Source: an uncultured Pirellulales bacterium (GTDB lineage Bacteria; Planctomycetota; Phycisphaerae; Sedimentisphaerales; Anaerobacaceae). Taken from it: a DNA stretch of 64,000 nucleotides. The notes below the pieces were generated by a model, which saw only the letters and a program-made list of their open reading frames with translations, did no database searches and was not told the origin of the DNA. Positions within the stretch are counted from its first letter, which is position 1, and every line of letters starts with the position of its first letter. Positions 1 to 64,000 of the stretch are shown here, piece by piece. The DNA lies in NCBI GenBank assembly GCA_964568985.1, contig CAZMSP010000001.1, positions 11,179 through 75,178 of the forward strand. Reading direction: 5' to 3'. Both the position numbers and the translations under genes were made by a program.

Positions 1-96
1 GATGAAGAAGCCACGGCTGAGCTGAAGGTCGGAACGGTAAAATATTTCAAAGACATAGAGTCAGCCAACCTTGACCCGGCAACGCTCTCTCGTTAG
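1..96 (+). CDS. 3' end of an unidentified CDS running off the window start
   Basis: Frame 1 is open from base 1 to TAG at 94-96 (...DPATLSR*). Only 31 codons are visible and there is no diagnostic motif. Confidence 0.25.
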   Translation, partial: DEEATAELKVGTVKYFKDIESANLDPATLSR

Positions 97-133
97 GGCG
101 AAAGCTTAGCCCGATGATATTTTGGTGTATCTA

Positions 134-1327
134 CTATTCTTCAACCGCAGTTTCATCCTGAGGCTCAGCAGGTTTTACCGGACGAGGAGGTGGCATTGGT
201 CGGGTTTGAGGCATTCTCATTGTAGGTTCTTTGCCGGGTGGATAAACAATGTCGGCCTCGGCCTTGAGCGAGTCGATAAATTGTCCAGCCAGTTCGCGCT
301 GCTTTCTTTGCGTTAGCTGTTGTATTATCTCGTCTTTGACCTGCTCAAACGTTTTAGTCTCGGCGTCTTTGTGGTCGGTAACTTTTATTATGTGATATCC
401 AAATTGGGTTTCCACAATGTCGCTGACCTGTCCGGTTTCTAATTCAAACGCAGCTTTCTCAAAAGGCGGTACCATCTGACCCCTGCCGAAAGAACCCAAG
501 TCGCCGCCTTTTGCCGCTGACGGACAGGCAGAATTGGCTTTGGCCAACTCAGCGAAATCAGCACCGGCTTTGATTTGTTTAAGCAGTTCCTCGGTTTTTT
601 CTTTAGCCTCTGCCTTGGCCTCGTTCGGGTCGGTGTTAGGGTCGGTAGTGTCGGACTTTATAAGAATATGGCTTGCTTTGACTTGCTCGGGCACGTCGTA
701 CCGGCTTCGGTTTTGTTCATAATACTGATTGGCGTCTTCTACGGTAACGTTTATCTTGTCGGCAAGTTGGGCTTGCATAATTTTCTGAAACAGAAGTGCT
801 TTTCGAACATGTTGTTTTATTTCGTCAAAGTTTTGACCGAGTCCTTCCATTTTTTCCTTGAAATCCTCCATAGATATGGGCGGCCTCTGCATAGATGCTA
901 TTTCTCTAATTTGGCTATCCACTTCTTCGTCAGTAACCGCTATATTGGTTTGTCTCGCTTTTTCACCGAGTAGACGTTCGATAATTATTCTCTCCACGGC
1001 CTGTTGTCTGAGTACCTTTTTCATTTGCTCCATATATTCCGGCGGGCGATCTTGAACCTGTCTGGCCATTACAGCGAGCTGCGGCTCGAGCATTTTATCT
1101 ATCTCGCCCTCGGTAATCTCGACGCCATTGATGATAACGGCTACGCTGTCAGGACCTGTTTCAGTGACAGGGGCAGGTTTAACCAAATCGACATCGGTTT
1201 TGACCTTTGTTTCGTTAGGTTCGGGCGGAGATACCTCTGCTGTCTTACGCCGGCAGGAAAAGCAGCAGATAACACCGATTATCAAAAGACATACTAAAAG
1301 TTTTAAGCTGGTAAGATTGCTTTTCAT
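134..1327 (-). CDS. secreted/lipoprotein PpiC (parvulin)-type peptidyl-prolyl isomerase, SurA/PrsA/PpiD-like
   Basis: 397-aa ORF. Hydrophobic N-terminus with Cys (LLIIGVICCFSC). C-terminal parvulin signature ASHILIK...GGDLGSFGRGQMVPPFEKAAF...FGYHIIKV. Confidence 0.85.
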   Translation of the reverse strand: MKSNLTSLKLLVCLLIIGVICCFSCRRKTAEVSPPEPNETKVKTDVDLVKPAPVTETGPDSVAVIINGVEITEGEIDKMLEPQLAVMARQVQDRPPEYMEQMKKVLRQQAVERIIIERLLGEKARQTNIAVTDEEVDSQIREIASMQRPPISMEDFKEKMEGLGQNFDEIKQHVRKALLFQKIMQAQLADKINVTVEDANQYYEQNRSRYDVPEQVKASHILIKSDTTDPNTDPNEAKAEAKEKTEELLKQIKAGADFAELAKANSACPSAAKGGDLGSFGRGQMVPPFEKAAFELETGQVSDIVETQFGYHIIKVTDHKDAETKTFEQVKDEIIQQLTQRKQRELAGQFIDSLKAEADIVYPPGKEPTMRMPQTRPMPPPRPVKPAEPQDETAVEE

Positions 1328-1430
1328 AATTTGTCCTTTCTCGGATCAAAAGTATTAAAAACACTTCATAATAGGTGGTTTATTGTTTCACGAAAAGCTG
1401 AAACTGTCAAGAAAATTTTCTATTTTCAAC

Positions 1431-1500
1431 CACGGATTTCACAGATTTCACGGATTTTAGTCTTTGACTTTCTATTTTATCTGTGTAATCCGTGTAATCC
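1431..1500. repeat. inverted short-word array (GGATTTCAC / GTGTAATCC words)
   Basis: cacggatttcacagatttcacggatttt ... atctgtgtaatccgtgtaatcc. The two arms are approximate reverse complements. A related word occurs at 38150-38175. Confidence 0.7.
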
Positions 1501-1656
1501 TTCGACTACGCTCAGGACAGCGTCTGTGGTTAATTTTCCTTGATTTTCATACAGCATAGAATGAGGAACTCTTTGTAATAATTAGTGTTAAGTGATAAAA
1601 TTTCGACGTTGTAGAGCTCCTGCTTTCGCAGGGGCAAGCTTCAAAAAGGCTGTTTT

Positions 1657-2988
1657 ATGAATACAAATTTCGGCGATGATGCCAAAACAAAAGCTGCTTT
1701 GACCGGCAGAGAGCGAGTGCTGCGGGCGCTTGAATACAAAGAAGTGGACTGTGTTGCCCTGGATTTTGGAGGCACATTCGGCACAGGAGCCCACGTTAGT
1801 TTCATAGCGAAGTTGCGCCAAGTGCTTGGTATGCATAAAAAAGATGAGCCGGTAAAAATCATCGAGCCATATCAAATGCTCGGCGAAGTAGCTTCTGACC
1901 TGCAGGAAGTGCTCGGCATCGATATTGTTAATCTGCCCCGGCCTAAAAGCATTTTTGGCTTTAAGAATTCCGATTTTAAGCCATGGCGAACATTCGACGG
2001 AACAGATGTGCTGGTGCCGGGCAAGTTCAACACTGAGCCGGAACCGAATGGCGATATTTTGCAGTATCCGGAAGGAGACAAGTCGGCACCTGCTTCGGCG
2101 CGGATGCCCAAAGACGGATGCTATTTTGAGTTGATTATCCGACAGAAGCCGGTTGATGAGGCCAAGCTTAATCCGGCTGATAATCTTGAGGAGTTTTCTT
2201 TTATTAGCGATGAAGATTTGAAAATCTATGAGCAGCAGGCAAACGAACTTTATCAAAACACCGACCTTGCGATAGTAGCAGGATTTCCGGGCACGGCCTT
2301 TGGGGATATTACATTAGTTCCGGCACCGGCTTTGAGGCGTCCAAAAGGAATTCGTGACATTGAAGAATGGTACATCAGCACGGTTACACGGAAAGAATAT
2401 ATTAAAGAGGTCTTTGCGGGCCAGGCAGAAATCGCGATTAAAAATCTCGAAAGGATTTATGATGCGGTGGGCAATAAAGTACATGTTGTCCTGCTGGATA
2501 CTACAGACCTGGCGGCGCAGGATACGCTATTTTGCAGTCCTCAGGGTTATCGCGAACTTTATCTGCCGTTCAGCAAGAAACTCAACGACTGGATTCACTC
2601 TCATACCGAATGGAAAGCGATGAAACATTGCTGCGGCTGCTGCGAGCCATTGATAGAGTGCTTTATAGAAGCCGGTTTCGATATTTTAAGTCCTGTGCAA
2701 ACCTCCGCCAAAGGTATGGACCCGAAACATCTAATTGATAAATACGGCGGCAGAATCGTCTTCTGGGGAGGCGTGGATGCACAAAAGGCTCTGCAATTCG
2801 GAAAGCCTGACGAAGTACGCCGGCAGGTTGCTGAACAGCTGCGAATATTCAATCCTTTGACGGTAAGCTCAGGACAGTCGAACCGAAAAACCAATGGATT
2901 TGTTTTCGGTACGGTTCATAATATCCAGTGCAATACGCCGGTTGAAAATGTACTGACAGTGTTTGAGGCACTTGGACGAAGGCTATAA
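1657..2988 (+). CDS. uroporphyrinogen decarboxylase (URO-D) family protein
   Basis: 443-aa ORF with overall URO-D/MtaA-like sequence character (GFPGTAFG, GGRIVFWGGVD, FGTVHNIQ). Specific activity is not inferable. Confidence 0.6.
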   Translation: MNTNFGDDAKTKAALTGRERVLRALEYKEVDCVALDFGGTFGTGAHVSFIAKLRQVLGMHKKDEPVKIIEPYQMLGEVASDLQEVLGIDIVNLPRPKSIFGFKNSDFKPWRTFDGTDVLVPGKFNTEPEPNGDILQYPEGDKSAPASARMPKDGCYFELIIRQKPVDEAKLNPADNLEEFSFISDEDLKIYEQQANELYQNTDLAIVAGFPGTAFGDITLVPAPALRRPKGIRDIEEWYISTVTRKEYIKEVFAGQAEIAIKNLERIYDAVGNKVHVVLLDTTDLAAQDTLFCSPQGYRELYLPFSKKLNDWIHSHTEWKAMKHCCGCCEPLIECFIEAGFDILSPVQTSAKGMDPKHLIDKYGGRIVFWGGVDAQKALQFGKPDEVRRQVAEQLRIFNPLTVSSGQSNRKTNGFVFGTVHNIQCNTPVENVLTVFEALGRRL

Positions 2989-3018
2989 GGGACAAAACTG
3001 TGAAGACCGGAGTTTAAG

Positions 3019-3438
3019 ATGGATTTTCCCAAACGAGCAATTATCCAAAGTCATACGATAACCATTGTGCCACGATATGCAGAAACCGACAAGGCCGGCG
3101 TGGTGCATCATAGTGTCTATCCGGTGTGGTTCGAGATGGGTAGAACCGAGCTGCTGCGGGCCAACGGCTTAGCATACAAAGACCTCGAAGAAACAGGTGT
3201 ATTCTTTGTTGTGGCTGAATTAAATATAAAGTATCGTAGAGCTGCCTTCTACGATGAAAAGCTGCTGTTGCATACGAGCTGTACAGGCGTAACTGCCAGC
3301 AGGGTTGAGCACAGCTATGAACTCACCCGCGAAGATAACGGACTGGTCTTAGCCGAAGGCACAAGTATCCTTGCCTGCGTGGATTCCGATGGAAAGGTCC
3401 GACGAATACCTGAATTTATGTATCCTCAAGAAGATTAG
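3019..3438 (+). CDS. 4HBT/YbgC-type acyl-CoA thioesterase
   Basis: 139 aa. Hotdog-fold N-terminal signature VPRYAETDKAGVVHHSVYPVWFEMGRTELLR. Confidence 0.8.
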   Translation: MDFPKRAIIQSHTITIVPRYAETDKAGVVHHSVYPVWFEMGRTELLRANGLAYKDLEETGVFFVVAELNIKYRRAAFYDEKLLLHTSCTGVTASRVEHSYELTREDNGLVLAEGTSILACVDSDGKVRRIPEFMYPQED

Positions 3439-3456
3439 TCCCACCAAGAGTTTAAT

Positions 3457-4212
3457 ATGATAGTGTTATTAACAGACTTTGGCTAAGGTGAATATGTGGG
3501 TGTGATGAAAGGGGTCATTTACAGTATCGACCCGGATGCAAAAATCGTTGACTTATGTCACGATATTTCGCCTCAAAATATCATCGAGGCATCGTGGGTT
3601 CTAAAAAATAATTACAAATACTTTCCCAAAGGAGCTGTCTTTTGCTGTGTGGTTGACCCAGGCGTAGGGACAGAAAGAAAAGCATTGGCGGTAAAAGCGG
3701 AAAATTTCTATTTTGTAGCACCGGACAACGGCCTGCTCTGGGAAACGCTTGGCTCGCCTAGTCCATCCGAGATGCTTGGTGAGCAGAAAGTTCTGGATAT
3801 AAGGCAAATTCCCGTCCCGCCTGAGGCCAGCAGAACATTTCACGGCAGAGATGTATTTGCAAAAGCGGCTGCAAACGTCGATCAAGGCAAGTTCGATACC
3901 ATAGGCGAAAGAACAGAAAAAATCGAAAAACTGGAGCTTTATCTTGATGGCAGAACAGGGATAGTGGTGAGAATCGACAGGTTCGGAAACATCGTAACCA
4001 ATTTAGTCAGACATAAAAGGGGCAAATATGCCGTAGAAATAGGCGATAATAAGAAGTATACGATGAGATACTATCCTAATTATGACTCATCCAAAGAGGG
4101 TGAGCTTTTTCTGATAGTCGGTTCAAACAACACGCTGGAGATTAGCTTGAAAAATGCAAGTGCAAATGATAAACTCCACATCAAAGTTGGACAGAGGATA
4201 ATAATATCATAA
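3457..4212 (+). pseudogene. SAM hydroxide adenosyltransferase family (DUF62) gene interrupted by an in-frame TAA at 3484-3486
   Basis: ATG 3457 encodes MIVLLTDFG, then TAA, then in the same frame GEYVGVMKGVIYSIDPDAKIVDLCHDI...VVDPGVGTERK. Together this reconstitutes the conserved family N-terminus. The ORF track starts only at GTG 3496. Confidence 0.7.
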
Positions 4213-4289
4213 AAGGTTCTTTTTTGAACGCAACATTATCTGATACTATGCTGGATTCCGCCTCTGGCGGATAAACCTCGATAGAACTG

Positions 4290-5525
4290 TCAGTGTGCTG
4301 GTCCGCTGGTTAGCGCGAATATATAAGCTGAGCCGGAGTTCTTTCCCTTGTCATCATCAAATATCGCCCCCACGATTGTCTTATCGCCGTTTATGAAAAC
4401 AGACCTGCCAAACCAGTCTTTGGCAGCACCATCTAAGGCGGTGAGCTTTTGCTGCTGAACCCAGTTCGTGCCGTCCCACCTGAATATATAAGCCGAGCCG
4501 GAGTCATTTCCTTTGTCATTGTCGCCCCACGCCCCCACAATTGCCAAATCGCCGCTGATAGAAACAGAGAAGCCAAAGTGGTCGCTCTCAGCACCATCTA
4601 TGGCCAACAGTTTTGCCTGCTGGACCCAGCCAGTGTCATCCCATCTGAATATGTAAGCCGAGCCGGAGTTAGTTCCCAAATCGTCATCCCAATACGCCCC
4701 CACGATTATCTTATCGCTGCATATAGAGACAGAAATGCCAAACGAGTCTCCGAGGACACTATCTGCGGCGGTAATCTTTTGTTGCCGTACCCAGCGAGTG
4801 CCATACAACAACCTGTATATATAAGCTGAGCCAGACTCAGCTCCCCCATCGTCATCGCCATGAGCCCCCACAATTATCTTATCTCCGCTTATAGAGACAG
4901 ATTTGCCAAACCCGTCACCAGGTTCCCCATCGGCAGCGGTGAGCTTTTGCTGCTGGCTCCAGTTAGTACCATCCCGCTTGAATATATAAGCCGAGCCTCT
5001 GTTGTCGTCGCAAAACGCCCCCACGACGGCATAACCGCCGCTTATAGAAACGATACCAAAGCAGTCGCCGAGAACGCCATCCGAGGCGATGAGCTTTGCC
5101 TGTTGAACCCAGTTGGTGCCATTCCGCCGGAATATATAAGCCGCGCCGCTGTTATTAAAATTGCCATCGCCATGACGTGCCCCCACAATGGCATAATCGC
5201 CGCTTATAGAAACAGAATTGCCAAACCAATGGCCATCATTAGCATCTGCGGCAGTGAGCTTTTGCTGCTGAATCCAGCCAGTGCCATCCCACCTGAATAT
5301 ATAAGCCGCGCCGGAGTCGACCCCCTTGTCATTATCGTTAGCTGCCCCCATGATGGCATAATCGCCACTTATAGAAACAGAGATACCAAAATGATCATTG
5401 ACCTGCCCGTCTGTGGCGGTGAGCTTGGCCTTTTGCAGCCAGGCGGTATCAGCCCTTGCCGACTCCAAAAGCACAAGAGAGCACAAAATCACTACTCCGC
5501 TAAGGAGATGGCGGATAGGTATCAT
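4290..5525 (-). CDS. secreted FG-GAP-like beta-propeller repeat protein
   Basis: At least 7 tandem ~50-aa repeats (FGxSVSISGDYAIVGA..DD..G..SGSAYIFRWDGTxWxQQQKLTAxDG). Signal peptide MIPIRHLLSGVVILCSLVLLESARA from ATG 5525. The ORF is open upstream to 5588. Confidence 0.8.
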   Translation of the reverse strand: MIPIRHLLSGVVILCSLVLLESARADTAWLQKAKLTATDGQVNDHFGISVSISGDYAIMGAANDNDKGVDSGAAYIFRWDGTGWIQQQKLTAADANDGHWFGNSVSISGDYAIVGARHGDGNFNNSGAAYIFRRNGTNWVQQAKLIASDGVLGDCFGIVSISGGYAVVGAFCDDNRGSAYIFKRDGTNWSQQQKLTAADGEPGDGFGKSVSISGDKIIVGAHGDDDGGAESGSAYIYRLLYGTRWVRQQKITAADSVLGDSFGISVSICSDKIIVGAYWDDDLGTNSGSAYIFRWDDTGWVQQAKLLAIDGAESDHFGFSVSISGDLAIVGAWGDNDKGNDSGSAYIFRWDGTNWVQQQKLTALDGAAKDWFGRSVFINGDKTIVGAIFDDDKGKNSGSAYIFALTSGPAH

Positions 5526-5810
5526 ACACAACCATATTTTCTTTCTCTCGCCATTCAACACAACTAAACTCCCTTTCATCTTCACCAAGCTATTGTTTAA
5601 TTATTATACCACAAAAAGCCTAAAGAATTCAAGTAAAAAAGATGCTTGACTGGCAATAATAGATGCTGGATACTGAATACTCGATGCTTGATGTTATGTT
5701 TAGTCCGGTAAAAAAGGGAGAAACATCTGGATATCGAAGGGAAATTTAGCTTGTTAGGTTAGATTATTCGCTCAGCTCAGGATGACAAGCATCGAGAAGC
5801 GAGAAACGAG

Positions 5811-7238
5811 ATGAAAGAAAGTTGTGGTCTTTTCGGTATATTTGGCGACCCGGAAGCTGTTGAAAAGACTTACTTCGGCTTACATAGTCTGCAACACCGC
5901 GGGCAGGAATCAGCAGGAATCGCCACCAGCGACGGTGAATTTATCCAGTGCTATACAGGTATGGGCACGGTAAGCAGGGTCTTCCGCAGCGGCTCAAACA
6001 TCCTTCAGAAGCTGCGTAATCCGATAGCGATCGGTCATGTGCGGTATTCGACAACCGGTGCCAGTAAAGCGGTGAACAGTCAGCCGCTCTTAGCAGAATA
6101 CTCCCGCGGGCAGGTTGCAGTAGCACATAACGGCAACCTTATAAATGCTGCGCTTATGCGTGACGAATACGAGGCCTATGGCAGCATATTCAAATCGACA
6201 TGCGATACGGAAGTTATTATTCACCTGCTTGCCAAGCCGACACACACCAATGATCCCGACCCAGTGGCGCATCTATTGAACCATCTGCAGGGGGCATATT
6301 GTCTTTTGTTTTTGTTTGACGACCACATTGAGGCGGCCCGCGACCCTTACGGTTTCAGGCCTTTGTGCATTGGCCAAACAGAAAACGGCAGCTATGTTTT
6401 CGCCAGCGAGAACTGCGCCTTCGACATTATAAACGTAAAGTTCATTCGTGAGGTTGAACCTGGCGAAATCATTCGGCTGGATGAGAAGGGTCTATCCAGC
6501 AGATTTTTTGTTCAGCCGGGTACTGTTACGCCGGCCCATTGCATCTTCGAGCACATCTATTTCGCCAAGCAAAATAGCACAATCTTCGGCGAAAACGTGC
6601 ATGAGTTTAGAAAAAAGCTTGGCAGACAACTGGCAATAGAACATCCTGTTGATGCAGATGTCGTAATACCCGTTCCGGACTCAGGTACCTCAGCGGCAAT
6701 CGGCTACGCAGAGCAGAGCAAAATACCATTCGATATGGGAATGGTTAGAAGCCATTACATAGGCAGAACATTTATCTCGCCGGACCAGAAATTAAGAGAG
6801 TTGCAGGTCAAACTCAAACTGGCAATGGTAAAAGAGGTCGTCGTCGGAAAACGCGTTGTAGTTGTAGATGATTCCATAGTTCGCGGCACAACTACCAGAG
6901 GCAAGATCAGAACGTTACGCCAGGCAGGCGCAAAAGAAATCCATATGCGGGTGAGCTGTCCGCCGCTGCGGTTTCCCTGCTTTTATGGCGTGGATTTTCC
7001 CACTAAAGAAGAACTGCTGGCGAATAATCGCAATCTGGAGCAAATCAGAGATTTTCTTGAGGTCGATAGTGTGGGCTACCTGTCACTTGAAGGAATGCTA
7101 TCCTGCGCAACGCTTGCGAAAGATCACTATTGCACTGCCTGCTGGACAGGTAAATACCCTGTCCAGCCTGATTGCACAGTCAATAAGTTTGCTATGGAAA
7201 GATACCAGATGCAGATGTTTGACGAAACCGATACTTGA
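5811..7238 (+). CDS. purF: amidophosphoribosyltransferase
   Basis: N-terminal CGLFGIFG Ntn-amidotransferase motif. PRTase motif VVVVDDSIVRGTT. C-terminal Cys ligands. 475 aa. Confidence 0.95.
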   Translation: MKESCGLFGIFGDPEAVEKTYFGLHSLQHRGQESAGIATSDGEFIQCYTGMGTVSRVFRSGSNILQKLRNPIAIGHVRYSTTGASKAVNSQPLLAEYSRGQVAVAHNGNLINAALMRDEYEAYGSIFKSTCDTEVIIHLLAKPTHTNDPDPVAHLLNHLQGAYCLLFLFDDHIEAARDPYGFRPLCIGQTENGSYVFASENCAFDIINVKFIREVEPGEIIRLDEKGLSSRFFVQPGTVTPAHCIFEHIYFAKQNSTIFGENVHEFRKKLGRQLAIEHPVDADVVIPVPDSGTSAAIGYAEQSKIPFDMGMVRSHYIGRTFISPDQKLRELQVKLKLAMVKEVVVGKRVVVVDDSIVRGTTTRGKIRTLRQAGAKEIHMRVSCPPLRFPCFYGVDFPTKEELLANNRNLEQIRDFLEVDSVGYLSLEGMLSCATLAKDHYCTACWTGKYPVQPDCTVNKFAMERYQMQMFDETDT

Positions 7239-7249
7239 TATGAGAACAA

Positions 7250-8320
7250 ATGAGTAAATATGTTACATATGAACAATCAGGTGTGGGCATCGATGCTAAC
7301 GACGAGATGGTCGAGAGAATCCATGAGCACGTTTTGAGCACCTTCGGGCCGAGGGTTATCGAATCCAAAAATGCCTTTGCAGGGATGTTTCGTCTGGACT
7401 ATGATGAACGGCTGTTCAAAAAAAACTATAAGAATCCAGTGCTGGTTGCCTGCACAGACGGCGTCGGCAGCAAGGTACAGCTCGCCAGCAAGATAAAAAA
7501 GTATGACACTGTGGGGATTGACCTTGTTGCGATGAACGTCAACGATATGCTTGTACAGGGAGCTGAACCGTTATTTTTTCTGGACTATCTGGCGGTACAC
7601 AAACTTGAGCCGAAGATAATAGCTGAGATGGTAAAAGGCATCGCATCTGGCTGCCGGCAGGCCGACTGTGCACTAATCGGCGGTGAAACTGCCGAGATGC
7701 CGGATACATACGCCAAAGGTGATTTAGATATGGCAGGATTTGCAGTTGGTGTAGTAGAACGCAAAAAAATCATTACGACAAACAACGTAAGAGTAGGTGA
7801 CATTATTTTAGGCCTGGCTTCGAGCGGGCTGCACTCCAACGGCTATGCGCTTGTTCGCAATATCTGCTTCAAGCAGAAAAATCTGAAGATGATGGATACT
7901 TTAGATGAGCTTGATGGTGCGGTGCTGGGCGACATACTGCTGGAGCCGACGCGGATTTACGTTCGGCCGATAGTGAGACTATTAAGCCAGTATAAGGTCA
8001 AGAAAATCGTCCACGGTATGGCACATATAACCGGCGGAGGACTGGTAGGAAATATTCCACGAGTGCTGCCGAAAAACTGCAATGCGGTGATTAAAAAAGA
8101 TAGCTGGCCAAAACATAAAATATTTACATTTCTGCAAAAGGCAGGTCCCATTGAAGAAGCCGAAATGTTCAGGGTATTTAATATGGGCATCGGTTTTGTG
8201 CTGATAGTGGCCGAGGACTTCGCAAATGCCATCGCTAGAAAATTGACCAGGTTCGGTGAGAAGGTCTATAAAATAGGCAGAATCACTACGGGGACAGGAA
8301 AGGTGGTTTATGGAAAATAG
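7250..8320 (+). CDS. purM: phosphoribosylformylglycinamidine cyclo-ligase (AIR synthetase)
   Basis: 356 aa with DGVGSKV, GIDLVAMNVNDMLVQGAEPLFFLDY and GGETAEMP motifs. Directly follows purF. Confidence 0.95.
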   Translation: MSKYVTYEQSGVGIDANDEMVERIHEHVLSTFGPRVIESKNAFAGMFRLDYDERLFKKNYKNPVLVACTDGVGSKVQLASKIKKYDTVGIDLVAMNVNDMLVQGAEPLFFLDYLAVHKLEPKIIAEMVKGIASGCRQADCALIGGETAEMPDTYAKGDLDMAGFAVGVVERKKIITTNNVRVGDIILGLASSGLHSNGYALVRNICFKQKNLKMMDTLDELDGAVLGDILLEPTRIYVRPIVRLLSQYKVKKIVHGMAHITGGGLVGNIPRVLPKNCNAVIKKDSWPKHKIFTFLQKAGPIEEAEMFRVFNMGIGFVLIVAEDFANAIARKLTRFGEKVYKIGRITTGTGKVVYGK

Positions 8321-8759
8321 AACCGTATTATTTGTGGATGATGACACAGTGATACGAATGGCGCTCCAAAGAGACCTTGAGGGTGAGCCATACAATAAAC
8401 TTTTCGCCAAAGGTGCCGACGAGGCGATGGAAATCCTGGCGAATAAGGAGGTGCACGTAATTGTAACAGATATGCGTATGCCAGGCATAGGGGGGCTGGA
8501 CCTTCTTCGAATAGTCAAGGAGGCATTTCCTAATATTATCCGGCTGGTTCTCTCGGGATATATGCAGCCGACGACTCTACTGACGGCAATCAATGACGGA
8601 GAGATTTTCAAGTACATCACCAAGCCGTGGAAAGAGGAAGGTCAGCTAAAGAGGATTATCCGGGATGCGATAGACCTCTATAACCTTCGGAATGACCGCG
8701 ATATGCTGATAGCGGAATTGAATAAGTACAAGAGCCAAAGCCATACAATCAGCAAGTAG
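8310..8759 (+). CDS. stand-alone response-regulator receiver protein
   Basis: 149 aa with VLFVDDD, TDMRMPGIGGLDLL, LSGY and KYITKPW receiver motifs. Overlaps the purM end by 11 nt. Confidence 0.85.
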   Translation: MENRTVLFVDDDTVIRMALQRDLEGEPYNKLFAKGADEAMEILANKEVHVIVTDMRMPGIGGLDLLRIVKEAFPNIIRLVLSGYMQPTTLLTAINDGEIFKYITKPWKEEGQLKRIIRDAIDLYNLRNDRDMLIAELNKYKSQSHTISK

Positions 8760-8777
8760 CTTGTGCCACAGGTAGCT

Positions 8778-8830
8778 CTTGCTGATGCTACTCTGCGAAG
8801 TCCCTTAGGGACGAAGCACGAGTCGCAAAG
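8778..8830. repeat. dispersed REP-like element CTTGCT..ACTCTGCGAAG-x-CGAAGCACGAGTCGCA (copy 1)
   Basis: The same core is found reverse-complemented at 38660-38697. Confidence 0.65.
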
Positions 8831-8858
8831 TAACGGGACGTAGAGAAAGGCACCGGCT

Positions 8859-9911
8859 ATGCGTGGTGTGGGCAAGTTCGTTATTGCAGCGGTCATTTAT
8901 GCGGGCTTTGCTGTATATTTATTTCTGCCGCATTTTAAGAACTTCGATAGATTACAATATTCCCTGCCGATTAACATTTGTCTTGGGTGTTTGGGCTGCT
9001 ACGTTTTGAGTCGGCGGTGGGTGGGTGCATTTGCCGGCTCGCTTTTTGCAGGAGCTATCTATGGCTTCGGGTCATATATACTTGGGCTGCTTGAATTCCA
9101 CCCGGCAGCAATACTTTTGGCTGCAGCTATACCATGGCTTTTCTGCCCCGCAGCATTTATCCTGTCCCGAGCATGGCCTGCACTGAGCATAGCCGAAGTG
9201 TCGAGGGAGCATAAGCGCAAGTGGCACTGGCTAAGTGTGCTGCTATCGACTTTGCCGTTTGTGATAATAATACTGTTCTTTCAGGCGGCCGCACACTGGC
9301 GTTTATTTCCAATTCCGACACAGGCCCAGGTCCATTTATCCGACCTGTCCGGCCTGTTAGCGCCACTGATTATGGTCGGCCGAAGCATAACTCAGGTTGG
9401 CTTTTATCATGTCCCTATAGCAGCGCTGATTATGGGATTCTTGATGCTGCTGTCAGCTCGGCGATACGGCATAATTATAATTTTCGCTCTCGGCACAATA
9501 TTGGCCTTTTGCGATTCTTTTTTAAGTGTCAGTCCAATTATATGGTTAAGCGTTCCCGTCCTATGTTGCTCGGTGCTTATAGGTGAAGGAATGCAGGGCC
9601 TCGCCCTGGCTGGTGGTGCCGACAGAAAATGGGTTCTGGCAATAGTTGTTTCTATGGGTATCCTTGCCATTGTGACACTGCTTCTGGCGACGAAAAACTT
9701 TGAAGTTTTTGCCGGCTTAGGTAAAGACGCTGCACGACTGTTCACCGATACCGCCAAGCTTTATATCCTCGGTGCCGTCGCAACCGCTATCATATTCTTT
9801 ATGGCCCGTGGGAAAAAACGCATGCTTATCCTGCGATGGATTGTCCTCTGTTCAGCTATGGCAGTCGATATTTTCCTCAGCGCAAGATTCATCGTTGATA
9901 GGACCTTTTGA
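8859..9911 (+). CDS. polytopic inner-membrane protein, function unknown
   Basis: 350 aa with about 10 hydrophobic segments and an ATG start. No catalytic motif recognised. Confidence 0.6.
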   Translation: MRGVGKFVIAAVIYAGFAVYLFLPHFKNFDRLQYSLPINICLGCLGCYVLSRRWVGAFAGSLFAGAIYGFGSYILGLLEFHPAAILLAAAIPWLFCPAAFILSRAWPALSIAEVSREHKRKWHWLSVLLSTLPFVIIILFFQAAAHWRLFPIPTQAQVHLSDLSGLLAPLIMVGRSITQVGFYHVPIAALIMGFLMLLSARRYGIIIIFALGTILAFCDSFLSVSPIIWLSVPVLCCSVLIGEGMQGLALAGGADRKWVLAIVVSMGILAIVTLLLATKNFEVFAGLGKDAARLFTDTAKLYILGAVATAIIFFMARGKKRMLILRWIVLCSAMAVDIFLSARFIVDRTF

Positions 9912-9924
9912 AGTAAAAATCAAA

Positions 9925-10212
9925 TTACGAGCTGAAGGTCTCTCGTTCGACTTGGCCGAGGTAGAATCGGCCATCGTTTTGCATAAACTTGATGATGGCG
10001 TCAAGCTGTTGATGAATGAAACTGTTATCATTCGATACTATTGCTATCGCAATTACCGCGGCTGTTTTGCTGTCTTGATGGTCAACCTCTGAAATGGAAA
10101 TATTGAATCTGCTTTTCAGCCGGCCGGTCAGGCCTTTGACTATGCTGCGCTTTTGCTTTAGCGAAGCTACGCCCTGCAAATTCAATTGGGCTTTCAAAAC
10201 GCCAATAATCAT
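9925..10212 (-). CDS. DUF503 (YlxP-like) small protein
   Basis: 95 aa. MIIGVLKAQLNLQGVASLKQKRSIVKGL..RLKSRFNISISEVDHQD pattern typical of DUF503. Confidence 0.7.
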   Translation of the reverse strand: MIIGVLKAQLNLQGVASLKQKRSIVKGLTGRLKSRFNISISEVDHQDSKTAAVIAIAIVSNDNSFIHQQLDAIIKFMQNDGRFYLGQVERETFSS

Positions 10213-10373
10213 ACAATTCTTTCTTGACTTGCTTTTTTGGTCTTATTTGATAATGTAATTATATGCTTTTTAGGCTGGAATTCAATTTTGTTATTTATCA
10301 TTCGGCCTTGCAAACAAAACAATAAATGCTTCGTAAAAAATAGTGACTTGAAATTTCGTGAAGGAGTCCGCCT

Positions 10374-11288
10374 ATGCACAGAGAAAAAATCACCCGTCGT
10401 GAATTTATCAAAGGCGCATCCGCCCTTGCAGGTGCGGCCTTTATATCCTGCTCACCCCTGAAATCCGCCGGACAAAATCCAAAGCTAACTGCTGTGGATC
10501 AGGTAACTTTAGGCAAGACGGGCCTGAAGCTGAGCCGGCTGGGAATCGGCACGGGTACCAGAGGCGGCAGTATCCAGCGAAATCTCGGCCACGAAGGATT
10601 CAACCGCCTTATACGATACGCCTACGATAAGGGAATTACATATATCGACGCCGCTGACTCATACAGGACCCACGAATGGATCCGCGAGGCAATTAAGGGA
10701 CTGCCGAGAGAAAAACTTTTTATCCAGTCGAAGATAGGTGGAAATCCCAAAGACCCGCTTGAAGTGCTGGAGCACTTTCGAGCGGAGTTGAACACCGATT
10801 ACATCGACAGTGTCCTTGTGCATTGCACTACCAACAGGAACTGGGACAAGGGGCGTAAACGAGTAACCGATGCGCTCGAACAGGCAAAGGATAAGAAAAT
10901 CATACTCGCACACGGTGTTTCCTGCCATAGTGTGCCGGCCTTATCTCTTGCCGCTCAGTTGGATTGGGTGGACGTGAACTTGGTGCGGATAAATCCACAG
11001 GGCGTGAAAATTGATACACCCTCGGAGGGATGGAATGCCCACAGCGATAACTCTGATGTCCCTGCGGTGATGGAGCAGATCAAGATTATGCGCAAAAATA
11101 ATCACGGCATCATCGGAATGAAAATTATGGGAGAGGGGGACTTCACTGGCCCAGAACAACGCGAAAAATCCATCCGCTTTGCGATGCAGCCCGGCCTGCT
11201 CGATGCAGTAGTAATCGGCTTTAAGAACACTGAGGAAATCGACGAGGCCATCGAACGAATCAACCGTGCCCTGTTAGAAACCACATAA
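10374..11288 (+). CDS. Tat-exported aldo/keto reductase
   Basis: Twin-arginine-like leader TRREFIKGASALAGAAF. AKR motifs LGIGTG, GITYIDAADSY and KIGG. Confidence 0.8.
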   Translation: MHREKITRREFIKGASALAGAAFISCSPLKSAGQNPKLTAVDQVTLGKTGLKLSRLGIGTGTRGGSIQRNLGHEGFNRLIRYAYDKGITYIDAADSYRTHEWIREAIKGLPREKLFIQSKIGGNPKDPLEVLEHFRAELNTDYIDSVLVHCTTNRNWDKGRKRVTDALEQAKDKKIILAHGVSCHSVPALSLAAQLDWVDVNLVRINPQGVKIDTPSEGWNAHSDNSDVPAVMEQIKIMRKNNHGIIGMKIMGEGDFTGPEQREKSIRFAMQPGLLDAVVIGFKNTEEIDEAIERINRALLETT

Positions 11289-11583
11289 ATCCTCGAATAA
11301 TAAATGCCGCTGAAATACCCTTCTAAGCAGATGGGTGATGAGGCAGTACGTCTATTATCATACAGAAGACCTCTTCTATATAACTTTTCCCCTCATTCAC
11401 GCATGGATTCTTTGTCTGCGTAAAGTCCACCTGCGTTAGATCCTGTGATTTTAACGATAAACAAAATTTGGGGGATATGCCGACATCAATATAGCCGGGT
11501 TATCTGCTCTCGTCCTGACATAAGCGCAAGCCGTAGCCAGATTGGCCACACACTACATACAGGTAACTCGGTATAACCAGAAA

Positions 11584-11628
11584 GGGGCTGGAGTTCCTCT
11601 CTCACAATCTCCTCCCTCCAGCCCTTTT
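11584..11628 (+). terminator. hairpin GGGCTGGAG-N22-CTCCAGCCC followed by TTTT (terminator-like)
   Basis: 9-bp GC stem at 11585-11593 / 11616-11624, then a T run at 11625-11628. It lies between convergent genes. A related hairpin is at 39337-39389. Confidence 0.4.
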
Positions 11629-11738
11629 CTCTTTGGCCTGAAAAATACCAATCGGCTAAATGATGCATGTCTTTTATCAACAATTTTTGGAGGCGACTTT
11701 GGCTGAAGATTCGATTGATTGTTATACGGAATAGCCGG

Positions 11739-12371
11739 TTACGCCTTCATTTCGGCGACGAGTGCTTTGGTTTCGGAGGACTGGTTCTGCTGGGCATCTT
11801 TGAAGGCAGCTACGGCCGATTCGTTCTGCTGCTTGAACAGCTCATTTCCTTCGATAATCTCTTTCAAGGCCTTTGATTTTGTCCGGGCATCATTTAAGAA
11901 CTTAACCGCCTTTGTGCCATAGACCCCGCCAAACAAAGCACTGATAGCGATGGCCAACTCTAAGGCAGAATCCGCTACCTGCCAGGTGTCAGGCCTGTCG
12001 CTCGATTCAATCAAAGCCGACCTTGCAAGCTGCCAGTTAGACTGTACGAGAATATCCTCTGCGGTCTCTGCCTGAGGAAACTCCTTCGGCAGGCCATTGT
12101 AAGAAACAAAGGATCTGCTCTGCAATTCTGACAATTCCGTCAATGCCTTTAGTTTTTCCGAGGTGTCCTCATCTCTGGCGGTCTCGGCTGCTACTAACGT
12201 AGTTCGGTTGTGCAGCCAGGCGTTTTGCTTCTGCTGCTCACTCGGTGCAAATCGCAAAGTTTCACAGCCGACACAAGAAAGTGCAAAAACAATAAGTGCA
12301 CATCCGGCTACGGCACGCTTCGCCGTGACAAGAATACAGAAATAACTTGCGTTCTTTTTTGTTTTTTTCAT
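11739..12371 (-). CDS. hypothetical lipoprotein
   Basis: 210 aa. Signal plus lipobox-like LIVFALSCVGC. No other motif. Confidence 0.55.
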   Translation of the reverse strand: MKKTKKNASYFCILVTAKRAVAGCALIVFALSCVGCETLRFAPSEQQKQNAWLHNRTTLVAAETARDEDTSEKLKALTELSELQSRSFVSYNGLPKEFPQAETAEDILVQSNWQLARSALIESSDRPDTWQVADSALELAIAISALFGGVYGTKAVKFLNDARTKSKALKEIIEGNELFKQQNESAVAAFKDAQQNQSSETKALVAEMKA

Positions 12372-12452
12372 CGTTTCACTCCTTAAATATATAAGTTGTC
12401 ATTTGTTTTTTTGTTATAATGCCGCTTTGTTAAAATTAACGGAAACAGACTC

Positions 12453-13547
12453 GTGGACACCGCAAAGAAATTTAAACCAAAGACCATATTGCTGTGGCAT
12501 AAAATATCTGAACATCCTGAAGCCCAGCGAATTGTGAAAATGTTTCCATCTGCAAATGTCCATATAGTAAAACATCAACGCAAACCCCCTTTTTTTGATA
12601 TGACTTCAGCTGAAGCTCTTTTGGCGGGAAAGAGAACATTAATGATAGGAGAAACTTCATCTTTTGTCGGACACTTTGACGGCCGGCTCGGTCCAAATGT
12701 CCGCTGCTGTCCTTATTATAAATTAGTCCCCATTTCAAATGGCTGTCCATATTATTGCACATATTGCTATTTGGCATACGTTTACCGCAAATTCAGCCCA
12801 TTTATTAAGGTCAACATCAATTACGATACGATGTTCAAGCAAATCCGAAAGGCCCTGTCCCGCTCTCGCGGCAAAGTAAGTTTCAATATGGGAGAAATGC
12901 TCGATAGTCTCGCCCTTGACCACATAACCAACCTTACAACCATGTTAGTTCCTTTCTTCTCCGGCTTTTCCAATGCATATCTAATGCTACTTACCAAAAG
13001 CAGCAACATTGATAATATTTTATTGCTTAAACCTAACGAACATACAATCATCTCATGGAGTCTCAATCCTCAACATATAATCGAGCAATACGAAGCGGGC
13101 ACCGCGAGTCTTGATGAACGTATCGAGGCAGCCAAGCTGTGCCAGGAAAAGGGCTGGCGAATACGAATCCGCATCGACCCCTGCATGCTGTATCCGGATT
13201 GGAAAGCCGGGTACTCTGATTTGATTCGAAAAACATTAACTGCCATCTGTCCTGAAAACATAACGCTTGGTATGTTAAGACTCCTGCCTGGTCATTTTCG
13301 ACTTGCCAAAGAAACTTACGGTAATCGTGCTGGAAAGCTTCTTAATCATAAGTTTGTTAGGGGAGCTTCGGATGGCAAGCTCCGTTACCCACCGAACCAA
13401 CGTGTCGAATTCTACAGTTTTCTTATTGATTCTATTCGCAGTTTTGATAAGGCCGTCTCTATCGGTCTTTGCCGAGAGACACCGGAAATCTGGAACGCTA
13501 TGAAAGAACGCTGTGAACCTGAGAAATGCAATTGCCTCGTCTGGTAA
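12453..13547 (+). CDS. radical SAM protein, spore-photoproduct-lyase (SplB)-like family
   Basis: CPYYCTYC (CX3CX2C) cluster motif. 364 aa, with overall SPL-family character. Confidence 0.7.
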   Translation: MDTAKKFKPKTILLWHKISEHPEAQRIVKMFPSANVHIVKHQRKPPFFDMTSAEALLAGKRTLMIGETSSFVGHFDGRLGPNVRCCPYYKLVPISNGCPYYCTYCYLAYVYRKFSPFIKVNINYDTMFKQIRKALSRSRGKVSFNMGEMLDSLALDHITNLTTMLVPFFSGFSNAYLMLLTKSSNIDNILLLKPNEHTIISWSLNPQHIIEQYEAGTASLDERIEAAKLCQEKGWRIRIRIDPCMLYPDWKAGYSDLIRKTLTAICPENITLGMLRLLPGHFRLAKETYGNRAGKLLNHKFVRGASDGKLRYPPNQRVEFYSFLIDSIRSFDKAVSIGLCRETPEIWNAMKERCEPEKCNCLVW

Positions 13548-13550
13548 CAA

Positions 13551-14486
13551 TCAGGCAACATAACTGCGTCCGGCTACTCCCTTATTATCTGGATTATACA
13601 AACAGCTATAATAAGAATATTCGTGTGTTTCACTTGTATTTCTATCCGGATAAATCTGCTGCGCCATTTCTTCTTTGTGAGTTGAAACGCCTATAGCCTT
13701 GCCAATTCGTCTTATCAACGATTCCCTAAACCTATCTTGCAGAATCAGTATCACTCCATTACGGCTACAAAATTCCTCTATACTTAACAATCCGCTAATT
13801 AAATTATTGAATCCATTATCTTCATTCAACGGTATTACAACATAAGAGAAGGTTATTATGTCAAATGCGCCAATATTATTTTTAATACGTTGAAGTTGGC
13901 GCATATTGTCAGGAAAAGCATTATTAATACTCATTGTTTGACCGTTAACAATCCTGCCTTGATGCGCATTTTTAATTTTGAAATAGTGTGATAACATATG
14001 TCTACCTGTTCCAAGGCATATCGTTGCTGTATCATTGAGCACATATGTTATTTTGAGTGAGCGGTGCTTTGGATATTTCCCAATATGTACAAGGTAGTCG
14101 ATAATACAAGAAAGTAACTCTGTAATCGCCAAAGAGGCAACTGCTGGCCCCGAACCTATGTCAAGAATTTGAATGCTACCGGAACTAACGATGTCAAGAA
14201 AATCCAAAGAGACTATATAGTTAATTAAACTATTCTGAATCTGCAAAAAGTGCCGAGCAAAGAAAACATCTAAAAATGCTCGCATGCTTGAGGGTGTAGT
14301 TGGATAACGCGTCTCGTCTTCAGAGACTTTCCTTTGTGGTAATTGTAATATCTGCCGTTTCAGCACCGATTTCACAACATCGGTTAATTGCCATACTCCG
14401 TCAGGACATAGCTCTTCTATAATTAGATTTTTCAGTGTTTCATTCATAAGTAATAAAAAATCAAAATATTTCGTGTTCCGTGTCAT
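13551..14486 (-). CDS. class I SAM-methyltransferase-fold protein (substrate unknown)
   Basis: Motif I ILDIGSGPAVASLAI. Visibly AT-rich and rich in I/N/K. An alternative start at ATG 14447 avoids overlap with the upstream gene. Confidence 0.5.
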   Translation of the reverse strand: MTRNTKYFDFLLLMNETLKNLIIEELCPDGVWQLTDVVKSVLKRQILQLPQRKVSEDETRYPTTPSSMRAFLDVFFARHFLQIQNSLINYIVSLDFLDIVSSGSIQILDIGSGPAVASLAITELLSCIIDYLVHIGKYPKHRSLKITYVLNDTATICLGTGRHMLSHYFKIKNAHQGRIVNGQTMSINNAFPDNMRQLQRIKNNIGAFDIITFSYVVIPLNEDNGFNNLISGLLSIEEFCSRNGVILILQDRFRESLIRRIGKAIGVSTHKEEMAQQIYPDRNTSETHEYSYYSCLYNPDNKGVAGRSYVA

Positions 14487-14850
14487 TTTTCCGAATTTGT
14501 CTCTCGATCGCTCGAAGGCGGTATTCGTATGAGATACTCTTGGCAGAAAGTGTCTCGAGCTTGTTGGTAAAATCCTTCTGGCATTGAAGCAGCATCGTTA
14601 CATCGCGCTGCAAAAGGTCCAACTGTCTTTGTAAATTGACCCAGCTTCCCACAATCAATGAAGCCAGAAATACCAACTGGACAAGCACAGAGACATTTAT
14701 CTGGCGATTAAACTGCCAGCTTTTATTGTTCTGACTTTTTGTTTCGCTCATCTTATCTCTCACATCTACTCGTTTTTCAATATCTTCCATCACCACTGGA
14801 AAAATTTGTCCTAATCGTTTCGGCTCAGATTTTCTTTGTTTTTCGTCCAT
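14461..14850 (-). CDS. single-pass membrane coiled-coil protein (hypothetical)
   Basis: 129 aa. One TM segment (VSVLVQLVFLASLIVGSWV) followed by a coiled-coil-like region. Confidence 0.4.
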   Translation of the reverse strand: MDEKQRKSEPKRLGQIFPVVMEDIEKRVDVRDKMSETKSQNNKSWQFNRQINVSVLVQLVFLASLIVGSWVNLQRQLDLLQRDVTMLLQCQKDFTNKLETLSAKSISYEYRLRAIERQIRKNDTEHEIF

Positions 14851-14865
14851 CGCCTCCCTGGCGTT

Positions 14866-15129
14866 TTAAGGTATTGCGTAAAAGACGTTCTTATCGCCGA
14901 CTCTAGACATTAGCGCGTACGTCCCTGATGGAAGTGTCCCCTGCTCATGAAATGGCTCAGCCAGATTAACTGCCTGTGTTTGCTTACCTATTTCGACCGG
15001 CAACGAGCCGGGGCTGCCTATTACTACAACGATGACATTATAGGCGTTGTATGAGCTATGACTTTTAACTTTAATTGCCCAGTCAGCTGCTCTGGCGCCA
15101 GGTGATATAACTGTTGCTATCTCCTGCAT
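14866..15129 (-). CDS. hypothetical small virion-module protein
   Basis: 87-aa ORF tightly spaced within the structural operon (10-15 nt gaps). Confidence 0.4.
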   Translation of the reverse strand: MQEIATVISPGARAADWAIKVKSHSSYNAYNVIVVVIGSPGSLPVEIGKQTQAVNLAEPFHEQGTLPSGTYALMSRVGDKNVFYAIP

Positions 15130-15139
15130 AATCGCTTCC

Positions 15140-16972
15140 CTACATATTACGCTTGCGAATAATTTTCAGGTTTGTGCACTGCTTTACAAAATCCATCTTC
15201 ACTCGCTCGATATAACTTATGCTTCGGTTATCGCCTCTTGTGCCGAGTAAGTCCCTGCTTTCAGGGTTGGTATTGACCCCGTCACCGACCTCATAATCAA
15301 ACGATAGAGTCGGCGTCTGAACATCGACTGTCTCAATAGCCGAAGATAAGACATTCGCCCTGTGGCGGATATATTCATATAACGAAACAGAATCATCAAA
15401 CTCATCAGCAACACCCAGAGCTTCATCGGATGAATTTGCAAAAATACTTTTACCCGACACCTTTTGATACTTGAACCCCCTAAGGGGAGTAATTAAATGC
15501 TCAACCACAGGGATAGTTGAATTTACAGGTCCATCAGCAATCTCGCAGCTTAATCTTTCATCACTGATTACCGATGCGGTTATTCTGAATTTCAATACGC
15601 CTTTTAATGCCGCTACCCAAGTATTAACATCAAGCCGGTCGCTGCTGAGCCATATCCCACACTCATCCAGCAGATTATTAAAAGCATAAAGGTACTGCCA
15701 CCAATGCAGGCCGTCATCGAATGAAACCTGCAGAAAGTAACCCATCGACTTTCCCTGTTTGTCGGTGGTTAGGGCAGGCCAGAAGCGCCTGCGACGGGCA
15801 GCATAATTGCTGCTCTCGAATATCTTTGAAAAATCAAACGCATCACCCCGATTGTACGGCTGACCGCTGTAATCGCCTGCTTCATTGAGACACCATTTGC
15901 GATATACATCCTTTACCTTATAGAAATCAGGATTCGTCGAAGGTGAAAATTTATCATAATCAATATCCTCATCAGCTGGGTCCCAACCCTTGACCAGGTC
16001 AAACGTCGCTTCATAAACCTTAAAATCACCCTGGCCAATGTATTTGCGTGTTACCGGCCAGAAATTTTTCCTGCTGCTTAGTGTTGCTATATTTGTTTTT
16101 GATATGCTAAACTGCTCACCGTGCAGCTGACAGCTTAATTCAACTTCCCTGCCTGCTCCTTTCTTATAAAACACAATTGCCTGACTCGGCCCGGTCTCTG
16201 CGAGGCGCGGTACGAATTTAAACTCCAGGGCAATTCTTTCACAACATCGATGCAGCGCTTCTATAAGATTTAATCCCGTAACATCAAGGTCACGAACTAT
16301 CTGGTTCTCTGTCAGGCTAAATATCCGCTTAATATCGGGTCTCTGCAATTGTCCGGCCAGCAAATACTCACAGAGAAGATAGTCAATCACTTCTGCATAG
16401 CTGAAGAGCTTACTTCGCGATGGCTCAGCACAAAAGGTCGTGAAACTGCTGCCGTTAATTTCTGTCGGCGTTGGACTTGCATTGGCCTTGCCACTAGGAT
16501 TAAATGCAGTATCAAGGCCAGCCAGAAACACGGTCGAACCATCTGAGCTACCCATCCGCTGGCCATATACGGTGATACGTTTCATTATCGTGCTAAAATC
16601 TCTCGCTATAATTTCCACGCTTTCGCCATCGGCGCCAAGTTTTGTCTCGACGCCTTCTATTTGACCTTCGAAGACAGGATGGCTAAAAGCCGCCGCCGCT
16701 GGCGGCATACCGTTAAAGTATCGTCGAATGCTGATAGACCTTCCCATAGCAAATTCCGACTCAATCTCTTCAGCAGTTCTTAGTTCGGCAGCCGGATACG
16801 CTGCTGGATTGTAAACCAATTTAGCCCAGCTAAACTCCGGCCAGCCGTCACGCACAATCTCTACCAGCTCAAGATTCGGACACAATGTCCCATCAAGCAG
16901 AATCGAGACAGTGACACCTGATAGTGCTAACTCGTTTTGAACCGGCTGGAAAAAATCAATTCTATTAGACAT
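15140..16972 (-). CDS. large virion protein (tail/hub-like, unassigned)
   Basis: 610-aa ORF in the structural operon. Assigned by position only. Confidence 0.5.
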   Translation of the reverse strand: MSNRIDFFQPVQNELALSGVTVSILLDGTLCPNLELVEIVRDGWPEFSWAKLVYNPAAYPAAELRTAEEIESEFAMGRSISIRRYFNGMPPAAAAFSHPVFEGQIEGVETKLGADGESVEIIARDFSTIMKRITVYGQRMGSSDGSTVFLAGLDTAFNPSGKANASPTPTEINGSSFTTFCAEPSRSKLFSYAEVIDYLLCEYLLAGQLQRPDIKRIFSLTENQIVRDLDVTGLNLIEALHRCCERIALEFKFVPRLAETGPSQAIVFYKKGAGREVELSCQLHGEQFSISKTNIATLSSRKNFWPVTRKYIGQGDFKVYEATFDLVKGWDPADEDIDYDKFSPSTNPDFYKVKDVYRKWCLNEAGDYSGQPYNRGDAFDFSKIFESSNYAARRRRFWPALTTDKQGKSMGYFLQVSFDDGLHWWQYLYAFNNLLDECGIWLSSDRLDVNTWVAALKGVLKFRITASVISDERLSCEIADGPVNSTIPVVEHLITPLRGFKYQKVSGKSIFANSSDEALGVADEFDDSVSLYEYIRHRANVLSSAIETVDVQTPTLSFDYEVGDGVNTNPESRDLLGTRGDNRSISYIERVKMDFVKQCTNLKIIRKRNM

Positions 16973-17032
16973 ATCTTATCTCGCTTCTCGATATTTGAGG
17001 CTCGACGAGAGTCCAGTATCGAGTATCAAGCA

Positions 17033-17722
17033 TCAGACAGCTTCAACATTCAAAATGTCGATTGCATCCGGATTTATCGTATTAAGCTGGATTCTTAACG
17101 AAGCTTTTGTACTATTCGATACGCCGCTGGTATATTCGGCCCTTATAGCAAACAGGTATTTATCCGCGTCAAGTGCGTTAGTTAAATAGCTGTAAAATCT
17201 CCGTCCCTCATAATCCATCGTTGCAATAGGGCTTTCATAGTCGATTTGACCCGTTCCACCATCATAATAAATCCTGAAATACTTTGGCCCGGACTTTTGT
17301 CCGACAGGGCAATAATACCAGAGCAGCTGTACCTTATCGCTGTCCACCTGTCTGGCATACCGGCTGAAAATCTTATTTGGCTGCGGCTTTATCAGGTTGC
17401 CATCGGCATCTATTGAGACTTTAATCGCGGCAGATAATGTATGTTCCTGGTACCCGCATCTATTGACCCGACGAACAACATAGAAATATGTCGAGCTGTT
17501 ATCATGCGCAAGATAGCTCGGCGGCGAGATTGTGTCGGCATTTAAGTCGGCCACCGCCAATAGATTATCAAAATCTATTCTTTCCATACTGGGCCCGCGA
17601 TGAAGCACTGAGCAGCCGGCAATGCGCATCCAGAACCAGCCCAAACTAAGCACAGTTCCGAGCTTGAAGGCATTGGCTGTCATGCCGGAGAATAAAGCAT
17701 CTTTTTGCCACTTGGATTCCAT
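17033..17722 (-). CDS. virion protein with GTGQIDY motif domain
   Basis: 229 aa. RIYYDGGTGQIDYESPIA is paralogous to IYFDAGTGQIDYDAPLN in ORF 20825-21601. ATGA stop/start overlap with the upstream gene at 17720-17724. Confidence 0.5.
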   Translation of the reverse strand: MESKWQKDALFSGMTANAFKLGTVLSLGWFWMRIAGCSVLHRGPSMERIDFDNLLAVADLNADTISPPSYLAHDNSSTYFYVVRRVNRCGYQEHTLSAAIKVSIDADGNLIKPQPNKIFSRYARQVDSDKVQLLWYYCPVGQKSGPKYFRIYYDGGTGQIDYESPIATMDYEGRRFYSYLTNALDADKYLFAIRAEYTSGVSNSTKASLRIQLNTINPDAIDILNVEAV

Positions 17723-18177
17723 CAGTTGGGCGTCCTGGTTAGAGTGGATTCTCCATCGGTTGGAGTATGAGTCAAGATAACAGTCTCACCATCGTCATCG
17801 TAGTAATCAATTTTGCCGGTCGATTTCTCTTGGACAGCTTTATTAGCAAGCATCTTATCAGCAGTCAGCTCACCACTGACCGTCCAGATTATTTCGCCGC
17901 TTCCTACAAGGTCATCGCTGTCCGCAGGATTAGCTCCTGTCTGTAAGAATACTTGAATCGTATATCGCCCAGAAGAAATGTTGGTATCTAAATCGCCAAC
18001 ATATCTATCACCATCTTTATTAGTCAGGGATATATCATAATCATCAGCATCCCGACCGCTTGTGCCCCAGCTCTCGAAGACCTGCCCTGCCACATACCAT
18101 ACCTGTCCTACACTATTACGGACAACTGCATAAAGCGTGTTGCCTGATTCATAATCTACATGAATTTCATTTGCCAT
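17722..18177 (-). CDS. hypothetical virion protein
   Basis: 151-aa ORF, translationally coupled to the downstream gene. Confidence 0.45.
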   Translation of the reverse strand: MANEIHVDYESGNTLYAVVRNSVGQVWYVAGQVFESWGTSGRDADDYDISLTNKDGDRYVGDLDTNISSGRYTIQVFLQTGANPADSDDLVGSGEIIWTVSGELTADKMLANKAVQEKSTGKIDYYDDDGETVILTHTPTDGESTLTRTPN

Positions 18178-18198
18178 AAATTATGTCCCTCTTGGTTA

Positions 18199-19974
18199 TT
18201 ATGCCTCTGCCGTCCATGTTCCAAGTGCATCAAATTGCTCCCATTGACCAGCTTTTACACATTTTAATAAACAGCTTTCACCCGCCGCATCTGCCCAAAT
18301 GTGCTTACCAGCATCCTGCTGCGTGCCGTTAATTGCAATAGTTTCCGAACCATAAGGGTCGATACGCAATTGGTAAGTGGCCATAACGATAAATCTATAT
18401 TCAAAACCAGGAATCGCAGGGGGCAATGATAGCGTAATATCTCCGGTCGCTTCTTCGTTCGTATAACTATGGCCATTGTCGAAGGCGTAAACTGTTGTAT
18501 CTGCTGTACATTTAGCTGGCATAATTGGATGGTTTCCTTTGATTTGTGGTCTATCTGCCCCGCCCTCAAAAAACTTTTCTGAGTGTATATCATCAATGTA
18601 ACCTGAACCGTCCCCTATCTGCGTAACTGTTATTAAAGCTGCAACATCCCCATTCCCTTCTAATAAGGCTTGAAGCTCAGTTGCTGTTTTTTGCAGTCCA
18701 GTGGTCTTTTTTACAGAGATTTGTTTTCCAGACAAACTGACCGACCATCCTGGTGGTACATTAAATACCTTAAATGAAATCTGATTTCCATCCTTCCCAA
18801 TTGTTTTTGCAGTCATAGTTATGTTTGAATTATCCCCTCCTGTAAAAGCTGTTGTATGTGTAGCCTGCTCTCCATCTATTGCTATTAAATTACTACAAGC
18901 TTTTGAAATACCACGAGCATACTCAGAATCGTATCCATACCTGCAATTTATAATTTTCGCATTACCGCAAATACCTTTAGAAGAACCGCCCCCCATACCA
19001 AGGGATTTATAATTCTCTCCTAAATACTTATCAAGTCCATCGACACCCTTCCCAGAAACAACACAGTCTATACATTGGCCAGCAAACTTAGCATTGACTC
19101 CATCATAGGTACTACCCGCAGCGAAGCTTTGGAGGCCTGCTATACATCTAATTGCAAGTCCGGTAAATTGTCTTTGCAACGCCCAGGAATTACTACCACT
19201 CATACAATCAATAAAAGTACCGCTACAGTTACAGCCCCAGGTTCCGCAACCTCCGAACCCCCCATACCCTGTTATACAGCGGACAAATAATCCGCTACAG
19301 TCAGCACCAGCAGTATCGCCTCCAAAAGATTGATAACCATACCAAGTACTAAACGCACTACTATATTGTCCAATTTCATCAAACCAAGATATACAATCGA
19401 ACATCTTAGCTTTTAATTTTTTATTTGCTGCTACACGCCAAGCCCAACCGGTCGCGTGGCAATTTATCCAGGTACCACCTAAATCATTGGTACCAAATAC
19501 AGGAAATCCCTTTTTTGCGCTTGTGGAAGTTCCTATAAAGTGCATATTTTGATAGAAACTTGGGGTATTGTCTGATGCCGTGATTTCAAATCCAAAATCC
19601 GTTCCAGAACCTTCACCTGTCGTCTCTATAGTAAAGTTGCTTAATTTTACATCACTGGCACTTTGATTTACCGCAGAACCTCCTGTGCCTCTCGTTATGA
19701 TGCTATCTGTTGCATGACCTGATACTCCAGTAATATCCACATAATCTGTATCAAGTTCTAATTCTGCCGTAAGAATATATTTCCCTGGAGTAAGAATTAA
19801 TGTTCTACGATTCGTTGCCGATAAAGCCCCCATTTGACCATCGCGGTTAGATGATTTCAGCCAGTTATATTTAGTAATCAAATTATCACCAGGATTCATA
19901 CAAACAGCATTTTTGAATCCTATTGATGATGGCAAAACACCGCGTGCAGGAGGTCTAATTGTTGGAATAAGCAT
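18199..19974 (-). CDS. tailspike/fibre-like protein with beta-helix-like Gly/Cys-rich repeats
   Basis: 591 aa. N-terminal TLILTPGKYILTAELELDTDYVDITGV pattern typical of right-handed beta-helix proteins. C-terminal ~70 aa is paralogous to ORF 20018-20806, and both end in GTWTxEA. Confidence 0.55.
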   Translation of the reverse strand: MLIPTIRPPARGVLPSSIGFKNAVCMNPGDNLITKYNWLKSSNRDGQMGALSATNRRTLILTPGKYILTAELELDTDYVDITGVSGHATDSIITRGTGGSAVNQSASDVKLSNFTIETTGEGSGTDFGFEITASDNTPSFYQNMHFIGTSTSAKKGFPVFGTNDLGGTWINCHATGWAWRVAANKKLKAKMFDCISWFDEIGQYSSAFSTWYGYQSFGGDTAGADCSGLFVRCITGYGGFGGCGTWGCNCSGTFIDCMSGSNSWALQRQFTGLAIRCIAGLQSFAAGSTYDGVNAKFAGQCIDCVVSGKGVDGLDKYLGENYKSLGMGGGSSKGICGNAKIINCRYGYDSEYARGISKACSNLIAIDGEQATHTTAFTGGDNSNITMTAKTIGKDGNQISFKVFNVPPGWSVSLSGKQISVKKTTGLQKTATELQALLEGNGDVAALITVTQIGDGSGYIDDIHSEKFFEGGADRPQIKGNHPIMPAKCTADTTVYAFDNGHSYTNEEATGDITLSLPPAIPGFEYRFIVMATYQLRIDPYGSETIAINGTQQDAGKHIWADAAGESCLLKCVKAGQWEQFDALGTWTAEA

Positions 19975-20017
19975 TTTTATTTCCCTTCATCCCGCTCTTC
20001 GCAAGGGCGGGGTTCAT

Positions 20018-20806
20018 TTACGCTTCTTCGGTCCAGGTTCCATTCTTGGCTATCGTTGTCCAGTTGCCGTTAGAATCGGCTACTAAAGTAATGCAAGCGC
20101 CTATGGTATTGGCTGATTTGTATTTATCAGCAGTTTGACCACTATCATCCCGAATAGTCACTGTGCCGGGATCAACCCGCAGCTCTTGTGTTGATTGAAC
20201 CGCAAATGTAAACACTGTTCCTGCAGGAGCTGATGCGGGTAATGTGATGGTAATTACACCGGTGGCGCCGAGATTTGTATGAACACTACCAGATTGTGCC
20301 GCTGTAAGTGTATCGTCTGTGGTATACACCTCGATTTTCTTCTTCACTCCACCGGCTCCATACGGCATAACGATATTATGACCAGCCCGACAGTCGGTTA
20401 TCGAATCTATATCACCACTTGACGTACTTACTATCGCCAAGCGGATATGAGGCGTGATCGCCATATCCGGGAAGCTGCTGTATTCGTCGGTGATAAGATT
20501 GCCAACTGGGTCCAGATAGACATAAATATTCGCTTTATCATCCGCTAAGGTATTGCCCGACGAGCCGGGGAAACTAACCAGCTCCGTACCAAGCCAGAAT
20601 GCCCCTGCCTTGACGCCTATATTCAGTCCACCCTCGTCATAGACCCGTAAATCATTCGCACGCCGCACAGCGAGCAATAACCGATACAATAATTTTCTAA
20701 AGTGCAGATAATAGGGTGCTGTACCGGTCGGTATATACTCAACACCGGTTTCGCCGTCAGATTGTATATTTAACAGTTCGTTGTCGGATGGATATACTTC
20801 AGCCAT
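20018..20806 (-). CDS. fibre/receptor-binding-like virion protein
   Basis: 262 aa. Shares the C-terminal domain (..LRVDPG..TI..G..A.KY....G.C..L.....G.W.....GTWTEEA) with ORF 18199-19974. Confidence 0.5.
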   Translation of the reverse strand: MAEVYPSDNELLNIQSDGETGVEYIPTGTAPYYLHFRKLLYRLLLAVRRANDLRVYDEGGLNIGVKAGAFWLGTELVSFPGSSGNTLADDKANIYVYLDPVGNLITDEYSSFPDMAITPHIRLAIVSTSSGDIDSITDCRAGHNIVMPYGAGGVKKKIEVYTTDDTLTAAQSGSVHTNLGATGVITITLPASAPAGTVFTFAVQSTQELRVDPGTVTIRDDSGQTADKYKSANTIGACITLVADSNGNWTTIAKNGTWTEEA

Positions 20807-20824
20807 AATTTTCCCCTTGTTATT

Positions 20825-21601
20825 CTATGAAATACTCAGTACCAATTGATTCATCTGTTTATCGAATGAACAAATGCTTATCTGCTCCGCCGGTTTCGGC
20901 AGCGGCGTTACCGTAATCGGCCCCGTTTCTATGGGACCGCTTTGATTGCCCGCTTCATCGGTTACTTTGACGGCGAATTTGTAAACACCCGCAGCTAATG
21001 ACGGACTTATCCACTGAAGCGAATCAGCATCAAGGCCGAAGTCTCCGCAACCGAAGCCGCCCTTTCCAAACCCGACAGCCGCCGACGAATCGTAACCAAA
21101 ATCACTTTTGCCAAAGCTGCTCATCCCAAAGCCCGCTTTATCCTGCCAGGCCGGCCAGATTCTTATCGGCGAATCATTAAGCGGAGCGTCGTAATCAATT
21201 TGCCCCGTGCCCGCGTCAAAGTAGATTTGACAGGTTGCGCCAACCGGTAAACTCTGGCTGCGCTGCACAGCGATTCTTACTCGGCCGCCCAGGCCCGCGG
21301 GCCAATTTTGCTCATCACTAAAATCAGTGTCCGCCTGCCCGGCCTCAACGGCGAAAACTTTAATCCTGACCGGCGCCTCCAAAGATACGGGCAGCGGAAC
21401 GAGCATCCGTCTTTGCTGACTGTCAACCGTTACCCCCGCATACCGGCCGTTGACATAAACCTGATAAAACCTGTCATTGAAGCTCGACCGCCACTTCACC
21501 AGCGCTGTCCGGGTGCTCGCTATATATCCCCCGCCCGCCCAGATACCGCAGGGCAGCTCAAAAACCATTACACTTTCAATGCCAATGCTGCTCAGTCCCA
21601 T
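20825..21601 (-). CDS. virion protein with GTGQIDY motif domain
   Basis: 258 aa. Paralogous motif with ORF 17033-17722. Confidence 0.5.
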   Translation of the reverse strand: MGLSSIGIESVMVFELPCGIWAGGGYIASTRTALVKWRSSFNDRFYQVYVNGRYAGVTVDSQQRRMLVPLPVSLEAPVRIKVFAVEAGQADTDFSDEQNWPAGLGGRVRIAVQRSQSLPVGATCQIYFDAGTGQIDYDAPLNDSPIRIWPAWQDKAGFGMSSFGKSDFGYDSSAAVGFGKGGFGCGDFGLDADSLQWISPSLAAGVYKFAVKVTDEAGNQSGPIETGPITVTPLPKPAEQISICSFDKQMNQLVLSIS

Positions 21602-21606
21602 TGCCT

Positions 21607-21987
21607 CTAAATCCTTAGCTGTGTATAAACGACTTCATAATCGACAGCTACGCCGCTGCCGCCGGCTCGCTCATTACTGACCTTGAAAACATCCATTCTC
21701 AGATTGTCAAAACTTTGGCCATCGCCTCTTGTCAGCGTGTGCGTCTCGCCATCCATATAAGCTGATATTGCGCCGATTCTGGTATCCATTTGTGCTTTGC
21801 TTCTCGTACGCAGTACACCTTTTTGTGTTACCTGCCTGCTGCGTTGGCCCAGGTCGATGCTAAGCACGCCGTCCAATCCTGGCATTGCCTTTTCTACAGA
21901 AGCTCGCTTTATACTTGACGCCTCAATCTCTAATCCGCCTGCGGCGGACTCATCGAACAAATCTTGTCCATCCAGAGTTACGCTCAT
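21607..21987 (-). CDS. hypothetical virion protein
   Basis: 126-aa ORF, 5 nt from the next gene. Confidence 0.45.
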   Translation of the reverse strand: MSVTLDGQDLFDESAAGGLEIEASSIKRASVEKAMPGLDGVLSIDLGQRSRQVTQKGVLRTRSKAQMDTRIGAISAYMDGETHTLTRGDGQSFDNLRMDVFKVSNERAGGSGVAVDYEVVYTQLRI

Positions 21988-22003
21988 AATTTGTCCTTCT
22001 GCA

Positions 22004-22660
22004 CTAATCCCGCACCAGCCTTACAGAGGCGCCGACTTTGGTAACGTCAGCCACTCCATCGCTGCCGAGGTCGATACCAAACCGACACCGCTGCCTTGCC
22101 TTTTCAAAAAGCTTCTGGTAGTATAAACTCTTGGTCCAGAAATTCTCGTCTTCGGCTTTACTGGCCAACATCGCATATACACCTGAGATGACCGCAAAAA
22201 CCGACGCCGCCCTTAAGACATCCGTATTGAGAATATCCTCGGCAGAATAATCGCTGGTAGGATTACCCGGCGCAATACCGAAGTATTCAGTCAGTTGAAA
22301 TCCGGCTTCGGCTGTCTGCGGTCCGAAGGTACTGATGCGCCAGGATGCGTCTGTCGCAGCCGGCGGCGCTATCGACTCATCATCGCAGTATGTCCTGATT
22401 ACCGAAACAGCAAGCTGCGTCGCCGAATCCACGGAAACGATTTCGTACGCCCCATCAAGCGAGCCATCAGCAGACTTTAGGTATATAACTCCGCCGCTAC
22501 AGACCTGCGCGTTTACAAAATCTGCACCGCTTGCGGTAAATATCGTCCCTGTAAGTATCCCGCCTGTCCCTGCTGTTAGTACTTGTCCCGGCAGATAAAG
22601 CTGCGTGAAAAGTATCGGCTCATATTTCAAAATGTCCGCATCATTTGAGAAACTAACCAT
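22004..22660 (-). CDS. hypothetical head-proximal virion protein
   Basis: 218-aa ORF immediately downstream of the capsid gene. Confidence 0.45.
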   Translation of the reverse strand: MVSFSNDADILKYEPILFTQLYLPGQVLTAGTGGILTGTIFTASGADFVNAQVCSGGVIYLKSADGSLDGAYEIVSVDSATQLAVSVIRTYCDDESIAPPAATDASWRISTFGPQTAEAGFQLTEYFGIAPGNPTSDYSAEDILNTDVLRAASVFAVISGVYAMLASKAEDENFWTKSLYYQKLFEKARQRCRFGIDLGSDGVADVTKVGASVRLVRD

Positions 22661-22680
22661 TTTTAACCCTCTTTCACAGC

Positions 22681-22750
22681 GATTAGCGTATAGTGTTTAG
22701 TGTTCAGGCACTATGCACTGTTTGCTATCTGCTATACGCTGTTCGCTAAT
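22681..22750. repeat. palindromic heptamer word array between capsid gene and next ORF
   Basis: gattagcg tatagtg tttagtg ... gctatct gctatac gctgttc gctaatt. 7-nt period, with arms roughly reverse-complementary. Confidence 0.65.
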
Positions 22751-22751
22751 T

Positions 22752-23906
22752 TCAACTGGTAGCCAGATCACGAATAAGCCCATGTGCTACTTCGTTTTTA
22801 GGCTCCAGGGTATATTCGCCAATCAGTTCACCGCACTCGTAGTCACCGCCGCTTGCCAACGGCTTGAAATGAAAGCTCCGCCCTGCCAAAGGCAGCACGC
22901 TGATGCGGGACGAATCCAGCATTAGCACTGCATCTTGCGGAATCCATCGCGAAGTAACAATTCTGCAAACACCGAAATCACTTTCATAAATGCTAATCAT
23001 ATCGGTGAAAGTAGTATCGCTGGCCGTGTAGGTTCGGCTATCGGAGCTGAAAGTGTTTATCTTTCGCTTCTGAAAACCGCCGACCACAATCAGGTTCACG
23101 TTGCCGGAGCTGCTTTCCCAAATCTTTCTGAGCACATAATTAATCTTGGCCTCATTAAGGTCACTGCCTGTCGGAAAGCCGTTGTCACCGGTATGAAATA
23201 CGTTTGTTGAAAGGTGTTGAATAATTCCCTTCATTGACCTTCGTGCTGAGCCGCTGCCTTGGGGATTGCTCGTCGGCTGGCCTCCGTTGATAACGGTATT
23301 TTCCAGGTCACGAAGAAGCTCACGCAGACGTTGCTGTTTCTGGTAATCCATCTCGTCAGCTATACCTAACTGGCTCGCAGCCACATCTGTTCCGCTGACC
23401 TCCACTGCAGCAGTAAATATCTGCGTGTAGTTACCACACCGGCTGCGGTTGGTAAATCTGACGCCGGGTTTGTCCGCCCCTTCAAGAGCAGCGTTTCCGA
23501 GAATGTTGATTACCTGATTATCAGCCAGATTTTCTGGTATTGTCCCCGCATATCCGCGAACTACCGTCAGTGTATCGCCGTTAATATTGGTTATGAGCAT
23601 CAGTTCCTTGCTGCTTTCGACCTGAATCTGGTCACCTATGCGGAACCTGCTGCCATGGTCAACATCAAACTCCGTATCGGAACTCGGGTCGGTCCAGGTA
23701 CTGTCGTTGATAGCATCCTTATTAGGCAAAAGCTCATCCTCAAGCCATTCATGATGTGTGCTCGTTGCCTCTCTCATCGGGTCGCCCAAAGCATCCAGCA
23801 ATGGTGTCTCATAAGGCGAAATTATCCCGATTAAATCTGATACATCCTCTGCAAGCTCCGGCAGAGTCGTTCCCGTTGAATAAGTTGCTTTTCCTGTAAA
23901 AGCCAT
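22752..23906 (-). CDS. major capsid protein (HK97-fold, SU10/P22-like class)
   Basis: 384 aa. N-terminal ISPYETPLLDALG motif. Positioned directly after the scaffold and portal genes. Confidence 0.7.
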   Translation of the reverse strand: MAFTGKATYSTGTTLPELAEDVSDLIGIISPYETPLLDALGDPMREATSTHHEWLEDELLPNKDAINDSTWTDPSSDTEFDVDHGSRFRIGDQIQVESSKELMLITNINGDTLTVVRGYAGTIPENLADNQVINILGNAALEGADKPGVRFTNRSRCGNYTQIFTAAVEVSGTDVAASQLGIADEMDYQKQQRLRELLRDLENTVINGGQPTSNPQGSGSARRSMKGIIQHLSTNVFHTGDNGFPTGSDLNEAKINYVLRKIWESSSGNVNLIVVGGFQKRKINTFSSDSRTYTASDTTFTDMISIYESDFGVCRIVTSRWIPQDAVLMLDSSRISVLPLAGRSFHFKPLASGGDYECGELIGEYTLEPKNEVAHGLIRDLATS

Positions 23907-23923
23907 CTTCTAATTCTCCTTTC

Positions 23924-23990
23924 GATTAGTGATTGGTTAAATGGTAACCGGTTAAATTGTTACTGATTACCGATTACCAGTTACCATAAT
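23924..23990. repeat. palindromic word array (GATTNGT / GTTACCA words) centred on TAACCGGTTA
   Basis: Fills the scaffold-capsid spacer. Related words recur at 49127-49293. Confidence 0.65.
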
Positions 23991-24523
23991 CATAAAAAAT
24001 TTCTTCGCAGTCTCAGATACTCCTGCAAATCTGTTCGATTACCTGTGGTTGCCGCTTTTTTGGCTGCTCTTTCGAGAGTCGCCTGACTGCTTGTCACTCG
24101 CTGCCTTGCCCCTGCGGTTTTAGTAATCTTCATCGTCGAACTTTCTCCAGGTTGGGCGAACAGATATTGCTTTTCCTTTTTCAACTGCTCAACAACACTT
24201 TCCAGATCCGCTTCTGTTTCGCCGTTTAGTCTTGCTTTGGCAATTAACACAGCTGTTTCCACATCAGCTGCTCCGGCAGCAGCAAGTCTGCGCGCCAGTT
24301 TCTGTTCGGTCCGAATGTCACTTAGTTGCTCAGACAGCTTTGTTAGCTGCGACTTGGCTTGTGCCAATTGTTCAGATAGAACCTCGGCCTTTTTCTCGGC
24401 ACTCTGTGCCCTCTTGCGATAGCGGATTGATTCGGCCACCGGAACAAGCTTTAAGTTATCGCTGTCACCGGCTGACTCTTCTGCCTCTGACAGAACATTT
24501 GCTTCTGTGTCAATCTGACTCAT
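23990..24523 (-). CDS. phage scaffolding protein
   Basis: 177 aa, charged alpha-helical coiled-coil (AEKKAEVLSEQLAQAKSQLTKLSEQLSDIRTEQ). Lies between the portal and capsid genes. Confidence 0.65.
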   Translation of the reverse strand: MSQIDTEANVLSEAEESAGDSDNLKLVPVAESIRYRKRAQSAEKKAEVLSEQLAQAKSQLTKLSEQLSDIRTEQKLARRLAAAGAADVETAVLIAKARLNGETEADLESVVEQLKKEKQYLFAQPGESSTMKITKTAGARQRVTSSQATLERAAKKAATTGNRTDLQEYLRLRRNFL

Positions 24524-24536
24524 AAAAACTCCTTTA

Positions 24537-24584
24537 CGTTCATAGTTTTGAGTTCATAGTTCATCGGTGAACAACGAACTATGG
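24537..24584. repeat. AGTTCAT heptamer array with inverted arm
   Basis: cgttcat agttttg agttcat agttcat cggtgaa caacgaa ctatgg. Spans the portal stop codon at 24579-24581. Confidence 0.65.
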
Positions 24585-26159
24585 ACTCTCATATCCTAAC
24601 TCTCTGAGCACCTGTTCAGTTGGCACGCCCAGCTCTTTTTTAATTTGGGCCTCTTTTAGTTTTTCCGTCATATCTTCCGGCAGCGGGCTGGGGAAAATAA
24701 CATCAATCTCTCTTTGGCACTCAGAGGTCTTGTAGATGTCAGCCTTATCGAGTATTGCCAGAACAAACCGGCAGATTTTTTTCAGCCCTTCGCTGTATGT
24801 AAATTTCTTCCGTTCGGTTTTGGACAGCATTCCCATAAGCGTTAGTCGAAGAGCAACCGCACTTGTCAGGTTGCCGAGCTTGCTCTTGAGAACCCCAGCT
24901 ACAAGAGGCGTTACACCACTTGCTTTGTCCATCGCCTCCCTGATTTCAGCAATGTGTAAACTCTCACTTGGCGCCGCAGCATCTCCTCCAAACTCCTCAA
25001 TAGCCGCATCTGGATTATCCGTGTACCACATCCTGCCTGGAGAGATGGGCCTGTCCTCAAAGCCCTCTATGCCTTTTCCAAGATACATCTTGAACGACTG
25101 GAACGTAATCCTGCTTGCCCTGTCGCTTAATCTCGTATTAAGCTCATCCTGCAGCGGTATCAGCGGCTCGGCATCACTTAGCCCCTCGTAATAATATGGC
25201 TGAGCGATATTCTGGATATGCACCACCGGCAGAAATCCCCACGGTAATTCACCTTCCGCAACGAGCTGTTTGTCTTCATATCTCTGCCAGGCCGAGTCCG
25301 ATGTAACCTCTGTTACCACTACCACCTGCCGAGTATCGCCGCTTTGCCTGCCCCACGTAAACAGGTTGGAAAGAAAAGAGTTCTTCTTGGTCATCGCATT
25401 TCTTTTCTGGTAGAAGTGCTGCACGTAGAACCTTGTTTTTTTGTAGTCGTTTTCATCCAGAACAGGCAGTGCTCTCGGTGCTTCAATCAGCTCAAGGCCG
25501 ATTGTCCGTGCCAATTGCAGCACATCTTCGAACGAAGTTTTTTTAGAGGGTGAGGAGGAAGAGAAGGAAGACGAAGTGCGTTCTAAGATATCTGTGCCAG
25601 GCCTGATTAGGCAGTCGACAAAACCGTAAACACCTCCGAGCACCGCCATATCCTGGAAAAATCCGATTCCGCCGTTAGCCACAAAAACCGCCTTTAATAT
25701 GGTTTCAATCTCTGAGCGTTTTTGGCTATCCGGCGACCTCGAAACAAAACTAATTGGTTTGCCGAACAAAAAGTCAACCGCTGCGTTTATTCGCCAGGCA
25801 ATATCATTTTCAACAACTACTTCTTTTCGCTGCACATCTTTGACTGCCCGGCCGCCAAATACTCCAGCATCACTGCAATGCGCCAGGCCCGTTATCCTCG
25901 CAGGCAGACCATACTCCTGCGCCTGCACATAACACCTGCCTGATTCGCTCGTCCTTTTGTCGTAGCCGCTTATGCCATTTAGCTCATACGTCGGATTTGC
26001 ATAATATTCCCACAGCTTTGTAAAGTGCTTCTGTATATCAACCGAGTGCTCATCAACAAGCCATTCGAGGAAATCCGCATCAAGCTCGTCAGGGCGAAGG
26101 CCCTGCTGTGGTTCCGACTCGCACTCAGCCGAGTTAAAAATATCAAGCTCAAATCCCAT
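24579..26159 (-). CDS. phage portal protein
   Basis: About 526 aa from ATG 26159 (GGAG 8 nt upstream). Size and position fit a portal. The ORF-track extension to 26312 reads through REP-like elements and is probably not coding. Confidence 0.7.
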   Translation of the reverse strand: MGFELDIFNSAECESEPQQGLRPDELDADFLEWLVDEHSVDIQKHFTKLWEYYANPTYELNGISGYDKRTSESGRCYVQAQEYGLPARITGLAHCSDAGVFGGRAVKDVQRKEVVVENDIAWRINAAVDFLFGKPISFVSRSPDSQKRSEIETILKAVFVANGGIGFFQDMAVLGGVYGFVDCLIRPGTDILERTSSSFSSSSPSKKTSFEDVLQLARTIGLELIEAPRALPVLDENDYKKTRFYVQHFYQKRNAMTKKNSFLSNLFTWGRQSGDTRQVVVVTEVTSDSAWQRYEDKQLVAEGELPWGFLPVVHIQNIAQPYYYEGLSDAEPLIPLQDELNTRLSDRASRITFQSFKMYLGKGIEGFEDRPISPGRMWYTDNPDAAIEEFGGDAAAPSESLHIAEIREAMDKASGVTPLVAGVLKSKLGNLTSAVALRLTLMGMLSKTERKKFTYSEGLKKICRFVLAILDKADIYKTSECQREIDVIFPSPLPEDMTEKLKEAQIKKELGVPTEQVLRELGYESP

Positions 26160-26190
26160 ATCTATCTCCACTTTCGAGTATCCAACTATC

Positions 26191-26273
26191 GTCATTGCGA
26201 GCGTTAGCGAAGCAATCTCACTCGTCCACTCACTTGAGATTGCCACGGCCTGCAAGGCAGGCCTCGCAATGAT
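26191..26273. repeat. REP/MITE-like hairpin element GTCATTGCGAGCG...GAAGCAATCTC...GAGATTGCC...CTCGCAATGAT
   Basis: Self-complementary termini. Partial or related copies at 41680-41706 and 43458-43547. Confidence 0.7.
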
Positions 26274-26289
26274 ACACGAGCATCGAGCT

Positions 26290-26309
26290 TTATCCGCCGA
26301 AGGCGGAAT
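26290..26309. repeat. small hairpin repeat TTATCCGCC-GAAG-GCGGAAT
   Basis: Near-identical copies at 4255-4274 (inverted), 27635-27654, 44666-44683 (inverted), 45443-45462 and 63067-63089. Confidence 0.75.
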
Positions 26310-26332
26310 CAAAGCTCTCTGTAATTGGATGA

Positions 26333-26355
26333 ACCTGCGTATTTGGTCGAAAATT
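26333..26355. repeat. 23-bp perfect direct repeat ACCTGCGTATTTGGTCGAAAATT, copy 1
   Basis: An identical 23-mer recurs at 26445-26467, 112 bp apart, upstream of the portal gene. Confidence 0.85.
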
Positions 26356-26444
26356 GGCTAATTTTTTAAGGTGGGATTTTGCGTAAGTGTTTGTAAGAGA
26401 AGGAATAAAAATTTTTTTGAAAAATTCGATTTTTGCGCGCAACT

Positions 26445-26467
26445 ACCTGCGTATTTGGTCGAAAATT
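26445..26467. repeat. 23-bp perfect direct repeat, copy 2
   Basis: Identical to 26333-26355. Confidence 0.85.
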
Positions 26468-26534
26468 TTTTATATGTCTATATATAGCGGCTACTTATAG
26501 CAGATTCTTTTGTAATCCCTTGTGGTTTAAGGAC

Positions 26535-27338
26535 TTAGAACCAAGAGCCGGAAATCAGATATCGAGAATCAAGCATCGAGTGCCAAGATCTGCGTCTTTT
26601 CCTCAACACCAATCCGCCTATGCCGAGCAGCAAGAGAGTTGTAGGTTCCGGAATAAGAACAATTCTGGCATCGTTGCCGATATAAAAATCATTATCAAAT
26701 AGTTCACCGCTTAAAAGCGTGCCCGTCAGGTGCCTAAGGGGTTCATAGTCAGGCAAGCCACCATAGATACTGGTAAGTTCTCCGTAACCTAATGGCTGAC
26801 CATCGACGGCAAAATCATAGCCGAATATTCGTATCTTACTCTGCCCCCATAGTCTCAAGTCACCGCTTATTGTTCCGCCGAAGACATTTATTTGGCCGGA
26901 GCTAGAGCTGACAAGGTCTCCTATTGATCCGCCGGAGATATCTGCGTGGCTGGATTCCCAACTGACAAGACCATATATAAAGCCGCCGGAGATATTTAGC
27001 TGGCTGGAACCCCAACTGTCAAGCCGATCTTCTATTGAACCGCCGGAGATATCTACCTGGCTAAAATCCCAGCTTTCAAGAAAGCCTACTGAGCCGCCGA
27101 GGATATTTATTCTGCTGTGTTCACATCCAATAAGGGCTCTGGCGTGCGCACCAGCCAGCCAGTTTACTGTGGTGTACATATATGGTGTCTGAGAGTCCAC
27201 GTAGACATAGTCGATGATTTGATAGTCGATGTCGTGTGTCAGGCCATCTTTGAATTCTATTAACGCATGTGCCGGGCAAGCGCACAGTAACAATACGACC
27301 GCTGCAATAAATATTGTCTTTATACCCTTCACCTTCAC
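26535..27338 (-). CDS. PEP-CTERM-anchored secreted repeat protein
   Basis: GTG start with GAGGAGG RBS. Signal peptide. About five 22-aa repeats (ISGGSIxxxLxSWxxSQxx). C-terminal PEPTTLLLLGIGGLVLRKRRR sorting signal. Confidence 0.8.
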   Translation of the reverse strand: MKVKGIKTIFIAAVVLLLCACPAHALIEFKDGLTHDIDYQIIDYVYVDSQTPYMYTTVNWLAGAHARALIGCEHSRINILGGSVGFLESWDFSQVDISGGSIEDRLDSWGSSQLNISGGFIYGLVSWESSHADISGGSIGDLVSSSSGQINVFGGTISGDLRLWGQSKIRIFGYDFAVDGQPLGYGELTSIYGGLPDYEPLRHLTGTLLSGELFDNDFYIGNDARIVLIPEPTTLLLLGIGGLVLRKRRRSWHSMLDSRYLISGSWF

Positions 27339-27492
27339 ACCTCCTCAAACTTCCTGCCACAAAGGCACTAATTGCCTGATTTCCTGATATCCTGCTTTTC
27401 CGTCCGTGTGAAATTAAGAAATGCTCGCCTCGGCATAGCCAAAGGCGAAGCGGGGCCGCTCCTCCTCTGAACGACTAAAATATCTAATATTT

Positions 27493-27520
27493 ATTGTAGA
27501 CTATCCCTGAGAAATGTCAA
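27493..27520 (-). promoter_or_regulatory. sigma70-type promoter TTGACA-16-TACAAT for the PEP-CTERM gene, carried on a dispersed ~85-bp element
   Basis: On the minus strand, -35 is at 27515-27520 and -10 at 27493-27498. The element 27455-27538 is about 75% identical to 46776-46862. Confidence 0.5.
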
Positions 27521-27530
27521 GAAAAAATTT

Positions 27531-27690
27531 CTCGATTCTCGATCCCCGATTCTCGTCAAGTATCGAGCATCCAGCATCGCTTGTCCGCCGAAGCTTTAGC
27601 GAAGGGGGAAGCATCGAGTATCCAGTATCCAGCTTTATCCGCCGAAGGTGGAATCCAGTATCCAGCATCGAGAATCAAGCATCGAGGTCA
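27531..27690. repeat. heptamer word arrays (CTCGATN facing NATCNAG) plus TTATCCGCC hairpin
   Basis: ctcgatt ctcgatc cccgatt ctcgtca | agtatcg agcatcc agcatcg ... aatccag tatccag catcgag aatcaag catcgag. Confidence 0.75.
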
Positions 27691-28677
27691 TCACTCCGGC
27701 TCTTGTTTTTGCAATAGCTCGATAATCTCCGCTTTAGTTGGCATCGCCTCAATCGAGCCGAACTTCGTGCAGGCAAGCGCCCCTGCCGCAGATGCAAATT
27801 TTACCGCACCTCTTACATCATCCTTTACCGCACAATAGGCAGCCAGAGCACCGGCGAATGCATTGCCTCTGCCCGTTTGGTCAACAAGGTCAACCTCAAA
27901 GGCCGGAATATGGTCGGCGCCAGCCCTGTCAACAACCATACAGCCGCGCTTGCCCATCGTTATGACGGCACAGCCCACTCCACGAGCTACAAGGTCGGAG
28001 CCAATCATCTTGGCGGTTCGCATACTTGCGTCAGACTGGTCGGTAATCTCGGCTGCTTCGTAAAGATTCGGGATGAGGATATCGACCGAGAAATACTCGC
28101 TTGGCGAATCGTGAGTTTCCTGGCTGACCCCGCCCTTGCTAAGGGCGAGGCTGGGCTGTTCTATCGGCCTAACAGGGTCGAAAATAACCTTTGTGCCGTG
28201 AACTTCCGCGCAGCGAATGGCCCTTACAATCGCATCTTGCGGCAATCGGCCATGTATCAGACACACATCAGCTTCAAAGATAAGCTGCTCGGCAAAGTCG
28301 ATATCCTTTGGTTGTAGAGCGCTGTTTGCTCCTGTGTAGTAACAGACAGCGTTTTCACCTTCGGCATTAACCAGCGTTACAACAACGCCGGTGTTTTTGG
28401 CCTCAGCGGTAAAAACAAAGTCGGTATTGACGTTGAACTCAGCCAGACTTGTCTTGGCCATTTGGGCAAATGCATCGCCGCCGACCTTGCTGATAAGATG
28501 CACTTCGCAGCCGCACAGAGCTGCTTGTACCGCCTGATTAGGTCCCGGGCCGGTAGCTGTATAGGAAAGTGACGAGCCGGAAACGCTCTGTCCTGGCGAT
28601 GGGATTTGGCTGCACTTTATCGCCATATCCACGTAGGTGGCGCCAACCACTACTGCTTTGGGAGTCCTTCCCGACAT
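27691..28677 (-). CDS. PfkB/ribokinase-family carbohydrate kinase homologue with atypical active-site motifs
   Basis: 328 aa with PfkB-family architecture. The GAGD anion-hole/catalytic motif reads DQTGRGNAF (Asn codon at 27862-27864). The N-terminal GG motif reads TGPGPNQA. Confidence 0.8.
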   Translation of the reverse strand: MSGRTPKAVVVGATYVDMAIKCSQIPSPGQSVSGSSLSYTATGPGPNQAVQAALCGCEVHLISKVGGDAFAQMAKTSLAEFNVNTDFVFTAEAKNTGVVVTLVNAEGENAVCYYTGANSALQPKDIDFAEQLIFEADVCLIHGRLPQDAIVRAIRCAEVHGTKVIFDPVRPIEQPSLALSKGGVSQETHDSPSEYFSVDILIPNLYEAAEITDQSDASMRTAKMIGSDLVARGVGCAVITMGKRGCMVVDRAGADHIPAFEVDLVDQTGRGNAFAGALAAYCAVKDDVRGAVKFASAAGALACTKFGSIEAMPTKAEIIELLQKQEPE

Positions 28678-28690
28678 CTTTTATATCCAC

Positions 28691-28724
28691 TCGTCAGGGC
28701 GAAGCCCACCGTAGCCCGAGGCCC
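28691..28724. repeat. REP-like element TCGTCAGGGCGAAGCCCACCGTAGCCCGAGGCCC
   Basis: Related copies lie inside ORFs at 61610-61643 (dinG-like) and 26087-26112 (portal, short form). Confidence 0.7.
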
Positions 28725-28909
28725 TGCCGTAGTATTGAAAATCTGTTCGATTTCTACCCTTAGTATAACCTCCCACTTAGCAATCGTCAAGATGGCTTAT
28801 GCCGATGTAAAATCTTTTCCTTTTACTTGCTTTGTGTTTTCGTGCCCCGTGAGAACTTGACGTCTTGTTTCTAACGGGGCGTGGCTGAAGTTCACTTTGA
28901 AAAAACGGG

Positions 28910-29653
28910 TTAATATTCGTTATTCAAAAATTTGATTAGCTCATCGGGAACATAGTCGTTGGCAAATACAAGGATGTCATTTATATCAGCCTTCGTTAGA
29001 TTGTCCTTGGTTTGCCGGTTGTTAATATCGACGTTTACAATCAGGCCGAACCTCATATCTCCGTCATATTCTATAGCTTTTTTACCTTTTTGTTCTGCAT
29101 GGGTTGGCCTTATTTCCAGATTGACATTTTTGTCTTGGGTAGGTGTCTGAAGGCGAATAGTTAGATTTTGTATCTTCTCTCTCCAGACGTCATTTTTCAG
29201 GTTGCTGGCGAGAATCTGGGCGGAATTGACTTCGCCTGTGTCGAAAACCAATTCGTTAATCACACCAACACGCGGCACTTTTTTGTTTGCAAATGCATTT
29301 CTTAATTCATCGAGGGCTTTACGAAATATTTTATCTTTTTCTGGGATATCTATATTCTGCACTTCGTTAATGAACAGTCGCTGTGGAAATGTGAAAAAAG
29401 GCCCTCGTGCGGTTAATAGAAATGTTGGCAGTTCGATTTGCTTATCGCCGGATAAGACGAAAGTTTTTTGCACTCGAAGCTGACTGGGTCCTGACACTAT
29501 GGTCTCAAACGCCTGTGGGAACTGCTCAATGAGCCGGTTGCAGAAGTCCTGCAGTTCTGTTTTGTCGCCCTTGACGGATATGGCGGGCCGAATATCCACG
29601 CCATATTTGACCACATGCTGTGATATTTTGTCTTTGTCAAACTGATAGTTCAT
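28910..29653 (-). CDS. hypothetical protein
   Basis: 247-aa ORF, AT-rich, no recognisable catalytic motif. Confidence 0.5.
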   Translation of the reverse strand: MNYQFDKDKISQHVVKYGVDIRPAISVKGDKTELQDFCNRLIEQFPQAFETIVSGPSQLRVQKTFVLSGDKQIELPTFLLTARGPFFTFPQRLFINEVQNIDIPEKDKIFRKALDELRNAFANKKVPRVGVINELVFDTGEVNSAQILASNLKNDVWREKIQNLTIRLQTPTQDKNVNLEIRPTHAEQKGKKAIEYDGDMRFGLIVNVDINNRQTKDNLTKADINDILVFANDYVPDELIKFLNNEY

Positions 29654-29862
29654 ATTTTTGCCACCAAAGGTTTTGACCTTTTACAGTGTATAAGAGATTT
29701 TATCAAAAGTCAAAGAAAACAAAAGGCGGCAAATTTATTGCTGGTTTTCATCATGAAAAAATAATCTGCAACTTTGGGCATTTCACGCTTTCAGTTTGCT
29801 TATGCCGGTATAAAATAGCTGGATAGTGGTTGAAATCGGATGCCAGAGAAAGGAGACTAATT

Positions 29863-30165
29863 ATGGCTACATTCATATCTCTTGTAAATTTCACCGAGCA
29901 GGGTGTGCGGAATTTCGATGCTACCGCCGACAGGGCGGCTAAATTCGGAGCTATGGCCGAGGGCGTGGGTGTAAAAATGAAAGAGATCTATTGGACAATA
30001 GGGGCTCACGATGCGGTGATGATTTTGGAGGCCCCTGATGATAAGGCGGTCGCTGCGGCATTACTTGGGCTTGCATCGCTTGGAAATGTGAGGACGCAGA
30101 CCCTGCCAGCCTTTAGTTCGACAGAAGTAAAAGAGATTATTTCCAAGGTGCCAAAAGCTAATTGA
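29863..30165 (+). CDS. GYD-domain protein
   Basis: MATFISLVNFTEQG...YWTIGAHDAVMILEAPDDKAVAAALL pattern. AGGAGA RBS 7 nt upstream of ATG 29863. Confidence 0.75.
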   Translation: MATFISLVNFTEQGVRNFDATADRAAKFGAMAEGVGVKMKEIYWTIGAHDAVMILEAPDDKAVAAALLGLASLGNVRTQTLPAFSSTEVKEIISKVPKAN

Positions 30166-30232
30166 TAGAAAGACTTTGTTTGGTTTCAGACATTTCAGAC
30201 TTGCAGATGGGAATTGCCGGCAAAGTATCGCC

Positions 30233-30889
30233 TTATTTGCGGCGACGCAGGGGAAGTCCGCCGAGGCAAAAAAGAAGTACAGTTGCCGGCTCAGGAATGG
30301 ATGTTATTGTTAAATCAGCCGCTGGCGGAAATTCCAAAGAATTAAAAGACAAATATGGGCCATTTACCGCAATTGTAGAGGGAATTGCAAATTGGAAATT
30401 AAATCCGGCAAAATCATCGCCGTTAGCATATAAATCCTTTATGACATCTGTAACATCCAAGGTGATAAATGGTTCCAGCGAATACTCAAATGAGGTAAAA
30501 AAAGAACCTGCGTTAAAGTCATCCAGTGACAATAAGCCATCGCCTGTATAGGTAAATACGTCAATCGTAAAAGGATAGGGCTGTTCTGAGCTATGGACGT
30601 TTAATGATAGTTGTGCCTGCACTATAGGCACCGGTATTGCGGGAAGAGCGAACTCGATAATTCCGCGGTCTTCAAACGGCAACGAAGGACGTTCAACATC
30701 TAGTACTTGAACGGCAACGCCATCTCCAATATAGTCTGGAATACCGTCTTTGAGTGAGTATAGTCCATCCCGAATAGATCCATCTACATTAGGCATTAAT
30801 GAGACCGCGATAGCCGGCTGACTTTCAGTAAGTACCGAAAAAGCCAATATAATCGCAAATGTGAGCGCTTTAATCAGTCGTGTTTTCAT
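30233..30889 (-). CDS. PEP-CTERM-anchored secreted protein
   Basis: Signal peptide MKTRLIKALTFAIILAFSVLTESQPAIA from ATG 30889. C-terminal PEPATVLLFCLGGLPLRRRK. Confidence 0.8.
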   Translation of the reverse strand: MKTRLIKALTFAIILAFSVLTESQPAIAVSLMPNVDGSIRDGLYSLKDGIPDYIGDGVAVQVLDVERPSLPFEDRGIIEFALPAIPVPIVQAQLSLNVHSSEQPYPFTIDVFTYTGDGLLSLDDFNAGSFFTSFEYSLEPFITLDVTDVIKDLYANGDDFAGFNFQFAIPSTIAVNGPYLSFNSLEFPPAADLTITSIPEPATVLLFCLGGLPLRRRK

Positions 30890-30998
30890 CGTTATGACCC
30901 TTTCTACTCCGTTCTTGGGCATTAAACAGCGATTTTGTGTGTAAAGCTTGGAATGGCCTTTGCCGAGCTTCCATACCCAGCCTTCCTTGGTAAGCATA

Positions 30999-31028
30999 TA
31001 TCTAAAAGGATAAAGTAGAAAATGTCAA
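30999..31028 (-). promoter_or_regulatory. candidate promoter TTGACA-18-TAGATA for PEP-CTERM gene 30233-30889
   Basis: On the minus strand, -35 is at 31023-31028 and -10 at 30999-31004. Confidence 0.35.
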
Positions 31029-31112
31029 GGGAAAAATCGGCGGATGGAATTAATATCTTCTGGATGTGGTTTTGGCTGTTTGGGTGTAATTAACGAAGGA
31101 ATAGGTAGAGAG

Positions 31113-31646
31113 CTAAATGAAGCCCTTGTTTTGGATAGAGTCTGTCTGGCCCTTATGAATCCATATCTCGCGAAATTTTTTGGTGTATTGCCGACCTAAT
31201 CTGCTTTGAGTCAGGCCAATTTGGTCTAAAATCTCCTCTAATGAAATGCTTTGTTCGCCTTTTCCGAGTAAGCCGAGAACTTGGTAAACTGCTTTATCGC
31301 CAGAACATAAAAGGTACTGCTCGGAAGAGTTACATAGAAATGCCAAGGTTTCTTTTTCTCCAGCGTGAATTATAGCTTTGTACAATTCATTAAACTTATC
31401 AAGAAATGATTTTGCTGTAGAAGGTTCGATATCAAAAATGTTAACTTTGTCTTTGTATGATTCAAGATCTATTCTGACATCTTCGAATTCTTGGCTAGCC
31501 CATTTAGCTTCATTCGCTACTGTTTGCGAAATTGAAACATCACATCTTTTAAGAAACTCGTCCCAAATACCCAATTCAAAGAGCGTGATAATCGGCCCAG
31601 CGTCAAGTAACAGAAATTGAAATTTTTTTATCCTTGAAATCCTCAT
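31113..31646 (-). CDS. PIN-like (DUF4411-type) nuclease-fold protein
   Basis: Acidic PIN-like motifs LLLDAGPII, NEA, GEKETLAF and CSGDKAV. ATG 31646 overlaps the upstream ImmA gene by 44 nt. Confidence 0.55.
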   Translation of the reverse strand: MRISRIKKFQFLLLDAGPIITLFELGIWDEFLKRCDVSISQTVANEAKWASQEFEDVRIDLESYKDKVNIFDIEPSTAKSFLDKFNELYKAIIHAGEKETLAFLCNSSEQYLLCSGDKAVYQVLGLLGKGEQSISLEEILDQIGLTQSRLGRQYTKKFREIWIHKGQTDSIQNKGFI

Positions 31647-32703
31647 CTTCCGCAAGATATTCCTGGGCCTTTTTATAACTTATTCCCATGTATTTAGCAA
31701 ACTGCATAAGAGATAGTTTTCCTTCATTAAGAGCTCGCTGAGCCAAATCGCAATATCTTTCAGGCAATCTAGCCGGCTCATATGATGGCCTTGGCTTATG
31801 CGTTTGTGCAAGTCTTTTAGCAGCATCAAGGTATTTATCAGTCTCATCCTTTTGAATCTTGAAAAGTCGGGCTATTCGATAAACAAGCGCATCCAAAGAA
31901 ACGTCAAATTCCCTTGCTATGTCGTCCAGTTTATCCAAGCTTGTCTGGCCTTCATCGTTCAGGCTCTGTTTAACTCTATCTTTAATAGATTCTTCCGGCA
32001 TTAGAAGTCGACTTGCAAATGCATTAGCAAGTTTATCCTCATCAATATCTGCGATTGTATTCTTGCCTCTAAAAATATTCCACGTCAAAATATGAAATAG
32101 TTCATGAGCGAGGTCATAACTTCGTCGCCATTGTTTGTTCTTGGCATTAAGAAGGATAGAAGGACCGAATTCTTTAGATACTACCGATATAGCACTTCCA
32201 GAGAAATCCAGATAGAATATTTTTATATAGTAGACTTCTTCCAGTCTACGTTTAAGAGATGCAATAGGTACGTCACCAAGACGGAATATATCCTGCACCT
32301 TCTTCGCGAATAATTCAGCTTGGTCATAATCAAATTTTTCAATTTCATTAATATCTGGCGCTGATAACCTAGGCTCTTTGACTTCGTCCATAAGTATCTC
32401 AAGATTGTGATATTGTTGGCAGAGTTGCTTAAATTCTACCTCAGTTTTCTTCCTTTCTTCATCGGTGCCCGGCTCGTCACGCCAGAGCATTATTTCTTCT
32501 GGCAGTAATTTATCAGTCAAAAAGAATTCTATCGTTTTTCTATAAACCTCGGCTAACTTGCTAAGATGCGAAAATTTTGGCTCTCGCTTGTTGTTTTCGA
32601 ATTCACTAAGAGATGACTGGCCGATACCGCTTTCCTGAGAAGCTTTCTCTAATGTGTAACCGATAGATTCTCTCGCATTTTTTAACCTTTTGCCGATTTC
32701 CAT
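31603..32703 (-). CDS. XRE-family HTH fused to ImmA/IrrE (COG2856) zinc metallopeptidase
   Basis: N-terminal HTH LKNARESIGYTLEKASQESGIGQSSLSEFENNKR. HExxH site HELFHILTW. 366 aa. Confidence 0.85.
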   Translation of the reverse strand: MEIGKRLKNARESIGYTLEKASQESGIGQSSLSEFENNKREPKFSHLSKLAEVYRKTIEFFLTDKLLPEEIMLWRDEPGTDEERKKTEVEFKQLCQQYHNLEILMDEVKEPRLSAPDINEIEKFDYDQAELFAKKVQDIFRLGDVPIASLKRRLEEVYYIKIFYLDFSGSAISVVSKEFGPSILLNAKNKQWRRSYDLAHELFHILTWNIFRGKNTIADIDEDKLANAFASRLLMPEESIKDRVKQSLNDEGQTSLDKLDDIAREFDVSLDALVYRIARLFKIQKDETDKYLDAAKRLAQTHKPRPSYEPARLPERYCDLAQRALNEGKLSLMQFAKYMGISYKKAQEYLAEDEDFKDKKISISVT

Positions 32704-32717
32704 ATTTGACCTCCAAA

Positions 32718-32732
32718 TTCTGTTTCCCAGAA
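32718..32732. promoter_or_regulatory. palindromic operator candidate TTCTG-N5-CAGAA (site 1)
   Basis: ttctgtttcccagaa lies between a TATAAT box (minus strand, 32734-32739) and the XRE-ImmA start codon. Confidence 0.5.
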
Positions 32733-32770
32733 TATTATACGATATTTTGATCGTAATCCTTTAAGAAATT

Positions 32771-32785
32771 TTCTGAAATACAGAA
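32771..32785. promoter_or_regulatory. palindromic operator candidate TTCTG-N5-CAGAA (site 2)
   Basis: ttctgaaatacagaa, centre 53 bp from site 1. Confidence 0.5.
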
Positions 32786-32833
32786 AATTTTAAACATTTC
32801 CGCGTTTTTAGGCGGATTTCTAAGCTTTTTCTT

Positions 32834-34348
32834 TCAATACCTTCTTGATACGGTTTTGGCTGGTTGGGTGTAATTAACGAAGAAATAGCGTAAGGCGTCG
32901 ATGGGATGGTCGTATAGGCCGTCTTTCAACGGCAGCTCATTATCAGCAGTACCCGAATCCGGATAATGATAACAACGCAGGGCCTCTATCAAGCGGGGGC
33001 ATCTGGGTAAGATAATAAGCGAGTTTTTGCCGTCGCCACGGCGGATGGCCCTTCGAATAAGCTCGATGCCCTCAAGGATAGTGCTTTTGCGATAGCGAAC
33101 CTGTATGCCGAGCGAACGCAGTTCGCGAACGGTACTCGTGCCGGTGACATCATTCACACCGGCACCGGCTGGGTCGCAAAAGGTTGCTGCCACTTTTTCT
33201 TCACTGCAGGGCGTTCTGGTTTTCAACTCATCGGCATGGACATCAACCGTAGCCCTTGTGCGGACATACTCATCTATCACCCGCACGACGCCGGTACTAT
33301 CGACCTGAATCCATAAGCATACAAACGGATTGACAAAGCCGAAATCGAGCGAGCGATACAAAGGCAGATTCGGGTCATAATCGATAGACTTAACATGCGG
33401 GTCAGGGTCGAACTCGTTAAAAACGATGTTTTCCAGCGAAGGTCTTTTGCATAGCATCTCCGCCTCGAAAGCCGCCCTGCTTGCACGGCGCATCTGCGTA
33501 ATACAATCATCAATTTTCAGATAGCCGTTTGCCCGTTTTGCCTTGCCCTGGCAATCGCTCCATAAGGGACACTGCGAGCAGTTTCTGTCGGTGCATTTTT
33601 CGATTACCTCCCAGACACACCATTTGAAGACCGGCGTGTCAAGCTTTTGTGCATCTGAGACGATTTTTTGCATCAGGCCGTATGGGCGGTGCATCGTGCT
33701 GATGGTCTCCATCGCAGCGATGATATTGTCCGTGCTTTGTGTTGTGAACTTCGCAGCAGAAAAGACATCTTCATCAAAAAGCTCGACCTCATCGCAGCGG
33801 AGCTTCTGGATGTGCTGGCCTCGAACACTTGTCGCCGACTGCGTCAGGACCTCTATGGATGAGCCATTTATAAATCGGCATTTTGTTTTTAGAGCCGGAC
33901 TGGAGAGAAACTCGTCAAAGCCATTGTTTAGGAAGCTGGTCATATATTCGTACATCCTGCCGGATTGTTCGCCCGAGCCGCCGAGGATTCTGATGCGGCA
34001 GTCGGGCTTAAAGATACAGTCTAAAAGCGTTGCGACGGCAGCTAATTCGGTCTTGCCGCCGGCCCGGTTGGCCCAGACAACGCAATCTGCGTTTTTTGTC
34101 CCTCGTCTCTCGTCCCTCGTCCCTCGTATATGTGCAAGGTCTGCAGTGAAGCTGTGCCAGAGATAGTCCATAGGTGCATTATGCTCTGGGCAGATTCTTT
34201 CGTTCGGGATGTCGATGCCCAGAAAAACCTTGGCGTAATTTTTTAGATCGTGTCTTGTCGCTGGCAGAGTCCGTCTTAATTGGTGATAAGTATGTGCGGC
34301 CTTGTCGAGGCCTGCAGACATCGGTTCAAATAGCGTCAGATTTGACAT
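32834..34348 (-). CDS. terminase large subunit
   Basis: Walker A-like ANRAGGKTE and Walker B-like LRCDEVELFDE. About 500 aa. GGAGG 9 nt upstream of ATG 34348. The ORF is open to GTG 34399. Confidence 0.8.
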   Translation of the reverse strand: MSNLTLFEPMSAGLDKAAHTYHQLRRTLPATRHDLKNYAKVFLGIDIPNERICPEHNAPMDYLWHSFTADLAHIRGTRDERRGTKNADCVVWANRAGGKTELAAVATLLDCIFKPDCRIRILGGSGEQSGRMYEYMTSFLNNGFDEFLSSPALKTKCRFINGSSIEVLTQSATSVRGQHIQKLRCDEVELFDEDVFSAAKFTTQSTDNIIAAMETISTMHRPYGLMQKIVSDAQKLDTPVFKWCVWEVIEKCTDRNCSQCPLWSDCQGKAKRANGYLKIDDCITQMRRASRAAFEAEMLCKRPSLENIVFNEFDPDPHVKSIDYDPNLPLYRSLDFGFVNPFVCLWIQVDSTGVVRVIDEYVRTRATVDVHADELKTRTPCSEEKVAATFCDPAGAGVNDVTGTSTVRELRSLGIQVRYRKSTILEGIELIRRAIRRGDGKNSLIILPRCPRLIEALRCYHYPDSGTADNELPLKDGLYDHPIDALRYFFVNYTQPAKTVSRRY

Positions 34349-34612
34349 TGCTGTCACCCTCCATTGATAAGGCAAATTTTTTTGCTTTTTTTCCAACACA
34401 CTTCTATAAACTGCGTATACTTTATACAGATAGACTTATATGAGACTGTGCTTCATGGGCTGGCGCTGCTGTGGGCCTTGGAGGCACAGATGATGATACA
34501 AGAGAGACGAGTCTGGACAGATATAAAGAAAAAATATAAAGAACGGACCACCGTCTCTCTTTTTTTGCATCTCTATTGATTTGCGCAACATCCCTCATCC
34601 ACAGAACTACAT

Positions 34613-34629
34613 CACTATTTGGCAAAAGG
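34613..34629. repeat. 17-bp direct repeat CACTATTTGGCAAAAGG flanking the MTase cassette (copy 1)
   Basis: Matches 35313-35329 at 16 of 17 positions, exactly 700 bp away. Confidence 0.75.
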
Positions 34630-34663
34630 ATTATCTCATCAATAGCGGCTAATCTTTGCGTTT

Positions 34664-35296
34664 TCATCTTTTCTCCATAAAAGCATAGTTTGCAAGGTGG
34701 GAAACAGATTTACCTTTTATTTCTATTGTCTTTAATTCATCTATTTTGAAGTGCGGACTGAAGAGGTCTCTCAGTTCATCCTCAGATGAGAAATACAAAA
34801 CAGTTCCCAGTGAAGTATTTCTGTATTTTCCTTGGCCTCCAAATTGGGTGCCCTTATCGCTGAAACAAACAGAAAGGTACTTTCCTCCAGGATTAAGCAT
34901 TCTATAGACGCTTTGAACGTATTTGTCCCTTGTCTGGGGGAAAATATGATGCAGCAACTCCCACTCATAAGCAAAGTCAAAGGCCTCGTTAACTTTATCC
35001 AAATCACTAAGAACGTCAGCTACAAGAAAGTGGCACTTTACTCCCTTGACCTTGGCTTTTTCCTCGGCAATTTTTATCGCCGTCGGGGCAATATCTACTG
35101 CTGTGACATCAAATCCCATGCTCGCAAGGTAAATAGCGTGATTGCCAGCACCACAGCCTAAATCAACAGTTTTGTAGGGTTTCACTTTTCCACTCTCTAC
35201 TAACCGGACCAGAGCGTCTGGAGGGACCTCCATATTCCAGGGAATCTCTTCAGGAGGCAGTTCTCTGTAAATTCTGTCCATTTCTTCCTGCTGCAT
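34664..35296 (-). CDS. class I SAM-dependent methyltransferase (TehB/Methyltransf_11-like)
   Basis: Motif I VDLGCGAGNHAIYLA. 210 aa. Confidence 0.8.
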   Translation of the reverse strand: MQQEEMDRIYRELPPEEIPWNMEVPPDALVRLVESGKVKPYKTVDLGCGAGNHAIYLASMGFDVTAVDIAPTAIKIAEEKAKVKGVKCHFLVADVLSDLDKVNEAFDFAYEWELLHHIFPQTRDKYVQSVYRMLNPGGKYLSVCFSDKGTQFGGQGKYRNTSLGTVLYFSSEDELRDLFSPHFKIDELKTIEIKGKSVSHLANYAFMEKR

Positions 35297-35312
35297 AGTA
35301 CGGTAGGCACTC

Positions 35313-35329
35313 CACTATTTAGCAAAAGG
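35313..35329. repeat. 17-bp direct repeat CACTATTTAGCAAAAGG (copy 2)
   Basis: See 34613-34629. Confidence 0.75.
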
Positions 35330-35451
35330 TTCGTTTTTATGAAATCTTATTAAACATAAGTTTAATTAGCGAATTTTTATTAAAGATTTTGGGCAAAAAG
35401 TTTAATAAAGGCGTCGGATTTAGCCCGTTATCCTGATATCCGGTTCTCCTG

Positions 35452-35925
35452 CTACCTGATTTCCTGATCATCTGTCTTCTGCTCCTGTGCTAAGACTTCC
35501 AGAATTTTGCTTGCGGTTTCCGGCGATAGGCCGCCTGCGGCGGATTCGTCCATCGTCCCTCGTCTATCGTCACTCGTCTCCCCTCGCACAACCGGCTGCA
35601 TAGAAATAATATCAAGGCAGGCCTTGCGGGCGGTCTCTTGATTTTCCGATTCAGTAAGCTGAACGAGCTTCGCCGCAGCTAAGGTGGCGTACCTCGCAAC
35701 CAAAGCGGCGCTCTGTCGATAAGCAGCGGCGATGCGTCGGTCAAACTGCTCAGCGAAACAATCATCGGTAAGCCATTTGTAATATTGGTTTCGACTCACA
35801 TTATATTTTTCCAGCACGGCCTGCTCATCCAGCTCGCCGCTAAATATCTCATCGAGCATTGCTTGCTGCTTCTTTGTAAGGCTTGTCCGCCGTCTTTTTG
35901 GCGGATTCTTTGTTTTAGCCATCAA
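35452..35925 (-). CDS. small DNA-binding protein, terminase-small-subunit-like by position
   Basis: 157 aa. Basic N-terminus plus HTH-like EKYNVSRNQYYKWL. Lies upstream of TerL. Contains an in-frame NTCGTCN heptamer array at 35545-35586. Confidence 0.4.
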   Translation of the reverse strand: MMAKTKNPPKRRRTSLTKKQQAMLDEIFSGELDEQAVLEKYNVSRNQYYKWLTDDCFAEQFDRRIAAAYRQSAALVARYATLAAAKLVQLTESENQETARKACLDIISMQPVVRGETSDDRRGTMDESAAGGLSPETASKILEVLAQEQKTDDQEIR

Positions 35926-35941
35926 TGATTACTCCTTCTCG

Positions 35942-36682
35942 TCAAGGCGTAGGCCTTGACGTAACCTGAAATCCCAAAAGGGCCTTGATTTGTGCCTGTT
36001 TGTGGTCGAGGTAATATTGGCAGATAGCCGACAGTGCTGATGCTCTTTTGGTTGCTTTTGTCCGCCTGTCGTTTGGTGGGTTGGTATATGAATAGTCAAG
36101 AACCCCAGTCCTGTCCCTGATAGGGGCGGGATTGTCCTGCAGAGCAAAATTAAGCGCGGCTTCAATGACCTGTTGCTGCTCGTCACTTACGAAAAAGACC
36201 AGCGGATTTGAAAAACTTAATGCTCGATACTCGATGCTCGATACTTGTTGGGAGTCGAGCTTGATTAGTTTTTCGAGCTGGGCTTTTGTCTGCGGCAGCA
36301 GCTTTGCAAGTTCACTTGTTTGCATTCGCTCGTTGAGCCGTTTTAGAAGTGCGAGTTTTTTCTCAAGCACATCTTGTCCACAGAGCCGGTTAAGCGTTGC
36401 AAGCAGTATGTCTGCCTGCTCATCGTCAATGTCCCAGACGATTGCATCTGCCTCTTTTCTGCCAAGCTTTTTTAAGGCCAGCCAGCGATGATGGCCGTTG
36501 ATAATCTGAAAACAATCTGGATGCTCGATACCGGATACTGGACGGACAATCAAGGGCTCATATCGGCCGGTCCGCTCGATGTTGCGAACGAGCTTTGCAA
36601 AATTTGCCTTGCTCATTCGGTTAGGATTAGCAGGATGTGGGGCGAGTTTGTCTAAGGGTATTGACTGAATCTGATTTGTCAT
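35942..36682 (-). CDS. ParB N-terminal-domain (ParB-like nuclease/CTPase fold) protein
   Basis: IPLDKLAPHPANPNRMS ... GRYEPLIVRP ... INGHHRWLALKKLG motifs. Confidence 0.8.
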   Translation of the reverse strand: MTNQIQSIPLDKLAPHPANPNRMSKANFAKLVRNIERTGRYEPLIVRPVSGIEHPDCFQIINGHHRWLALKKLGRKEADAIVWDIDDEQADILLATLNRLCGQDVLEKKLALLKRLNERMQTSELAKLLPQTKAQLEKLIKLDSQQVSSIEYRALSFSNPLVFFVSDEQQQVIEAALNFALQDNPAPIRDRTGVLDYSYTNPPNDRRTKATKRASALSAICQYYLDHKQAQIKALLGFQVTSRPTP

Positions 36683-36718
36683 ATTTCTTAATTCTAAATT
36701 CTCAATTCTAAATTCTTA
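36683..36718. repeat. ATTCTNA heptamer array spanning the GNAT stop codon
   Basis: atttctta attctaa attctca attctaa attctta. Confidence 0.7.
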
Positions 36719-37446
36719 CTGAGCCATATGTAATAGACCGGCCTGTCGGTCAGTTTGCTCAGTATGTATCTTGTCCTTTCTGGGCCCGGCGGCATCATTC
36801 TACGTTTGCCGTAGCTTTGCAGAAAGCGTCTTATTTCAAGCTCGATAAATTCAGATTGTTCTTTTGGGAGCTTGTCAAGTTTTCGCTGTACATACTCGGC
36901 ATCGATGAGTTGATGTCCTTCTATGCCGGCGAGGTTGAACGCCTCGATGAGTCGTGAGCATCTTGCGGGAGTTTTTGCATTGTATGGCTTCATTCCGGCT
37001 TTTTCAAAGAACGGATTTATCAGTCCCATCACCGCCATCGCCTCGATGATGGGGACATTGAGCAGGGGCATTGTCTCGCTGACTAATCGAGTGGCCAGGC
37101 CGAGCGAGCGGAATCTCGGCTCAACGATAACCCTGCTTATTCTGCGGATATTTTTATTGATAAGCGCCAGCTGAGTGCTTCTATCCAGGCCGACGAATAA
37201 ATCGCCGGTAGCAATATTGCGAAGCTCAAGCGCAGGAGTCGGCATTGTATAAGCGATAACACCGATAGTTTTTATGCCTGCTCGCTGAGCCAGCACAGAA
37301 TCGCCCCTAAGCGCAAAGATGACGGCAAACGGCCCCAGCCGAGAGTCACGGTAGTGGTAATGTGACAGCGATTCGTAATCCTCGATGTTGCCCGGGACAA
37401 CCTGCAGTCTTTTACATATTGAGCAGCTTTTTCGTCGTACGTCCAT
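36694..37446 (-). CDS. GNAT-like acetyltransferase-fold protein
   Basis: Motif A-like ISRVIVEPRFRSLGLATRLV (R-x-x-G-x-A). 250 aa. Fold assignment is tentative. Confidence 0.5.
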   Translation of the reverse strand: MDVRRKSCSICKRLQVVPGNIEDYESLSHYHYRDSRLGPFAVIFALRGDSVLAQRAGIKTIGVIAYTMPTPALELRNIATGDLFVGLDRSTQLALINKNIRRISRVIVEPRFRSLGLATRLVSETMPLLNVPIIEAMAVMGLINPFFEKAGMKPYNAKTPARCSRLIEAFNLAGIEGHQLIDAEYVQRKLDKLPKEQSEFIELEIRRFLQSYGKRRMMPPGPERTRYILSKLTDRPVYYIWLSKNLELRI

Positions 37447-37497
37447 CGTCTATCGTCCATCGTCCATCGTCTGTCTTCTGACCTCTGACTTCTTATA
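37431..37497. repeat. ATCGTCN heptamer array spanning the ATPase stop and GNAT start
   Basis: ttcgtcg tacgtcc atcgtct atcgtcc atcgtcc atcgtct gtcttct gacctct gacttct. Confidence 0.75.
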
Positions 37498-38124
37498 GAT
37501 AACCTGCGTCTCGCCTGACAGCTCTTGTACGACCAGAACATCAGGTATCAGGTCGAGAAGTATGTCATCGTGGCTTGCCGCCAAGACAAATGTCACGCCT
37601 TTTCGTTTTGCAAATTTGTGTATATTGTGCGAAATCACAGCAGCGGTAATGCGGTCGAGGTTTGAGCAAAACTCATCTGCGAAAATAAATTTTTTACCCT
37701 CTGCAAGTGCCATCGCTATGCGGAACCGGTATTGTTGGCCTTCGCTGAGATTGGCCGGCTGATTGAGAATGCGGAAGACGTCGTTGAGACCTGCTGTGCT
37801 GAGTGTTCTAAGGCAGGAGAGAAAGTCACCATCAATACAATCGATGAGGGTTTTGTCTCTCGGAAGTTTTATTCGAGCGAGGTTCACTCTGTCTGATGCA
37901 GGGATTGATTTTTCCAGCTCACCCAACAGTACGCTTTTACCTGCACCCGATGGGCCGGTGATATAAACGATGTCACCATCGTTGATTTGAAGTCGGCAGT
38001 TAAAATTGATATGATTATTCTTGAGCCGGTCCACTGTCAGGCCGAACATCCTGCAAACCTGAGCGACCTTGTCGCTAATCCGTCCATTCCATTGAAAGCT
38101 TTTTGATATACTGTATGTCGGCAT
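37450..38124 (-). CDS. soluble ABC-type ATPase (no permease partner)
   Basis: Walker A GPSGAGKS, ABC signature LSEGQQ, Walker B FIFADEF. ATG 38124, with the ORF open to TTG 38148. Confidence 0.8.
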   Translation of the reverse strand: MPTYSISKSFQWNGRISDKVAQVCRMFGLTVDRLKNNHINFNCRLQINDGDIVYITGPSGAGKSVLLGELEKSIPASDRVNLARIKLPRDKTLIDCIDGDFLSCLRTLSTAGLNDVFRILNQPANLSEGQQYRFRIAMALAEGKKFIFADEFCSNLDRITAAVISHNIHKFAKRKGVTFVLAASHDDILLDLIPDVLVVQELSGETQVIYKKSEVRRQTMDDGR

Positions 38125-38174
38125 AGCTCCTACTTCATTATTTTTCAATCACGAAATATACAGATTTCACCGAT

Positions 38175-38717
38175 TTATTTTTTATTTTCTGCGGTTTCTT
38201 TTTTCTGGTCTTCTTTGTGGCTTTGTGTCTTCATGGCTAATATATGTTGTTGGATTTTTTTTATGATTTGTCGAGTTCGATGGTACGTCCATTGTCGTTT
38301 TGCTGCGATTTTTCTTATTGACAGGCCCAGCAGAAAGTACTCTTTTGCGATAATCATTTCGTTGGCGGTTAATTTGTCGCGGTTTCGTAGACAGGCGATA
38401 TATTTCCCATCTATCAGCCGTTCGATAATCCCGTTTATTCTTCGAGAGATGCTTGTCTCATCCATTCCAGCCAGCCGACCCATCTGACGAAAGCTATTGC
38501 TGTTGTCCAGATACATTGTCATCAGCAGTTTATCTTTTCCTTTGAGCAGATTCACCCTGTTGTGCAAAAGTTCGATTCTGTCGCGATAATCGGCCTTTGT
38601 TTTAAGCGTCTTTTGCGAGAGGTTATCGTGAATTTTTTCCGTCCCATTCTCTGTAGCACTGCGACTCGTGCTTCGCAGCGCTTCGCAGAGTAGCAAGGGT
38701 GAATTACGAACCATCAC
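38175..38717 (-). CDS. sigma-70 region-4/LuxR-like HTH regulator (two HTH segments)
   Basis: SFRQMGRLAGMDETSISRRINGIIERL and LSIRKIAAKRQWTYHRTRQIIKKI. GGAGG RBS. The N-terminal 25 codons are encoded by REP-like copy 38660-38697. Confidence 0.5.
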   Translation of the reverse strand: MMVRNSPLLLCEALRSTSRSATENGTEKIHDNLSQKTLKTKADYRDRIELLHNRVNLLKGKDKLLMTMYLDNSNSFRQMGRLAGMDETSISRRINGIIERLIDGKYIACLRNRDKLTANEMIIAKEYFLLGLSIRKIAAKRQWTYHRTRQIIKKIQQHILAMKTQSHKEDQKKETAENKK

Positions 38718-39025
38718 ACCTCAAATCCCCTCCCTTCTTGGCTGATTACCAACCCACAGTTTTCTTGCTCCTGCTTTTGCAGGGTTAAACCTGCCATGCT
38801 TATGGCGGGTAAACTTATCTCTGCAGAAGTGGGGAAGAAGGGGTGGTAGGTTTGTCTCGTCCAGTTCCGCCACTCGTCTCGGCGGAGGCTCGCCGCATCG
38901 GAGCGGGATAGGCTTCGTTGTAGGCGAGAGGTCTTCAAATGAGCTGGCGAAAGCTGTTTTGAAAAAAGCTGCATTTTTGACCTTCAATGCTATTGTTTGT
39001 TAAGTAATTACTAAACACCGATGAA

Positions 39026-39054
39026 ATATTAACATATTTTAGAACTTTGTCAAG
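39026..39054 (-). promoter_or_regulatory. sigma70-type promoter TTGACA-17-TAATAT facing the regulator/packaging operon
   Basis: On the minus strand, -35 is at 39049-39054 and -10 at 39026-39031. This implies a ~300-nt leader. Confidence 0.45.
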
Positions 39055-39068
39055 TATTTTGTAAGATT

Positions 39069-39098
39069 TTTTACAAATTTTTTTTAAAATTTGTAAAA
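39069..39098. promoter_or_regulatory. 13-bp perfect inverted repeat TTTTACAAATTTT-N4-AAAATTTGTAAAA
   Basis: Arms at 39069-39081 and 39086-39098, just upstream of the -35 box. It is AT-rich, so significance is modest. Confidence 0.35.
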
Positions 39099-39336
39099 TA
39101 GTGAATCTTTCGTTGATTTTTAGAGTTCTGTGTGATTTTTCAGCAGATATTTGGGTGTTTTAATGTTGGAGTTAAATAGAGAGTGGATAAGATGGTGCAA
39201 AAGCATCTTATAGTTGACAGGAGCAAAAACAGAGGGCAGATACGGCACTTCAATCTCAAGCTTTTTAATAGCTTAGCACAGTGGTGGCAAAAACTACAAA
39301 CCCCAGAAAACTCTGCGGCTGGGTATATAAAAGGAG

Positions 39337-39389
39337 AACAGGGCTGGGTGCGGAGGGAGAGGAAAAAGCGAGATATCCCCAGCCCTGTT
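39337..39389. repeat. hairpin AACAGGGCTGGG-N29-CCCAGCCCTGTT, related to 11584-11628
   Basis: 12-bp perfect stem. Its reverse complement aligns with the 11.6-kb hairpin (GAGAANAGGGCTGGNG..GGAGG). Confidence 0.5.
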
Positions 39390-39742
39390 GAATGCTTAAA
39401 AAATGGGTTTTATCAAATAACTCTTTTCAAATATACTAATTTTCAAAAGAATTTGTTCGTACCGGCGGAGATAATATTCATTGTAAATGACTAACTTAAA
39501 ACGTTTCCATTGAATACTCTCGCCATTATATAAAATAATTTTTACCTTATATCTTGTCAAGTATTATATCAAAAATATTTCACACAAAGTTCTTGTTGTC
39601 TGCAGAAAATCCGACAAGCCTAATTCCGGCCTATACTTACATTTCTGTAGCGATGTCTTACAAAAATTACAAAAAGCCGCTGACTCAGTCTTATCGGCAG
39701 AATCAGCAACTTTGCCGAAGGCTGGATATCAAAAACCCATTA

Positions 39743-39771
39743 TTGACGAAATAACTGCAGTGCACTATCAT
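39743..39771 (+). promoter_or_regulatory. candidate aspS promoter TTGACG-17-TATCAT
   Basis: -35 at 39743-39748 and -10 at 39766-39771. Confidence 0.3.
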
Positions 39772-39852
39772 AAAGACGCGTATAATATATGCTTATAAAG
39801 AACCTTAATTAGTAGATTCAAACACAGGGTACGGATTAAGAGAGATTTTACG

Positions 39853-41667
39853 ATGCTAAAAAGAACACATAATTGTGGACAGCTTCGGCTGGACGATGCC
39901 GGCAAAAAAGTAACACTGGCTGGCTGGGCTCAATCCTATCGCGACCACGGCAATCTGGTTTTCATTGATTTACGCGATAGATATGGCCTGACCCAACTTG
40001 TCTTTAATCCTGAGAGACATCCCGGTGCACACAAACCAGCGAGAGCAGTTCGTTGCGAGTGGGTAATAGCCGCTAAAGGCATTGTTCAGCTGAGAAGCGA
40101 AGGTATGGCAAATCCTAAGCTGCCAACAGGCCAAATCGAGGTGGCTGTCGAGCAACTGGAAATTCTAAATATCTCCAAAACACCGCCCTTTGAAATCGAT
40201 AGCGCCGAAAAAACGTCCGAGGAGCTTCGGCTGAAAAATCGCTACATTGACCTTCGTCGAACAGAAATGCAGCACAAACTGCACCTACGACATCGCGTAA
40301 CCAAAATTACGCGGGGCTATTTCGATGCGCTGGGCTTCTGGGAGATTGAAACGCCGATGCTGGCAAAAAGCACACCAGAAGGCGCAAGGGATTTCCTCGT
40401 ACCAAGCCGGTTGTTTCAGAACTGTTTCTATGCACTGCCTCAATCGCCGCAATTGTTTAAGCAAATCCTGATGGTAAGCGGCATCGATAAATACTTCCAG
40501 ATAGTTCGCTGCTTCCGCGATGAAGACCCACGGGCCGACAGGCAGGCAGAATTTACGCAGATTGACGTCGAGATGAGCTTTGTCGACAGTGACGATGTCA
40601 TCGGCGTACACGAAAATCTTGTAGCAAAAATTTGGAAACAGATTCTTGACGTGGATGTAAAGGTACCTATGCGGAGAGTATCTTACAAAGACGCAATGGC
40701 CGATTACGGCACCGATAGGCCAGACTTACGCTTCGATATGAAGCTAAAAGATATATCCGATATTGTAAAACAAAGTACATTCAAAGTATTTACAACGGTG
40801 GTTGAACAGGGCGGAGTCGTAAAGGGCCTTTGTGCACCCGGTGAAAAATACTCCAGAAGTGATATCGAAAAAACATTAACCAATTTTGTAGCCGATTACG
40901 GCGCTAAAGGCCTGGCTTGGACAAAGGTCAAAAGTGAAAACAACGGACTTTCACTTGCCGGCGGTTCCGCCAAGTTCTTTAGTCCCGAACAGCAACAGAA
41001 GATTATCGAACGCTTTGGCGCAAAAGACGGCGATATGCTTTTGTTCGTTGCAGATGAGTATGCAGCCGCCAACAAAGCCCTGGCGCCTCTGCGATGCAGG
41101 CTGGCGAGAGACCTGAAACTCTACGATGAGAATAAATTTGAATTTCTTTGGGTGGTGGACTTTCCACTGTTTGAATGGAATGAGGATGAAAAACGATATG
41201 ATTCTCTACATCATCCGTTTACCTCGCCGGTGCCCGAGGATATTGAAAAGCTCGATACAGATCCTGCCAATATCTGCTCCCAGGCATACGATATTATCGT
41301 CAATGGCTGCGAGATTGGCGGCGGCAGTATTCGTATCCACGACCCAGAGGTTCAGCAGAAGGTCTTTGGTCTGCTCAAAATCTCAAAACAGCAGGCTCGG
41401 CAGCGGTTTGGGTTCTTTTTGAAGGCTCTGGAATATGGCGCTCCACCGCACGGCGGCATTGCTCTCGGCCTGGACCGATTGATTATGCTGCTAACCGGCA
41501 CGGAAAATATAAGAGACGTAATTGCATTTCCAAAGACCCAGCGAGGTCAATGCCTTTTAACTGATGCGCCAAGTGAAGTGGACCAAAAACAGCTTGACGA
41601 GCTTAGCCTGCGAACGCAAAGGCACTCACACAAACCAGAGCAAAAAACTGACGAGCAAAAGCAATAA
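39853..41667 (+). CDS. aspS: aspartyl-tRNA synthetase
   Basis: 604 aa. Class II motifs (FRDEDPRADRQAEFTQID, GGGSIRIH, GIALGLDRL). OB-fold N-terminus. Confidence 0.95.
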   Translation: MLKRTHNCGQLRLDDAGKKVTLAGWAQSYRDHGNLVFIDLRDRYGLTQLVFNPERHPGAHKPARAVRCEWVIAAKGIVQLRSEGMANPKLPTGQIEVAVEQLEILNISKTPPFEIDSAEKTSEELRLKNRYIDLRRTEMQHKLHLRHRVTKITRGYFDALGFWEIETPMLAKSTPEGARDFLVPSRLFQNCFYALPQSPQLFKQILMVSGIDKYFQIVRCFRDEDPRADRQAEFTQIDVEMSFVDSDDVIGVHENLVAKIWKQILDVDVKVPMRRVSYKDAMADYGTDRPDLRFDMKLKDISDIVKQSTFKVFTTVVEQGGVVKGLCAPGEKYSRSDIEKTLTNFVADYGAKGLAWTKVKSENNGLSLAGGSAKFFSPEQQQKIIERFGAKDGDMLLFVADEYAAANKALAPLRCRLARDLKLYDENKFEFLWVVDFPLFEWNEDEKRYDSLHHPFTSPVPEDIEKLDTDPANICSQAYDIIVNGCEIGGGSIRIHDPEVQQKVFGLLKISKQQARQRFGFFLKALEYGAPPHGGIALGLDRLIMLLTGTENIRDVIAFPKTQRGQCLLTDAPSEVDQKQLDELSLRTQRHSHKPEQKTDEQKQ

Positions 41668-41679
41668 ATTGCGAAGGTT

Positions 41680-41759
41680 GTCATTGCGAGCGAAGCAAAG
41701 CAATCTATATTTAGCCCCACGTTTGGGACACCGCCTTGCGGGAACCCTTGAGCGGGGTT
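41680..41759. repeat. composite REP-like element: GTCATTGCGAGCGAAGCAAAGCAATCT + CCCCACGTTTGGGAC...GGGAACCCT..GGGGTT
   Basis: The second half recurs at 44693-44767 and the first half at 26191-26217. Confidence 0.7.
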
Positions 41760-41784
41760 TTGACCGTTTTTAAGCGTTGATACG

Positions 41785-43416
41785 ATGCGTCTTAATTTGA
41801 AACGTATTTGGCTGCGGATTTTGAAGTTACTGCGGTTATCGCCTCTTTCGCTGGCGAGAAAGTGTCAGCTGGCATTTGGGGCAGCGGTGGTCTTTGTCTT
41901 GGCTCTTGTTCTTCTTTTACTTTACATCTGGATGAATCAGCTTACAAAAAAGGCCACTCTGGACGCAGGGCGGGCTTCATCACAGATACTATTACGTCGA
42001 CATTTCCAGAGACAGCAAGTCGGCGAAACAACACTGCCGGTACTTGGTAATACCGGTGCCGTACTCGATGTAAACGATTTTGATTTGCTATGGATTTGCT
42101 TCACTAGCCAACAGGATAATAAGCAGCTTCAGACCCTGGCTGATGTGCAAAAGAAAATGGTCGACCTCTTAAAAGCTGACCAGAGCAGAGACGATAATGT
42201 TACTTTCGCCAGATATGATGGCCTGCTGTACAGTAATTACGTAAGAATTTTCAGAGCCACCGATAGCTGTATAAGCTGTCATAATCCGCAGGGTTCTGCC
42301 AGCCCTTTTAGCAAAAATGAGCCGATTGGCGCCGCGATTGTTCAGCGACCAGCCGATGAAATCAGCAAAACAACACTTATGAATCTTATCTGGATAATTG
42401 TCGCAGGTCTGATTGGCGGCACAGGGGCCATTGTCGCCTTTTATATGATAACCCAGCGGGTAATCCTTAGGCCAATCCGGCAGCTACGGGCGCTGGCCAA
42501 CAACGTCGCAGAAGGAAATCTCGATACAAGAAGCGCAATAAAAACTGGTGACGAATACGAGAAACTTGCCAACGCCTTTAACCATATGCTCGATGGCCTG
42601 CAGGTTGTCCAGGAGAAACTACGGCAGACAAACAAACAGCTTGATGACAAAATAGTCGAGCTTTCCGAGCGAAATATAGAACTTTTCAAGGCCAATAAAT
42701 TAAAGAGTGAATTTTTAGCAAATATCTCTCACGAGTTCAAAACGCCCTTAAATGCAATACTTGGCTTTGCACAAGTTCTGCGAGACAAAACCGGTTTTTT
42801 ACAAAAGGATAAAAACAAGAGGTACGCTGAAAATGTCATCTCCAGTGGCAATCGCCTGTTAAATATGATTAACGACCTGCTGGACTTGGCGAAGACCGAA
42901 GCCGGGAAAATCCAGCTAAATATTGAACAAACATTTATACGAGAGCTTATTAAAGATATCATCGCACAATTCTCTTTGCAGACCAAGAAAAAGAAAATCA
43001 AAGTCAAACTTGTTGTCGATGATGATATTCCAACACTCTTAACAGATGCCGGCAAGGTCCAGCAGATACTTTACAACTTTTTCAGCAACGCTGTTAAATT
43101 CACGCCAGAGCGGGGTAGAATTGAAGTTCGAGCCCGCCTGCGGCGGGAAGAAAACATGGTTCGCATTGCGGTTACCGATACCGGCTGTGGTATCGCCGAG
43201 TCCGACAAGGAAAAAATCTTTGAAAAGTTTCGGCAGGTTGACGGCTCTTTAACTCGCCAAACGGACGGCAGTGGCTTGGGCCTTACCATCAGCAGGGAAT
43301 TGGCAACTATGTTGGCTGGAAGTATCAGCCTGGAAAGCGAGCCGGGCAAGGGCTCAACCTTCTGGCTCGATATCCCCATTACACTTACCAAAGAACAAGA
43401 AACGCAGACCACCTAA
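41785..43416 (+). CDS. sensor histidine kinase with periplasmic CxxCH motif
   Basis: Two TM segments, a HAMP-like region, H-box SHEFKTPLNAILGF and HATPase boxes (NAVKFT, DTGCGI, GSGLGLTIS). CISCH is encoded at 42268-42282. Confidence 0.85.
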   Translation: MRLNLKRIWLRILKLLRLSPLSLARKCQLAFGAAVVFVLALVLLLLYIWMNQLTKKATLDAGRASSQILLRRHFQRQQVGETTLPVLGNTGAVLDVNDFDLLWICFTSQQDNKQLQTLADVQKKMVDLLKADQSRDDNVTFARYDGLLYSNYVRIFRATDSCISCHNPQGSASPFSKNEPIGAAIVQRPADEISKTTLMNLIWIIVAGLIGGTGAIVAFYMITQRVILRPIRQLRALANNVAEGNLDTRSAIKTGDEYEKLANAFNHMLDGLQVVQEKLRQTNKQLDDKIVELSERNIELFKANKLKSEFLANISHEFKTPLNAILGFAQVLRDKTGFLQKDKNKRYAENVISSGNRLLNMINDLLDLAKTEAGKIQLNIEQTFIRELIKDIIAQFSLQTKKKKIKVKLVVDDDIPTLLTDAGKVQQILYNFFSNAVKFTPERGRIEVRARLRREENMVRIAVTDTGCGIAESDKEKIFEKFRQVDGSLTRQTDGSGLGLTISRELATMLAGSISLESEPGKGSTFWLDIPITLTKEQETQTT

Positions 43417-43457
43417 CACCATAGAAATCAAAGAATTATAGTTAGCTATCTACCATT

Positions 43458-43547
43458 GTCATTATGAGGGAGCAAAGCGACCGAAGCAATCTCAATTTTT
43501 GAGCTTTTAAGATTGCCCGGCCTACATACGGCGGATATCGTGATGAC
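43458..43547. repeat. REP/MITE-like hairpin element (GTCATTATGAGGG...GAAGCAATCTC...GATTGCC...TCGTGATGAC)
   Basis: Same family as 26191-26273. Confidence 0.6.
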
Positions 43548-43712
43548 ACATAGACGCAATTTATACTATCTGAACGGTTAAAAGGATAAATCTTTGATTG
43601 TTTCTACCAAACCAGTATAATAATTCCGTACTAATTAGGCTTAGAAACAGTCGCAATCCGAGGGTAAGTGAGCATTTTTTGCTGAAGGAACAATTAGTAC
43701 GGGAGTGTGCTG

Positions 43713-44222
43713 ATGGGTAAAAAATTTGTAAGGGCGGTTTTCCCCGGCTCGTTTGACCCGATTACGAACGGCCATCTTGATGTTATCGAGCGTGGTATGA
43801 AGCTCTTCGATGAGCTTATAATCGCGGTTGGCAAAAGCCCTGTTAAAAACCAGCTCTTTACCCCCCAGGAACGGGTGGAAATGATAGAAGAAATCATTCG
43901 TCAAAGGCGGATGACCGGCGTCTCGGTCGAGAGTTTCGAGGGGCTGACGGTCGAATACGCCGCCAGAAAAAAGGCGGACGTCATTCTCAGAGGCCTGCGT
44001 TCCCTTACCGACGTTCAGTACGAGTTCCAGCTTGCTATGACCAATCGGGCTGTGGCTGGCATCGAAACTGTATTTATTATGACCAGTGAGCAGTATGGCT
44101 TTACAAGTTCGACATTGATACGTGAAGTGGCATCTCTGGGTGGTGACCTATCGAACCTCATTCCAGAAAACGTTCATAAGCATCTGAAACAGCGACTAAA
44201 AAAAGTCGCTCGTGACCCGTGA
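43713..44222 (+). CDS. coaD: phosphopantetheine adenylyltransferase
   Basis: FPGSFDPITNGHLD nucleotidyltransferase motif. About 170 aa. Confidence 0.9.
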   Translation: MGKKFVRAVFPGSFDPITNGHLDVIERGMKLFDELIIAVGKSPVKNQLFTPQERVEMIEEIIRQRRMTGVSVESFEGLTVEYAARKKADVILRGLRSLTDVQYEFQLAMTNRAVAGIETVFIMTSEQYGFTSSTLIREVASLGGDLSNLIPENVHKHLKQRLKKVARDP

Positions 44223-44259
44223 CTCAGGGGCATGAATTACAAGGGGCCAGTTACGAGAG

Positions 44260-44646
44260 ATGTTTACTATTAGTGTTGAAACGCACTTTTGGGCATCGCA
44301 TCGATTGACATCGCCAGATGGCTCGAAAGAACCTGAGCACCATCATAGCTGGTCGGTTACAGTTGATGTCAGCAGCAAAAAGCTTAACAGTATGGGGCTT
44401 GTGATGGATTTCGGCCAGCTTAAGGAGCTGATTTGCAACATCGTGGCCGAGTTTGATAATACGACGTTAGACAGCAATGATTATTTTCAGAAGAACAGTT
44501 CATCAGCTGAGAATGTAGCCAGATATATATATGAAAAACTGCGAGCCAAACTGCCTAAAGTTGTCATACTTCAAAGCGTCGAAGTTGTCGAAGAGCCGGG
44601 CTGTTCAGCAATATTCTCCAAGGATAAATCGGTCGAACAAAAATAA
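44260..44646 (+). CDS. queD: 6-carboxytetrahydropterin synthase / PTPS-family protein
   Basis: 128 aa. FWASHRL...EHHHSWSV PTPS-type motifs. Confidence 0.75.
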   Translation: MFTISVETHFWASHRLTSPDGSKEPEHHHSWSVTVDVSSKKLNSMGLVMDFGQLKELICNIVAEFDNTTLDSNDYFQKNSSSAENVARYIYEKLRAKLPKVVILQSVEVVEEPGCSAIFSKDKSVEQK

Positions 44647-44692
44647 AGTTTTTACGGCAGGCTAAATCTGCCGAAGGCGGATAAATATTTGA

Positions 44693-44767
44693 CCCCACGT
44701 TTGGGACTCCGACTTGCCTGTATCAGCTTGGCTGAGCCAAGACGGGCGGGAACCCTCACGTGGGGTT
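44693..44767. repeat. REP-like inverted element CCCCACGTTTGGGAC...GGGAACCCTCACGTGGGGTT
   Basis: The arms are imperfect reverse complements. A paralogue is at 41715-41759. Confidence 0.7.
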
Positions 44768-44889
44768 CTGCTCGCTCATAATTTTGCCGATATTTTTGAA
44801 AAACGATACAATAGTTTGCAGTTCCATCTTGCTTTTGATATAATAAGACTTTGGAGCCGAGTGCTCGTTTATCTCTGCGAGGATTTAGT

Positions 44890-45387
44890 ATGCAATGTCA
44901 GATTTGTAAAAAAAATGATGCGACTATTCATCTAACTGAGATTACCGACGGCAATCGAGAAGAAATGCACATTTGCGAGCAGTGTGCTGTCGAGCAGGGA
45001 ATAGCTGTCAAGAGTCATATTCCTATAAATGAGCTGCTCGGTGGCTTGCTTGCTGCCCAGCCATCAGACGATGATTTATCTGGCCAGCCGGGCCAGCAGG
45101 TTCAATGCCCATGCTGTGGCATAACGTTAGCTCAATTTCGCAAAGAGGCGGTCTTAGGATGCCCCTACGATTATGAGGTTTTTGAGAAATCGCTGCTACC
45201 ACTTATCAAGAAAGCACACAGTGGCAAGACAACCCACAGTGGCAAGCTCCCCTCAAAAACTCCGAAGGATACAAAAAAGCAGGTAGAACTTTTCAACCTT
45301 CGTAAACAGCTCGAAGCTGCTGTGCAAAGCGAGGACTACGAACTGGCAGCCAAATTGCGGGACAAAATAAACAAAATGGAATCTTGA
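44890..45387 (+). CDS. mcsA: McsA-like zinc-finger / UVR-motif protein
   Basis: Four CxxC pairs (CQIC, CEQC, CPCC ...). C-terminal UVR motif EDYELAAKLRDKI. Precedes mcsB. Confidence 0.75.
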   Translation: MQCQICKKNDATIHLTEITDGNREEMHICEQCAVEQGIAVKSHIPINELLGGLLAAQPSDDDLSGQPGQQVQCPCCGITLAQFRKEAVLGCPYDYEVFEKSLLPLIKKAHSGKTTHSGKLPSKTPKDTKKQVELFNLRKQLEAAVQSEDYELAAKLRDKINKMES

Positions 45388-45482
45388 TACTTGATTCTCC
45401 GCCGATAGGCATCCTGTGGAGATACTCGGCGAGCATCGAGGTTTATCCGCCGCAGGCGGAATCCAGCATTGAGAGACGAGAG
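45384..45482. repeat. intercistronic repeat cassette starting on the mcsA stop codon
   Basis: TGATACTTGATTCTC (45385-45399, identical to 55537-55551), then a TTATCCGCC hairpin, then NATCNAG words ending in gagagacgagagATG. Confidence 0.75.
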
Positions 45483-46595
45483 ATGAAGTTAACCGATATA
45501 AGTAATGATATAAACGAGTGGTTTGGCGGCTCCGGGCCGATGTCGGATATTGTTATATCCTCACGGATTCGCTTGGCCAGAAACATCGCTGGCTATAAAT
45601 TCCTCAGTCACTGCTCAACTTCTGAAAAGTCCGAAATTCTCAATAAGCTAAAAGATGTTTTGATGTCGCTTGACCTTGGCGACAAAGTATTTTATATCAG
45701 CGTGGACAAGGCCCCAACCTTAAATCGTCATTTGCTCGTGGAAAGGCACCTTATCAGCCATAACCACGCATTTGGCAAAGGCCCGCGAGGTGCTGTTATC
45801 GCTCAGCGGGAATTCTTCACTGCTATGATTAATGAAGAGGACCACCTGAGGTTGCAGGTGTTAAAGGCCGGTTGTCAACTCTTCCAATGTCTCGAGCAGA
45901 TAAACAATATCGATGATACAGTAGAGCAAAAGGTCGACTACGCCTTTAGTCCTCGTTATGGATATTTAACGGCCTGTCCCACAAACCTCGGTACCGCAAT
46001 TCGGGTCTCGGTAATGTTGCACTTACCGGCCCTTAAGATGACAGGCCAGATAGAAAAGTTCCTTCGTGCCACAAGGGATATGAGCTTGGCGGTACGCGGC
46101 CTGTTCGGCGAAGGCACCGAGGCTGCAAGCGATTTTTATCAGCTCTCAAACCAGGTAACGCTTGGAATTTCAGAGAAGGATATCGTCTCCCAATTTGAAA
46201 ACTCCATTATCCCTGAAATAGTCGAATATGAAAATGCTGCCAGAAAACGGCTGCTCTCGGAGGATGCTGACCTTCTCAACGACAAAATCTCTCGCGCGAT
46301 GGCACTGTTACGAGGCGCCCATTTGATAAGTTCGCAGGAGGCATTATACTTATTGAGTCACTTACGGCTGGGCTTAAATATGCACGAACATATGGGGGCC
46401 TCAACTCCTGCGATAGACCGGCTCTCCCGGCTCAGCGATGCAGATGGCAAAGGTAGTCTTTCTATCGCCACTATCAATCGGCTGTTTTTGTTGACTTTGC
46501 CGGCGCATCTGCAGTTAAATTATGGAAAGCCGCTCGATTCCACGCACAGAGATGCACTTCGCGCACAAATCATCCGCTCCGCACTAAATGGTTAG
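45483..46595 (+). CDS. mcsB: protein arginine kinase (McsB, phosphagen-kinase fold)
   Basis: RIRLARNI, EEDHLRLQ, CPTNLGT and NQVTLG motifs. ATG 45483. The ORF-track extension to 45384 is repeat-encoded. Confidence 0.85.
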   Translation: MKLTDISNDINEWFGGSGPMSDIVISSRIRLARNIAGYKFLSHCSTSEKSEILNKLKDVLMSLDLGDKVFYISVDKAPTLNRHLLVERHLISHNHAFGKGPRGAVIAQREFFTAMINEEDHLRLQVLKAGCQLFQCLEQINNIDDTVEQKVDYAFSPRYGYLTACPTNLGTAIRVSVMLHLPALKMTGQIEKFLRATRDMSLAVRGLFGEGTEAASDFYQLSNQVTLGISEKDIVSQFENSIIPEIVEYENAARKRLLSEDADLLNDKISRAMALLRGAHLISSQEALYLLSHLRLGLNMHEHMGASTPAIDRLSRLSDADGKGSLSIATINRLFLLTLPAHLQLNYGKPLDSTHRDALRAQIIRSALNG

Positions 46596-46689
46596 GAGAT
46601 ATTTTTCACCGCTGAGAACGCCGGGGTCACAGAGAATTTTGCCACCAAGACCTTAAGAAGTGTAAAGTGCCTAAAGTTGCGGATTATTT

Positions 46690-46765
46690 TCTCGCTTTAG
46701 TACCTGATAACCTGATTCCTGATATCCTATGCCTTGATTTCCTAATAACCTGCCTGATACCTAAG
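46690..46765. repeat. CCTGATN heptamer/octamer word array
   Basis: tacctga taacctga ttcctga tatccta tgccttga tttccta ataacctg cctgatacc. Confidence 0.7.
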
Positions 46766-46813
46766 ATAAAGTCGTGCCGCTCCTCCTATGAACGACTTGC
46801 AAATCTAACATCT

Positions 46814-46841
46814 ATTGTAGGCAAATGTCCCCAAATGTCAA
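46814..46841 (-). promoter_or_regulatory. orphan copy of the promoter-bearing element: TTGACA-16-TACAAT with no downstream minus-strand gene
   Basis: On the minus strand, -35 is at 46836-46841 and -10 at 46814-46819. The element 46776-46862 is paralogous to 27455-27538. Confidence 0.45.
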
Positions 46842-47173
46842 GCAAAAAACAATGCTCGATTCCACTCATAGAGATGTGGCCCCGCACCTACTTTTAAGAT
46901 TTAGCTCCCGAATATATATTTCAGTCCAGATTGTAAAAAAACCTTCATTTTACTTTGATTGTGTATTCTCAAAGTAGCTGCGGGGCTGCCAAAATGGCAC
47001 TATTAACAAGAAGATAGAAGACGGAAAACAGAAGTCAGAAGCCATAACTTCCTGAAATAAAAGATGTTAGTTGCTCAAAACAGATTGTGCTTGACTTTTG
47101 GCACGGCTTTTGCGAATAAATAACCACAGATTAAATATAAATAAAATCTCTGTGGCAAAAAAAGGAGATGATT

Positions 47174-49126
47174 ATGGCTAAAATCATTGGCATAGATTTG
47201 GGAACGACAAATTCCGTGGTCGCCGTTATGGAAGGTTCGGCGCCGAAGGTATTGATAAATTCTTCCGGCTCCCGGCTGACGCCTTCGGTGGTCGGCTTCA
47301 CGGACAAGGGCGAGCGGCTCGTCGGACAGATTGCGCGCCATCAGCAGGTAACAAATCCCGAAAACACCGTATTTTCAATCAAGCGTTTTATGGGCAGACG
47401 CCATAGCGAAGTTTCATCGGAAGAAAAAATTGTTCCTTACAAAATTACCGGCGGACCGGAGGAGCTGGTCAAAGTCCGGGTCCGCGGGAAAGAATACACC
47501 CCGCCGGAAATCTCAGCTATGGTCCTGCAGGATTTGAAAAAAACCGCTGAGGATTATCTGGGCGAAAAAGTAACCGATGCCGTTATTACCGTCCCAGCAT
47601 ATTTTAACGACTCCCAGCGACAGGCCACAAAAGACGCAGGCAAAATCGCAGGCCTCAATGTCCGCAGGATTATTAACGAACCGACTGCCGCGGCCCTTGC
47701 CTACGGCGTCGAGAAGAAAAAGGACCAGAAAGTGGCCGTCTTTGACTTCGGCGGCGGCACATTCGATATCTCCATCCTTGATATCGGCGGCTTTGGCGAG
47801 GAAGGCGGTGTTCTTGAAGTCCTCAGCACAAACGGTGACACCCATCTCGGCGGCGATGACCTTGATGCCGTCTTGATAAACCATATCGCCGATGAGTTCA
47901 AACAGAAAGAGGGCATCGACCTGCGCGAAGACCCGATGGCACATCAACGGCTCAAAGAGGCTGCTGAAAAGGCAAAGTGCGAACTGAGCTCGCAGGTCGA
48001 AGCGACCATTAATCTGCCCTTTATCACCGCTGACGCAAAAGGCCCGAAGCACCTGCAGATGACCGTCACCAGAAGCAAGTTCGAATCGCTGGTTGAGCAC
48101 GTTTTTGAACGTCTAAAACAACCGTGCTACAAAGCAATGGAGGATGCAAAGCTGGAACTTAAGGACATCACCGAAGTCCTGCTGGTAGGCGGCTCGACAA
48201 GGACTCCAAAGGTTCAGGAAATAGTCAAAGAAATCTTCGGTAAAGAACCGAACAAGAGCATCAATCCTGATGAGGTAGTTGCATTGGGCGCCGCCATTCA
48301 GGGCGCTGTCCTGGCCGGCGATGCGGGCGTAAAGGATATTCTGCTGCTGGACGTAACGCCTCTTTCCCTTGGTGTCGAGACGCTCGGCGGTGTTATGACA
48401 AAACTGATTGAGCGCAACACAACCATCCCTACCAGCAAGAAGGAGATTTTCTCGACCGCTGCGGACAATCAGACCACCGTTGATATCCATGTGCTTCAGG
48501 GCGAGCGTGAATTTGCGCGGGACAACCGAACGCTCGGCAGATTCCAGCTTGCTGATATTCCGCCGGCCCCGCGAGGTATTCCGCAGATTGAGGTTGCATT
48601 TGACATTGATGCCAACGGCATTTTGAACGTCTCAGCAAAAGACCTCGGCACCGGCAAGCAACAATCAATTGAAATTAAATCCAGTTCAGGCCTCAGTGAC
48701 GATGAGGTTAAAAAGATGACAAAGGACGCTGAGGCACACGCCGCAGATGACAAAAAGAAAAGAGAGGTGGTGGACCTGAAGAACCAGGCCGACCAGCTGA
48801 TTTACTCCACTGAAAAAACTCTCAAAGAGCATGGCGATAAGGTCTCTGGTGAAATCCGGGGAAAAATCGAAAGCGCCACTAACAACCTCAAAAATGCTAT
48901 AAAAGGCGATAACGCCGACGCAATAAAAAAAGCCATCGAAAACCTCGGCACTGCCAGCCAGGAATTGGGTAAGGTTCTCTATGAAGAAGCCGCCAAAAAG
49001 CAGGCCGCTTCAGCAGCTTCGGGCACAGCTGAGCAAAAACCACCTCCGCCACCCGAAGGCGAGGTTAAAAGAAAAGACGGTAACGATGATGTAATCGACG
49101 CTGAATTCGAGGCAAAAGACAAATAA
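47174..49126 (+). CDS. dnaK: molecular chaperone DnaK (Hsp70)
   Basis: [33 protein letters not shown] 7 nt upstream of ATG 47174. An in-frame ATG also occurs at 47168. Confidence 0.97.
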
Positions 49127-49293
49127 CAACTAATGAGTGGTTATTGGTAACTGGTTACAGGATATTAAAAATCAAATATCGAAATGTAAAATTAAGGAAG
49201 TCGTTGCCGCTTTGCGGCAACTCCATAATTTTGATTTTTAATCTTTGATTTTTGCATTCTTTTTACCAGTTACTATTTAACTAATAACTATCT
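49127..49293. repeat. nested palindromic spacer between convergent dnaK and mnmE
   Basis: Outer arms use GGTAAC/GTTACC words and middle arms use AAATCAAA/TTTGATTT words. The core hairpin is at 49203-49221. Confidence 0.75.
49203..49221. terminator. GC core hairpin GTTGCCGC-TTT-GCGGCAAC (candidate bidirectional terminator)
   Basis: 8-bp perfect stem with A/T-rich flanks on both sides, placed between convergent genes. Confidence 0.5.
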
Positions 49294-50745
49294 TTATTTT
49301 CCTATACAGAATTGGCTGAATATCCTGTCCAGAATCTCTTCGTCGATATGCTGCTGCTCGATATCGCTCATCGCCTTGTACGCTGCCCGCAGCATCATTG
49401 CAGTTACCTCATCATTGCTGGCTTTCAACTCAATCATGGCTTCGCTGACGTTTTCAATCGCATCTGTGACGGCCTGTCTGTGCCGGGCCATAAGAGCAAC
49501 CCCCGACGCTTGCTCAGAAAGCCCCTCGCTACCTGTACCAAGTACCAGCTCGATTAATTTCTTATCAATTGTATTTCGCAACTGTTCCACACCAACGCTG
49601 GTTACTGCAGAAGTTGGTAAAAACTTGGCGGCAAATAACTTATTTAACTCGGCAAGTCGATTAGCTAACATCTCCTCTGAGACGAGGTCAGATTTTGTTG
49701 CAACCAGTATCGCCGGTACAGACCCAAGACCACAGACCAAAGACCATAGACTAATCTCATCGGCCCACATTCCAAGCTCTGGAGCATTATATCTTGTGTC
49801 TTGTGTCTTGAGTCTGGGGTCTTTTGAAACATCCACGCAAAATACAACCACAGAGCTGTTGCGCAGCGCCTCGACTGCTGCTTGCTGCGCCAATTCATCA
49901 AGAATATTCTCTGCTGTAGCCAACAATCCTGCACAGTCGAACAGCACACATCTACAATGCGTCAGAGATAGTAGTCCCGTCAGGACATCCCTTGTGGTTT
50001 TGTGCCTGTCTGATATGATACTTCTTTCTTCGCCGAGCAACTTATTCAACAGACTGCTTTTGCCGGCATTGGTTGCTCCTGCTATGCCCACCGCTGGCAA
50101 ATCGATTAATGATTCATTCCTGATGCTGCCAGAAAGCAACTGCTCAAGCTCCATCTTTATCCAGGTAAGTTTTTCAACCGCCTGCGGTCGAGTTATAAAT
50201 TCGATATCTTCGCTGCTGAAATCCAGACCCGCTTCGATTAAGCTGAGACAATCCATCAGCTCTGACTGTATTTTTGCTGTAGCTTCAGCTAATCGCCCGC
50301 TCAGAAGTTTCTCAGCAGCAGCTAATTGAAAGGTATTGGAGCTTACCACGACTTCATTCACTGCCTCCGCCTGTGTTAAATCAATCTTGCCGGCTAGGTA
50401 TGCGCGCGCCGTGAACTCACCGGGCCCTGCCATTCGAAGGCCTTGGCTAAACATCTTGCCCATTAAGGTTTCTACAACAGCAGCGTTAGTATAGGTGTGA
50501 AATTCGGCAACGTCCTCACCGGTATAAGAGCGCGGGCCAAAAGACAGGTACAGTTTCGCTTCAACCTTAAGCTCGTCATCTACCGTTATACTTCCGGTAA
50601 TCAGACCGTTTGTTTTGATAGAGATAGGCGGCCTGAAAATCTGCTGACAGATTTCGACCATCTTAGGGCCGGTTATGCGAATAATCACCCTCTCCTGTGA
50701 ACTCGGAGAGCTAACCGCCACAATAGTATCGCTCAGGTCATACAT
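49294..50745 (-). CDS. mnmE: tRNA modification GTPase MnmE with a repeat-encoded ~36-aa insertion
   Basis: G-domain GATNAGKSSLLN, TTRD and TKSDL. C-terminal FCIGK. Insertion at 49718-49825. Confidence 0.9.
   Translation of the reverse strand: MYDLSDTIVAVSSPSSQERVIIRITGPKMVEICQQIFRPPISIKTNGLITGSITVDDELKVEAKLYLSFGPRSYTGEDVAEFHTYTNAAVVETLMGKMFSQGLRMAGPGEFTARAYLAGKIDLTQAEAVNEVVVSSNTFQLAAAEKLLSGRLAEATAKIQSELMDCLSLIEAGLDFSSEDIEFITRPQAVEKLTWIKMELEQLLSGSIRNESLIDLPAVGIAGATNAGKSSLLNKLLGEERSIISDRHKTTRDVLTGLLSLTHCRCVLFDCAGLLATAENILDELAQQAAVEALRNSSVVVFCVDVSKDPRLKTQDTRYNAPELGMWADEISLWSLVCGLGSVPAILVATKSDLVSEEMLANRLAELNKLFAAKFLPTSAVTSVGVEQLRNTIDKKLIELVLGTGSEGLSEQASGVALMARHRQAVTDAIENVSEAMIELKASNDEVTAMMLRAAYKAMSDIEQQHIDEEILDRIFSQFCIGK
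49718..49825. repeat. inverted heptamer arrays (AGACCNN)x5 ... (GTCTTGN)x5 lying in frame inside mnmE
   Basis: agaccca agaccac agaccaa agaccat agactaa ... atcttgt gtcttgt gtcttga gtctggg gtctttt. 108 nt, equal to 36 codons. Confidence 0.8.
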
Positions 50746-50752
50746 AAGAGAT

Positions 50753-50827
50753 TACAGAAGCCAGAAATCAGAAGCCAGATGTCAGAAGTCAGATTTTTCT
50801 GTCGTCTGTCCTCTGACTTCTGTCCTC
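50753..50827. repeat. inverted heptamer arrays (NCAGAAG)x6 / (TCTGNCN)x4 between yidC and mnmE
   Basis: acagaag ccagaaa tcagaag ccagatg tcagaag tcagatt ttt tctgtcg tctgtcc tctgact tctgtcc. The right arm runs into the yidC stop codon at 50826-50828. Confidence 0.8.
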
Positions 50828-52886
50828 AAATCTTATAGAAGGGTTTGGGCTTTTTCTTTTTGACTTTTCCGCCGGTCTTACTCGTTACGGCAACCAGGCC
50901 TTTCGATTCTGTCTGTTCTTTTTCACGAATGTGTTTGCGAATGACATACTGCTCAAAAACACCAGCAAAGGTACTGGCCATAATATACAGATTCACCCCT
51001 GACGGCGCCTTGTATAACATCAGCGGAAACATCAACGGCAGCATTATCATCATCATTTTCTGCTGCTGAGCCATTTGGGGACTTGCCGATGCTGACGCCT
51101 GCGACGGCATAAGTTTTTGCTGCAGAAAGAAAGCCACGCCCATCATAATAGGCAGCAGGTTCAGCGACTCTATCCTCCAGCCAAGCAGCGGCAGTGTTAT
51201 CGTTGAAAATCTGACCAGGGCGTCGGGCACCGAAAGGTCGGTAATCCAGAACGGCAAAAACGCTGCTCCACGCAAATCAATACTGGCATACACGGCGCTC
51301 CACAACGCAATCCAGATGGGCATCTGCACGAACATCGGTAGAAAGCCAAAAATCGGAGAAGCCCCCTGCTCTTTATAAAGAGCCATTATTTGCTTGTTCA
51401 TTTCGGCCTTGTTATTGGCGAATTTTTTCTTTATTTCCTCGGCCTTCGGACCGAGCTTACCCATCTTGCTCATCGAGACTTGGCTCTTTTTGGTAATCGG
51501 ATGCATAATCAGACGCATCAAAAACACCAGTATGATAATGACCACACCGTAGTTGCCGATTATGCCGTACATCCATTTCATTATTGCTAGTATCCCAAAG
51601 GCCAGTGGGCTTATAATGCTCGCCGGGCAACAACAGGCCATAAAATCTATCGTTTGAACAAAGCCAAGCGTTCGATAGAGATCGTTTTTATCGAAGAGAC
51701 TTTTATCCTTGGGTCCCACATACACATGGAAGTTATATATTTTTGTGCTGTTCGCCTGGTCCGCCGGAGCCAGTTTGCTTGTGGCAATTTTCAAATCCAA
51801 CCCTACCGTTTCATCGCCGCTGTCGGCCTTATCGTCCCCATCGGGATTATAGAACCGACCTGTCCTCTCTGTCACCCAGTCGCAGTACTCTTTGCCCTCA
51901 TCCGGAACGGGCACCACTATGGCCGCAAAATACTTGTTGACCGCAGCGGCCCAGAGAAAGTTGTCCCCACTTTTTATCAACCGCCTGTCATCAGGGGTCT
52001 TTGCCTTGAGTAGTTTTTTCCTGTCAAGTCTTACACTGGTAATCCGGCCCTGCGAATCTCTAAAGCCGGCAACGACCTTCCTCATATCGGCCCTGAAAGC
52101 CTCTCTGCCGAGTCCTAATGGACCGGCCATATTGAATTGATACTTTAGCTCTCTGTCGGCAAGATTTTCAACCGCTACGCTGCAATCCAAAAGATAGCTG
52201 TCAGGGCTGACTTTGTATGTTTTTAATAGTTTCACTACCGGCTTACCGGCTGACGTTTTGATAATCGCTTCGAACCGAGCCGTTTGAGAGCCGTCCTCTG
52301 CCGTTTCTTTGCCGAGACTCCTGAATTGCAAACCCTGTAGCGGCAATTGCAGCTTCTCCTGAACAAACACAAACTCTCTGTTTGCCATCGACAAAACTTC
52401 ATCACCACCGGCCAGCTCCACAGGAGAAAGAATCACCAACGGCTGAGGATTTTTATAATCACGGTCATCAAATCCGCTAAAGGTAGCTCTCTTTATCGCT
52501 GCTCCTTTGGTGCTCAATTCCAACTCGTACATAAACCAGCTCTTTGGGTCGATTGAGCCGAGTTTAACAGTCTCAGCTGAACCTCCATAGGCCTCGAAAG
52601 TTGTAACAGCAGCCATTTCCTGATGGCTTTTGCCTGTCCTGGGTGAACCTGTCCCGAGCGTGGTCGAGGGAGTCGAAGGGCTGCCAGCAGGAGATTCATC
52701 GGCCTGCGGATTTTCGTTAGCCGTTGTTTGCTGCAAAAGAATACAGGGTTTTCCGACACCTTCTTTGTCATTCCCGCGCAACCTGTCCTGAGCAAAGTCG
52801 AAGGAGCGGGAATCTATACCGGATTCAATAACAAGCCACCCGCAGAAAACAATAAATCCAGCTATAAATAAAGTTAAATATCGCAT
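50826..52886 (-). CDS. yidC: membrane protein insertase YidC
   Basis: N-terminal TM, a large periplasmic domain and a C-terminal conserved 5-TM core with a basic tail (KVKKKKPKPFYKI). ATG 52886. The ORF is open to 52919 through a repeat. Confidence 0.85.
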   Translation of the reverse strand: MRYLTLFIAGFIVFCGWLVIESGIDSRSFDFAQDRLRGNDKEGVGKPCILLQQTTANENPQADESPAGSPSTPSTTLGTGSPRTGKSHQEMAAVTTFEAYGGSAETVKLGSIDPKSWFMYELELSTKGAAIKRATFSGFDDRDYKNPQPLVILSPVELAGGDEVLSMANREFVFVQEKLQLPLQGLQFRSLGKETAEDGSQTARFEAIIKTSAGKPVVKLLKTYKVSPDSYLLDCSVAVENLADRELKYQFNMAGPLGLGREAFRADMRKVVAGFRDSQGRITSVRLDRKKLLKAKTPDDRRLIKSGDNFLWAAAVNKYFAAIVVPVPDEGKEYCDWVTERTGRFYNPDGDDKADSGDETVGLDLKIATSKLAPADQANSTKIYNFHVYVGPKDKSLFDKNDLYRTLGFVQTIDFMACCCPASIISPLAFGILAIMKWMYGIIGNYGVVIIILVFLMRLIMHPITKKSQVSMSKMGKLGPKAEEIKKKFANNKAEMNKQIMALYKEQGASPIFGFLPMFVQMPIWIALWSAVYASIDLRGAAFLPFWITDLSVPDALVRFSTITLPLLGWRIESLNLLPIMMGVAFFLQQKLMPSQASASASPQMAQQQKMMMIMLPLMFPLMLYKAPSGVNLYIMASTFAGVFEQYVIRKHIREKEQTESKGLVAVTSKTGGKVKKKKPKPFYKI

Positions 52887-53020
52887 CTTATCTATCGTCC
52901 TTCGTCCCTCATCTCTCATGACTGTCCTCTCGTGTATTGCTTGTCCGCCGTCCCCACTCTTGTCTTCGACAAGAAGACGTCGGGAGCGAAGGTGGAAGCA
53001 TCGAGTCGCGAGAAACGATT

Positions 53021-53797
53021 TTATCTCCCATCGAGCAGTCTGTCGGCGTGGAAGGTATCCAGTTGGTCGATTGCTTTTATCTTTTTCATAGTAGTTTCAA
53101 TATCGTACTGAAGCCGGACAAAGTGCACCTCATTTTCATCTACATACACATAGCTTGCCCGATTGTTTTTGTCTCTCGGTTGTCCTACAGAGCCGATATT
53201 AATAATTGCTTTCTCGCCATCGATAATCGGATAGAAATTGCCAAGCTCATCCGGCGGATAGAAATCTGGCTCATTGAGAAATACACCAGGCATATGCGTA
53301 TGGCCGACAAAGCATATATGCTTGACCCGCTCGAAGAGCAGCCGAACCTTTAGCGGATTGCTGTAAACATCATCAGGAAAGATATATTCATTAATCGGCT
53401 TTCTGGGTGAAGCATGAACAAAATCCATTATTGCTGTAGTTGGCCCCAGCCTGCTTTTGAGTGTCCGTCGCATCGGCAGCTCGCCCAAGAAGCGCCAGCG
53501 CCTGTCACAGCCTGGCTTATATTCCTCTGTTTCCAGAACCTCACGTGTCCAAAAACTTGCCTGCTCCGCGGCGTAGTTGAAATTTGTCGGCTCATAGAAG
53601 ACCGCATAATCGTGATTGCCCAGAATGCACCACCTGGCTTTCTCTATAATCAAGTCAAGACACTCCCTTGGGTTTGGACCGTAACCGACCACATCGCCAA
53701 GACAATAAATTATCTCTATGCCTCTTTTTTCAATATCAGCCAGAACCGTGGTTAAGGCCTCGAGGTTGGAATGTATATCGCTCAGAACCGCAAACAT
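53021..53797 (-). CDS. calcineurin-like metallophosphoesterase
   Basis: Motifs LSDIHSN, GDVVGYG, GNHD and GHTH. ATG 53797. The upstream ORF extension is repeat-encoded. Confidence 0.8.
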   Translation of the reverse strand: MFAVLSDIHSNLEALTTVLADIEKRGIEIIYCLGDVVGYGPNPRECLDLIIEKARWCILGNHDYAVFYEPTNFNYAAEQASFWTREVLETEEYKPGCDRRWRFLGELPMRRTLKSRLGPTTAIMDFVHASPRKPINEYIFPDDVYSNPLKVRLLFERVKHICFVGHTHMPGVFLNEPDFYPPDELGNFYPIIDGEKAIINIGSVGQPRDKNNRASYVYVDENEVHFVRLQYDIETTMKKIKAIDQLDTFHADRLLDGR

Positions 53798-54212
53798 ACG
53801 CCTTCTCAAATTAATACGCCTATGGCGTGTAAATAAAACGATCCTTATATTATGTGGAGCCCATGGGCTCTGCCCGTCGTACCTCTCCATCCTCCGTGGC
53901 AGTAGTCCTGCTACTGCGGAGGACGGTCGTCTCCGGCGGAACCCGCCGAAGCACATCCGCCTACGCTAAAGCTACGGTGGATACCCTTTTCGCATTCATC
54001 CACGGGCAAAGCCCGTGGCTTTCTGCGAAGGCGGGTAAAAACCACCTTATAGCAGAAATGTTGCAAAAATGCCAGAATATTTATCAGCTTTTGGAAAAGC
54101 GTGTTTTTGCCCTGTTTAGCTCAATTGCCAAAAAAAAGACAATTGGCTTTAGCCGGTAATATGGGTATAATACCTCACACACAATATAAAAAACACAATA
54201 CAAGATACAGAG

Positions 54213-54974
54213 ATGATGGATATGACTCTTCTTGAAACTCGTGGGCTGGTAAAGAAGTATTCCGGCAGGGCTGTTGTCAACGAAATATCTATTGCAATTG
54301 GTCAGTGCAGTATAGTCGGACTTCTGGGCAGAAATGGAGCTGGCAAAACCACCACCTTTAGAATGATTATGGGAATGGTTACCCCTAACAGCGGCTCGGT
54401 CATCTTTGAAGGCCATGATATTACAAAGCTGCCAATGTACAAAAGAGCACGCCTCGGCATCGGCTATCTTTCACAGGAGCCGAGCATCTTTCAACGCCTC
54501 AGTGTCCGAGATAACTTATATGCTATTCTGGAAACAATGTCGTACACCCGAGCCGAGCGCAACCGCAAGGCAGCTATGCTCATTGAGCGTTTTGCGCTTG
54601 GAGAGGTTGCCGATAGCCAGGGCAGGTTTCTTTCCGGCGGTGAGCGAAGAAAACTTGAAATCGCTCGTGCTATGGTAACAGACCCCTCATTGGTTCTTTT
54701 GGATGAGCCCTTCAGCGGCGTTGACCCTATTGCTGTTGAGGATTTGCAGCACGAAATCCGCCGGCTCGTTGCTTCCGGCGTCAGTATTCTTGTTACCGAC
54801 CATAACGTCGAAAGAACGCTCGAGGTGGTTGATTACGCCTATATTATCGACCACGGCAAGGTGATTGGAGCCGGTACACCGCCAGAAATTGTCCGCAACG
54901 AGACCGTCAGAAAGCACTATCTCGGCAGCATCTTCACCGGCACAGAATTCGACGATAATAAACGCAAAGCGTAG
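54213..54974 (+). CDS. lptB: LPS export ABC transporter ATPase
   Basis: GRNGAGKTTTF, GIGYLSQEPSIFQRLSVRDNL, LSGGERRKLEIARA, LLDEPFSGVDP. Confidence 0.85.
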   Translation: MMDMTLLETRGLVKKYSGRAVVNEISIAIGQCSIVGLLGRNGAGKTTTFRMIMGMVTPNSGSVIFEGHDITKLPMYKRARLGIGYLSQEPSIFQRLSVRDNLYAILETMSYTRAERNRKAAMLIERFALGEVADSQGRFLSGGERRKLEIARAMVTDPSLVLLDEPFSGVDPIAVEDLQHEIRRLVASGVSILVTDHNVERTLEVVDYAYIIDHGKVIGAGTPPEIVRNETVRKHYLGSIFTGTEFDDNKRKA

Positions 54975-55005
54975 ATAGTGCGTAAGGCCGCAAAATAAAA
55001 GAAAT

Positions 55006-55539
55006 ATGAAAATAACAGATATTGACAAATGTCGAATTACGCATTATCCGGCTGAGGTTTTGGTTGGGCACGCCCAGCCGGTCGAAAAAATCGATGATAA
55101 TATACGCCGGCTTGTCGAGAAGATGACCGACATTATGCTGAAAAACAAAGGCATCGGCCTGGCTGCTCCGCAGGCGGGCGTGTCGTTGCGACTGTTTATT
55201 ATATCGCTCAATGCAACAAGAGAGGCCGTCAAAGTATATATCAATCCCATCGTTACTCCGGACGGACAGCTTACGGAATTTGACGAAGGTTGCCTGTCTG
55301 TTCCGGGTATTTACACAAAAATTCGTAGATACAAAAAGTGCAAAGTTACCGCTACCGACCTTGATGGCAACGAGTTTACAGAAGAGGCCGAAGGACTGTA
55401 CGCCAGGGCACTTCAGCACGAATACGACCACATCGAGGGAATGACCATCGTCAATCGAATGGGTCAGGTAGCCAAAATCGCACACCGAAAACAGCTTAAA
55501 AAACTTACAGAAGAGCACGAGCAATCGCGTGAGTCCTGA
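55006..55539 (+). CDS. def: peptide deformylase
   Basis: GIGLAAPQ, EGCLSVPG and HEYDHIEG motifs. Confidence 0.95.
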   Translation: MKITDIDKCRITHYPAEVLVGHAQPVEKIDDNIRRLVEKMTDIMLKNKGIGLAAPQAGVSLRLFIISLNATREAVKVYINPIVTPDGQLTEFDEGCLSVPGIYTKIRRYKKCKVTATDLDGNEFTEEAEGLYARALQHEYDHIEGMTIVNRMGQVAKIAHRKQLKKLTEEHEQSRES

Positions 55540-55579
55540 TACTTGATTCTCGACGAGCATCCGGCAGCGAGAAACGAAT
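55537..55579. repeat. def-fmt intercistronic repeat cassette
   Basis: TGATACTTGATTCTC (stop codon included) + GACGAGCATCCGGC + AGCGAGAAACGAAT, followed directly by ATG. It shares 15-mers with 45385-45399 and 59717-59731. Confidence 0.8.
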
Positions 55580-56545
55580 ATGAATATAGCTTACCTCGGC
55601 AGTGGTCAATTTGGTATTGAGTTTCTAAATGCTTTAGCTGACTCAAATCATGTTCTTCCGTTTATCGTCACTCAGCCTCCACGGCAAGCCGGCAGAGGCA
55701 GAAAATCAAAACCGACACCAGTGTCTCTCTGGGCAAAGAGCCATTCGATACCTTTTATAGAGACAGATAATGTAAATAAACCTGAGGAAATTGAAAAAAT
55801 CGAATCATATAAGCCGGATTTGATTGTGGTCGTTGCGTTCGGCCAGAAAATCGGCAACGAGCTGATAAACCTGCCGCCCAGGGGCTCTATCAACGTCCAC
55901 GCCTCTCTGCTCCCAAAGTATCGCGGAGCGGCGCCTATAAACTGGGCGATAATAAACGGCGAAAGCCGGACCGGCGTCAGCATAATCGCATTGGCTGAGA
56001 AAATGGACGCCGGTGACATTCTGGCCCGGGCCGAAACAGATATAAAACCTGACGAAACGGCTGGCGAGCTTCACGACCGGCTCGCAAAATTAGCAGCTCC
56101 ATTATTGTTGGAAACTCTCGATAAAATTGCAGATGGTACTGTAACGTACACAAAGCAGGACCACTCAAAAGCGACTCTTGCTCCAAAATTAAAAAAATCA
56201 GATGGTATTTTAGACCTTAGTGAATCAGCAGAGCAGATTCAAAGAAAGATACGTGGTCTTTACCCCTGGCCGGGTGCTTCAGTGACGTACCTGTCTAAAA
56301 AAACCGGCAAATCAACGTGCGTTACCATAGCTATGGCAGAAGTAGTCGTTATCTCAAATCCCACTGGTTTATCAGCAGGAACACTCGATGGAAACCTTAA
56401 CGTGATTTGCGGCCAGGATTCCCTCAAGATTACAAAAATCAAGCCTGCCGGCTCCGCCATTATGGACTTCAAGGCTTTCGTCAACGGCCAGCATACTCAG
56501 CCCGGTGATATGTTTGTCAAAATAGAAAACGAAAATGCCCAGTGA
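55580..56545 (+). CDS. fmt: methionyl-tRNA formyltransferase
   Basis: HASLLPKYRGAAPINWAI motif. 321 aa. Follows def. Confidence 0.95.
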   Translation: MNIAYLGSGQFGIEFLNALADSNHVLPFIVTQPPRQAGRGRKSKPTPVSLWAKSHSIPFIETDNVNKPEEIEKIESYKPDLIVVVAFGQKIGNELINLPPRGSINVHASLLPKYRGAAPINWAIINGESRTGVSIIALAEKMDAGDILARAETDIKPDETAGELHDRLAKLAAPLLLETLDKIADGTVTYTKQDHSKATLAPKLKKSDGILDLSESAEQIQRKIRGLYPWPGASVTYLSKKTGKSTCVTIAMAEVVVISNPTGLSAGTLDGNLNVICGQDSLKITKIKPAGSAIMDFKAFVNGQHTQPGDMFVKIENENAQ

Positions 56546-57905
56546 AAAACCAACATCCGCACGTGCAGTTGCGGCTGAGGTGTTAAATCAGTTCGACCCA
56601 AAGTTTGATTATGCCTCTGAACTTTTAAATAAGCTTCTACACAAAACCAGCGAGAGACAGCGGGCCACCGACCTTATCTTTGGAATTATAAGAAATCAGA
56701 CCGCAATAGATATGGTGATGGCCAGATTCACCGATTGTCCCATCGAGAGGATACAAGCTAAAGTTCTCAATATCATTCGCGTCGGAATGTTCGAGCTTAT
56801 CTACTCACCTGCAACGCCGGATTATTCAATCGTCAACGAAGCAGTTGAAAATGCCAAAGCCGTAGTTGGCAAAAAGCAGACTGGCTTTATAAATGCAGCC
56901 CTGCGGCAAATCACAAGGCATATAACCAGTCGCCAAATCCACCTTTCAAAAGCCAATTCACTAAGAACACTTCCGCAAACACCCACAACCGGCTGTGAAT
57001 TTGATACAGACATCCTGCCGGACCAAAAAACTTCACTGGCTGATTATCTAAGTGCTGCTTTTTCACTTCCAAAATGGCTTATCAAAGACTGGCTCGATGA
57101 ATATGGTGTAGAAATTACCCGGCAAGTCTGCTTTGCATCCAACCGCAGGCCGAGCATCTACATCAGGCCAAACACACTAAAAATAACGGCTCAAAAATTA
57201 GCCGAAAATCTTCACACAGCAAATATCGACGTCGAAGTAGTCCCCGATTCGGAAATGATAAAAATCAAAAGTCCAAAAGACATAACTCAGCTTCCTGGCT
57301 TTGAGCAAGGCCAATTTACTGTTCAGGATATATCAGCTTATCTGCCAGTACATATCTTAAAACCGAAACCGGACTGGAAAATCCTTGACCTCTGCGCTGC
57401 TCCGGGCACAAAAACCACGCAGTTAGCCCAAGCAACCGGCGACAAGGCCGAGATTGTAGCAACCGACATCAATACCGAGCGGCTAAAAAAGGTCGAAGAA
57501 AATACTACCCGCCTCAGCATAAAAAATATTAAAGTCATAGAATACAAACAGCTCTTTAATGATTCTCAATTCGACGCAGTATTATTGGACGTGCCGTGCT
57601 CGAATACCGGCGTGCTTGCAAAACGCATCGAGGCCCGCTACAGAATAACACCAAAGGCAATACAGGCCCTCTCCGAAATACAAGCCGACCTTTTGAAAAC
57701 CGCGGCATCAATAATAAAACCCAGCGGGAAAATCTGCTACAGCACCTGCAGCATTCAAAAACAGGAAAATAGCCGGCTTATCAAAGATTTTTTGCAGACA
57801 AACACCGGTTTTGAACTCGAATCCGAACAGCTCATCCTGCCGGCCGCTGACGATACGGCAGACCACGACGGCGGTTACACAGCAATAATTCTGAGAAAGC
57901 CCTGA
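56535..57905 (+). CDS. rsmB: 16S rRNA m5C methyltransferase RsmB/Sun
   Basis: NusB-like N-terminal domain. DLCAAPGTKT SAM motif. Catalytic PCSNTGV and YSTCS. Confidence 0.85.
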   Translation: MPSEKPTSARAVAAEVLNQFDPKFDYASELLNKLLHKTSERQRATDLIFGIIRNQTAIDMVMARFTDCPIERIQAKVLNIIRVGMFELIYSPATPDYSIVNEAVENAKAVVGKKQTGFINAALRQITRHITSRQIHLSKANSLRTLPQTPTTGCEFDTDILPDQKTSLADYLSAAFSLPKWLIKDWLDEYGVEITRQVCFASNRRPSIYIRPNTLKITAQKLAENLHTANIDVEVVPDSEMIKIKSPKDITQLPGFEQGQFTVQDISAYLPVHILKPKPDWKILDLCAAPGTKTTQLAQATGDKAEIVATDINTERLKKVEENTTRLSIKNIKVIEYKQLFNDSQFDAVLLDVPCSNTGVLAKRIEARYRITPKAIQALSEIQADLLKTAASIIKPSGKICYSTCSIQKQENSRLIKDFLQTNTGFELESEQLILPAADDTADHDGGYTAIILRKP

Positions 57906-58021
57906 TTTTTTCTCGCCTTAATAACTGAAAACGTTCTGTTGAAACGTCGTGAACGCTGGCGTTACCTTGCAGCAAAATAAAATTTACGGAAAAAAGGGGG
58001 CGTGAGCAAAATTAAGGTATA

Positions 58022-59089
58022 ATGAAAATACATTGCTATAGGGGTAATTTTATGGATTTCCCGGAATTTATTTCTTTTACCATTACAAACACCTGCAATC
58101 TTCGATGTAAGATGTGCGGTCAGTGGAGTGACGAAGGCTACATGCTCAATAAAAGTGCAGCTCTGAAACAAAAAATGGCATTATCAGACTGGAAAAGGCT
58201 AGTGGACGAAATTGCATGCCACAATATCCAGTCTCTTCTTCTGAGGGGTGGAGAGCCTTTTCTTTTCCCTGGAATTATTACTCTTTTAGAATACATTCAC
58301 AACAAAGGCATATTTATCTCCATAGATTCCAATGGTACAATGCTTTCAAAATTTGCTGCAGATGTTTTACGCATCGGAAACATTCATATCACTATTTCAA
58401 TCGACGGTCCGGAAGAAATTCATGACACAGTGCGAAGCGTTAAGGGTTGTTTTAAGAAAATAAAAGAGGGGGTAGAGCTTCTGAATGAACTTGAAAAAAA
58501 CAGTACTAATAAAATCAGCCGGTCTATCACTTTTACTATAAGTCCTTACTCTTACAGGGGACTTGGAGCTATGCCGAATGTGGCCCGCAGTCTCGGTATC
58601 CAGACAATCTGCATAGTACCCTATTACTATGTCCCCGAAGAAAACGGAAAGGCATATGAAAAAGAACTTAAAGAAAATCTCGATTGTCATGCCTTTTCTT
58701 GGTTTGGTTTCCACCGGGAAACTTCCGGTATTGATCTTAATATATTCAAAGATCAGTTAAATAAATACTTGCAGAACCTTAATGAAATCCAGAATTATCC
58801 TTATATGAAACTTACAGAAGACCAATACCGCACCTGGTTCAGCGATACCTTGACGCCTGTCGGGCCGGTAGCCTGTTCAAACGTAGAAGGGCTAATTGAC
58901 ATCCAGCCGAATGGAAATGCAAATTTCTGTGTTGATTTTGCAGATTATATAATCGGCAATGTGGAGAATTCAACCATTGAAGAGTTATGGAATAGCGAAA
59001 GGGCCTCCCGCTTCCGAAATTATCGGCGGAAAAAACCGCTTACTGTATGCTACCGATGTGGAGCCAAATATATGTCGGAAATCCATTGA
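58022..59089 (+). CDS. radical SAM protein with SPASM-like C-terminal Cys cluster
   Basis: CNLRCKMC (CX3CX2C). C-terminal C...C..C...CYRC. The start may be ATG 58052. Confidence 0.7.
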   Translation: MKIHCYRGNFMDFPEFISFTITNTCNLRCKMCGQWSDEGYMLNKSAALKQKMALSDWKRLVDEIACHNIQSLLLRGGEPFLFPGIITLLEYIHNKGIFISIDSNGTMLSKFAADVLRIGNIHITISIDGPEEIHDTVRSVKGCFKKIKEGVELLNELEKNSTNKISRSITFTISPYSYRGLGAMPNVARSLGIQTICIVPYYYVPEENGKAYEKELKENLDCHAFSWFGFHRETSGIDLNIFKDQLNKYLQNLNEIQNYPYMKLTEDQYRTWFSDTLTPVGPVACSNVEGLIDIQPNGNANFCVDFADYIIGNVENSTIEELWNSERASRFRNYRRKKPLTVCYRCGAKYMSEIH

Positions 59090-59145
59090 TAATACAGCAC
59101 AAATCAAAATAGGTTTTTCTAAAAATGTACATTGATTGATGAAAC

Positions 59146-59255
59146 CAATCCACAACTTTTCCACAAAACCGATTTGCGATGTGCAAAACCTGTTAACAAC
59201 AAAATTTTTTTGTGCGTAAAATCAATACTGTTAACATCCTCGATTATGTGGAAAA
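59146..59255. promoter_or_regulatory. cluster of DnaA-box-like 9-mers upstream of dnaA (oriC or dnaA autoregulatory region candidate)
   Basis: caatccaca at 59146-59154 (7/9 to TTATCCACA). ttttccaca at 59157-59165 (8/9). tgtggaaaa at 59247-59255 (8/9, inverted). Two weaker 7/9 sites lie between them. CTGTTAACA occurs twice. Confidence 0.5.
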
Positions 59256-59369
59256 GAAACCCGCCAAATTTGTCTTGATAGGACACGGTTAATGTTTGAT
59301 ACTTAACACTTAACGTGTTATCATAAGAGCATAATCAACCTTAGATTTAGGTAAACAGGAGTTGTACCA

Positions 59370-60836
59370 ATGCAGGGTACATTCACGGATGATAAGCTCC
59401 GCTCTGCCGAAAACCAGATAAGCGCTATTAACGAAGCTCTCGCCAGGAATATAGGCCCACAAAAGTTTCGTATCTGGTTTAATAACTCAACCAGGCTTGC
59501 CCTTACCGGCAGCTATCTAAAGGTTGGTGTGCCAAACCTTTTCATTGCAAGCTGGATTGAAAATCACTTTGCAAACGAAATCAGTAAGGCGGTCAAAGAA
59601 GTTACCGGAGCCCATCGAAAGATTACATTCGCTATCGACCCCGAGCTTTCAGGCAGCCAGAGACGGACGCAGCTGGACTCACAGGCACGACGCGCAGCTC
59701 GTTCATCTATCCCCGGTTCTCGACGAGCATCGAGCATCCAGCATAGAGCATCCGGAAAGCTGAAATATAATCTGGATACATTTGTTGTCGGCCGCTCAAA
59801 TGAGCTTGCTTACAATGCTGCAAAAGCAGTTGTAAATGAGCAAAGAAGCCCTTTCAATCCTCTCTTTATTCACGGAGGATATGGCGTCGGCAAAACACAC
59901 CTGCTGCAGGGAATTTGCAAGGCAGTTTCCAAAAAGCGACCTCAGGCCAATTGGCTTTATCTGTCAGCCGAGGATTTCGTTAACCAGTTTGTATTGGCCT
60001 TGAAAATAAAAAAGCTCGAGCACTTTCGACAAAAAATGAGACAAACAGACTTGTTAGCTATCGACGATATCCACTTTTTGGCAAGCAAGCCATCAACGCA
60101 GGAAGAATTTCTGCATACCTTCAACACCATCAATCTTGCAGGCAAACAGGTCGTGCTGGCCTCCGACGCACATCCAAAGATGATAGGGCAACTGTCCGAA
60201 AAGCTAATTAACCGCTTCATCTCTGGCATGGTCGTCAAAATCAATAGCCCTGATTTCCAGACCCGCTGTGAAATCTGCCAGCAATACGCTGCTGCTATGA
60301 TGGGAGCAAACTTTGGCGCAGCCCATAAGAGGCTGGCCCAAAAGCAAATCCCCGAAAATGTAATAAGATATGTTGCCGAAAATCTGCGCTCCAACGTACG
60401 GGAGCTGGAAGGGGCAATGATGAAATTAGTTGCTTATTCGGCTCTGCAAAATGAGAAGGTTAATCTGTCTATGGCCCAGGAGGTTCTGGCTGAACACCTT
60501 GCCAGGACTGACCCCATTGTGCACATATCGGATATCGAATCAGCCGTCGCTACATATTTCGGCTTAACACCGGCCAATATACATTCATCCAAGAAGGATA
60601 GAACCATAGCCCTCGCCCGGCATTTTAGTATGTATCTGACGAGAAAACACACAAAGATGTCGTTCTCTGAGATTGGCAGATTTATGGGCAATAAAAATCA
60701 CGCCACCGTACTTCTGGCCTGCAGAAAGGTTGAAGACTTTATCAACAGAAATGTGGAGCTTCACTGGCTTTCGCCTGTCGGCAATAAAATCGCAAAGGCA
60801 AAAACCATTCTCGCCGAGCTTGAAGCAAGCATATAA
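59370..60836 (+). CDS. dnaA: chromosomal replication initiator DnaA
   Basis: Walker A GGYGVGKTHLL, Walker B DDIHFL and a C-terminal DNA-binding HTH (ALARHFSMYLTRKHT..FSEIGRFMGNKNHATV). The domain II linker carries a heptamer array. Confidence 0.95.
   Translation: MQGTFTDDKLRSAENQISAINEALARNIGPQKFRIWFNNSTRLALTGSYLKVGVPNLFIASWIENHFANEISKAVKEVTGAHRKITFAIDPELSGSQRRTQLDSQARRAARSSIPGSRRASSIQHRASGKLKYNLDTFVVGRSNELAYNAAKAVVNEQRSPFNPLFIHGGYGVGKTHLLQGICKAVSKKRPQANWLYLSAEDFVNQFVLALKIKKLEHFRQKMRQTDLLAIDDIHFLASKPSTQEEFLHTFNTINLAGKQVVLASDAHPKMIGQLSEKLINRFISGMVVKINSPDFQTRCEICQQYAAAMMGANFGAAHKRLAQKQIPENVIRYVAENLRSNVRELEGAMMKLVAYSALQNEKVNLSMAQEVLAEHLARTDPIVHISDIESAVATYFGLTPANIHSSKKDRTIALARHFSMYLTRKHTKMSFSEIGRFMGNKNHATVLLACRKVEDFINRNVELHWLSPVGNKIAKAKTILAELEASI
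59715..59756. repeat. heptamer array (ATNNAGC words) in frame within the dnaA linker
   Basis: ggttctc gacgagc atcgagc atccagc atagagc atccgga. The 15-mer TTCTCGACGAGCATC (59717-59731) is identical to 55547-55561. Confidence 0.8.
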
Positions 60837-60957
60837 ACTTGACGCTCGATGCCGGATGCTCGATACCCTGATGTCCTGCTACCTGATTACCTGATACTCC
60901 AGTCCTCATATATTCCATCGTCCTTCGTCTCTCCTCCATCGTCCCGCCGTCCCCATG
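60837..60957. repeat. concatenated word arrays (GCTCGAT, CCTGATN, CCATCGT/CCTTCGT) filling the dnaA / dinG-like convergent spacer
   Basis: The whole 121-nt spacer is made of three successive 7-nt word families. Confidence 0.75.
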
Positions 60958-62973
60958 TCACGAGCCACAGGCGACGATTTTTGTTTTACATTTCGGTATC
61001 GCATCCAGGAATCTCTGACCGTATGGCTTATTGACGATTCGGCTGTCCAGAATAACCACGATGCCGGTATCGCTCTTGGCGCGAATCAGCCGGCCGAAGC
61101 CCTGCTTGAATTTTAGTATCGCCGACGGCAATTGATAATCATAAAAGGGATTTCCACCCTGTTGCCTTATCTGCTCGATTCTACCTGCAATCAATGGCTT
61201 GTCAGGCACCGCAAATGGCAGCCGAACAATAATAACATTACTCAACGCTTCGCCCGGCACATCTACTCCCTGCCAGAAACTATCCGTCCCGAATAAAACT
61301 GATGCGTCCTCTTCTTTGAAACGTCCCAAAAGCACAGTCCTGTCAAGTCCCGCCCCTTGCTGCAAAAGCTCAATTTTATTTTCAGTCAGCCAATCAGACA
61401 TCTTCTCAGCCATTTCATCAAGCATCTCGTAGCTGGTAAAAAGAACAAACGCTTTGCCTTTGGTTTGAAGGATATATTTTTTCAAGGCATCTATTGCCTT
61501 TTCGATAAATTCCGGCTCATTCGGGTCAGGCAGGTTCTTTTCGATATAGATAGTAACCTGCCTCTCATAATCGAAAGGCGAACCCAGCTTAAAGGCATCA
61601 AAATCCTCCTCGTCGGGGCGAAGCCCGCCGTAGCCCGACAGCCCAATCCTGCTGGCAAAGAACTCGAATCCGCCCTTTTCGGATATCGCTTCGCTGCTCA
61701 GCGTTGCGCTGGTCATAATCACAGATTCATATTTATCCAACAGACAGCGTTTCACATCCTGTCCGACATTTATGGCCGCACTTTTTAAGCGAATAGTCGT
61801 TTTTCTTTCCGTATCAACCTCCACCCAATAGACGTAATTTTTTGCTTTCTGCAGCAAAAAACCGTCAATATCCTCAGCTAAAACTGCGCACCTGTCTACA
61901 AAACGCAGAATCTCAAATTTCTCATCTACATCTTCGGTATTCTTCGCAAGTTTACTCAGTTCCGACCGCAGATTGTTAAGATGTCCCGACAGATTGTTAT
62001 CGATAAAAGTTGCATAACATCTGCCGTTGGTTTCGTTTTTATTGCTTTCATACCAGTTCCTTACCTTCTTAAAGAAGCTGCTTGCCTCTTTAGTTATTCT
62101 GCCGAGGATATCAATCACCTTATCTACCTTGGTGAAAGCCAAAAGTCCTTTATGAGTTCTCGGATTGTAAAGGCCGTTAAGCAGAAATTGAACTCTGTGA
62201 TTGCTGATATCGATTCCGAAATGCTCTTCCGCTACATGCTCGATATTCTGCGCCTCATCGATGATGATGTATCTGTAATCCGGCAGCACCGATGCACCCT
62301 GTTCTTTGAGCACAAGGTCGCTAAATAATAGTGCATGGTTGGTCACAATTATATCAGCGCTGTCCAGTTGCCGTCGTGCCCGCCAGTAGAAGCAGTCGCG
62401 AAAGTATTTGCACTTTCTGCTGCGACAATTGCCGTGTTCGCTGCTGACCGCATCCCACACCGTCGGACGCGGAACAAAACCGAGGTCGCTCAGCGAGCCG
62501 TCTTCTGTATGCTTAACCCAGTCGTTTATCACCGCAAGCTGCGAAGCTGCTCTGTCAAATAATAAGCTCTGCCTTTGCAGGGCAAACTCCAGCCGGCGTT
62601 TGCATATATAATTACCTCTTCCCTTTGCCAATGCCGCCGTGAAATTATACGGCAGACAATCAGCCAGAAATGGAATGTCTTTATTGGTTAGCTGCTCCTG
62701 CAGCGTAATGGTAAAGGTGCTGATTAAAACTTTTGTTTTTGCTCTGTTGACCAGTCCGCCGTACGTCTGGCGGGCAAGCTCAATAGCAGGGACAAGATAT
62801 GCGAAGCTTTTGCCGACGCCAGTGCCTGCCTCGACGACCAAATGACGGCCCTGCGAAAGCCCTTGTTGTACCGCACAGGCCATCTGCAATTGCTGGGGCC
62901 TGTCCTCAAAACTCACTAAGGATTGCGATAAAAGACCTCCCGCCGCAAATACCTCTTGTAGAGCTGCCTCCAT
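60958..62973 (-). CDS. dinG: DinG/XPD-family Fe-S ATP-dependent helicase
   Basis: Walker A AGTGVGKSFAYL. DEAQ box (IIIDEAQNIE). Cys cluster (C..C, CRSRKCKYFRDC). 671 aa. Confidence 0.85.
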   Translation of the reverse strand: MEAALQEVFAAGGLLSQSLVSFEDRPQQLQMACAVQQGLSQGRHLVVEAGTGVGKSFAYLVPAIELARQTYGGLVNRAKTKVLISTFTITLQEQLTNKDIPFLADCLPYNFTAALAKGRGNYICKRRLEFALQRQSLLFDRAASQLAVINDWVKHTEDGSLSDLGFVPRPTVWDAVSSEHGNCRSRKCKYFRDCFYWRARRQLDSADIIVTNHALLFSDLVLKEQGASVLPDYRYIIIDEAQNIEHVAEEHFGIDISNHRVQFLLNGLYNPRTHKGLLAFTKVDKVIDILGRITKEASSFFKKVRNWYESNKNETNGRCYATFIDNNLSGHLNNLRSELSKLAKNTEDVDEKFEILRFVDRCAVLAEDIDGFLLQKAKNYVYWVEVDTERKTTIRLKSAAINVGQDVKRCLLDKYESVIMTSATLSSEAISEKGGFEFFASRIGLSGYGGLRPDEEDFDAFKLGSPFDYERQVTIYIEKNLPDPNEPEFIEKAIDALKKYILQTKGKAFVLFTSYEMLDEMAEKMSDWLTENKIELLQQGAGLDRTVLLGRFKEEDASVLFGTDSFWQGVDVPGEALSNVIIVRLPFAVPDKPLIAGRIEQIRQQGGNPFYDYQLPSAILKFKQGFGRLIRAKSDTGIVVILDSRIVNKPYGQRFLDAIPKCKTKIVACGS

Positions 62974-63086
62974 GCAGGGTCCTTCTAAATTACCTTTATC
63001 CTGTTTTTTTCAAAACTAGGAACGCCGGATAACAAATTTCAATTATGCATCCAGGGCACTGCGGGATTTATCCGCCTACGGTGGAT

Positions 63087-63968
63087 TTATTTTTTCCCGA
63101 TTACCTCTCTCAGTGTATCAACAGCCGGCGAATCTGGCATTCTACTGTGAGCTGTATCGATCGCTTCTTTGGCCTTGTCGAGTTCACCCGCCTGGTAATA
63201 AATATAGCCAAGTAAAAATTGTAAATTAGCTTCGTCGCTCCTTTTATACCACTGCTCAATCTCAGCTATTCGGCTGTCAAGCTTTTCCTTGTCATCGGTT
63301 CCCAATATAGCCAAAAGGTCGACCTTAACTTTTGCATACTCGGGAGAAATCTCAAGCGCTCTGGAGAGATACAGGGCGCTACTCATATATTCACCAGCGG
63401 CAAATAACGCATGGCTCCTGCCGGCGTGTGCAAGCGCTTCGCCCGGCTTGTAAATTGATGCCAGAGTATAAGCGCTTATAGCTCTATAGTGCCTGCCCTG
63501 TTTTTGATATATCTCAGCAGCCTTCATATACTCGTTGAACTTATCTTCCGAAAAAGCGGGAAGACTCTTACCGCCCAAAATGCGTTTAGCTTGTGCGGAT
63601 ACATCAGCGGCGGTAAATTCATCCTTTCGTTCAGGGCGAAGCTGAAGGGCCGTGCGGTCGAGCGGTCGAAGGGCTTGTCTTTTATCTGATGACAAACGCT
63701 CGATATTTTTTCTAAAAGACTCCAGTTGTGTCTTAATATCAGGATATCGAAGATCAAACTGGCCTGATTCCTCTTCAGCACCAGCGGTTTTCCTGAGTTC
63801 TGAAACGCTTTTTGTAGCTGAGGCCGCTTCAGCATCTTTGCCAGCCCTTAATTGCTTAAGAGCTTCCTGCAAATTATCTATTTGCTGCTTTACCTGTTTA
63901 TAAGTTTCAAACAAATCTTGTTGTTCGCCATCTATGCCAGTCGACACTTGCCTGCCTCTAACAGGCAC
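63087..63968 (-). CDS. TPR-repeat protein (start uncertain, may lie at or beyond the window edge)
   Basis: C-terminal half has TPR-like repeats (AISAYTLASIYKPGEALAHAGRSHALFAAGEYMSSALYLSRALEISP...). The N-terminal half is coiled-coil-like. Confidence 0.6.
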   Translation of the reverse strand: MPVRGRQVSTGIDGEQQDLFETYKQVKQQIDNLQEALKQLRAGKDAEAASATKSVSELRKTAGAEEESGQFDLRYPDIKTQLESFRKNIERLSSDKRQALRPLDRTALQLRPERKDEFTAADVSAQAKRILGGKSLPAFSEDKFNEYMKAAEIYQKQGRHYRAISAYTLASIYKPGEALAHAGRSHALFAAGEYMSSALYLSRALEISPEYAKVKVDLLAILGTDDKEKLDSRIAEIEQWYKRSDEANLQFLLGYIYYQAGELDKAKEAIDTAHSRMPDSPAVDTLREVIGKK

Positions 63969-64000
63969 ATCTGTGGTTCGGCTGAGCGACTTGTCTGAAC

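Follow-up and report, generated by a model that had tools for sequence, protein, structure and literature searches.

What are the short degenerate 7-base tandem repeats that dot the window, the stretch of 64,000 nt from an uncultured Sedimentisphaerales-like planctomycete analysed here, in which they frequently lie opposite their own reverse complement? Degenerate tandem arrays are present at every coordinate listed in the preliminary description. At 17 of 21 lag matches, the window contains 8 period-7 segments, versus 0.03 in dinucleotide shuffles. At 15/21 there are 22 arrays versus 0.3, which bears out the proposed enrichment over shuffled controls, and at 14/21 there are 29 segments versus 1.45. 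Period 7 is the sole short period strongly enriched: other periods of 4–13 nt reach at most 8 at every threshold, and period 14 tracks period 7 in the lag scan. The excess over the shuffle expectation is 20- to 270-fold and limited to period 7 and its multiple 14. Chance, low sequence complexity or an assembly artefact can hardly account for such arrays. The loosest threshold (14/21) should let through about 1.5 false arrays, and noise may explain one or two of the weak calls, for example the AT-rich 14439–14467, but identical families are found in contigs from NCBI, JGI, ENA and IMG/VR, and reading frames stay intact through coding arrays. The independent Logan assembly contig L006 matches 49236–50874 base for base and reproduces its two arrays exactly, and thus the arrays are no assembler artefact. 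In E. coli K-12, the 50 kb syntenic with the window (dnaA-yidC-mnmE) contain 0 period-7 arrays. Based on the shuffle statistics, the identical independent assembly and the E. coli comparison, this reading was rejected.

Each array consists of 3–8 degenerate copies of one word, mostly 7 nt and at times 8–10 nt long. Related metagenome DNA, 599 kb in total, contains 195 arrays with units of 7 nt, 109 with 8 nt, 95 with 10 nt and 50 with 9 nt. The 7-nt unit claimed earlier applies to most arrays, but not to the CCTGAT family, with units of 7–8 nt, or to the hairpin at 1431–1500, with units of 9 nt. CCTGAT arrays are seen on the + strand at 27365–27403 (8-nt spacing), at 46690–46765 (CCTGATN, 7–8 nt units, direct only) and, as CCTGAT(N)1-2, at 35420–35490 across the 3' end of ORF 35452–35925. 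The hairpin at 1431–1500, in a divergent spacer, is an inverted pair found by TRF (CACGGATTT x3 / ATCCGTGTA x2.4; inverted repeat I7, 94% complementary) with a 21-nt loop (MFE -23.1, z = -5.7). Its word AATCCGTG is also seen in metagenome relatives. The arguments that codons cannot drive a 7-nt period, and that the arrays differ from both CRISPR and classical fixed-sequence REP elements, still stand.

The absence of any described mechanism or function, if taken to mean that nothing alike has been described, cannot be maintained. According to the accounts of Mrazek 2007 given in PMC4692102 and PMC4679880, heptanucleotide long simple-sequence repeats are over-represented in prokaryotes. Calothrix contains three tandem heptanucleotides (PMC4692102, PMC4679880), and Xanthomonas contains GGGAATC arrays, inverted pairs among them (PMC4692102). 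TAACTGA arrays occur in Beggiatoaceae, cyanobacteria and Bacteroidetes, some of them within ORFs; those of Beggiatoaceae abut start codons, as do arrays of the window, and S1, Csp or CsrA were proposed as binders (PMC4679880). In Nostoc, several distinct heptamer words adjoin start codons, and a binding partner was postulated (bioRxiv 10.1101/2022.06.06.494920). The arrays of the window fall into this already known class, which cyanobacteria and Xanthomonas, among other bacteria, also contain.

The feature that gave the pattern its novel look, a word specific to each locus, is refuted. The families ATCGAG/ATCCAG, GACGA, AAGAC, CAGAAG, CCTGAT, GGTAAC and AGTTCAT recur across loci and in related Sedimentisphaerales-like genomes. 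When the arrays of the window are pooled with those of five relatives (58 in all), 190 pairs share a word, versus 34.7 at random (maximum 53), and the ATCGAG/ATCCAG family is seen at at least 9 loci of the window. The orthologous spacers of a syntenic relative, L007, contain other families than the window, indicating that the arrays turn over. At the start of yidC, for example, the window has a family B array (52886–52925, - strand, sense GAGGGACGAAGGACGATAG, direct only, at or just upstream of the start), versus family A arrays at the orthologous junctions of L007 and L008. Where orthologues of the window and L007 differ by indels of 5 aa or more, most of these indels are small palindromes or arrays.

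The arrays had been described as intergenic and placed at most gene boundaries. Of the 40 spacers that are 20 nt or longer, only 13 carry one, and about nine arrays lie wholly inside ORFs, in frame. Array density outside ORFs is 12.6 times that inside. The in-frame arrays in conserved genes had been overlooked. Family B arrays lie on the - strand in the terminase large subunit gene, right ahead of the Walker A motif (34090–34134; sense ACGAGGG, ACGAGGG, ACGAGAG, ACGAGGG), and in ORF 35452–35925 (35542–35589; GAGACGA, GTGACGA, TAGACGA, GGGACGA, TGGACGA). Family A arrays lie on the same strand in the ParB-like gene (36211–36252, peptide VSSIEYRAL; 36514–36544, peptide SGIEHP, within the ParB_N domain) and on the + strand in dnaA (59717–59757; CGAGCAT, CGAGCAT, CCAGCAT, AGAGCAT), where the location is the domain II linker. 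Many of the arrays directly adjoin a start codon (purF, mcsB, yidC, ParB and ORF 36694–37446). A family A array (CAGCATC/CAGTATC on the - strand) occupies a divergent spacer upstream of purF at 5654–5697, and an A-like array (5783–5820, + strand; CATCGAG, AAGCGAG, AAACGAG) reaches the ATG (5811) of the amidophosphoribosyltransferase gene. An array of AGAAGNC/CAGAAG-like units lies upstream of dnaK (47005–47049, + strand).

Insertions are frequent in mnmE, where a single gene can contain seven arrays. Among 120 MnmE homologues (at least 60% identity), in-frame array insertions make protein length vary between 463 and 631 aa; there are at least 10 insertion hot spots, and one position carries different array families by lineage. 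In the window, inverted arrays of AAGACnn x5 and nGGTCTn x5 (49716–49827, - strand, in frame; peptide PRLKTQDTRY...LWSLVCGLGS) flank the kept native residues W-A-D-E-I, and the left-arm peptide has a pLDDT <50 in the AF2 model. The left arm of this hairpin varies by species between 1 and 5 blocks, each of 7 aa (21 nt); the right arm is constant at 11 aa. By eye, nucleotide conservation of the right arm is above that of synonymous sites in this gene, compared with a third-position identity of 0.53–0.57. The hairpin is patchy across the phylogeny, and simple vertical descent does not explain it.

Could the arrays be contingency loci, in which unit-number changes shift the frame or promoter spacing and lead to phase variation? 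A single-unit change would shift the frame, as 7 is not divisible by 3, and heptanucleotide repeats drive phase variation in some pathogens. The direct-only array at 37428–37498 (- strand; family B units GACGATG, GACGATG, GACGATA, GACGATG, then TCTGnCT units) includes the TAG stop of an ATPase gene together with the ATG of the gene that follows. However, the units are degenerate, and slippage is thereby suppressed. No array length change is seen among six strain-level contigs (~0.3% divergence over 9.4 kb), the hosts are housekeeping genes (dnaA, mnmE, yidC) and not surface genes, and coding copies differ between species in 21-nt steps only. Phase variation is therefore very improbable.

An array of phased binding sites is possible, if unlikely. 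A sequence-specific protein that binds RNA or DNA, possibly as an oligomer with 7-nt spacing, would read a core of 4–5 nt per family, and translation, mRNA decay or nucleoid structure would be regulated at gene boundaries, with coding copies as collateral. Invariant positions number 52 versus 43.9 +/- 2.5 in the window and 577 versus 502 +/- 9 in the pooled arrays, and within-array mismatches cluster on few positions. This clustering is compatible with a recognised core, but amplification of 14-nt dimers could yield the same, and period 14 outscores period 7 by TRF in several arrays. The entropy of free positions beside the fixed core is 1.5–1.9 bits in families A, B and D, although this test is partly circular because arrays were selected on the core. 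The persistence of words across genomes, the existence of direct-only arrays and the start-codon positions shared with Beggiatoaceae, together with the binder postulated in Nostoc, also fit such sites. On the other hand, at least 8 word families would need equally many readers. Arrays occur in both orientations relative to transcription, words differ at orthologous junctions, and mnmE, with its seven arrays in one gene, many insertion sites and interchangeable families, also argues against dedicated sites.

Arrays facing their own reverse complement had been considered common. Compact inverted pairs do fold well (z = -3.2 to -6.9 versus shuffles), but the arrangement is not general, as five arrays (36.7k, 37.4k, 46.7k, 52.9k and 60.8k) are direct only. 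Among them, ATTCTNA x5 at 36670–36724 overlaps the start of the ParB-like gene as well as another gene's stop (weak fold, -3.1 / -5.7), and at 60837–60957 (+ strand) three unlike arrays, GCTCGAT x3, CCTGATN x4-5 and CATCGTC/CTTCGTC x4-5, stand in series in a convergent spacer with no inverted partner. Of the inverted pairs, one of family A (16975–17043; CTCGnTT x2 / nATCnAG x4; MFE -20.4, z = -3.2) lies between co-directional prophage-block genes, and a CAGAAGN x5-6 / TCTGnCn x4-5 hairpin with a TTTT loop (50744–50829; I16; MFE -28.2, z = -6.9), reproduced in L006, occupies the entire yidC-mnmE spacer.

Selection for long boundary stem-loops, as intrinsic terminators, 3' end protectors or intercistronic processing sites with repetitive arms serving as register-tolerant stems, is a doubtful explanation, although several positions suit it. 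Hairpins separate portal, scaffold, major head and the next gene: AGTTCAT x4 opposite GAACnnn x3 in the portal-scaffold gap (24537–24590, z = -4.4; the word is also seen at the metagenome locus L045), GGTAAC/GTTACC inverted arrays in the scaffold-major head gap (23920–23992, z = -3.5), and a heptamer hairpin directly past the major head stop codon (22675–22751; GCGATTA, GCGTATA, GTGTTTA ... / ...TATACGC, TGTTCGC; I15; MFE -32.8, z = -6.4). The last takes the place of a plain GC stem-loop in L018, a related phage contig without arrays whose genes are colinear and whose major head protein is 85% identical. In the gap between the convergent dnaK and mnmE, a nested hairpin (49109–49293; I1, 52-nt arms; MFE -54.2) has outer GGTAAC/GTTACC and inner AAAATCA/TGATTTT arrays around the stem-loop GTTGCCGC-TTT-GCGGCAAC. 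With its GC core stem and T-rich TGATTTT arrays at the sides on both strands, it resembles a bidirectional terminator. Array-core copies in the flanks are inverted more often than direct in the window (16 versus 5), but neighbours in a wider sample are more often direct (123 versus 80). Furthermore, unit-permuted arms are as stable, as 8, 47, 4, 12, 47, 27, 13, 32 and 45 of 60 permutations reach the observed energy. The hairpins are therefore not finely tuned, and variable positions of the arms are not co-adapted. G-U pairing gives no sense/antisense energy bias, a simple terminator scan does not pick out the arrays, at least five partnerless arrays fold weakly (-3 to -9 kcal/mol), and hairpins also lie within essential coding sequences.

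A mosaic of arrays and small GC-rich hairpins, overlooked in the preliminary description, is also seen. The sequence TATCCGCCGNAGGNGGAATCC has 4 copies in the window versus 0.01 expected, invariably within ATCGAG...CCAGCAT. A solo 21-nt mini hairpin, TATCCGCCnnAGGCGGAATCC, lies between convergent genes with one ATCGAG and one CCAGCAT word beside it (4253–4273, - strand), and another copy, TATCCGCCGAAGGCGGAATCA, is preceded by GCATCGAG (26291–26311, + strand). The exact 23-mer mini hairpin is found in 103 metagenome stretches, in 89 unique contexts, beside several array families. Another mini hairpin, ATCCGCC-TAC-GGTGGAT (63070–63086), directly follows the stop of the - strand gene 63087–63968, with a T-run on the + strand 3' side. 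The composite at 27525–27690 (I2, I3, I10) consists of CTCGATT x4 in reverse and three forward family A arrays broken by two GC hairpin modules (TCCGCCGAAGC... and TATCCGCCGAAGGTGGAATCC). Its stretch 27667–27686 shares 20 exact nucleotides with a short family A array at 26551–26585 (+ strand). The composite at 45384–45482, ending at the mcsB start, contains CTTGATA x2-3, an inner hairpin CGCCGA...TCGGCG and family A units broken by the mini hairpin. The palindrome CCCGTTAGAAAC... is common to the window, L001 and L004. The dispersed palindrome GCCCCGTTAGAAAC-AAGACGTCAA-GTTCTCACGGGGC, directly past a stop codon (28843–28880, - strand), also lies within the insertion in mnmE of L001 and has two copies in L004. 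The window ORFs searched, a part of the total, include no transposase, RAYT-like gene or reverse transcriptase.

The earlier candidates, namely RNA structure or termination, binding-site arrays, and slippage or template switching, still span the live hypotheses. On balance, the arrays seem to be planctomycete counterparts of the cyanobacterial STRR, or heptanucleotide long simple-sequence repeats, and would grow by slippage, disperse and be tolerated where harmless. The absence of slippage events among the six strain-level contigs, the persistence of few words across genomes 60–70% identical in protein, for which slippage alone cannot account, the mismatch clustering, the conserved right arm and patchy distribution of the mnmE hairpin, and the lack of a mobility gene among the ORFs searched all count against this repeat origin. 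Orthologues differ in unit number, and whole units might be gained or lost by slipped-strand replication or template switching. Words and hairpin modules would be copied to new sites, as the dispersal of the 23-nt mini hairpin and two palindromes suggests. The distribution of arrays over spacers and, where in frame and stop-free, surface loops or linkers of proteins could reflect selection that lets them survive only at low-harm sites. Where arrays of one word meet in opposite orientation, a long imperfect stem-loop would form, at some junctions in the position of a terminator or mRNA-stabilising hairpin, as after the major head gene and between dnaK and mnmE. Such stem-loops probably act as terminators or stabilisers incidentally, and not as the reason for the arrays to exist.

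The 7-nt periodicity proposed in the preliminary description is present well above shuffled controls, and period 7 is singled out. A lag-match scan of the window detected 8 period-7 segments at 17 matches out of 21, compared with 0.03 in dinucleotide shuffles. At 15/21, 22 arrays are seen against 0.3, and at 14/21, 29 against 1.45. Other periods from 4 to 13 nt yield at most 8 segments, and period 14 mirrors period 7. Independently, TRF reported ~25 period-7 rows in the window. The same period-7 comparison found zero arrays in the E. coli K-12 region syntenic with the window (50 kb), and related contigs from NCBI, JGI, and ENA contain 1–7 arrays per 10 kb. Every locus at which a degenerate tandem array had been described holds one. 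Their units are not near-perfect; the lag-7 identity inside arrays is 0.64, and within each unit, two positions vary almost freely. The unit of 7 nt is dominant, as described, although the CCTGAT family has 8-nt units at times and the array at 1431–1500 has 9-nt units. In 599 kb of related metagenome DNA, arrays with units of 7, 8, 10, and 9 nt number 195, 109, 95, and 50, respectively. As was pointed out earlier, codons cannot drive a period of 7 nt, which is not divisible by 3, and codon periodicity was ruled out. A CRISPR array was also ruled out by unit size, since the units are contiguous and of 7–10 nt, as opposed to 24–48-nt repeats with unique spacers.

The arrays persist in an independent assembly. 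The Logan short-read contig L006 (run SRR9707468) is identical to the window across 49236–50874, including the mnmE arrays and the hairpin between yidC and mnmE, which makes an artefact extremely improbable. One end of this contig, at window position 49236, lies inside a TGATTTT array in the dnaK/mnmE spacer, and the other, at 50874, lies ~45 nt past the yidC/mnmE hairpin. Such repeats may fragment assemblies of these genomes.

The window is a bacterial chromosome segment surrounding dnaA (59370–60836, + strand). It includes aspS (39853–41667, +), dnaK (47168–49126, +), mnmE (49294–50745, −), and yidC (50826–52919, −). A prophage-like head and packaging block at approximately 13500–38200 contains major head (22752–23906), scaffold (23990–24523), portal (24579–26312), terminase (32834–34399), ParB-like (35942–36682), and ATPase genes. 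A pfkB kinase gene (27691–28677) and a methyltransferase-like ORF are interspersed in this block. Based on MnmE, the nearest genomes are Sedimentisphaerales/Planctomycetota MAGs with 62–72% identity, and contig L007 from a relative is syntenic with the window from dnaA through aspS. No exact database entry was found for the window DnaK. No Rfam match at gathering score was obtained for the whole window, and ARAGORN found no tRNA or tmRNA in it. The 280-nt spacer upstream of dnaA contains an inverted repeat (59156–59172 and 59240–59256) with the DnaA-box-like sequence TTTTCCACA, which is probably part of oriC. The cumulative GC skew has no clear turn within the window. Two longer tandem repeats were detected. 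A 165-nt repeat with 6.6 copies (TRF, 4317–5390) corresponds to seven FG-GAP repeats of a secreted-type protein (4290–5588, −), and is unrelated to the heptamer arrays. A 54-nt repeat with 3.1 copies and 73% matches (26908–27080) lies within an ORF (26535–27338) for which no family match was found.

Array density is 12.6 times higher outside ORFs than inside, which agrees with the intergenic location described before. However, ~9 arrays are coding, lying wholly within ORFs with the frame kept. The statement that arrays occupy most gene boundaries does not hold, as 13 of the 40 spacers of at least 20 nt contain one.

It was also proposed that each locus uses its own word. This is contradicted by a word-sharing test in which 58 arrays (window plus five relatives) were clustered by consensus unit: 190 pairs share words, against 34.7 (maximum 53) for random words. 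Family A, [CT]ATC[GC]AG, comprises 63 arrays from 39 sources, and is found in the window at 5654, 5783, 17003, 26551, 27525–27688, 36211, 36514, 45384, 59717, and 60837. Family B, nnGACGA, is found at 34090, 35542, 37428, 52886, and 60909. CCTGAT(N) arrays are at 27365, 35420, 46690, and 60868, and GGTAAC arrays at 23920 and 49109–49290. CAGAAG-like words are seen at 47005, at 50744, and in part of the array at 37470. Word families of the window recur in six comparison contigs (L001, L004, L007, L008, L009, and L015). The longest exact match between array loci in the window is 20 nt (26561 and 27667), which is estimated to be within chance for members of a degenerate family and is no proof of recent copying.

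GACGAGG arrays are also present in MAGs of Armatimonadetes, Bacteroidetes, and Deltaproteobacteria. In L016, from an Armatimonadetes MAG (10103–10237), and in L017 (9798–10093), long, nearly perfect GACGAGG or ACGAGGG arrays have ~19 and 42 units, respectively, so the word exists in unrelated genomes as a classical heptamer microsatellite. Gene callers annotated these two arrays as small hypothetical proteins. When the peptide (RDEGRGT)n was used as a query, all hits were short, spurious reading frames lying on GACGAGG arrays of other phyla. In IMG/VR, 23 viral or proviral contigs (L123–L145) of 36–66% G+C were found to carry heptamer arrays, both family-A-like and others, many with several different words per contig, indicating that multi-word arrays are widespread beyond this clade. 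One of these contigs (L134) has 10 arrays in 5.4 kb and another (L140) has 11 in 14 kb; some of the contigs contain inverted pairs.

Mismatches among units are concentrated at certain positions. In a cell-placement simulation, 52 invariant positions were observed in the window against 43.9 ± 2.5, and 577 against 502 ± 9 in the pooled set. In families A, B, and D, the free positions are near random. The concentration speaks for a recognized core, as would be found if the arrays were phased protein-binding sites, but amplification of 14-nt dimers, which TRF detects, could give the same pattern. We consider phased binding sites an unlikely explanation.

The inverted arms noted earlier are present as many pairs, although the arrays at 36.7k, 37.4k, 46.7k, 52.9k, and 60.8k have no partner and barely fold. 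In the flanks of arrays, copies of the array core are inverted in 16 cases and direct in 5 in the window, and inverted in 80 and direct in 123 in the wider sample. Transposon footprints with 7-bp target duplications were considered and set aside, since they would leave the inverted arms unexplained. Compact inverted pairs fold better than shuffles, with z from −3.2 to −6.9, as would be the case for RNA hairpins under selection. However, when units were permuted within arms, 8, 47, 4, 12, 47, 27, 13, 32, and 45 of 60 permutations reached the observed energy. Permuted arms thus fold equally well, which indicates that the variable positions of both arms are unmatched. Folding is not consistently better for the transcribed strand than for the opposite one, and a consensus terminator scan neither picked the array hairpins nor revealed enrichment at arrays. 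Selection for RNA hairpins is rather unlikely as the origin of the arrays.

At two sites, the placement suggests that an element is used like an ordinary gene-end hairpin. One is the array hairpin at 22675–22751, which starts where the major head gene ends, at its stop codon. The related phage contig L018 of IMG/VR, which is colinear and encodes a major head protein of 85% identity, has no arrays and carries a plain GC stem-loop at the same site. The other such placement is the dnaK/mnmE element, in which a GC core stem, GTTGCCGC-TTT-GCGGCAAC, is flanked on both strands by T-rich sequences that are TGATTTT arrays. With its T-rich flanks, this core resembles an intrinsic terminator (a GC-rich stem and a U tract after it), as does the hairpin at 63070–63086 with its T-run.

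Arrays are mixed with small palindromes. The 21-nt motif TATCCGCCGNAGGNGGAATCC has four copies in the window (4253–4273, 26291–26311, 27636–27656, and 45444–45464) against 0.01 expected, and looser copies are at 21934 and 63071. This GC-rich mini hairpin, a dispersed element of high copy number, has the form TCCGCC-N4-GGCGGA, and three of the four copies have C(UUCG)G on the opposite strand. All four window copies are bordered by ATCGAG at one end and by CCAGCAT at the other. Metagenome stretches with the exact 23-mer TTTATCCGCCGNAGGCGGAATCC number 103, and its unique contexts 89. Family A arrays are its usual surroundings, but it also lies beside ACCAATTA 8-mers, AATCCGTG 9–10-mers, AGTTCAT heptamers, and other GC hairpins. 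Neither the mini hairpin nor the exact 23-mer is present in any of 2.9 million viral contigs of IMG/VR. The palindrome GCCCCGTTAGAAAC-N10-GTTCTCACGGGGC follows a stop codon in the window (28843–28880, −), is nested in frame in the mnmE array hairpin of L001 (10140–10175), and occurs twice in L004 (778 and 9431). A third palindrome, GGGACCCCATTTTGC...GCAAAATGGGGTCCC, is found in L007 in dnaA (3340–3390) and mnmE (10510–10560), both in frame, and in mnmE of L015 (10640–10730), where its loop carries a nested insertion. When window and L007 orthologues are compared, the majority of indels of 5 aa or more correspond to such a palindrome or to an array. Mosaics of arrays and hairpins are seen in the window at 27525–27690 and 45384–45482.

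REP and BIME sequences of enterobacteria and REPINs of Pseudomonas are dispersed GC-rich imperfect palindromes that form mosaics at gene ends and possibly protect mRNA 3' ends. The mosaic architecture described here may be likened to that of BIMEs. The mini hairpin is likewise a dispersed fixed palindrome, and the positions, within operon spacers or following stop codons, are also alike. As noted earlier, the arrays differ from fixed-sequence REP: the main module is a tandem array of 7–10-nt units, with no fixed palindrome of 20–40 nt. In addition, the copies are not strictly extragenic, being found in mnmE, dnaA, ParB, and terminase genes. No RAYT transposase was found among the ORFs searched in the 64-kb window. 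A further possible likeness is to the small dispersed repeats (SDR) of Nostoc, which Elhai et al. are said to have described in 2008 as very small mobile palindromes often nested in tandem heptamer arrays or hairpins. The mini hairpin inside family A arrays and the 33-nt palindrome nested in the L001 mnmE array hairpin would resemble SDR as reported, although phylum and sequences differ.

In-frame arrays are found in the terminase gene immediately before Walker A, twice in the ParB-like gene (once inside the ParB_N domain), in the domain II linker of dnaA, in an ORF at 35452–35925, and in mnmE. The ORFs continue through these arrays, and domain matches flank them on both sides. The inserts are most likely translated, as all are in frame and stop-free. 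For the same reason, excision or ribosomal bypass is unlikely. Gene ends can also lie inside arrays, as at 37446–37452, where a TAG stop and the next ATG are both within a GACGAT(A/G) array. For yidC and mcsB, the longest ORF starts inside an array (52886–52925 and 45384–45482, respectively), and the N-termini are probably over-extended.

Of all arrays, the coding copies are the most informative. In the window MnmE, five AAGACnn units and five nGGTCTn units in opposite orientation encode PRLKTQDTRY...LWSLVCGLGS around retained native residues. The best 120 homologues (at least 60% identity) range from 463 to 631 aa over a baseline of 464–465 aa, with at least 10 insertion hot spots and up to 166 extra residues on a protein of ~465 aa. 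The inserted peptides have 7-aa periods and are translated array words: RDEGRGT from GGGACGA, DPRPKTQ and LWSLVWSLGS from AAGACnn and its complement, IRNTQYA and MRDAY from TACGCAA, SIEHQ and ILDxxxSMLD from ATCGAGC/ATCCAGC, and GNWLN from GGTAAC. At core position 42, the array family differs by lineage, as expected of independent events at a tolerant site. At core position 308, the right arm is constant, and the number of 7-aa blocks in the left arm varies from 1 to 5; the left-arm length thus shifts in steps of 21 nt, the sole steps that keep the frame. An AF2 model of the window MnmE has a mediocre mean pLDDT of 66, for which local confidence alone was used. Here, the left-arm peptide has pLDDT below 50, and the right-arm peptide is predicted as a confident helix, which mostly replaces native helix residues instead of adding to them. 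At the nucleotide level, the right arm of the hairpin looks more conserved than synonymous sites, for which third-position identity is 0.53–0.57 in window pairs. Based on a tree of core columns, the AAGAC/GGTCT hairpin at position 308 is carried by one large clade and also by scattered lineages (that of the window among them) whose nearest neighbors are without it. This patchy distribution suggests recombination or recurrent insertion.

The coding copies may be compared with Rickettsia palindromic elements (RPE), hairpin-forming repeats that are inserted in frame into unrelated housekeeping genes and translated (PMC10969869). In-frame inserts in MnmE, DnaA, ParB, and terminase are the shared trait. 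RPE are ~150 bp and conserved over their full length, whereas here the inserts are arrays of 20–110 nt with variable unit number and palindromes of 35–45 nt, and the load per gene is higher. RPE and other intragenic MITEs are conserved full-length elements (about 100–250 bp) with terminal inverted repeats and target-site duplications, neither of which is seen here. Comparison of filled and empty sites revealed no defined ends or duplications, and the right arm partly replaces native sequence.

A comparison of relatives, suggested in the preliminary description, gave a divided answer. Between species, orthologous junctions in L007 and L008 hold array families other than those of the window. In contrast, six strain-level contigs with identical MnmE (L009–L014) show no change in unit number or array length over 9.4 kb at ~0.3% divergence. 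Turnover between species with none between strains indicates that the arrays are not hypermutable switches. Phase variation, in which changes in unit number would switch genes, is very improbable given this lack of polymorphism, the degenerate units, and the housekeeping nature of the host genes. That L018 is free of arrays and IMG/VR of the mini hairpin suggests acquisition of the arrays by the prophage-like block during its residence in this lineage. Since it carries host repeat families that L018 lacks, the block may have been resident for a long time or have become domesticated.

Tandem heptanucleotides of heterocystous cyanobacteria are called short tandemly repeated repetitive (STRR) sequences, and were reportedly made known by Mazel et al. 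in 1990. The arrays described here belong to an already known repeat class, since the literature describes such arrays in cyanobacteria, Xanthomonas, Beggiatoaceae, and Nostoc. In the literature searched, no heptamer or tandem repeats were found for Planctomycetes or Sedimentisphaerales. Tandem heptanucleotides of Calothrix are described in PMC4692102, and several distinct heptamer words lie near starts and promoters in Nostoc (bioRxiv 10.1101/2022.06.06.494920). STRR of Calothrix and Nostoc/Anabaena share with the present arrays tandem 7-nt units and several words per genome at many loci (PMC4692102; bioRxiv 10.1101/2022.06.06.494920). They are also mostly intergenic, often by start codons or promoters, with words common to related genera. 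The present arrays differ in phylum and in their words, which are not those of STRR1–3, have more degenerate units (two free positions), and are shorter; many are in inverted pairs, and in-frame copies in housekeeping genes are frequent.

Mrazek, Guo and Shah (2007), as cited in PMC4679880 and PMC4692102, found 7 nt to be the commonest among 5–11-nt units of long SSRs, with an intergenic bias, and proposed polymerase slippage. The 7-nt excess and the intergenic bias are shared. That survey counted near-perfect repeats longer than chance, whereas most arrays here are imperfect and short, and it is not reported to highlight Planctomycetes. Rehm et al. (2015; PMC4692102) described GGGAATC in Xanthomonas and GGGGA(T/C)T in Nostoc, which are intergenic, with some inverted pairs able to form stem-loops, and which occupy the same junctions in related species with extensive variation in length and sequence. 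In those cases, there is one G-rich, quadruplex-capable word per genome, and no coding copies were reported, as opposed to the many non-G-rich words here. MacGregor (2015; PMC4679880) described TAACTGA within a few nucleotides of start codons in Beggiatoaceae, cyanobacteria, and Bacteroidetes, a puzzling cross-phylum spread; some ORF copies near protein ends generate a 7-aa peptide periodicity. GACGAGG is comparable as a word common to distant taxa. TAACTGA is, however, a single exact word with one indirect repeat, while many degenerate words, frequent inverted pairs, and insertions in internal loops of essential proteins are seen here. What marks the present arrays is that their units are degenerate, that the families are numerous and often paired in inverted orientation, that they form mosaics with GC hairpins, and that they have heavily colonized essential genes in frame.

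The original observation is partly confirmed. It is somewhat probable that these are STRR-like arrays in a mosaic repeat system, in which arrays would lengthen by whole-unit slippage, be dispersed to new sites, be tolerated where harmless, and at times serve as gene-end stem-loops. It can also be speculated, as a possibility of low probability, that Sedimentisphaerales-like planctomycetes have an active, hitherto undescribed generator of modular repeats. A hairpin-specific HUH/RAYT-type enzyme or a template-switching repair polymerase would write 7–10-nt arrays and GC hairpins into new sites, including loops of essential genes, with a hairpin allele perhaps spreading between lineages in a homing-like manner. 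The AAGAC/GGTCT hairpin, which scattered lineages carry at one and the same position of MnmE while their nearest relatives are without it, may point to such spread. If there is such a generator, its machinery would use the conserved 5-nt cores for recognition or priming.

Tandem heptanucleotide arrays are statistically over-represented in many bacteria. This lineage is informative because many word families adjoin one another, and both inverted and direct configurations occur. In MAGs of this widespread sediment group, the arrays inflate and split ORF calls, so that false N-termini, small 'hypothetical proteins', and broken contigs result. For one essential protein that is well understood, they also provide dozens of independent in-frame insertions, with empty and filled alleles across hundreds of metagenomic relatives. 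With this material, comparative genomics can address slippage versus dispersal, nucleotide- versus protein-level constraint, and the sites at which proteins tolerate insertions.

Follow-up and report, generated by a model that had tools for sequence, protein, structure and literature searches.

The phage-derived block that this sediment planctomycete carries at positions 13551-39070 of the window (the whole 64,000-nt stretch of DNA that was analysed) is probably a domesticated, vertically inherited particle system, or viriform, of Sedimentisphaerales-type Planctomycetota, and its gene content and relatives suggest that it would most likely be gene-transfer-agent-like (GTA-like). According to the ORF map and Pfam and PHROG scans, its particle genes all lie on the minus strand, and they form two modules, one for head and tail (14461-26465) and one for packaging (32834-39053), separated by about 6.4 kb of non-virion genes. 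An initial sequence-only reading had named TerL, portal, scaffold, capsid and a tailspike-like protein, all of which were recovered (by Pfam and PHROG matches and, for the tailspike, by an AF2 model with Foldseek). That reading had also recognised no integrase, replication, tape-measure or endolysin gene, and scans of the window's 29 ORFs against Pfam, PHROGs and NCBIfam gave no family match to any of these and recognised no lysis gene; no unassigned ORF turned out to have an integration, replication or lysis function. Its claim that there is no repressor holds in that no CI/Cro switch was found, but an HTH_3+Peptidase_M78 gene is the nearest thing to one. Its picture of a uniform virion block does not hold, in that 26535-32703 and 34422-35296 contain non-virion genes.

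The borders lack a tRNA, as does the entire window. On the left, 3 nt lie between the end of SPL (13547) and the stop codon of the first minus-strand ORF (13551), and on the right, aspS starts at 39853 beyond a gap of 36% GC, both as first described; the functional right edge, however, reaches the promoter at 39053-39026, past the 38717 originally proposed. The SPL and aspS neighbourhoods are adjacent in this genome, where an inversion has put every gene on one strand.

The head-tail module opens with the portal gene (24579..26162; 527 aa; SPP1_portal 4e-17, phrog_64 2e-23), whose true start is the internal ATG at 26162 and whose homologues are mostly 511-531 aa with the same MGF(E/D)L start motif, the product being 388 aa in one lineage (L084-L086). 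It is followed by a scaffold gene (23990..24523; Phage_scaffold and phrog_194, both weak) that is syntenic everywhere, and by the gene for the major capsid protein (MCP; 22752..23906), a member of the SU10_MCP/DUF5309 family with the HK97 fold (PF17236, E 1e-87; dN/dS 0.048). Relatives of the MCP make up more than 120 distinct clusters, at 85-89% identity and nearly all exactly 384 aa long. By matches to PDB sequences (9ny2 at 1.5e-22; SU10 7z45), the nearest solved capsids, also of family PF17236, are those of SU10/Kuravirus and Bruynoghevirus (Pa223, LUZ24-like), which differ from the present system in being autonomous lytic phages of 45-77 kb. Immediately after the capsid gene comes g218 (22004..22660), 218 aa in every locus (dN/dS 0.115), whose position suggests a head-tail adaptor, and then g126 (21607..21987; dN/dS 0.160), a small conserved virion or connector protein, g258 (20825..21601; dN/dS 0.139), a conserved virion protein in which a weak Ig-like (Big_13) signal was seen, and the virion protein g262 (20018..20806), which is highly conserved (75-84% identity between loci; dN/dS 0.075) and has a C-terminal domain in common with the tailspike, the C-terminal 100 aa of the latter being 39% identical to its own C-terminus.

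The tailspike itself, g591 (18199..19974), is a right-handed beta-helix, depolymerase-like receptor-binding protein encoded in a hypervariable cassette slot. Its AF2 model (pLDDT 90.5, pTM 0.86) matches pectin methylesterases, alginate epimerases/lyases and phage tailspikes (7chu, 6c72, 6f7d) in Foldseek searches, and part of the model matches the capsid spike of Pa223 (9ny6). Only 38 homologues were found, with identity dropping quickly to 30-60%, and in other genomes the slot holds Laminin_G_3 or other proteins, so that by its sequence variation it appears to be a diversifying receptor-binding cassette beside ultra-conserved neighbours. Bordering the slot is a tail protein, g151 (17722..18177), found in a subset of loci at 53-80% identity; its stop codon overlaps by 1 nt the start of g229 (17033..17722), a conserved tail protein that is syntenic in all head-tail loci (dN/dS 0.178). 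The letters here are TGATG and not, as had been stated for 17720-17724, an ATGA overlap.

Next is the tail hub or central spike, g610 (15140..16972; dN/dS 0.116), with a gp27/VgrG/Mu gp44-like N-terminal domain. Its family has 1083 members, all of about 609-612 aa, whose named sources are all Planctomycetota, Phycisphaerae or Sedimentisphaerales, bar one labelled Coxiella sp. DG_40; a sequence search found no homologue among 50,697 GenBank phage records. The AF2 model is of moderate confidence, for residues 21-285 only, and all of its best Foldseek matches (E 3e-5 to 1e-3) fall on baseplate hubs or spikes. Because this 610-aa protein shows a gp27/VgrG-like hub fold, the earlier label of a podovirus-type particle is not established. 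The Pfam, PHROG and NCBIfam scans nevertheless revealed no tape-measure protein, a tail tube protein was not recognised either, and seven conserved ORFs were left without a fold assignment. The small conserved protein encoded immediately after the hub gene, g87 (14866..15129; 61-84% identity in 54 loci; dN/dS 0.113), may from its position be the spike tip. The last conserved gene of the tail operon, g129 (14461..14850), adjoins SPL in nearly all SPL-centred loci and encodes a small protein with one transmembrane helix, read from the translation, and a C-terminal coiled coil; it matches no family in Pfam, PHROGs or NCBIfam, and it may have a holin- or spanin-like role or act in membrane penetration. 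Between these conserved tail-end genes and SPL lies a variable slot, occupied here by g311 (13551..14486), which has a SAM-methyltransferase-like motif, no Pfam or PHROG match, and homologues in only some loci (45-82% identity). Elsewhere the slot contains no gene (26-95 nt) or is taken up by a 2.4-kb insert with a 152-aa gene, a 406-aa gene and a ParB-like gene; g311 is probably not a core particle gene.

The packaging operon starts with HTH180 (38175..38717), a small protein with a sigma-70 region-4-like HTH. Its match to TIGR02937 region 4 (E 1e-4) is below threshold, and its family profile matches RpoE 9n9q at 0.02 and 2lvs at 2e-5; since its homologues are 136-150 aa long, translation probably begins downstream of the GTG at 38717. 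Then come a soluble ABC-type ATPase (37450..38148; phrog_293), p886 (36694..37446; phrog_886), a conserved protein with a GNAT-like motif read by eye, whose relatives in Rhizobium RHEph10-like phages are encoded some 2 kb upstream of TerL, and a ParB-like gene (35942..36682; ParB_N domain, PF02195 2e-10, many ParB-like PHROGs) that is syntenic with TerS, p886 and the ABC ATPase. TerS (35452..35925; N-terminal HTH, phrog_2538 4e-10) precedes TerL, at a gap of 0.3-9 kb, in 42 of the 53 loci that were informative, and in many genomes a host-type sulfatase and a gene for a secreted protein of 1100-1475 aa sit between the two. TerL (32834..34399; Terminase_6C, phrog_2; dN/dS 0.099) has intact ATPase and nuclease motifs: Walker A, Walker B, the coupling motif and the three nuclease acidic residues are invariant in all 76 sequences compared.

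Among the non-virion genes, 26535-32703 encodes two PEP-CTERM proteins, a PfkB kinase, an unassigned gene and the HTH_3+Peptidase_M78 gene with its partner; a SAM methyltransferase and a small ORF occupy 34422-35296. Against RmrA models of the RosmerTA (RmrT/RmrA) defence system, the HTH_3+Peptidase_M78 protein reaches 5e-34. The likeness is confined to the cassette at 31113-32703, in which a small partner gene overlaps the RmrA-like gene, whereas the 180-aa product of that partner gene has no match among known RmrT proteins or in any other family. This cassette is optional across genomes and lies outside the particle system.

Conserved regulatory sequences stand before the two operons. Upstream of the head-tail operon (26331..26465, minus strand), a bipartite module consists of two identical copies of the 20-mer TTTCGACCAAATACGCAGGT at a distance of 112 nt, an AT-rich core that separates them, and CCAATTACAGAG, which follows the proximal box. 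It recurs with equal spacing upstream of the portal gene in L033, L087, L088, L169 and L170, and upstream of packaging genes in L012, L013, L073 and L075; ten copies align almost gap-free over 167 columns, and lineage-specific variants agree between two distant loci of one genome. From this alignment, the head-tail and packaging operons have in common one conserved bipartite promoter module. The packaging operon here is preceded by a predicted sigma-70-type promoter (39026..39053, minus strand; TTGACA, 16 nt, TG-TAATAT), and a AAAATACTTGACAATGTT...TAAAAT promoter likewise stands upstream of HTH180 in L022, L026, L072, L087 and L091.

Relatives of TerL occur in 275 species-representative genomes, all of Phycisphaerae/Sedimentisphaerales type, in a comparison set nearly all of MAGs or metagenome contigs and with scans that favour close relatives. 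In an unbiased search that started from SPL, the same tail-to-head order directly after SPL was seen at 64 of the 70 loci that were informative, and an empty SPL site could be shown in none of the 70; the stop-to-stop gap to the neighbour of SPL is an identical 3 nt in L084, L087 and L088. In many species TerL is followed by aspS-HK-coaD-PTPS, and the packaging module usually adjoins aspS. The head-tail operon is thus anchored at the host SPL/purMF neighbourhood and the packaging operon at aspS. The modules are separated by 1.1 Mb in the closed chromosome CP070715.1 and by about 140 kb in VRUL01000001.1; with this split and with host-type genes between TerS and TerL, the element is not an excisable unit.

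Composition and repeats are host-like as well. GC is 0.470/0.486 for the element and 0.473 for host genes, and codon usage correlates with that of the host (RSCU r), more poorly for the head-tail genes (0.73) than for the packaging genes (0.82). The word-repeat and REP-like families of the host (D4, D6-D11) do have copies both inside and outside the block, as had been noted, and those placed in frame in TerL, the TerS gene and the ParB-like gene were found there; the TerL copy is located in a hypervariable indel linker.

A possible explanation for a phage locus without lysogeny, replication or lysis modules, and with foreign genes inserted between its modules, is that it is a decaying cryptic prophage remnant awaiting deletion, as the sequence-only reading had allowed. 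The pattern of selection leads us to reject this explanation, to which we give hardly any credence. With synonymous sites saturated (pS about 0.70), pN is 0.077 for MCP, 0.153 for TerL, 0.122 for aspS and 0.148 for SPL, and dN/dS of all particle genes is 0.048-0.20, like that of the flanking aspS (0.081) and SPL (0.100). Gene lengths are near-identical over more than 100 lineages, the full-length matches used contain no in-frame stop, no frameshifts or relaxed selection were seen in orthologues, and both the catalytic residues of TerL and the non-coding regulatory modules are conserved. A second explanation, an active temperate phage family that integrates site-specifically at SPL or aspS, would make the fixed position a common att site and the similarity a product of recent spread; the head, tail and packaging gene set is complete with intact ORFs, the modules are contiguous in this window, and IMG/VR contains one provirus call. 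We rejected an active prophage on the absence of mobility genes, the split modules and the saturated dS, and rate this explanation as very improbable: excisionase, like integrase, CI/Cro switch, replication and lysis genes, was not found with Pfam, PHROGs or NCBIfam, there is no tRNA, no long direct repeats border the element (the sole long direct repeat flanks the RosmerTA-like cassette), and host metabolic genes lie within the packaging operon. Divergence moreover follows the flanking genes, with Mantel r of 0.76 for hub and SPL distances (host-host control 0.81) and 0.78 for TerL and HK (p at most 0.001 in each case); within the packaging operon, p886 and TerL give 0.81. MCP and SPL distances were not correlated (n=11, narrow range), and exchange of whole regions would equally give co-divergence with physically linked flanks. 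Nor is there a related free viral genome: among GenBank phages, identity does not exceed 30% for the MCP or 25% for TerL, and in IMG/VR the MCP and hub were each found once only, inside a host contig, with the closest TerL 36% identical, so that the system appears to have no close free-phage counterpart in either collection.

Fixed position, purifying selection and the lack of mobility genes therefore support domestication of an ancient phage, which had been among the original readings, and the question becomes what a domesticated particle would do. It could have a function other than gene transfer, for example as a PBSX-like killer in competition between strains, in DNA release or biofilms, or in breaking down polysaccharides, with capsid and terminase retained for assembly or as a by-product. 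The same evidence of domestication applies to this possibility, a hypervariable tailspike/lectin cassette suits strain-specific targeting, and no recipient-side uptake genes were identified. Yet the TerL motifs, TerS and portal are under strong purifying selection, which argues that DNA packaging is the selected activity, and the killer tailocins known so far have lost their capsid and terminase genes; we consider such a function rather unlikely.

Among known systems, the locus comes closest to the RcGTA-type agents of Alphaproteobacteria (Rhodobacter capsulatus, Caulobacter crescentus). These likewise consist of phage-derived head, tail and packaging genes whose cluster contains no integrase, replication or lysis gene; they are inherited vertically through an order-level clade at conserved loci, are under purifying selection on a par with host genes, have genes scattered over more than one locus, and carry variable receptor-binding appendages; by analogy with GafA and GafYZ, HTH180 may correspond to an activator with a sigma-region-4-like domain. 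There is, however, no sequence homology. The capsid here is SU10_MCP/DUF5309 rather than Phage_capsid PF05065; the planctomycete locus has no recognised prohead protease, tape-measure or tube protein; the ancestral phage lineage is another one, its packaging operon including ParB, an ABC ATPase and p886; and the host belongs to a different phylum, in the PVC superphylum. For RcGTA, particles, small head capacity and DNA transfer have been demonstrated, whereas the planctomycete particle is a candidate. Bartonella BaGTA, Brachyspira VSH-1, Desulfovibrio Dd1, Methanococcus VTA and Bacillus PBSX-like elements are similar in concept, as host-kept, non-propagating defective phages that package DNA, but are of unrelated ancestry, and PBSX and VSH-1 differ further in that they have tails recognisable as long or contractile and carry linked lysis genes. 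To our knowledge, none of these five is known from Planctomycetota, and a literature search found no paper that connects Phycisphaerae or Sedimentisphaerales with GTAs or with domesticated phage particles.

As a GTA-like system, the locus might work as follows. The sigma-70-type promoter would drive the packaging operon, including its first gene, HTH180, a candidate dedicated activator of the particle genes; HTH180 or another dedicated factor would act on the bipartite module, and as this module stands before the head-tail operon and in some genomes also before packaging genes, the dispersed operons would fire together. Procapsids would assemble on portal and scaffold, TerS and TerL would load them with DNA by headful, and a short tail with a polysaccharide-binding or -degrading tailspike would be added. 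The released particles would bind related cells, the variable tailspike cassette deciding which. A T=7 head could in principle hold the roughly 25 kb of contiguous modules, so that self-packaging is possible in this genome. We infer that particles are produced and that they package and deliver host DNA, and the locus is a strong candidate for a new, undescribed GTA-like particle.

Phage-derived structural and packaging genes sit in the host chromosome with housekeeping genes on both sides: purF, purM and a spore-photoproduct-lyase-like gene (SPL; 12453-13547, plus strand, convergent to the block) on the left, and aspS (39853-41667, plus strand), a histidine kinase gene (HK), coaD, PTPS, McsA/B, DnaK, MnmE and YidC on the right. 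The element is bordered by a 3-nt junction with SPL and by the promoter region before aspS, and in the ORF map all sizeable ORFs between these two genes lie on the minus strand. The sequence-only reading had described one uniform virion block; Pfam and PHROGs searches confirmed the capsid, portal, TerL and associated genes, but these fall into two modules, with about 6.4 kb of genes unrelated to the virion between them. The head-tail module contains an SPP1-type portal (24579-26162), a scaffold (23990-24523) and a major capsid protein (MCP; 22752-23906; PF17236, E 1e-87), whose full-length match to the SU10_MCP model (PF17236/DUF5309; 294.6 bits against a gathering cut-off of 24.1) makes it a member of that family. 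The packaging module encodes a small HTH protein as the first gene of its operon (38175-38717), a soluble ABC ATPase (37450-38148), a phrog_886 protein recognised through PHROGs (p886; 36694-37446), a ParB_N protein (35942-36682), TerS (35452-35925) and TerL (32834-34399), all of these genes, like those of the head-tail module, being on the minus strand.

As had been suspected on first reading, integrase, replication, tape-measure and endolysin families are absent from the Pfam, PHROGs and NCBIfam matches of the 29 ORFs, several of which have no assigned function; eleven ORFs (13551-22660) match nothing in these three databases, two of them being resolved by structure prediction and seven conserved ORFs having no fold assigned, and the 610-aa (g610) and 218-aa (g218) proteins, p886 and the HTH protein gave no useful match as single sequences against the PDB. 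The expectation that the borders lack a tRNA also held, the 64-kb window being free of tRNA genes, and no lysis genes were recognised within the locus. An "ATGA overlap" reported at 17720-17724 was misread (the actual sequence is TGATG). The GC contents of the two modules (0.470 and 0.486) match that of the host (0.473), and codon usage is largely host-like.

The host-type word repeats and REP-like elements reported in the block are indeed present, with copies both inside and outside it. They comprise ATCGAG/CATCCAG-type and CGTCC/CTCGTC-type words and GCCGAAGGCGG hairpins, and occur in intergenic spacers and in frame within coding sequences (TerL, 34092-34131; TerS, 35547-35609; ParB, 36213-36262; portal, 26087-26112), with further copies at 5656, 5784, 45432, 52884, 55528, 59698, 60835, 60907 and 63065. 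Stable REP-like hairpins flank the capsid gene in both of its spacers (z -3.2 and -3.5), and another, with z -4.9, lies in the leader of the portal gene; the repeat site in TerL is a linker that forms a hypervariable indel across lineages, others of which carry different low-complexity inserts there. A 29.5-kb metagenome contig (Ga0315551_10000564), whose sequence equals that of the window in the region shown, begins inside the portal gene, and this assembly break falls near the structured, repeat-rich portal leader. Elsewhere in the window, a 432-aa FG-GAP repeat protein (4290-5588) contains seven 165-nt tandem units (families D1-D3).

Between the two modules lie genes for two PEP-CTERM proteins, a PfkB kinase, an unassigned 247-aa protein, and an HTH_3+Peptidase_M78 protein with its 180-aa partner. 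The PEP-CTERM-anchored secreted proteins are encoded at 26535-27338, with internal 54- and 111-nt repeats, and at 30233-30997; the PfkB gene (27691-28677) is found beside the portal as a conserved neighbour in eight other loci. A 61-nt intergenic sequence, CCAAAGGCGAAGCGGGGCCGCTCCTCCTCTGAACGACT...TTATTGTAG, occurs upstream of the PfkB gene (27439-27499) and, at 77% identity, upstream of dnaK (46760-46820), and could represent a regulatory or small-RNA element common to the two. The remaining pair constitutes a RosmerTA-like cassette (31113-32703) directly after TerL, in which the HTH+M78 protein (31603-32703) matches models of RmrA, the RosmerTA antitoxin, at 5e-34 and its partner (31113-31655) matches nothing. 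The TerL 3' end is duplicated as a 53-nt direct repeat that brackets the cassette (31052-31104 and 32836-32888, 89% identical), and decayed copies of this repeat persist in four other loci. The cassette occurs in some related genomes and is absent from many, and is always directly after TerL when present. This pattern identifies the pair as a probable inserted defence or toxin-antitoxin cassette and rules out the HTH+M78 gene as a prophage repressor. Between TerS and TerL lie a SAM methyltransferase gene, which is not conserved in the locus, and an 81-aa ORF; matches of the methyltransferase and the ABC ATPase to MADS defence systems look like generic domain matches.

The sequence-only reading had proposed examining the synteny of the locus in related genomes, and the same site and neighbours recur. 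As an unbiased query we took the host gene SPL, which gave 70 informative loci on metagenome contigs; in 64 of these SPL is directly followed by the same order: a variable slot, g129, g87 (genes are named by the length of their products), the hub gene g610, g229, a variable receptor-binding slot, g262, g258, g126, g218 and MCP. In the other six, a homologue of g311 or a 2.4-kb insert is followed by the end of the contig, and no empty SPL site was demonstrable among the 70 loci, these six included. Capsid-centred contigs repeat both this gene order and the 3-nt junction with SPL. Next to SPL, the slot before the tail-end genes holds a SAM-MTase-like gene of about 300 aa (13551-14486 in the window), is empty (26-95 nt), or contains the 2.4-kb insert, in which genes of 152 aa and 406 aa (the latter PP-loop/PAPS-reductase-like) accompany a ParB-like gene; this variation was noted in six loci besides the window, one of which (L128) continues after the slot with a 481-aa gene and a dCTP-deaminase-like gene.

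Around TerL, the common order is HTH, ABC, p886, ParB, TerS, a gap and TerL, followed by the optional RosmerTA cassette or the 247-aa gene and then aspS, HK, coaD and PTPS. Relative to this arrangement the packaging segment of the window is inverted, although a close relative (L005, aspS 93% identical) keeps the common orientation; a search for inverted repeats at the inversion boundaries found nothing convincing. A third arrangement occurs in a locus whose SPL is 84% identical (L091), where p886, ABC and HTH lie on the other side, beyond SPL and the adjacent host gene u210. The two modules are contiguous in the window, about 140 kb apart in VRUL01000001.1 and 1.1 Mb apart in the closed chromosome CP070715.1 (head-tail module at 0.62-0.64 Mb, TerL module at 1.73-1.75 Mb), and in both of these records host genes lie directly upstream of the portal. 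TerS and TerL are separated by 0.3 to 9 kb. In many genomes, including ten of the loci catalogued, the distance is 5-9 kb, owing to the insertion of a host-type arylsulfatase gene (about 480 aa) and of a gene whose secreted product has 1100-1475 aa. In one lineage (loci L084-L086) the portal was called at 388 aa only; its neighbours on the other strand are a small terminase of the PF03592 (Terminase_2) family, which may be a non-orthologous replacement of TerS, and an HTH_Tnp_1_2 protein, with HxsD/radical-SAM genes and a type I restriction-modification gene further on.

If genes of this element were decaying, their sequences would be difficult to reconcile with the constraint that we observe. 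The sequence-only reading had suggested dN/dS estimates for capsid and terL, and by the Nei-Gojobori method, applied to codon alignments drawn from the loci, both are under purifying selection in the range of host genes. Synonymous sites are saturated in all genes (median pS about 0.70); dN/dS, taken from unsaturated pairs, is 0.048 for MCP (pN 0.077), 0.075 for g262 (pN 0.115), 0.099 for TerL (pN 0.153) and 0.116 for the hub (pN 0.180), as against 0.081 for aspS (pN 0.122) and 0.100 for SPL (pN 0.148), and even the least constrained particle genes do not exceed 0.20. None of 76 TerL sequences departs from the Walker A, Walker B and coupling motifs or from the three acidic nuclease residues. 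Protein distances of element genes also follow those of the neighbouring host genes, and the fit is as close as that between host genes themselves (all p ≤ 0.001): Mantel r is 0.76 for hub vs. SPL, with 0.81 for the host-host control u210 vs. SPL, and 0.78 for TerL vs. HK and 0.56 for TerL vs. aspS, with 0.57 for the host-host control HK vs. aspS. MCP and SPL distances were not correlated in a test with n = 11 and a narrow distance range. Co-divergence of this kind is the opposite of what recent spread would be expected to leave, with physical linkage limiting how far it can prove vertical descent; taken with dN/dS of 0.05-0.2, Mantel r of 0.56-0.78 places the element among loci inherited vertically at conserved sites under purifying selection, as is expected of gene transfer agents (GTAs) and viriforms.

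The distribution of these genes points in the same direction. MCP falls into more than 120 distinct 90%-identity clusters, 85-89% identical and nearly all exactly 384 aa long, and its named sources are Phycisphaerae, Sedimentisphaerales or Planctomycetota MAGs. The hub family (1083 members of about 609-612 aa) has the same named sources, with one record labelled Coxiella sp. DG_40 as the sole exception. Confirmed relatives of TerL are present in 275 species-representative genomes; the 80 best show 70-86% identity, and three closed MAG chromosomes are among them. Apart from these three, the comparison data are MAGs or metagenome contigs, and our pattern-based scans favour close relatives. Among 50,697 GenBank phage records, identity to the best match does not exceed 30% for MCP and 25% for TerL, and the hub has no match. 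In IMG/VR (2.9 million viral contigs), MCP and hub occur once only, in part of a 102-kb host contig that was called as a provirus, and the closest viral TerL is 36% identical. Full-text searches for a GTA or domesticated phage particle in Planctomycetota, Phycisphaerae or Sedimentisphaerales found no description, an eLife paper on strain ZRK32 concerning a different, chronic phage.

A possible explanation for a chromosomal set of capsid, portal and terminase genes is an active temperate phage, for which one would look for an integrase with att repeats, an immunity switch, and replication and lysis genes; none of these was found. This explanation is contradicted by the lack of mobility genes and of free viral relatives, by synonymous divergence that is saturated and tracks the flanks, and by the architecture itself: an element whose modules are split, as in the two long records, and interrupted, with host genes between TerS and TerL, cannot excise or be packaged as one genome. 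Genes for autonomous replication, integration or excision are absent among the ORFs that could be assigned, and in the window the modules are contiguous. The other possibility raised on first reading, that of a decaying prophage remnant, would equally account for missing mobility and lysis genes; it is contradicted by strong purifying selection, by catalytic residues that do not vary, by gene lengths that stay constant and by control modules conserved outside coding sequence. We are left with a phage-derived particle system that appears to be maintained by the host, and the domesticated particle locus put forward as a candidate in the sequence-only reading is in this respect supported by synteny, selection and the split modules. 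In that TerS, TerL and the portal are as constrained as the capsid, DNA packaging is probably the selected activity, which would make a GTA-like role the most likely one. GTA particles pack essentially random host DNA, usually less than their encoding genes need, and this DNA is delivered to recipient cells and recombined there. A PBSX-like killer role, or some other function without transfer, could also be served by a host-maintained particle, and we regard it as less likely given the constraint on packaging.

That such particles are made and used is argued by the receptor-binding slot, which lies between g262 and g151/g229 and varies from genome to genome. In the window it is occupied by a 591-aa protein whose model (pLDDT 90.5) combines a right-handed beta-helix, an alpha/beta domain and a C-terminal beta-sandwich, and matches pectin methylesterases, polysaccharide lyases/epimerases and phage tailspikes. 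This tailspike family has only 38 detectable members, dropping quickly to 30-60% identity, and other genomes have one to four genes in the slot, often encoding Laminin_G_3 lectin-like proteins; the genes flanking it are 75-88% identical across genomes. A variable slot beside conserved neighbours is to be expected where particles have to recognise cell surfaces that change. The assignment of g610 as the hub rests on its N-terminal 285 residues, the remainder of its AF2 model being unreliable (pLDDT 44 overall); residues 1-285 consistently match gp27/VgrG, Mu gp44, and eCIS and PVC spikes (i.e., baseplate hubs and central spikes). A gp27-like hub usually comes with a tube and a tape measure, neither of which was recognised in the locus. 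Lysis genes may lie outside the locus, as in RcGTA.

The two modules also appear to be regulated together. Upstream of the portal is a bipartite module of two identical 20-mers, TTTCGACCAAATACGCAGGT (26445-26465 and 26333-26353, 112 nt apart), with an AT-rich core between them and a CCAATTACAGAG element after the proximal box. The module precedes the portal with the same spacing in six other lineages, and elsewhere precedes packaging genes (p886 in L012 and L013, the ABC gene in L073 and L075). Despite saturated synonymous sites, ten copies give a nearly gap-free alignment of 167 columns at 68% mean identity. Because the head-tail and packaging copies of CP070715.1, 1.1 Mb apart, have lineage-specific box variants in common, the sequences point to one factor controlling both operons. 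Within the window, a search for a third copy gave only weak, chance-level matches (7 found vs. 3.5 expected), and the packaging operon has a sigma-70-type promoter (39053-39026, minus strand; TTGACA, 16 nt, TG-TAATAT), which is conserved wherever this operon starts with the HTH gene. The HTH proteins (136-150 aa) show weak but consistent similarity to sigma-70 region 4, and by analogy with GafA and GafYZ of alphaproteobacterial GTAs we infer that they could be dedicated activators acting on the boxes.

Members of the RcGTA family (Rhodogtaviriformidae) have a PF05065-type capsid, a prohead protease, a tape measure and the g12-g15 tail proteins. Because the capsid of the element belongs instead to PF17236, and no prohead protease, tape-measure or RcGTA-type Pfam or PHROG match was found in it, the element is not of that family and would be an independent domestication. 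It also differs from tailocins, which consist of tail genes only and have lost capsid, portal and terminase, whereas here capsid, portal, TerS and TerL are retained and strongly conserved. Only a handful of independent domestications of phages into GTAs are known, and we know of no GTA from Planctomycetota. We therefore offer, as a tentative proposal that could well prove wrong, that the element represents an independently evolved and previously unrecognised GTA family, the first in Planctomycetota and the PVC group, of SU10-capsid ancestry and kept across an order-level clade of anoxic-sediment Sedimentisphaerales, with a two-operon regulon (its own sigma-like activator and bipartite promoter) and swappable tailspike and lectin cassettes that set the recipients of DNA. 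The compact regulator gene, the defined promoter module of dispersed operons and the natural series of exchanged receptor-binding cassettes provide experimental handles. If the proposal is true, it would account for possible mislabelling or oversight of such loci in planctomycete MAGs by virus-prediction tools; and a family present in hundreds of uncultured sediment species would provide a new case for how and why cells retain "selfless" viral particles, and possibly a major route of gene exchange in anoxic sediments.

Follow-up and report, generated by a model that had tools for sequence, protein, structure and literature searches.

Heptamer-repeat spacers at def-fmt and mcsA-mcsB as probable ORF-less relatives of a palindromic PF05635-gene cassette family

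Repeat arrays that begin on the stop codon of one gene and end directly before the start codon of the next raise the question of whether they were built for that junction or came to occupy it. In the window, the whole 64,000-nucleotide stretch of planctomycete DNA analyzed here, two such spacers were studied (Table 1). ORF 55006-55539 encodes peptide deformylase (def), with its stop codon TGA at 55537-55539, and is separated from the formyltransferase gene (fmt) by 40 nt (55540-55579). ORF 44851-45387 carries a UVR motif and is mcsA-like, and the gene downstream encodes an ATP:guanido phosphotransferase (mcsB). Alignment with 80 relatives placed the true mcsB start at ATG 45483, not at TTG 45384, giving a spacer of 95 nt. 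The original prediction treated such arrays as modular intercistronic linkers that supply the stop context, RNA structure, and a purine-rich initiation region. Our analysis favors a different origin: both spacers are probably miniature versions, lacking an ORF, of palindromic cassettes whose family carries a PF05635 gene, a derivation that rests on similarity of arms and junctions.

The motifs behind the original prediction were located largely where expected. The 15-mer TGATACTTGATTCTC occurs exactly at 45385-45399 and 55537-55551, and its TGA is the stop codon of the mcsA-like ORF (45385-45387) and of def, respectively; the genome has one more exact copy (C98, minus strand), which lies off any stop codon. 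Units of the CGAGAAACGA type reach the ATGs of both fmt and purF, with AGCGAGAAACGA at 55566-55577 upstream of fmt ATG 55580 and at 5798-5809, just 5' of purF ATG 5811. A third copy of GCGAGAAACGA is also present, at 53008-53018, one base from where it had been placed. It does not precede a start: on the strand of the flanking genes it comes after a TAA stop, and its plus-strand form is the mirror-image left arm of the minus-strand element at 52920..53020, viewed from the opposite strand. The purF stop (7236-7238) does lie within the related motif GATACTTGAT (7230-7239), as a lone unit-and-a-half with no array, which may be a relic or chance. The two terminal motifs proved to be a single degenerate heptamer word in its two orientations, CGAGNAT / ATNCTCG, and are therefore opposite arms of a palindromic element. 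The 15-mer family had 13 matches at ≤3 mismatches versus 1.7 expected, and 3 of 15 TGA-first matches were real stop codons versus approximately 0.04 expected (Poisson p 1e-5). The threefold occurrence of the 11-mer was not beyond chance by itself, as 8 of 100 shuffles reached the same count. The identity of the 15-mer at two loci was rejected as remarkable, with 41 two-unit matches over 64 possible variants.

Table 1. Positions of heptamer-repeat features in the window
Feature	Position	Strand	Units	Context
mcsA-mcsB left arm	45385..45399	+	TGATACT TGATTCT C	first TGA is the mcsA stop
mcsA-mcsB inner part	45400..45441	+	small palindrome CGCCGA...TCGGCG, then GAGCATCGAGG units	
REP-like GC hairpin in mcsA-mcsB element	45442..45464	+	TTTATCCGCCGCAGGCGGAATCC	nested
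mcsA-mcsB right arm	45465..45482	+	AGCATTGAGAGACGAGAG	abuts true mcsB ATG 45483
def-fmt left arm	55537..55552	+	TGATACT TGATTCT CG	first TGA is the def stop
def-fmt short centre	55553..55567	+	ACGAGCATCCGGCAG	one GAGCATC unit, right-arm polarity
def-fmt right arm	55568..55579	+	CGAGAAA CGAAT	abuts fmt ATG 55580; no Shine-Dalgarno
Third complete example	16973..17032	-	TGATGCT TGATACT CGATACT GGACTCT	first unit holds TGA stop of ORF 17033-17722
Left-arm array upstream of purF	5662..5693	+	GATGCTGGATACTGAATACTCGATGCTTGATG	divergent spacer
Right-arm array at purF	5790..5810	+	CATCGAG AAGCGAG AAACGAG	abuts purF ATG 5811
Metallophosphoesterase gene stop-yidC start spacer	52920..53020	-	left arm, REP-like hairpin, right part	
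yidC-mnmE spacer element	50746..50825	-	word CAGAAGN / NCTTCTG	same architecture; fills spacer

In the third complete example, the right arm ATCGAGAAGCGAGATAAGAT abuts the ATG of ORF 15140-16972, and the fold has a z of -1.1. The arms of the def-fmt and mcsA-mcsB elements are also reverse-complement words, and these spacers folded no better than shuffles (z -0.8 and -0.7, respectively), compared with -3.8 for the long hairpin of the yidC-mnmE element. Neither contains an intrinsic terminator (GC hairpin with U-run), and Rfam 15 gave no match at the gathering score in the whole window. Heptamer units acting as promoters (TTGATA / GATACT) were rejected because their spacing was unfit and a scan for -35/-10 hexamers found none in either spacer. 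An RNA-level strand asymmetry was likewise dismissed as not array-specific, with the sense strand folding better than the antisense in 54 of 83 spacers that have arrays and in 83 of 118 that have none. REPs are distinct from the heptamer arms; the nested REP-like hairpin belongs to a separate small family (pattern TCCGCC..GGYGGA, 83 matches in the genome). REP/RAYT was rejected as the driver of the arrays, the sole Y1-transposase (PF01797) match being marginal and exactly at the cut-off (23 bits).

Genome-wide, several hundred period-7 arrays were formed from about 10-15 words. TRF reported 306 period-7 arrays versus 78-118 for periods 8, 10, and 11, and the lag-7 signal was confined to intergenic DNA. 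By location, 263 arrays were intergenic and 101 were at boundaries, compared with approximately 58 and 10, respectively, in block shuffles. A bias toward stops and starts held genome-wide, with 56 stops and 30 starts inside arrays versus approximately 8 and 10 in shuffles. Gene starts were taken from a home-made ORF caller, and the start-side statistics are therefore softer than those on the stop side. Array coverage was maximal just 3' of stops, at 7.7% versus 3.0% for intergenic DNA overall, and increased less before starts. Arm orientation was polar: for CGAGNAT the sense-strand ratio was 10:3 close to starts but 1:10 close to stops (Fisher p 0.0013). Only about 60 arrays in excess of the control had a clear reverse-complement partner within 150 nt, a count that weighs against the palindromic-cassette reading.

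Part of this pattern would be expected if the arrays were dedicated linkers, in which stop context, an RNA hairpin, and purine-rich, Shine-Dalgarno-independent initiation are selected to tune translational coupling. The 16S 3' end is canonical and about 48% of genes use a Shine-Dalgarno, versus 12 of 46 array-abutted starts. The def-fmt spacer, originally noted to lack a canonical GGAGG, contains no GGAG, GAGG, or AGGA, and none of these occurs 5-12 nt before the mcsB ATG. The GAG-exposing mRNA orientations of CGAGNAT, ATACGNN, and GAGTCTT prevail 26:3 before starts, a stop triplet recurs in register in the next units (15 versus 7.6 by permutation, p 0.003), and the def-fmt element is conserved, TGA included, in three species. 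ACGAA / TACGA was considered as an alternative ribosome-binding motif and rejected, as its peak at -8 to -6 occurred in only about 30-40 genes and was the tail of ATACGNN arrays. Several results argue against dedicated linkers. Stop triplets per nucleotide in post-stop arrays (0.062 sense, 0.045 antisense) matched ordinary post-stop DNA (0.055 and 0.044), so there is no sign of special selection for stop triplets, and a three-frame stop barrier was rejected. Array coverage at -3 to -8 before starts, 2.9%, equals the intergenic mean. The same arrays occur in convergent (4.4% coverage) and divergent (2.4%) spacers, in 5' leaders, and within ORFs, and arm polarity follows automatically from the cassette's A...rcA build, which is identical on both strands. 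Of the 8 same-genus species read at the def-fmt junction, only 3 had the element, and in most relatives, same-genus ones included, the element is missing from the junction or swapped for unrelated words. What holds of the linker claim is that repeat cassettes with polar arms run from stop to start genome-wide, mostly without a Shine-Dalgarno; a dedicated linker function appears improbable.

PF05635 genes offer another account of the two arms. The genome contains four genes for this 23S-rRNA intervening-sequence protein, and three of the four lie between inverted heptamer arms, as in the C34, C142, and C4 cassettes. Among the relatives, 28 of 31 carry 2-15 PF05635 copies. Arrays were found on both sides of 12 of the 28 PF05635 loci read and on at least one side of 20, compared with a both-sided background of 1.8% for all genes (binomial p 2e-14). 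The C34 cassette, with the word CGAGNAT, exactly fills the junction of the acetolactate synthase genes, from the large-subunit TAA to the small-subunit ATG. The def-fmt left arm, orthologous in G001 and G005, aligns with the C34 left arm, and the def-fmt right arm aligns with the ...CAAGAAACGAGGAACGAGA-ATG end. The whole def-fmt spacer thereby aligns as the left and right arms of this cassette minus the gene, its centre being the position where full cassettes hold the gene; G005 has an inserted REP-like GC hairpin at this position. A 14-nt inner junction, GATRCTCGTAGAAG, is common to the gene-bearing cassette and, at 12 loci of other genomes, to copies that lack the ORF. No PF05635 gene was found at the def-fmt or mcsA-mcsB junction in any relative, and neither spacer contains a PF05635 gene or any other ORF; the two are therefore filed as ORF-less relatives, not members, of the PF05635 cassette. 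The elements showed neither an identifiable insertion footprint nor a target duplication, and we know of no mobility mechanism for PF05635 cassettes.

The same words recur across Sedimentisphaerales, and the CGAGNAT pattern was present in 25 of 61 same-family genomes versus 8 of 300 elsewhere in the phylum. Relatives differ at orthologous junctions, where the spacer is built from other words or is missing. Their def-fmt spacers measure between -4 and 201 nt and use different words, and outside the three species with the element this junction has other words, overlapping genes, or a gap of 1 nt; mcsA-mcsB spacers vary in length from -14 to 535 nt. In two pairs of relatives, L027/L028 and L040/L068, the mcsA-mcsB spacers share a word and are 14 nt, or two units, apart in length. 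Such steps, the many loci with their own word, and the presence of arrays wherever constraint is low would fit simple repeats of the STRR / long-SSR type, born by slippage in situ from a local heptamer, drifting neutrally and unrelated to PF05635. Long SSRs in prokaryotes are most often heptanucleotide repeats, according to Mrazek (2007) as reported in PMC4679880. Slippage nevertheless seems an unlikely source for these arrays, as the same 10 word clusters account for 69% of arrays here and likewise at 99 loci from other genomes, spanning many genera, and each word family has a constant arm order. Conservation of the 14-nt inner junction between distant loci suggests spread as two-armed units, and the strong two-sided association with PF05635 genes also opposes an unrelated origin.

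Under the PF05635-cassette reading, a full cassette has degenerate heptamers in tandem as its 5' arm (here ATNCTYG), then a small PF05635 gene whose product is a four-helix-bundle protein, and reverse-complement heptamers as its 3' arm (CGAGNAT). Cassettes with about 10-15 heptamer words have probably colonized non-coding gaps across this Sedimentisphaerales family of sediment planctomycetes. The def-fmt and mcsA-mcsB gaps were probably tiny at first, relatives still having a 4-nt overlap or a 1-nt gap. Lengthening and shortening of arrays by 7-nt steps could explain why the arms touch stop and start codons, while selection would remove array parts entering coding sequence, and units with TGA, TAA, or TAG might replace the stop in register. 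By analogy with the intervening sequences of rRNA, RNase III would probably act on the longer arm pairs once transcribed; the genome has an RNase III gene, and predicted stems are weak in the short def-fmt and mcsA-mcsB spacers. Initiation of fmt and mcsB without a canonical Shine-Dalgarno would presumably depend either on coupling or on weak GAG cores within the 3' arm.

The overlap of arrays with the ribosome-binding region of Shine-Dalgarno-less genes would also suit regulatory binding sites, with words recognized on RNA or DNA by PF05635, S1-, Csp-, or CsrA-type proteins that control translation or mRNA fate. Such a role has precedent in proposals for the TAACTGA repeats (PMC4679880) and agrees with a vocabulary conserved across genera. 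Neither the word nor its presence is conserved at orthologous junctions, and the flanking genes are functionally unrelated, making regulation by such sites quite unlikely.

Several known repeat systems bear comparison. STRR heptanucleotides of heterocystous cyanobacteria occur in tandem and in large numbers between genes, and a single genome holds several word families. REP/BIME, ERIC, Correia, and similar elements are dispersed imperfect palindromes in transcribed spacers, often just 3' of stops, and can be nested and modular. REP/BIME, ERIC, and Correia elements have fixed consensus sequences, unlike the tandem 7-nt arrays here. Compared by description, STRRs and long SSRs (Mrazek 2007 via PMC4679880) resemble these arrays in being abundant intergenic heptamers of several word families. 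In a literature search on STRR and heptamer terms, no published work tied STRRs to stop/start boundaries or to PF05635 genes. For Beggiatoaceae, heptamer repeats that span the gap from stop to start have already been described (MacGregor 2015, PMC4679880). These TAACTGA repeats, found in marine Beggiatoaceae, some Cyanobacteria, and Bacteroidetes, likewise comprise tandem 7-nt units directly 5' of starts and over the expected ribosome-binding site, where Shine-Dalgarno sequences are rare, with 7-nt indels between related strains. In contrast to the 10-15 degenerate words found here, typically in inverted arms, they consist of one word in direct repeats with no predicted structure (PMC4679880); the present arrays also show a stronger bias to stops than to starts and an association with PF05635.

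The 23S rRNA intervening sequences of Coxiella, Leptospira, and others provide the parallel for the gene-bearing form, with a PF05635 (S23p) ORF in the loop of a terminal-inverted-repeat stem in a transcribed region, from which RNase III excises them (PMC4990558). The def-fmt and mcsA-mcsB elements differ in their site, a gap between protein-coding genes instead of a 23S rRNA helix, and in having tandem heptamer arrays as arms. The RNase III role is a prediction here, and most copies, both named spacers included, lost or never had the ORF. Our literature search found no paper joining heptamer repeats with Phycisphaerae or Sedimentisphaerales, and none joining PF05635 with heptamer repeats.

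A further, speculative and rather doubtful proposal is that PF05635 proteins and heptamer arms propagate themselves as a single system. A given protein lineage would recognize its own 7-nt word, and the cassettes would home to operon stop-start junctions, leaving two-armed, ORF-less copies as MITEs do; RNase III excision from mRNA would uncouple the cistrons. Such a system, if real, would account for rRNA intervening sequences as well as for the surplus of heptamer repeats between genes in several phyla.

Among the long simple repeats of bacteria, tandem heptamers are the most frequent. The new observations are that a whole planctomycete family shares a small heptamer vocabulary, that its words are arranged as two inverted arms, and that the same arms flank genes for the protein of rRNA intervening sequences. 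Vocabulary, inverted arms, and PF05635 bracketing together suggest a concrete, testable origin for junction repeats, with a bearing on the translation of fmt, mcsB, and dozens of other genes without a Shine-Dalgarno. At a practical level, the arrays break assemblies and mislead gene callers, the mcsB and mcsA starts being over-extended here.

The 15-mer TGATACTTGATTCTC was found as exact copies at both the mcsA and def stops (45385-45399 and 55537-55551), as the original prediction had it. Its TGA at 45385 closes ORF 44851-45387, which carries a UVR motif (mcsA-like), and its TGA at 55537 closes ORF 55006-55539, a peptide deformylase. Downstream lie genes for an ATP:guanido phosphotransferase (mcsB) and methionyl-tRNA formyltransferase (fmt), respectively. 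A third genomic copy, on contig C98 of the same genome, is not at a stop. AGCGAGAAACGA was present as described, directly 5' of the purF ATG (5811) and the fmt ATG (55580). The further copy of GCGAGAAACGA exists, one base away from the position first given, at 53008-53018; it is preceded by a TAA stop on the strand of the neighbouring genes and is therefore the mirror arm. The def-fmt spacer is indeed 40 nt long and lacks a canonical Shine-Dalgarno site, with GGAG, GAGG and AGGA all absent. A search of the def-fmt and mcsA-mcsB spacers for Shine-Dalgarno sites, promoters, terminators and Rfam families found none. Comparison with 80 relatives placed the mcsB start at ATG 45483, excluding an upstream TTG, and the mcsA start at ATG 44890 (MQCQIC...). 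Longest-ORF calling over-extends both genes into repeat or leader DNA (44851-44890 for mcsA and 45384-45483 for mcsB). The gene next after mcsB is dnaK (HSP70, 47168-49126), not clpC.

Both terminal motifs are a single degenerate heptamer word, CGAGNAT, and its reverse complement, ATNCTCG. The left arm lies 3' of the stop and the right arm 5' of the start. Within every word family the arm order is fixed. Close to starts the sense-strand ratio of CGAGNAT is 10:3, and close to stops 1:10 (p 0.0013). The arm order of GGTAANT shows as 15:3 near stops, that of GAGTCTT as 5:0 near starts. Other elements are listed in the table.

Heptamer elements in the window and parts of the PF05635 cassette on contig C34
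Feature	Window position	Strand	Description
Third example of the two-armed build	16973-17032	minus	TGA stop is the first unit
yidC-mnmE spacer	50746-50825		Filled by word CAGAAGN / NCTTCTG
Array	23907-23989		Word GGTAANT / ANTTACC
C34 cassette, 5' edge			TAA of acetolactate synthase large-subunit gene, then left arm CTCGATGCTGGATACTCGATGCTTGATGCTCG
C34 cassette, inner part			TAGAAGGAAAAAACCT, then PF05635 ORF from GTG start
C34 cassette, 3' edge			Right arm GGCGAGCATCGAGCATCAAGAAACGAGGAACGAGA, then ATG of small-subunit gene

Some arrays extend into genes. Two on the minus strand, at 37440-37500 and 36685-36716, are in part translated. One, built on GACGATG, contains both the TAG that closes an ABC-ATPase-like ORF and the ATG that opens the following ORF. 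The other, built on NAGAATT, includes the TAG that terminates ORF 36694-37446 and runs up to the ATG of an ORF with a ParB_N domain. The def-fmt spacer 15-mer TTCTCGACGAGCATC (55547-55561) occurs again at 59717-59731 inside ORF 59370-60836, in a period-7 array (TRF 59724-59752), so CGAGNAT units also stand in frame in coding DNA.

A genome-wide census was made against home-made ORF calls (1885 genes), in which stops are exact and starts approximate. TRF returned 306 period-7 arrays vs 78-118 for periods 8, 10 and 11, and the lag-7 signal was confined to intergenic DNA. Three-unit arrays, a criterion with a share of chance matches of roughly 22% for intergenic and 10% for boundary arrays, numbered 263 in intergenic DNA and 101 across gene boundaries, compared with about 58 and 10 in block shuffles. 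Coding DNA held 264 vs about 210 after shuffling, which is little excess. Stop codons lay wholly within arrays in 56 of 1758 cases (6-11 in shuffles). Arrays seldom extend beyond about 2 nt on the 5' side of a stop and accumulate 3' of it, with first offsets of -2 to +2 in 30 cases, +3 to +7 in 29, +8 to +12 in 18 and -7 to -3 in 12. Coverage after stops was 5.5% at +3 to +8, peaked at 7.7% at +21 to +26 and fell to 2% by +117, against an intergenic mean of 3.0%. The stop triplet recurred in register in the following units 15 times vs 7.6 expected (p 0.003), a minority of cases, and 3 of the 15 TGA-first two-unit matches of the family to which the 15-mer belongs were real stops, where 0.04 were expected. 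On the start side, 30 of 1748 starts lay within arrays (9-12 in shuffles), and coverage peaked at 5.3% about 21-26 nt upstream, with merely 2.9% at -3 to -8. Only 12 of the 46 starts abutted by an array have a Shine-Dalgarno site, vs 48% genome-wide; the 16S 3' end is canonical. The positional bias predicted for the motifs is real and sharp at stops, and present in softer form at starts. Of the stop-proximal arrays, roughly a quarter begin exactly on the stop codon, as predicted for the cassettes. Operon junctions are not the exclusive home of arrays, which covered 4.4% of convergent spacers, 3.1% of co-directional ones and 2.4% of divergent ones.

The def-fmt element, including its TGA, is orthologous in two further species of the genus, one of which (G005) carries an additional REP-like hairpin in its centre. 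Other members of the genus have unrelated def-fmt spacers of 31, 108 or 201 nt. In other genera, TTACCAN arrays or GACGATG inverted arrays occupy the junction, or the two genes overlap by 4 nt or lie 1 nt apart. Among relatives, the length of the mcsA-mcsB junction varies between -14 and 535 nt, and at least six different words occur there; in two pairs with same-word spacers, the lengths differ by exactly 14 nt, or two units. A two-armed CGAGNAT element also occurs in the mcsA 5' leader of several genera, with a TTGACG...TGGTATAAT promoter on one side and the ATG on the other, which indicates that an upstream stop is unnecessary for the element. In relatives, mcsA is served by its own promoter, of the form TTGACG-N17-TGGTATAAT. 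Ten word clusters account for 69% of arrays, equally in the studied genome and in 99 loci of other genomes. Within the GTDB family, 25 of 61 genomes carry the CGAGNAT pattern, vs 8 of 300 from the rest of the phylum, and one family member (G363) has more than 100 matches to its 18-nt form. A control pattern, the CGAGNAT array reversed, gave many matches in a few other Planctomycetota (e.g. G239, G152 and G310), which indicates that other heptamer words underwent independent expansion elsewhere in the phylum.

Genes for PF05635, the 23S-rRNA intervening-sequence protein, are closely associated with these arrays. The studied genome has four, and three of them sit between inverted heptamer arms that reach from the stop of the preceding gene to the ATG of the following one. 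PF05635 is present in 2-15 copies in 28 of 31 relatives, compared with 1 of 14 control genomes. Arrays flank 12 of the 28 PF05635 loci examined on both sides and 20 of 28 on at least one side; the both-side background for all genes of the studied genome is 1.8% (p 2e-14 for the excess). The arm words (GGTAA, ATACGNN, CAGAAG, TAGTTCA, ACGAGCG, AAGACT and CGAGNAT) are the vocabulary of the ORF-less arrays. The word of the C34 cassette is CGAGNAT, and the def-fmt spacer aligns as its left arm fused to its right arm. The gene-bearing cassette shares the inner junction GATRCTCGTAGAAG with ORF-less copies at 12 loci in other genomes. Its orientation never varies, and chance would give about 0.01 matches.

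Having established the architecture of the arrays, their genome- and lineage-wide distribution, their turnover among relatives and their association with PF05635, we infer that the def-fmt and mcsA-mcsB spacers probably descend from gene-bearing cassettes that lost the ORF. The contact of their arms with stop and start would follow from minimal original gaps, with selection removing intrusions into coding sequence. By analogy with rRNA intervening sequences, which are RNase III substrates (PMC4990558), long arm pairs could be cut by RNase III, whose gene lies at C9:24952-25308 in the studied genome. In the def-fmt and mcsA-mcsB spacers the predicted stems do not surpass those of shuffles (z -0.8 and -0.7); strong structure is predicted for the yidC-mnmE element (z -3.8). 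As a class, array spacers are more structured than shuffles, with z < -2 in 39% vs 20% of array-free spacers. Asymmetry between sense and antisense folding was rejected as an array trait, as it is not array-specific.

Stop-to-start repeats are already known in kind from the TAACTGA heptamers of Beggiatoaceae (MacGregor 2015, PMC4679880), which lie directly 5' of starts that seldom have Shine-Dalgarno sites, overlap the upstream stop in 13 cases and differ between strains by 7-nt indels. In contrast, the planctomycete arrays share a multi-word vocabulary, are built as inverted arms, are more strongly biased towards stops and are linked to PF05635. Our literature search found no publication linking heptamer repeats with PF05635.

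Several further features were observed. A separate family of REP-like GC hairpins, TTATCCGCC-N4..40-GGCGGAAT with longer forms GCTTGTCCGCCGTAGC..., occurs at 45442-45464, 27630-27655, 4255-4275, 63060-63085 and about 80 other genomic places, frequently nested within heptamer arrays. The sole Y1-transposase (PF01797) match, at C65:3921-4193, scores at the cut-off. Long CGAGNAT arrays stand at contig ends (relative G341; C9, C47 and C56), so that short-read assemblies break at these repeats. At the mcsB loci L035, L039, L041 and L052 of relatives, the match covers 1391-1663 nt rather than about 1119 nt, which implies that in some relatives mcsB carries insertions of about 270-540 nt. The 535-nt mcsA-mcsB spacer of one relative (L091) holds two small ORFs that by eye resemble a HicB/HicA antitoxin-toxin pair. 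The PF05635 ORF of C34 (L104 1483-1938) runs through its own right arm, with the tail ...QEASIEHQETRNENETYNKRIG, and, in a different frame, overlaps the beginning of the small-subunit gene of acetolactate synthase.
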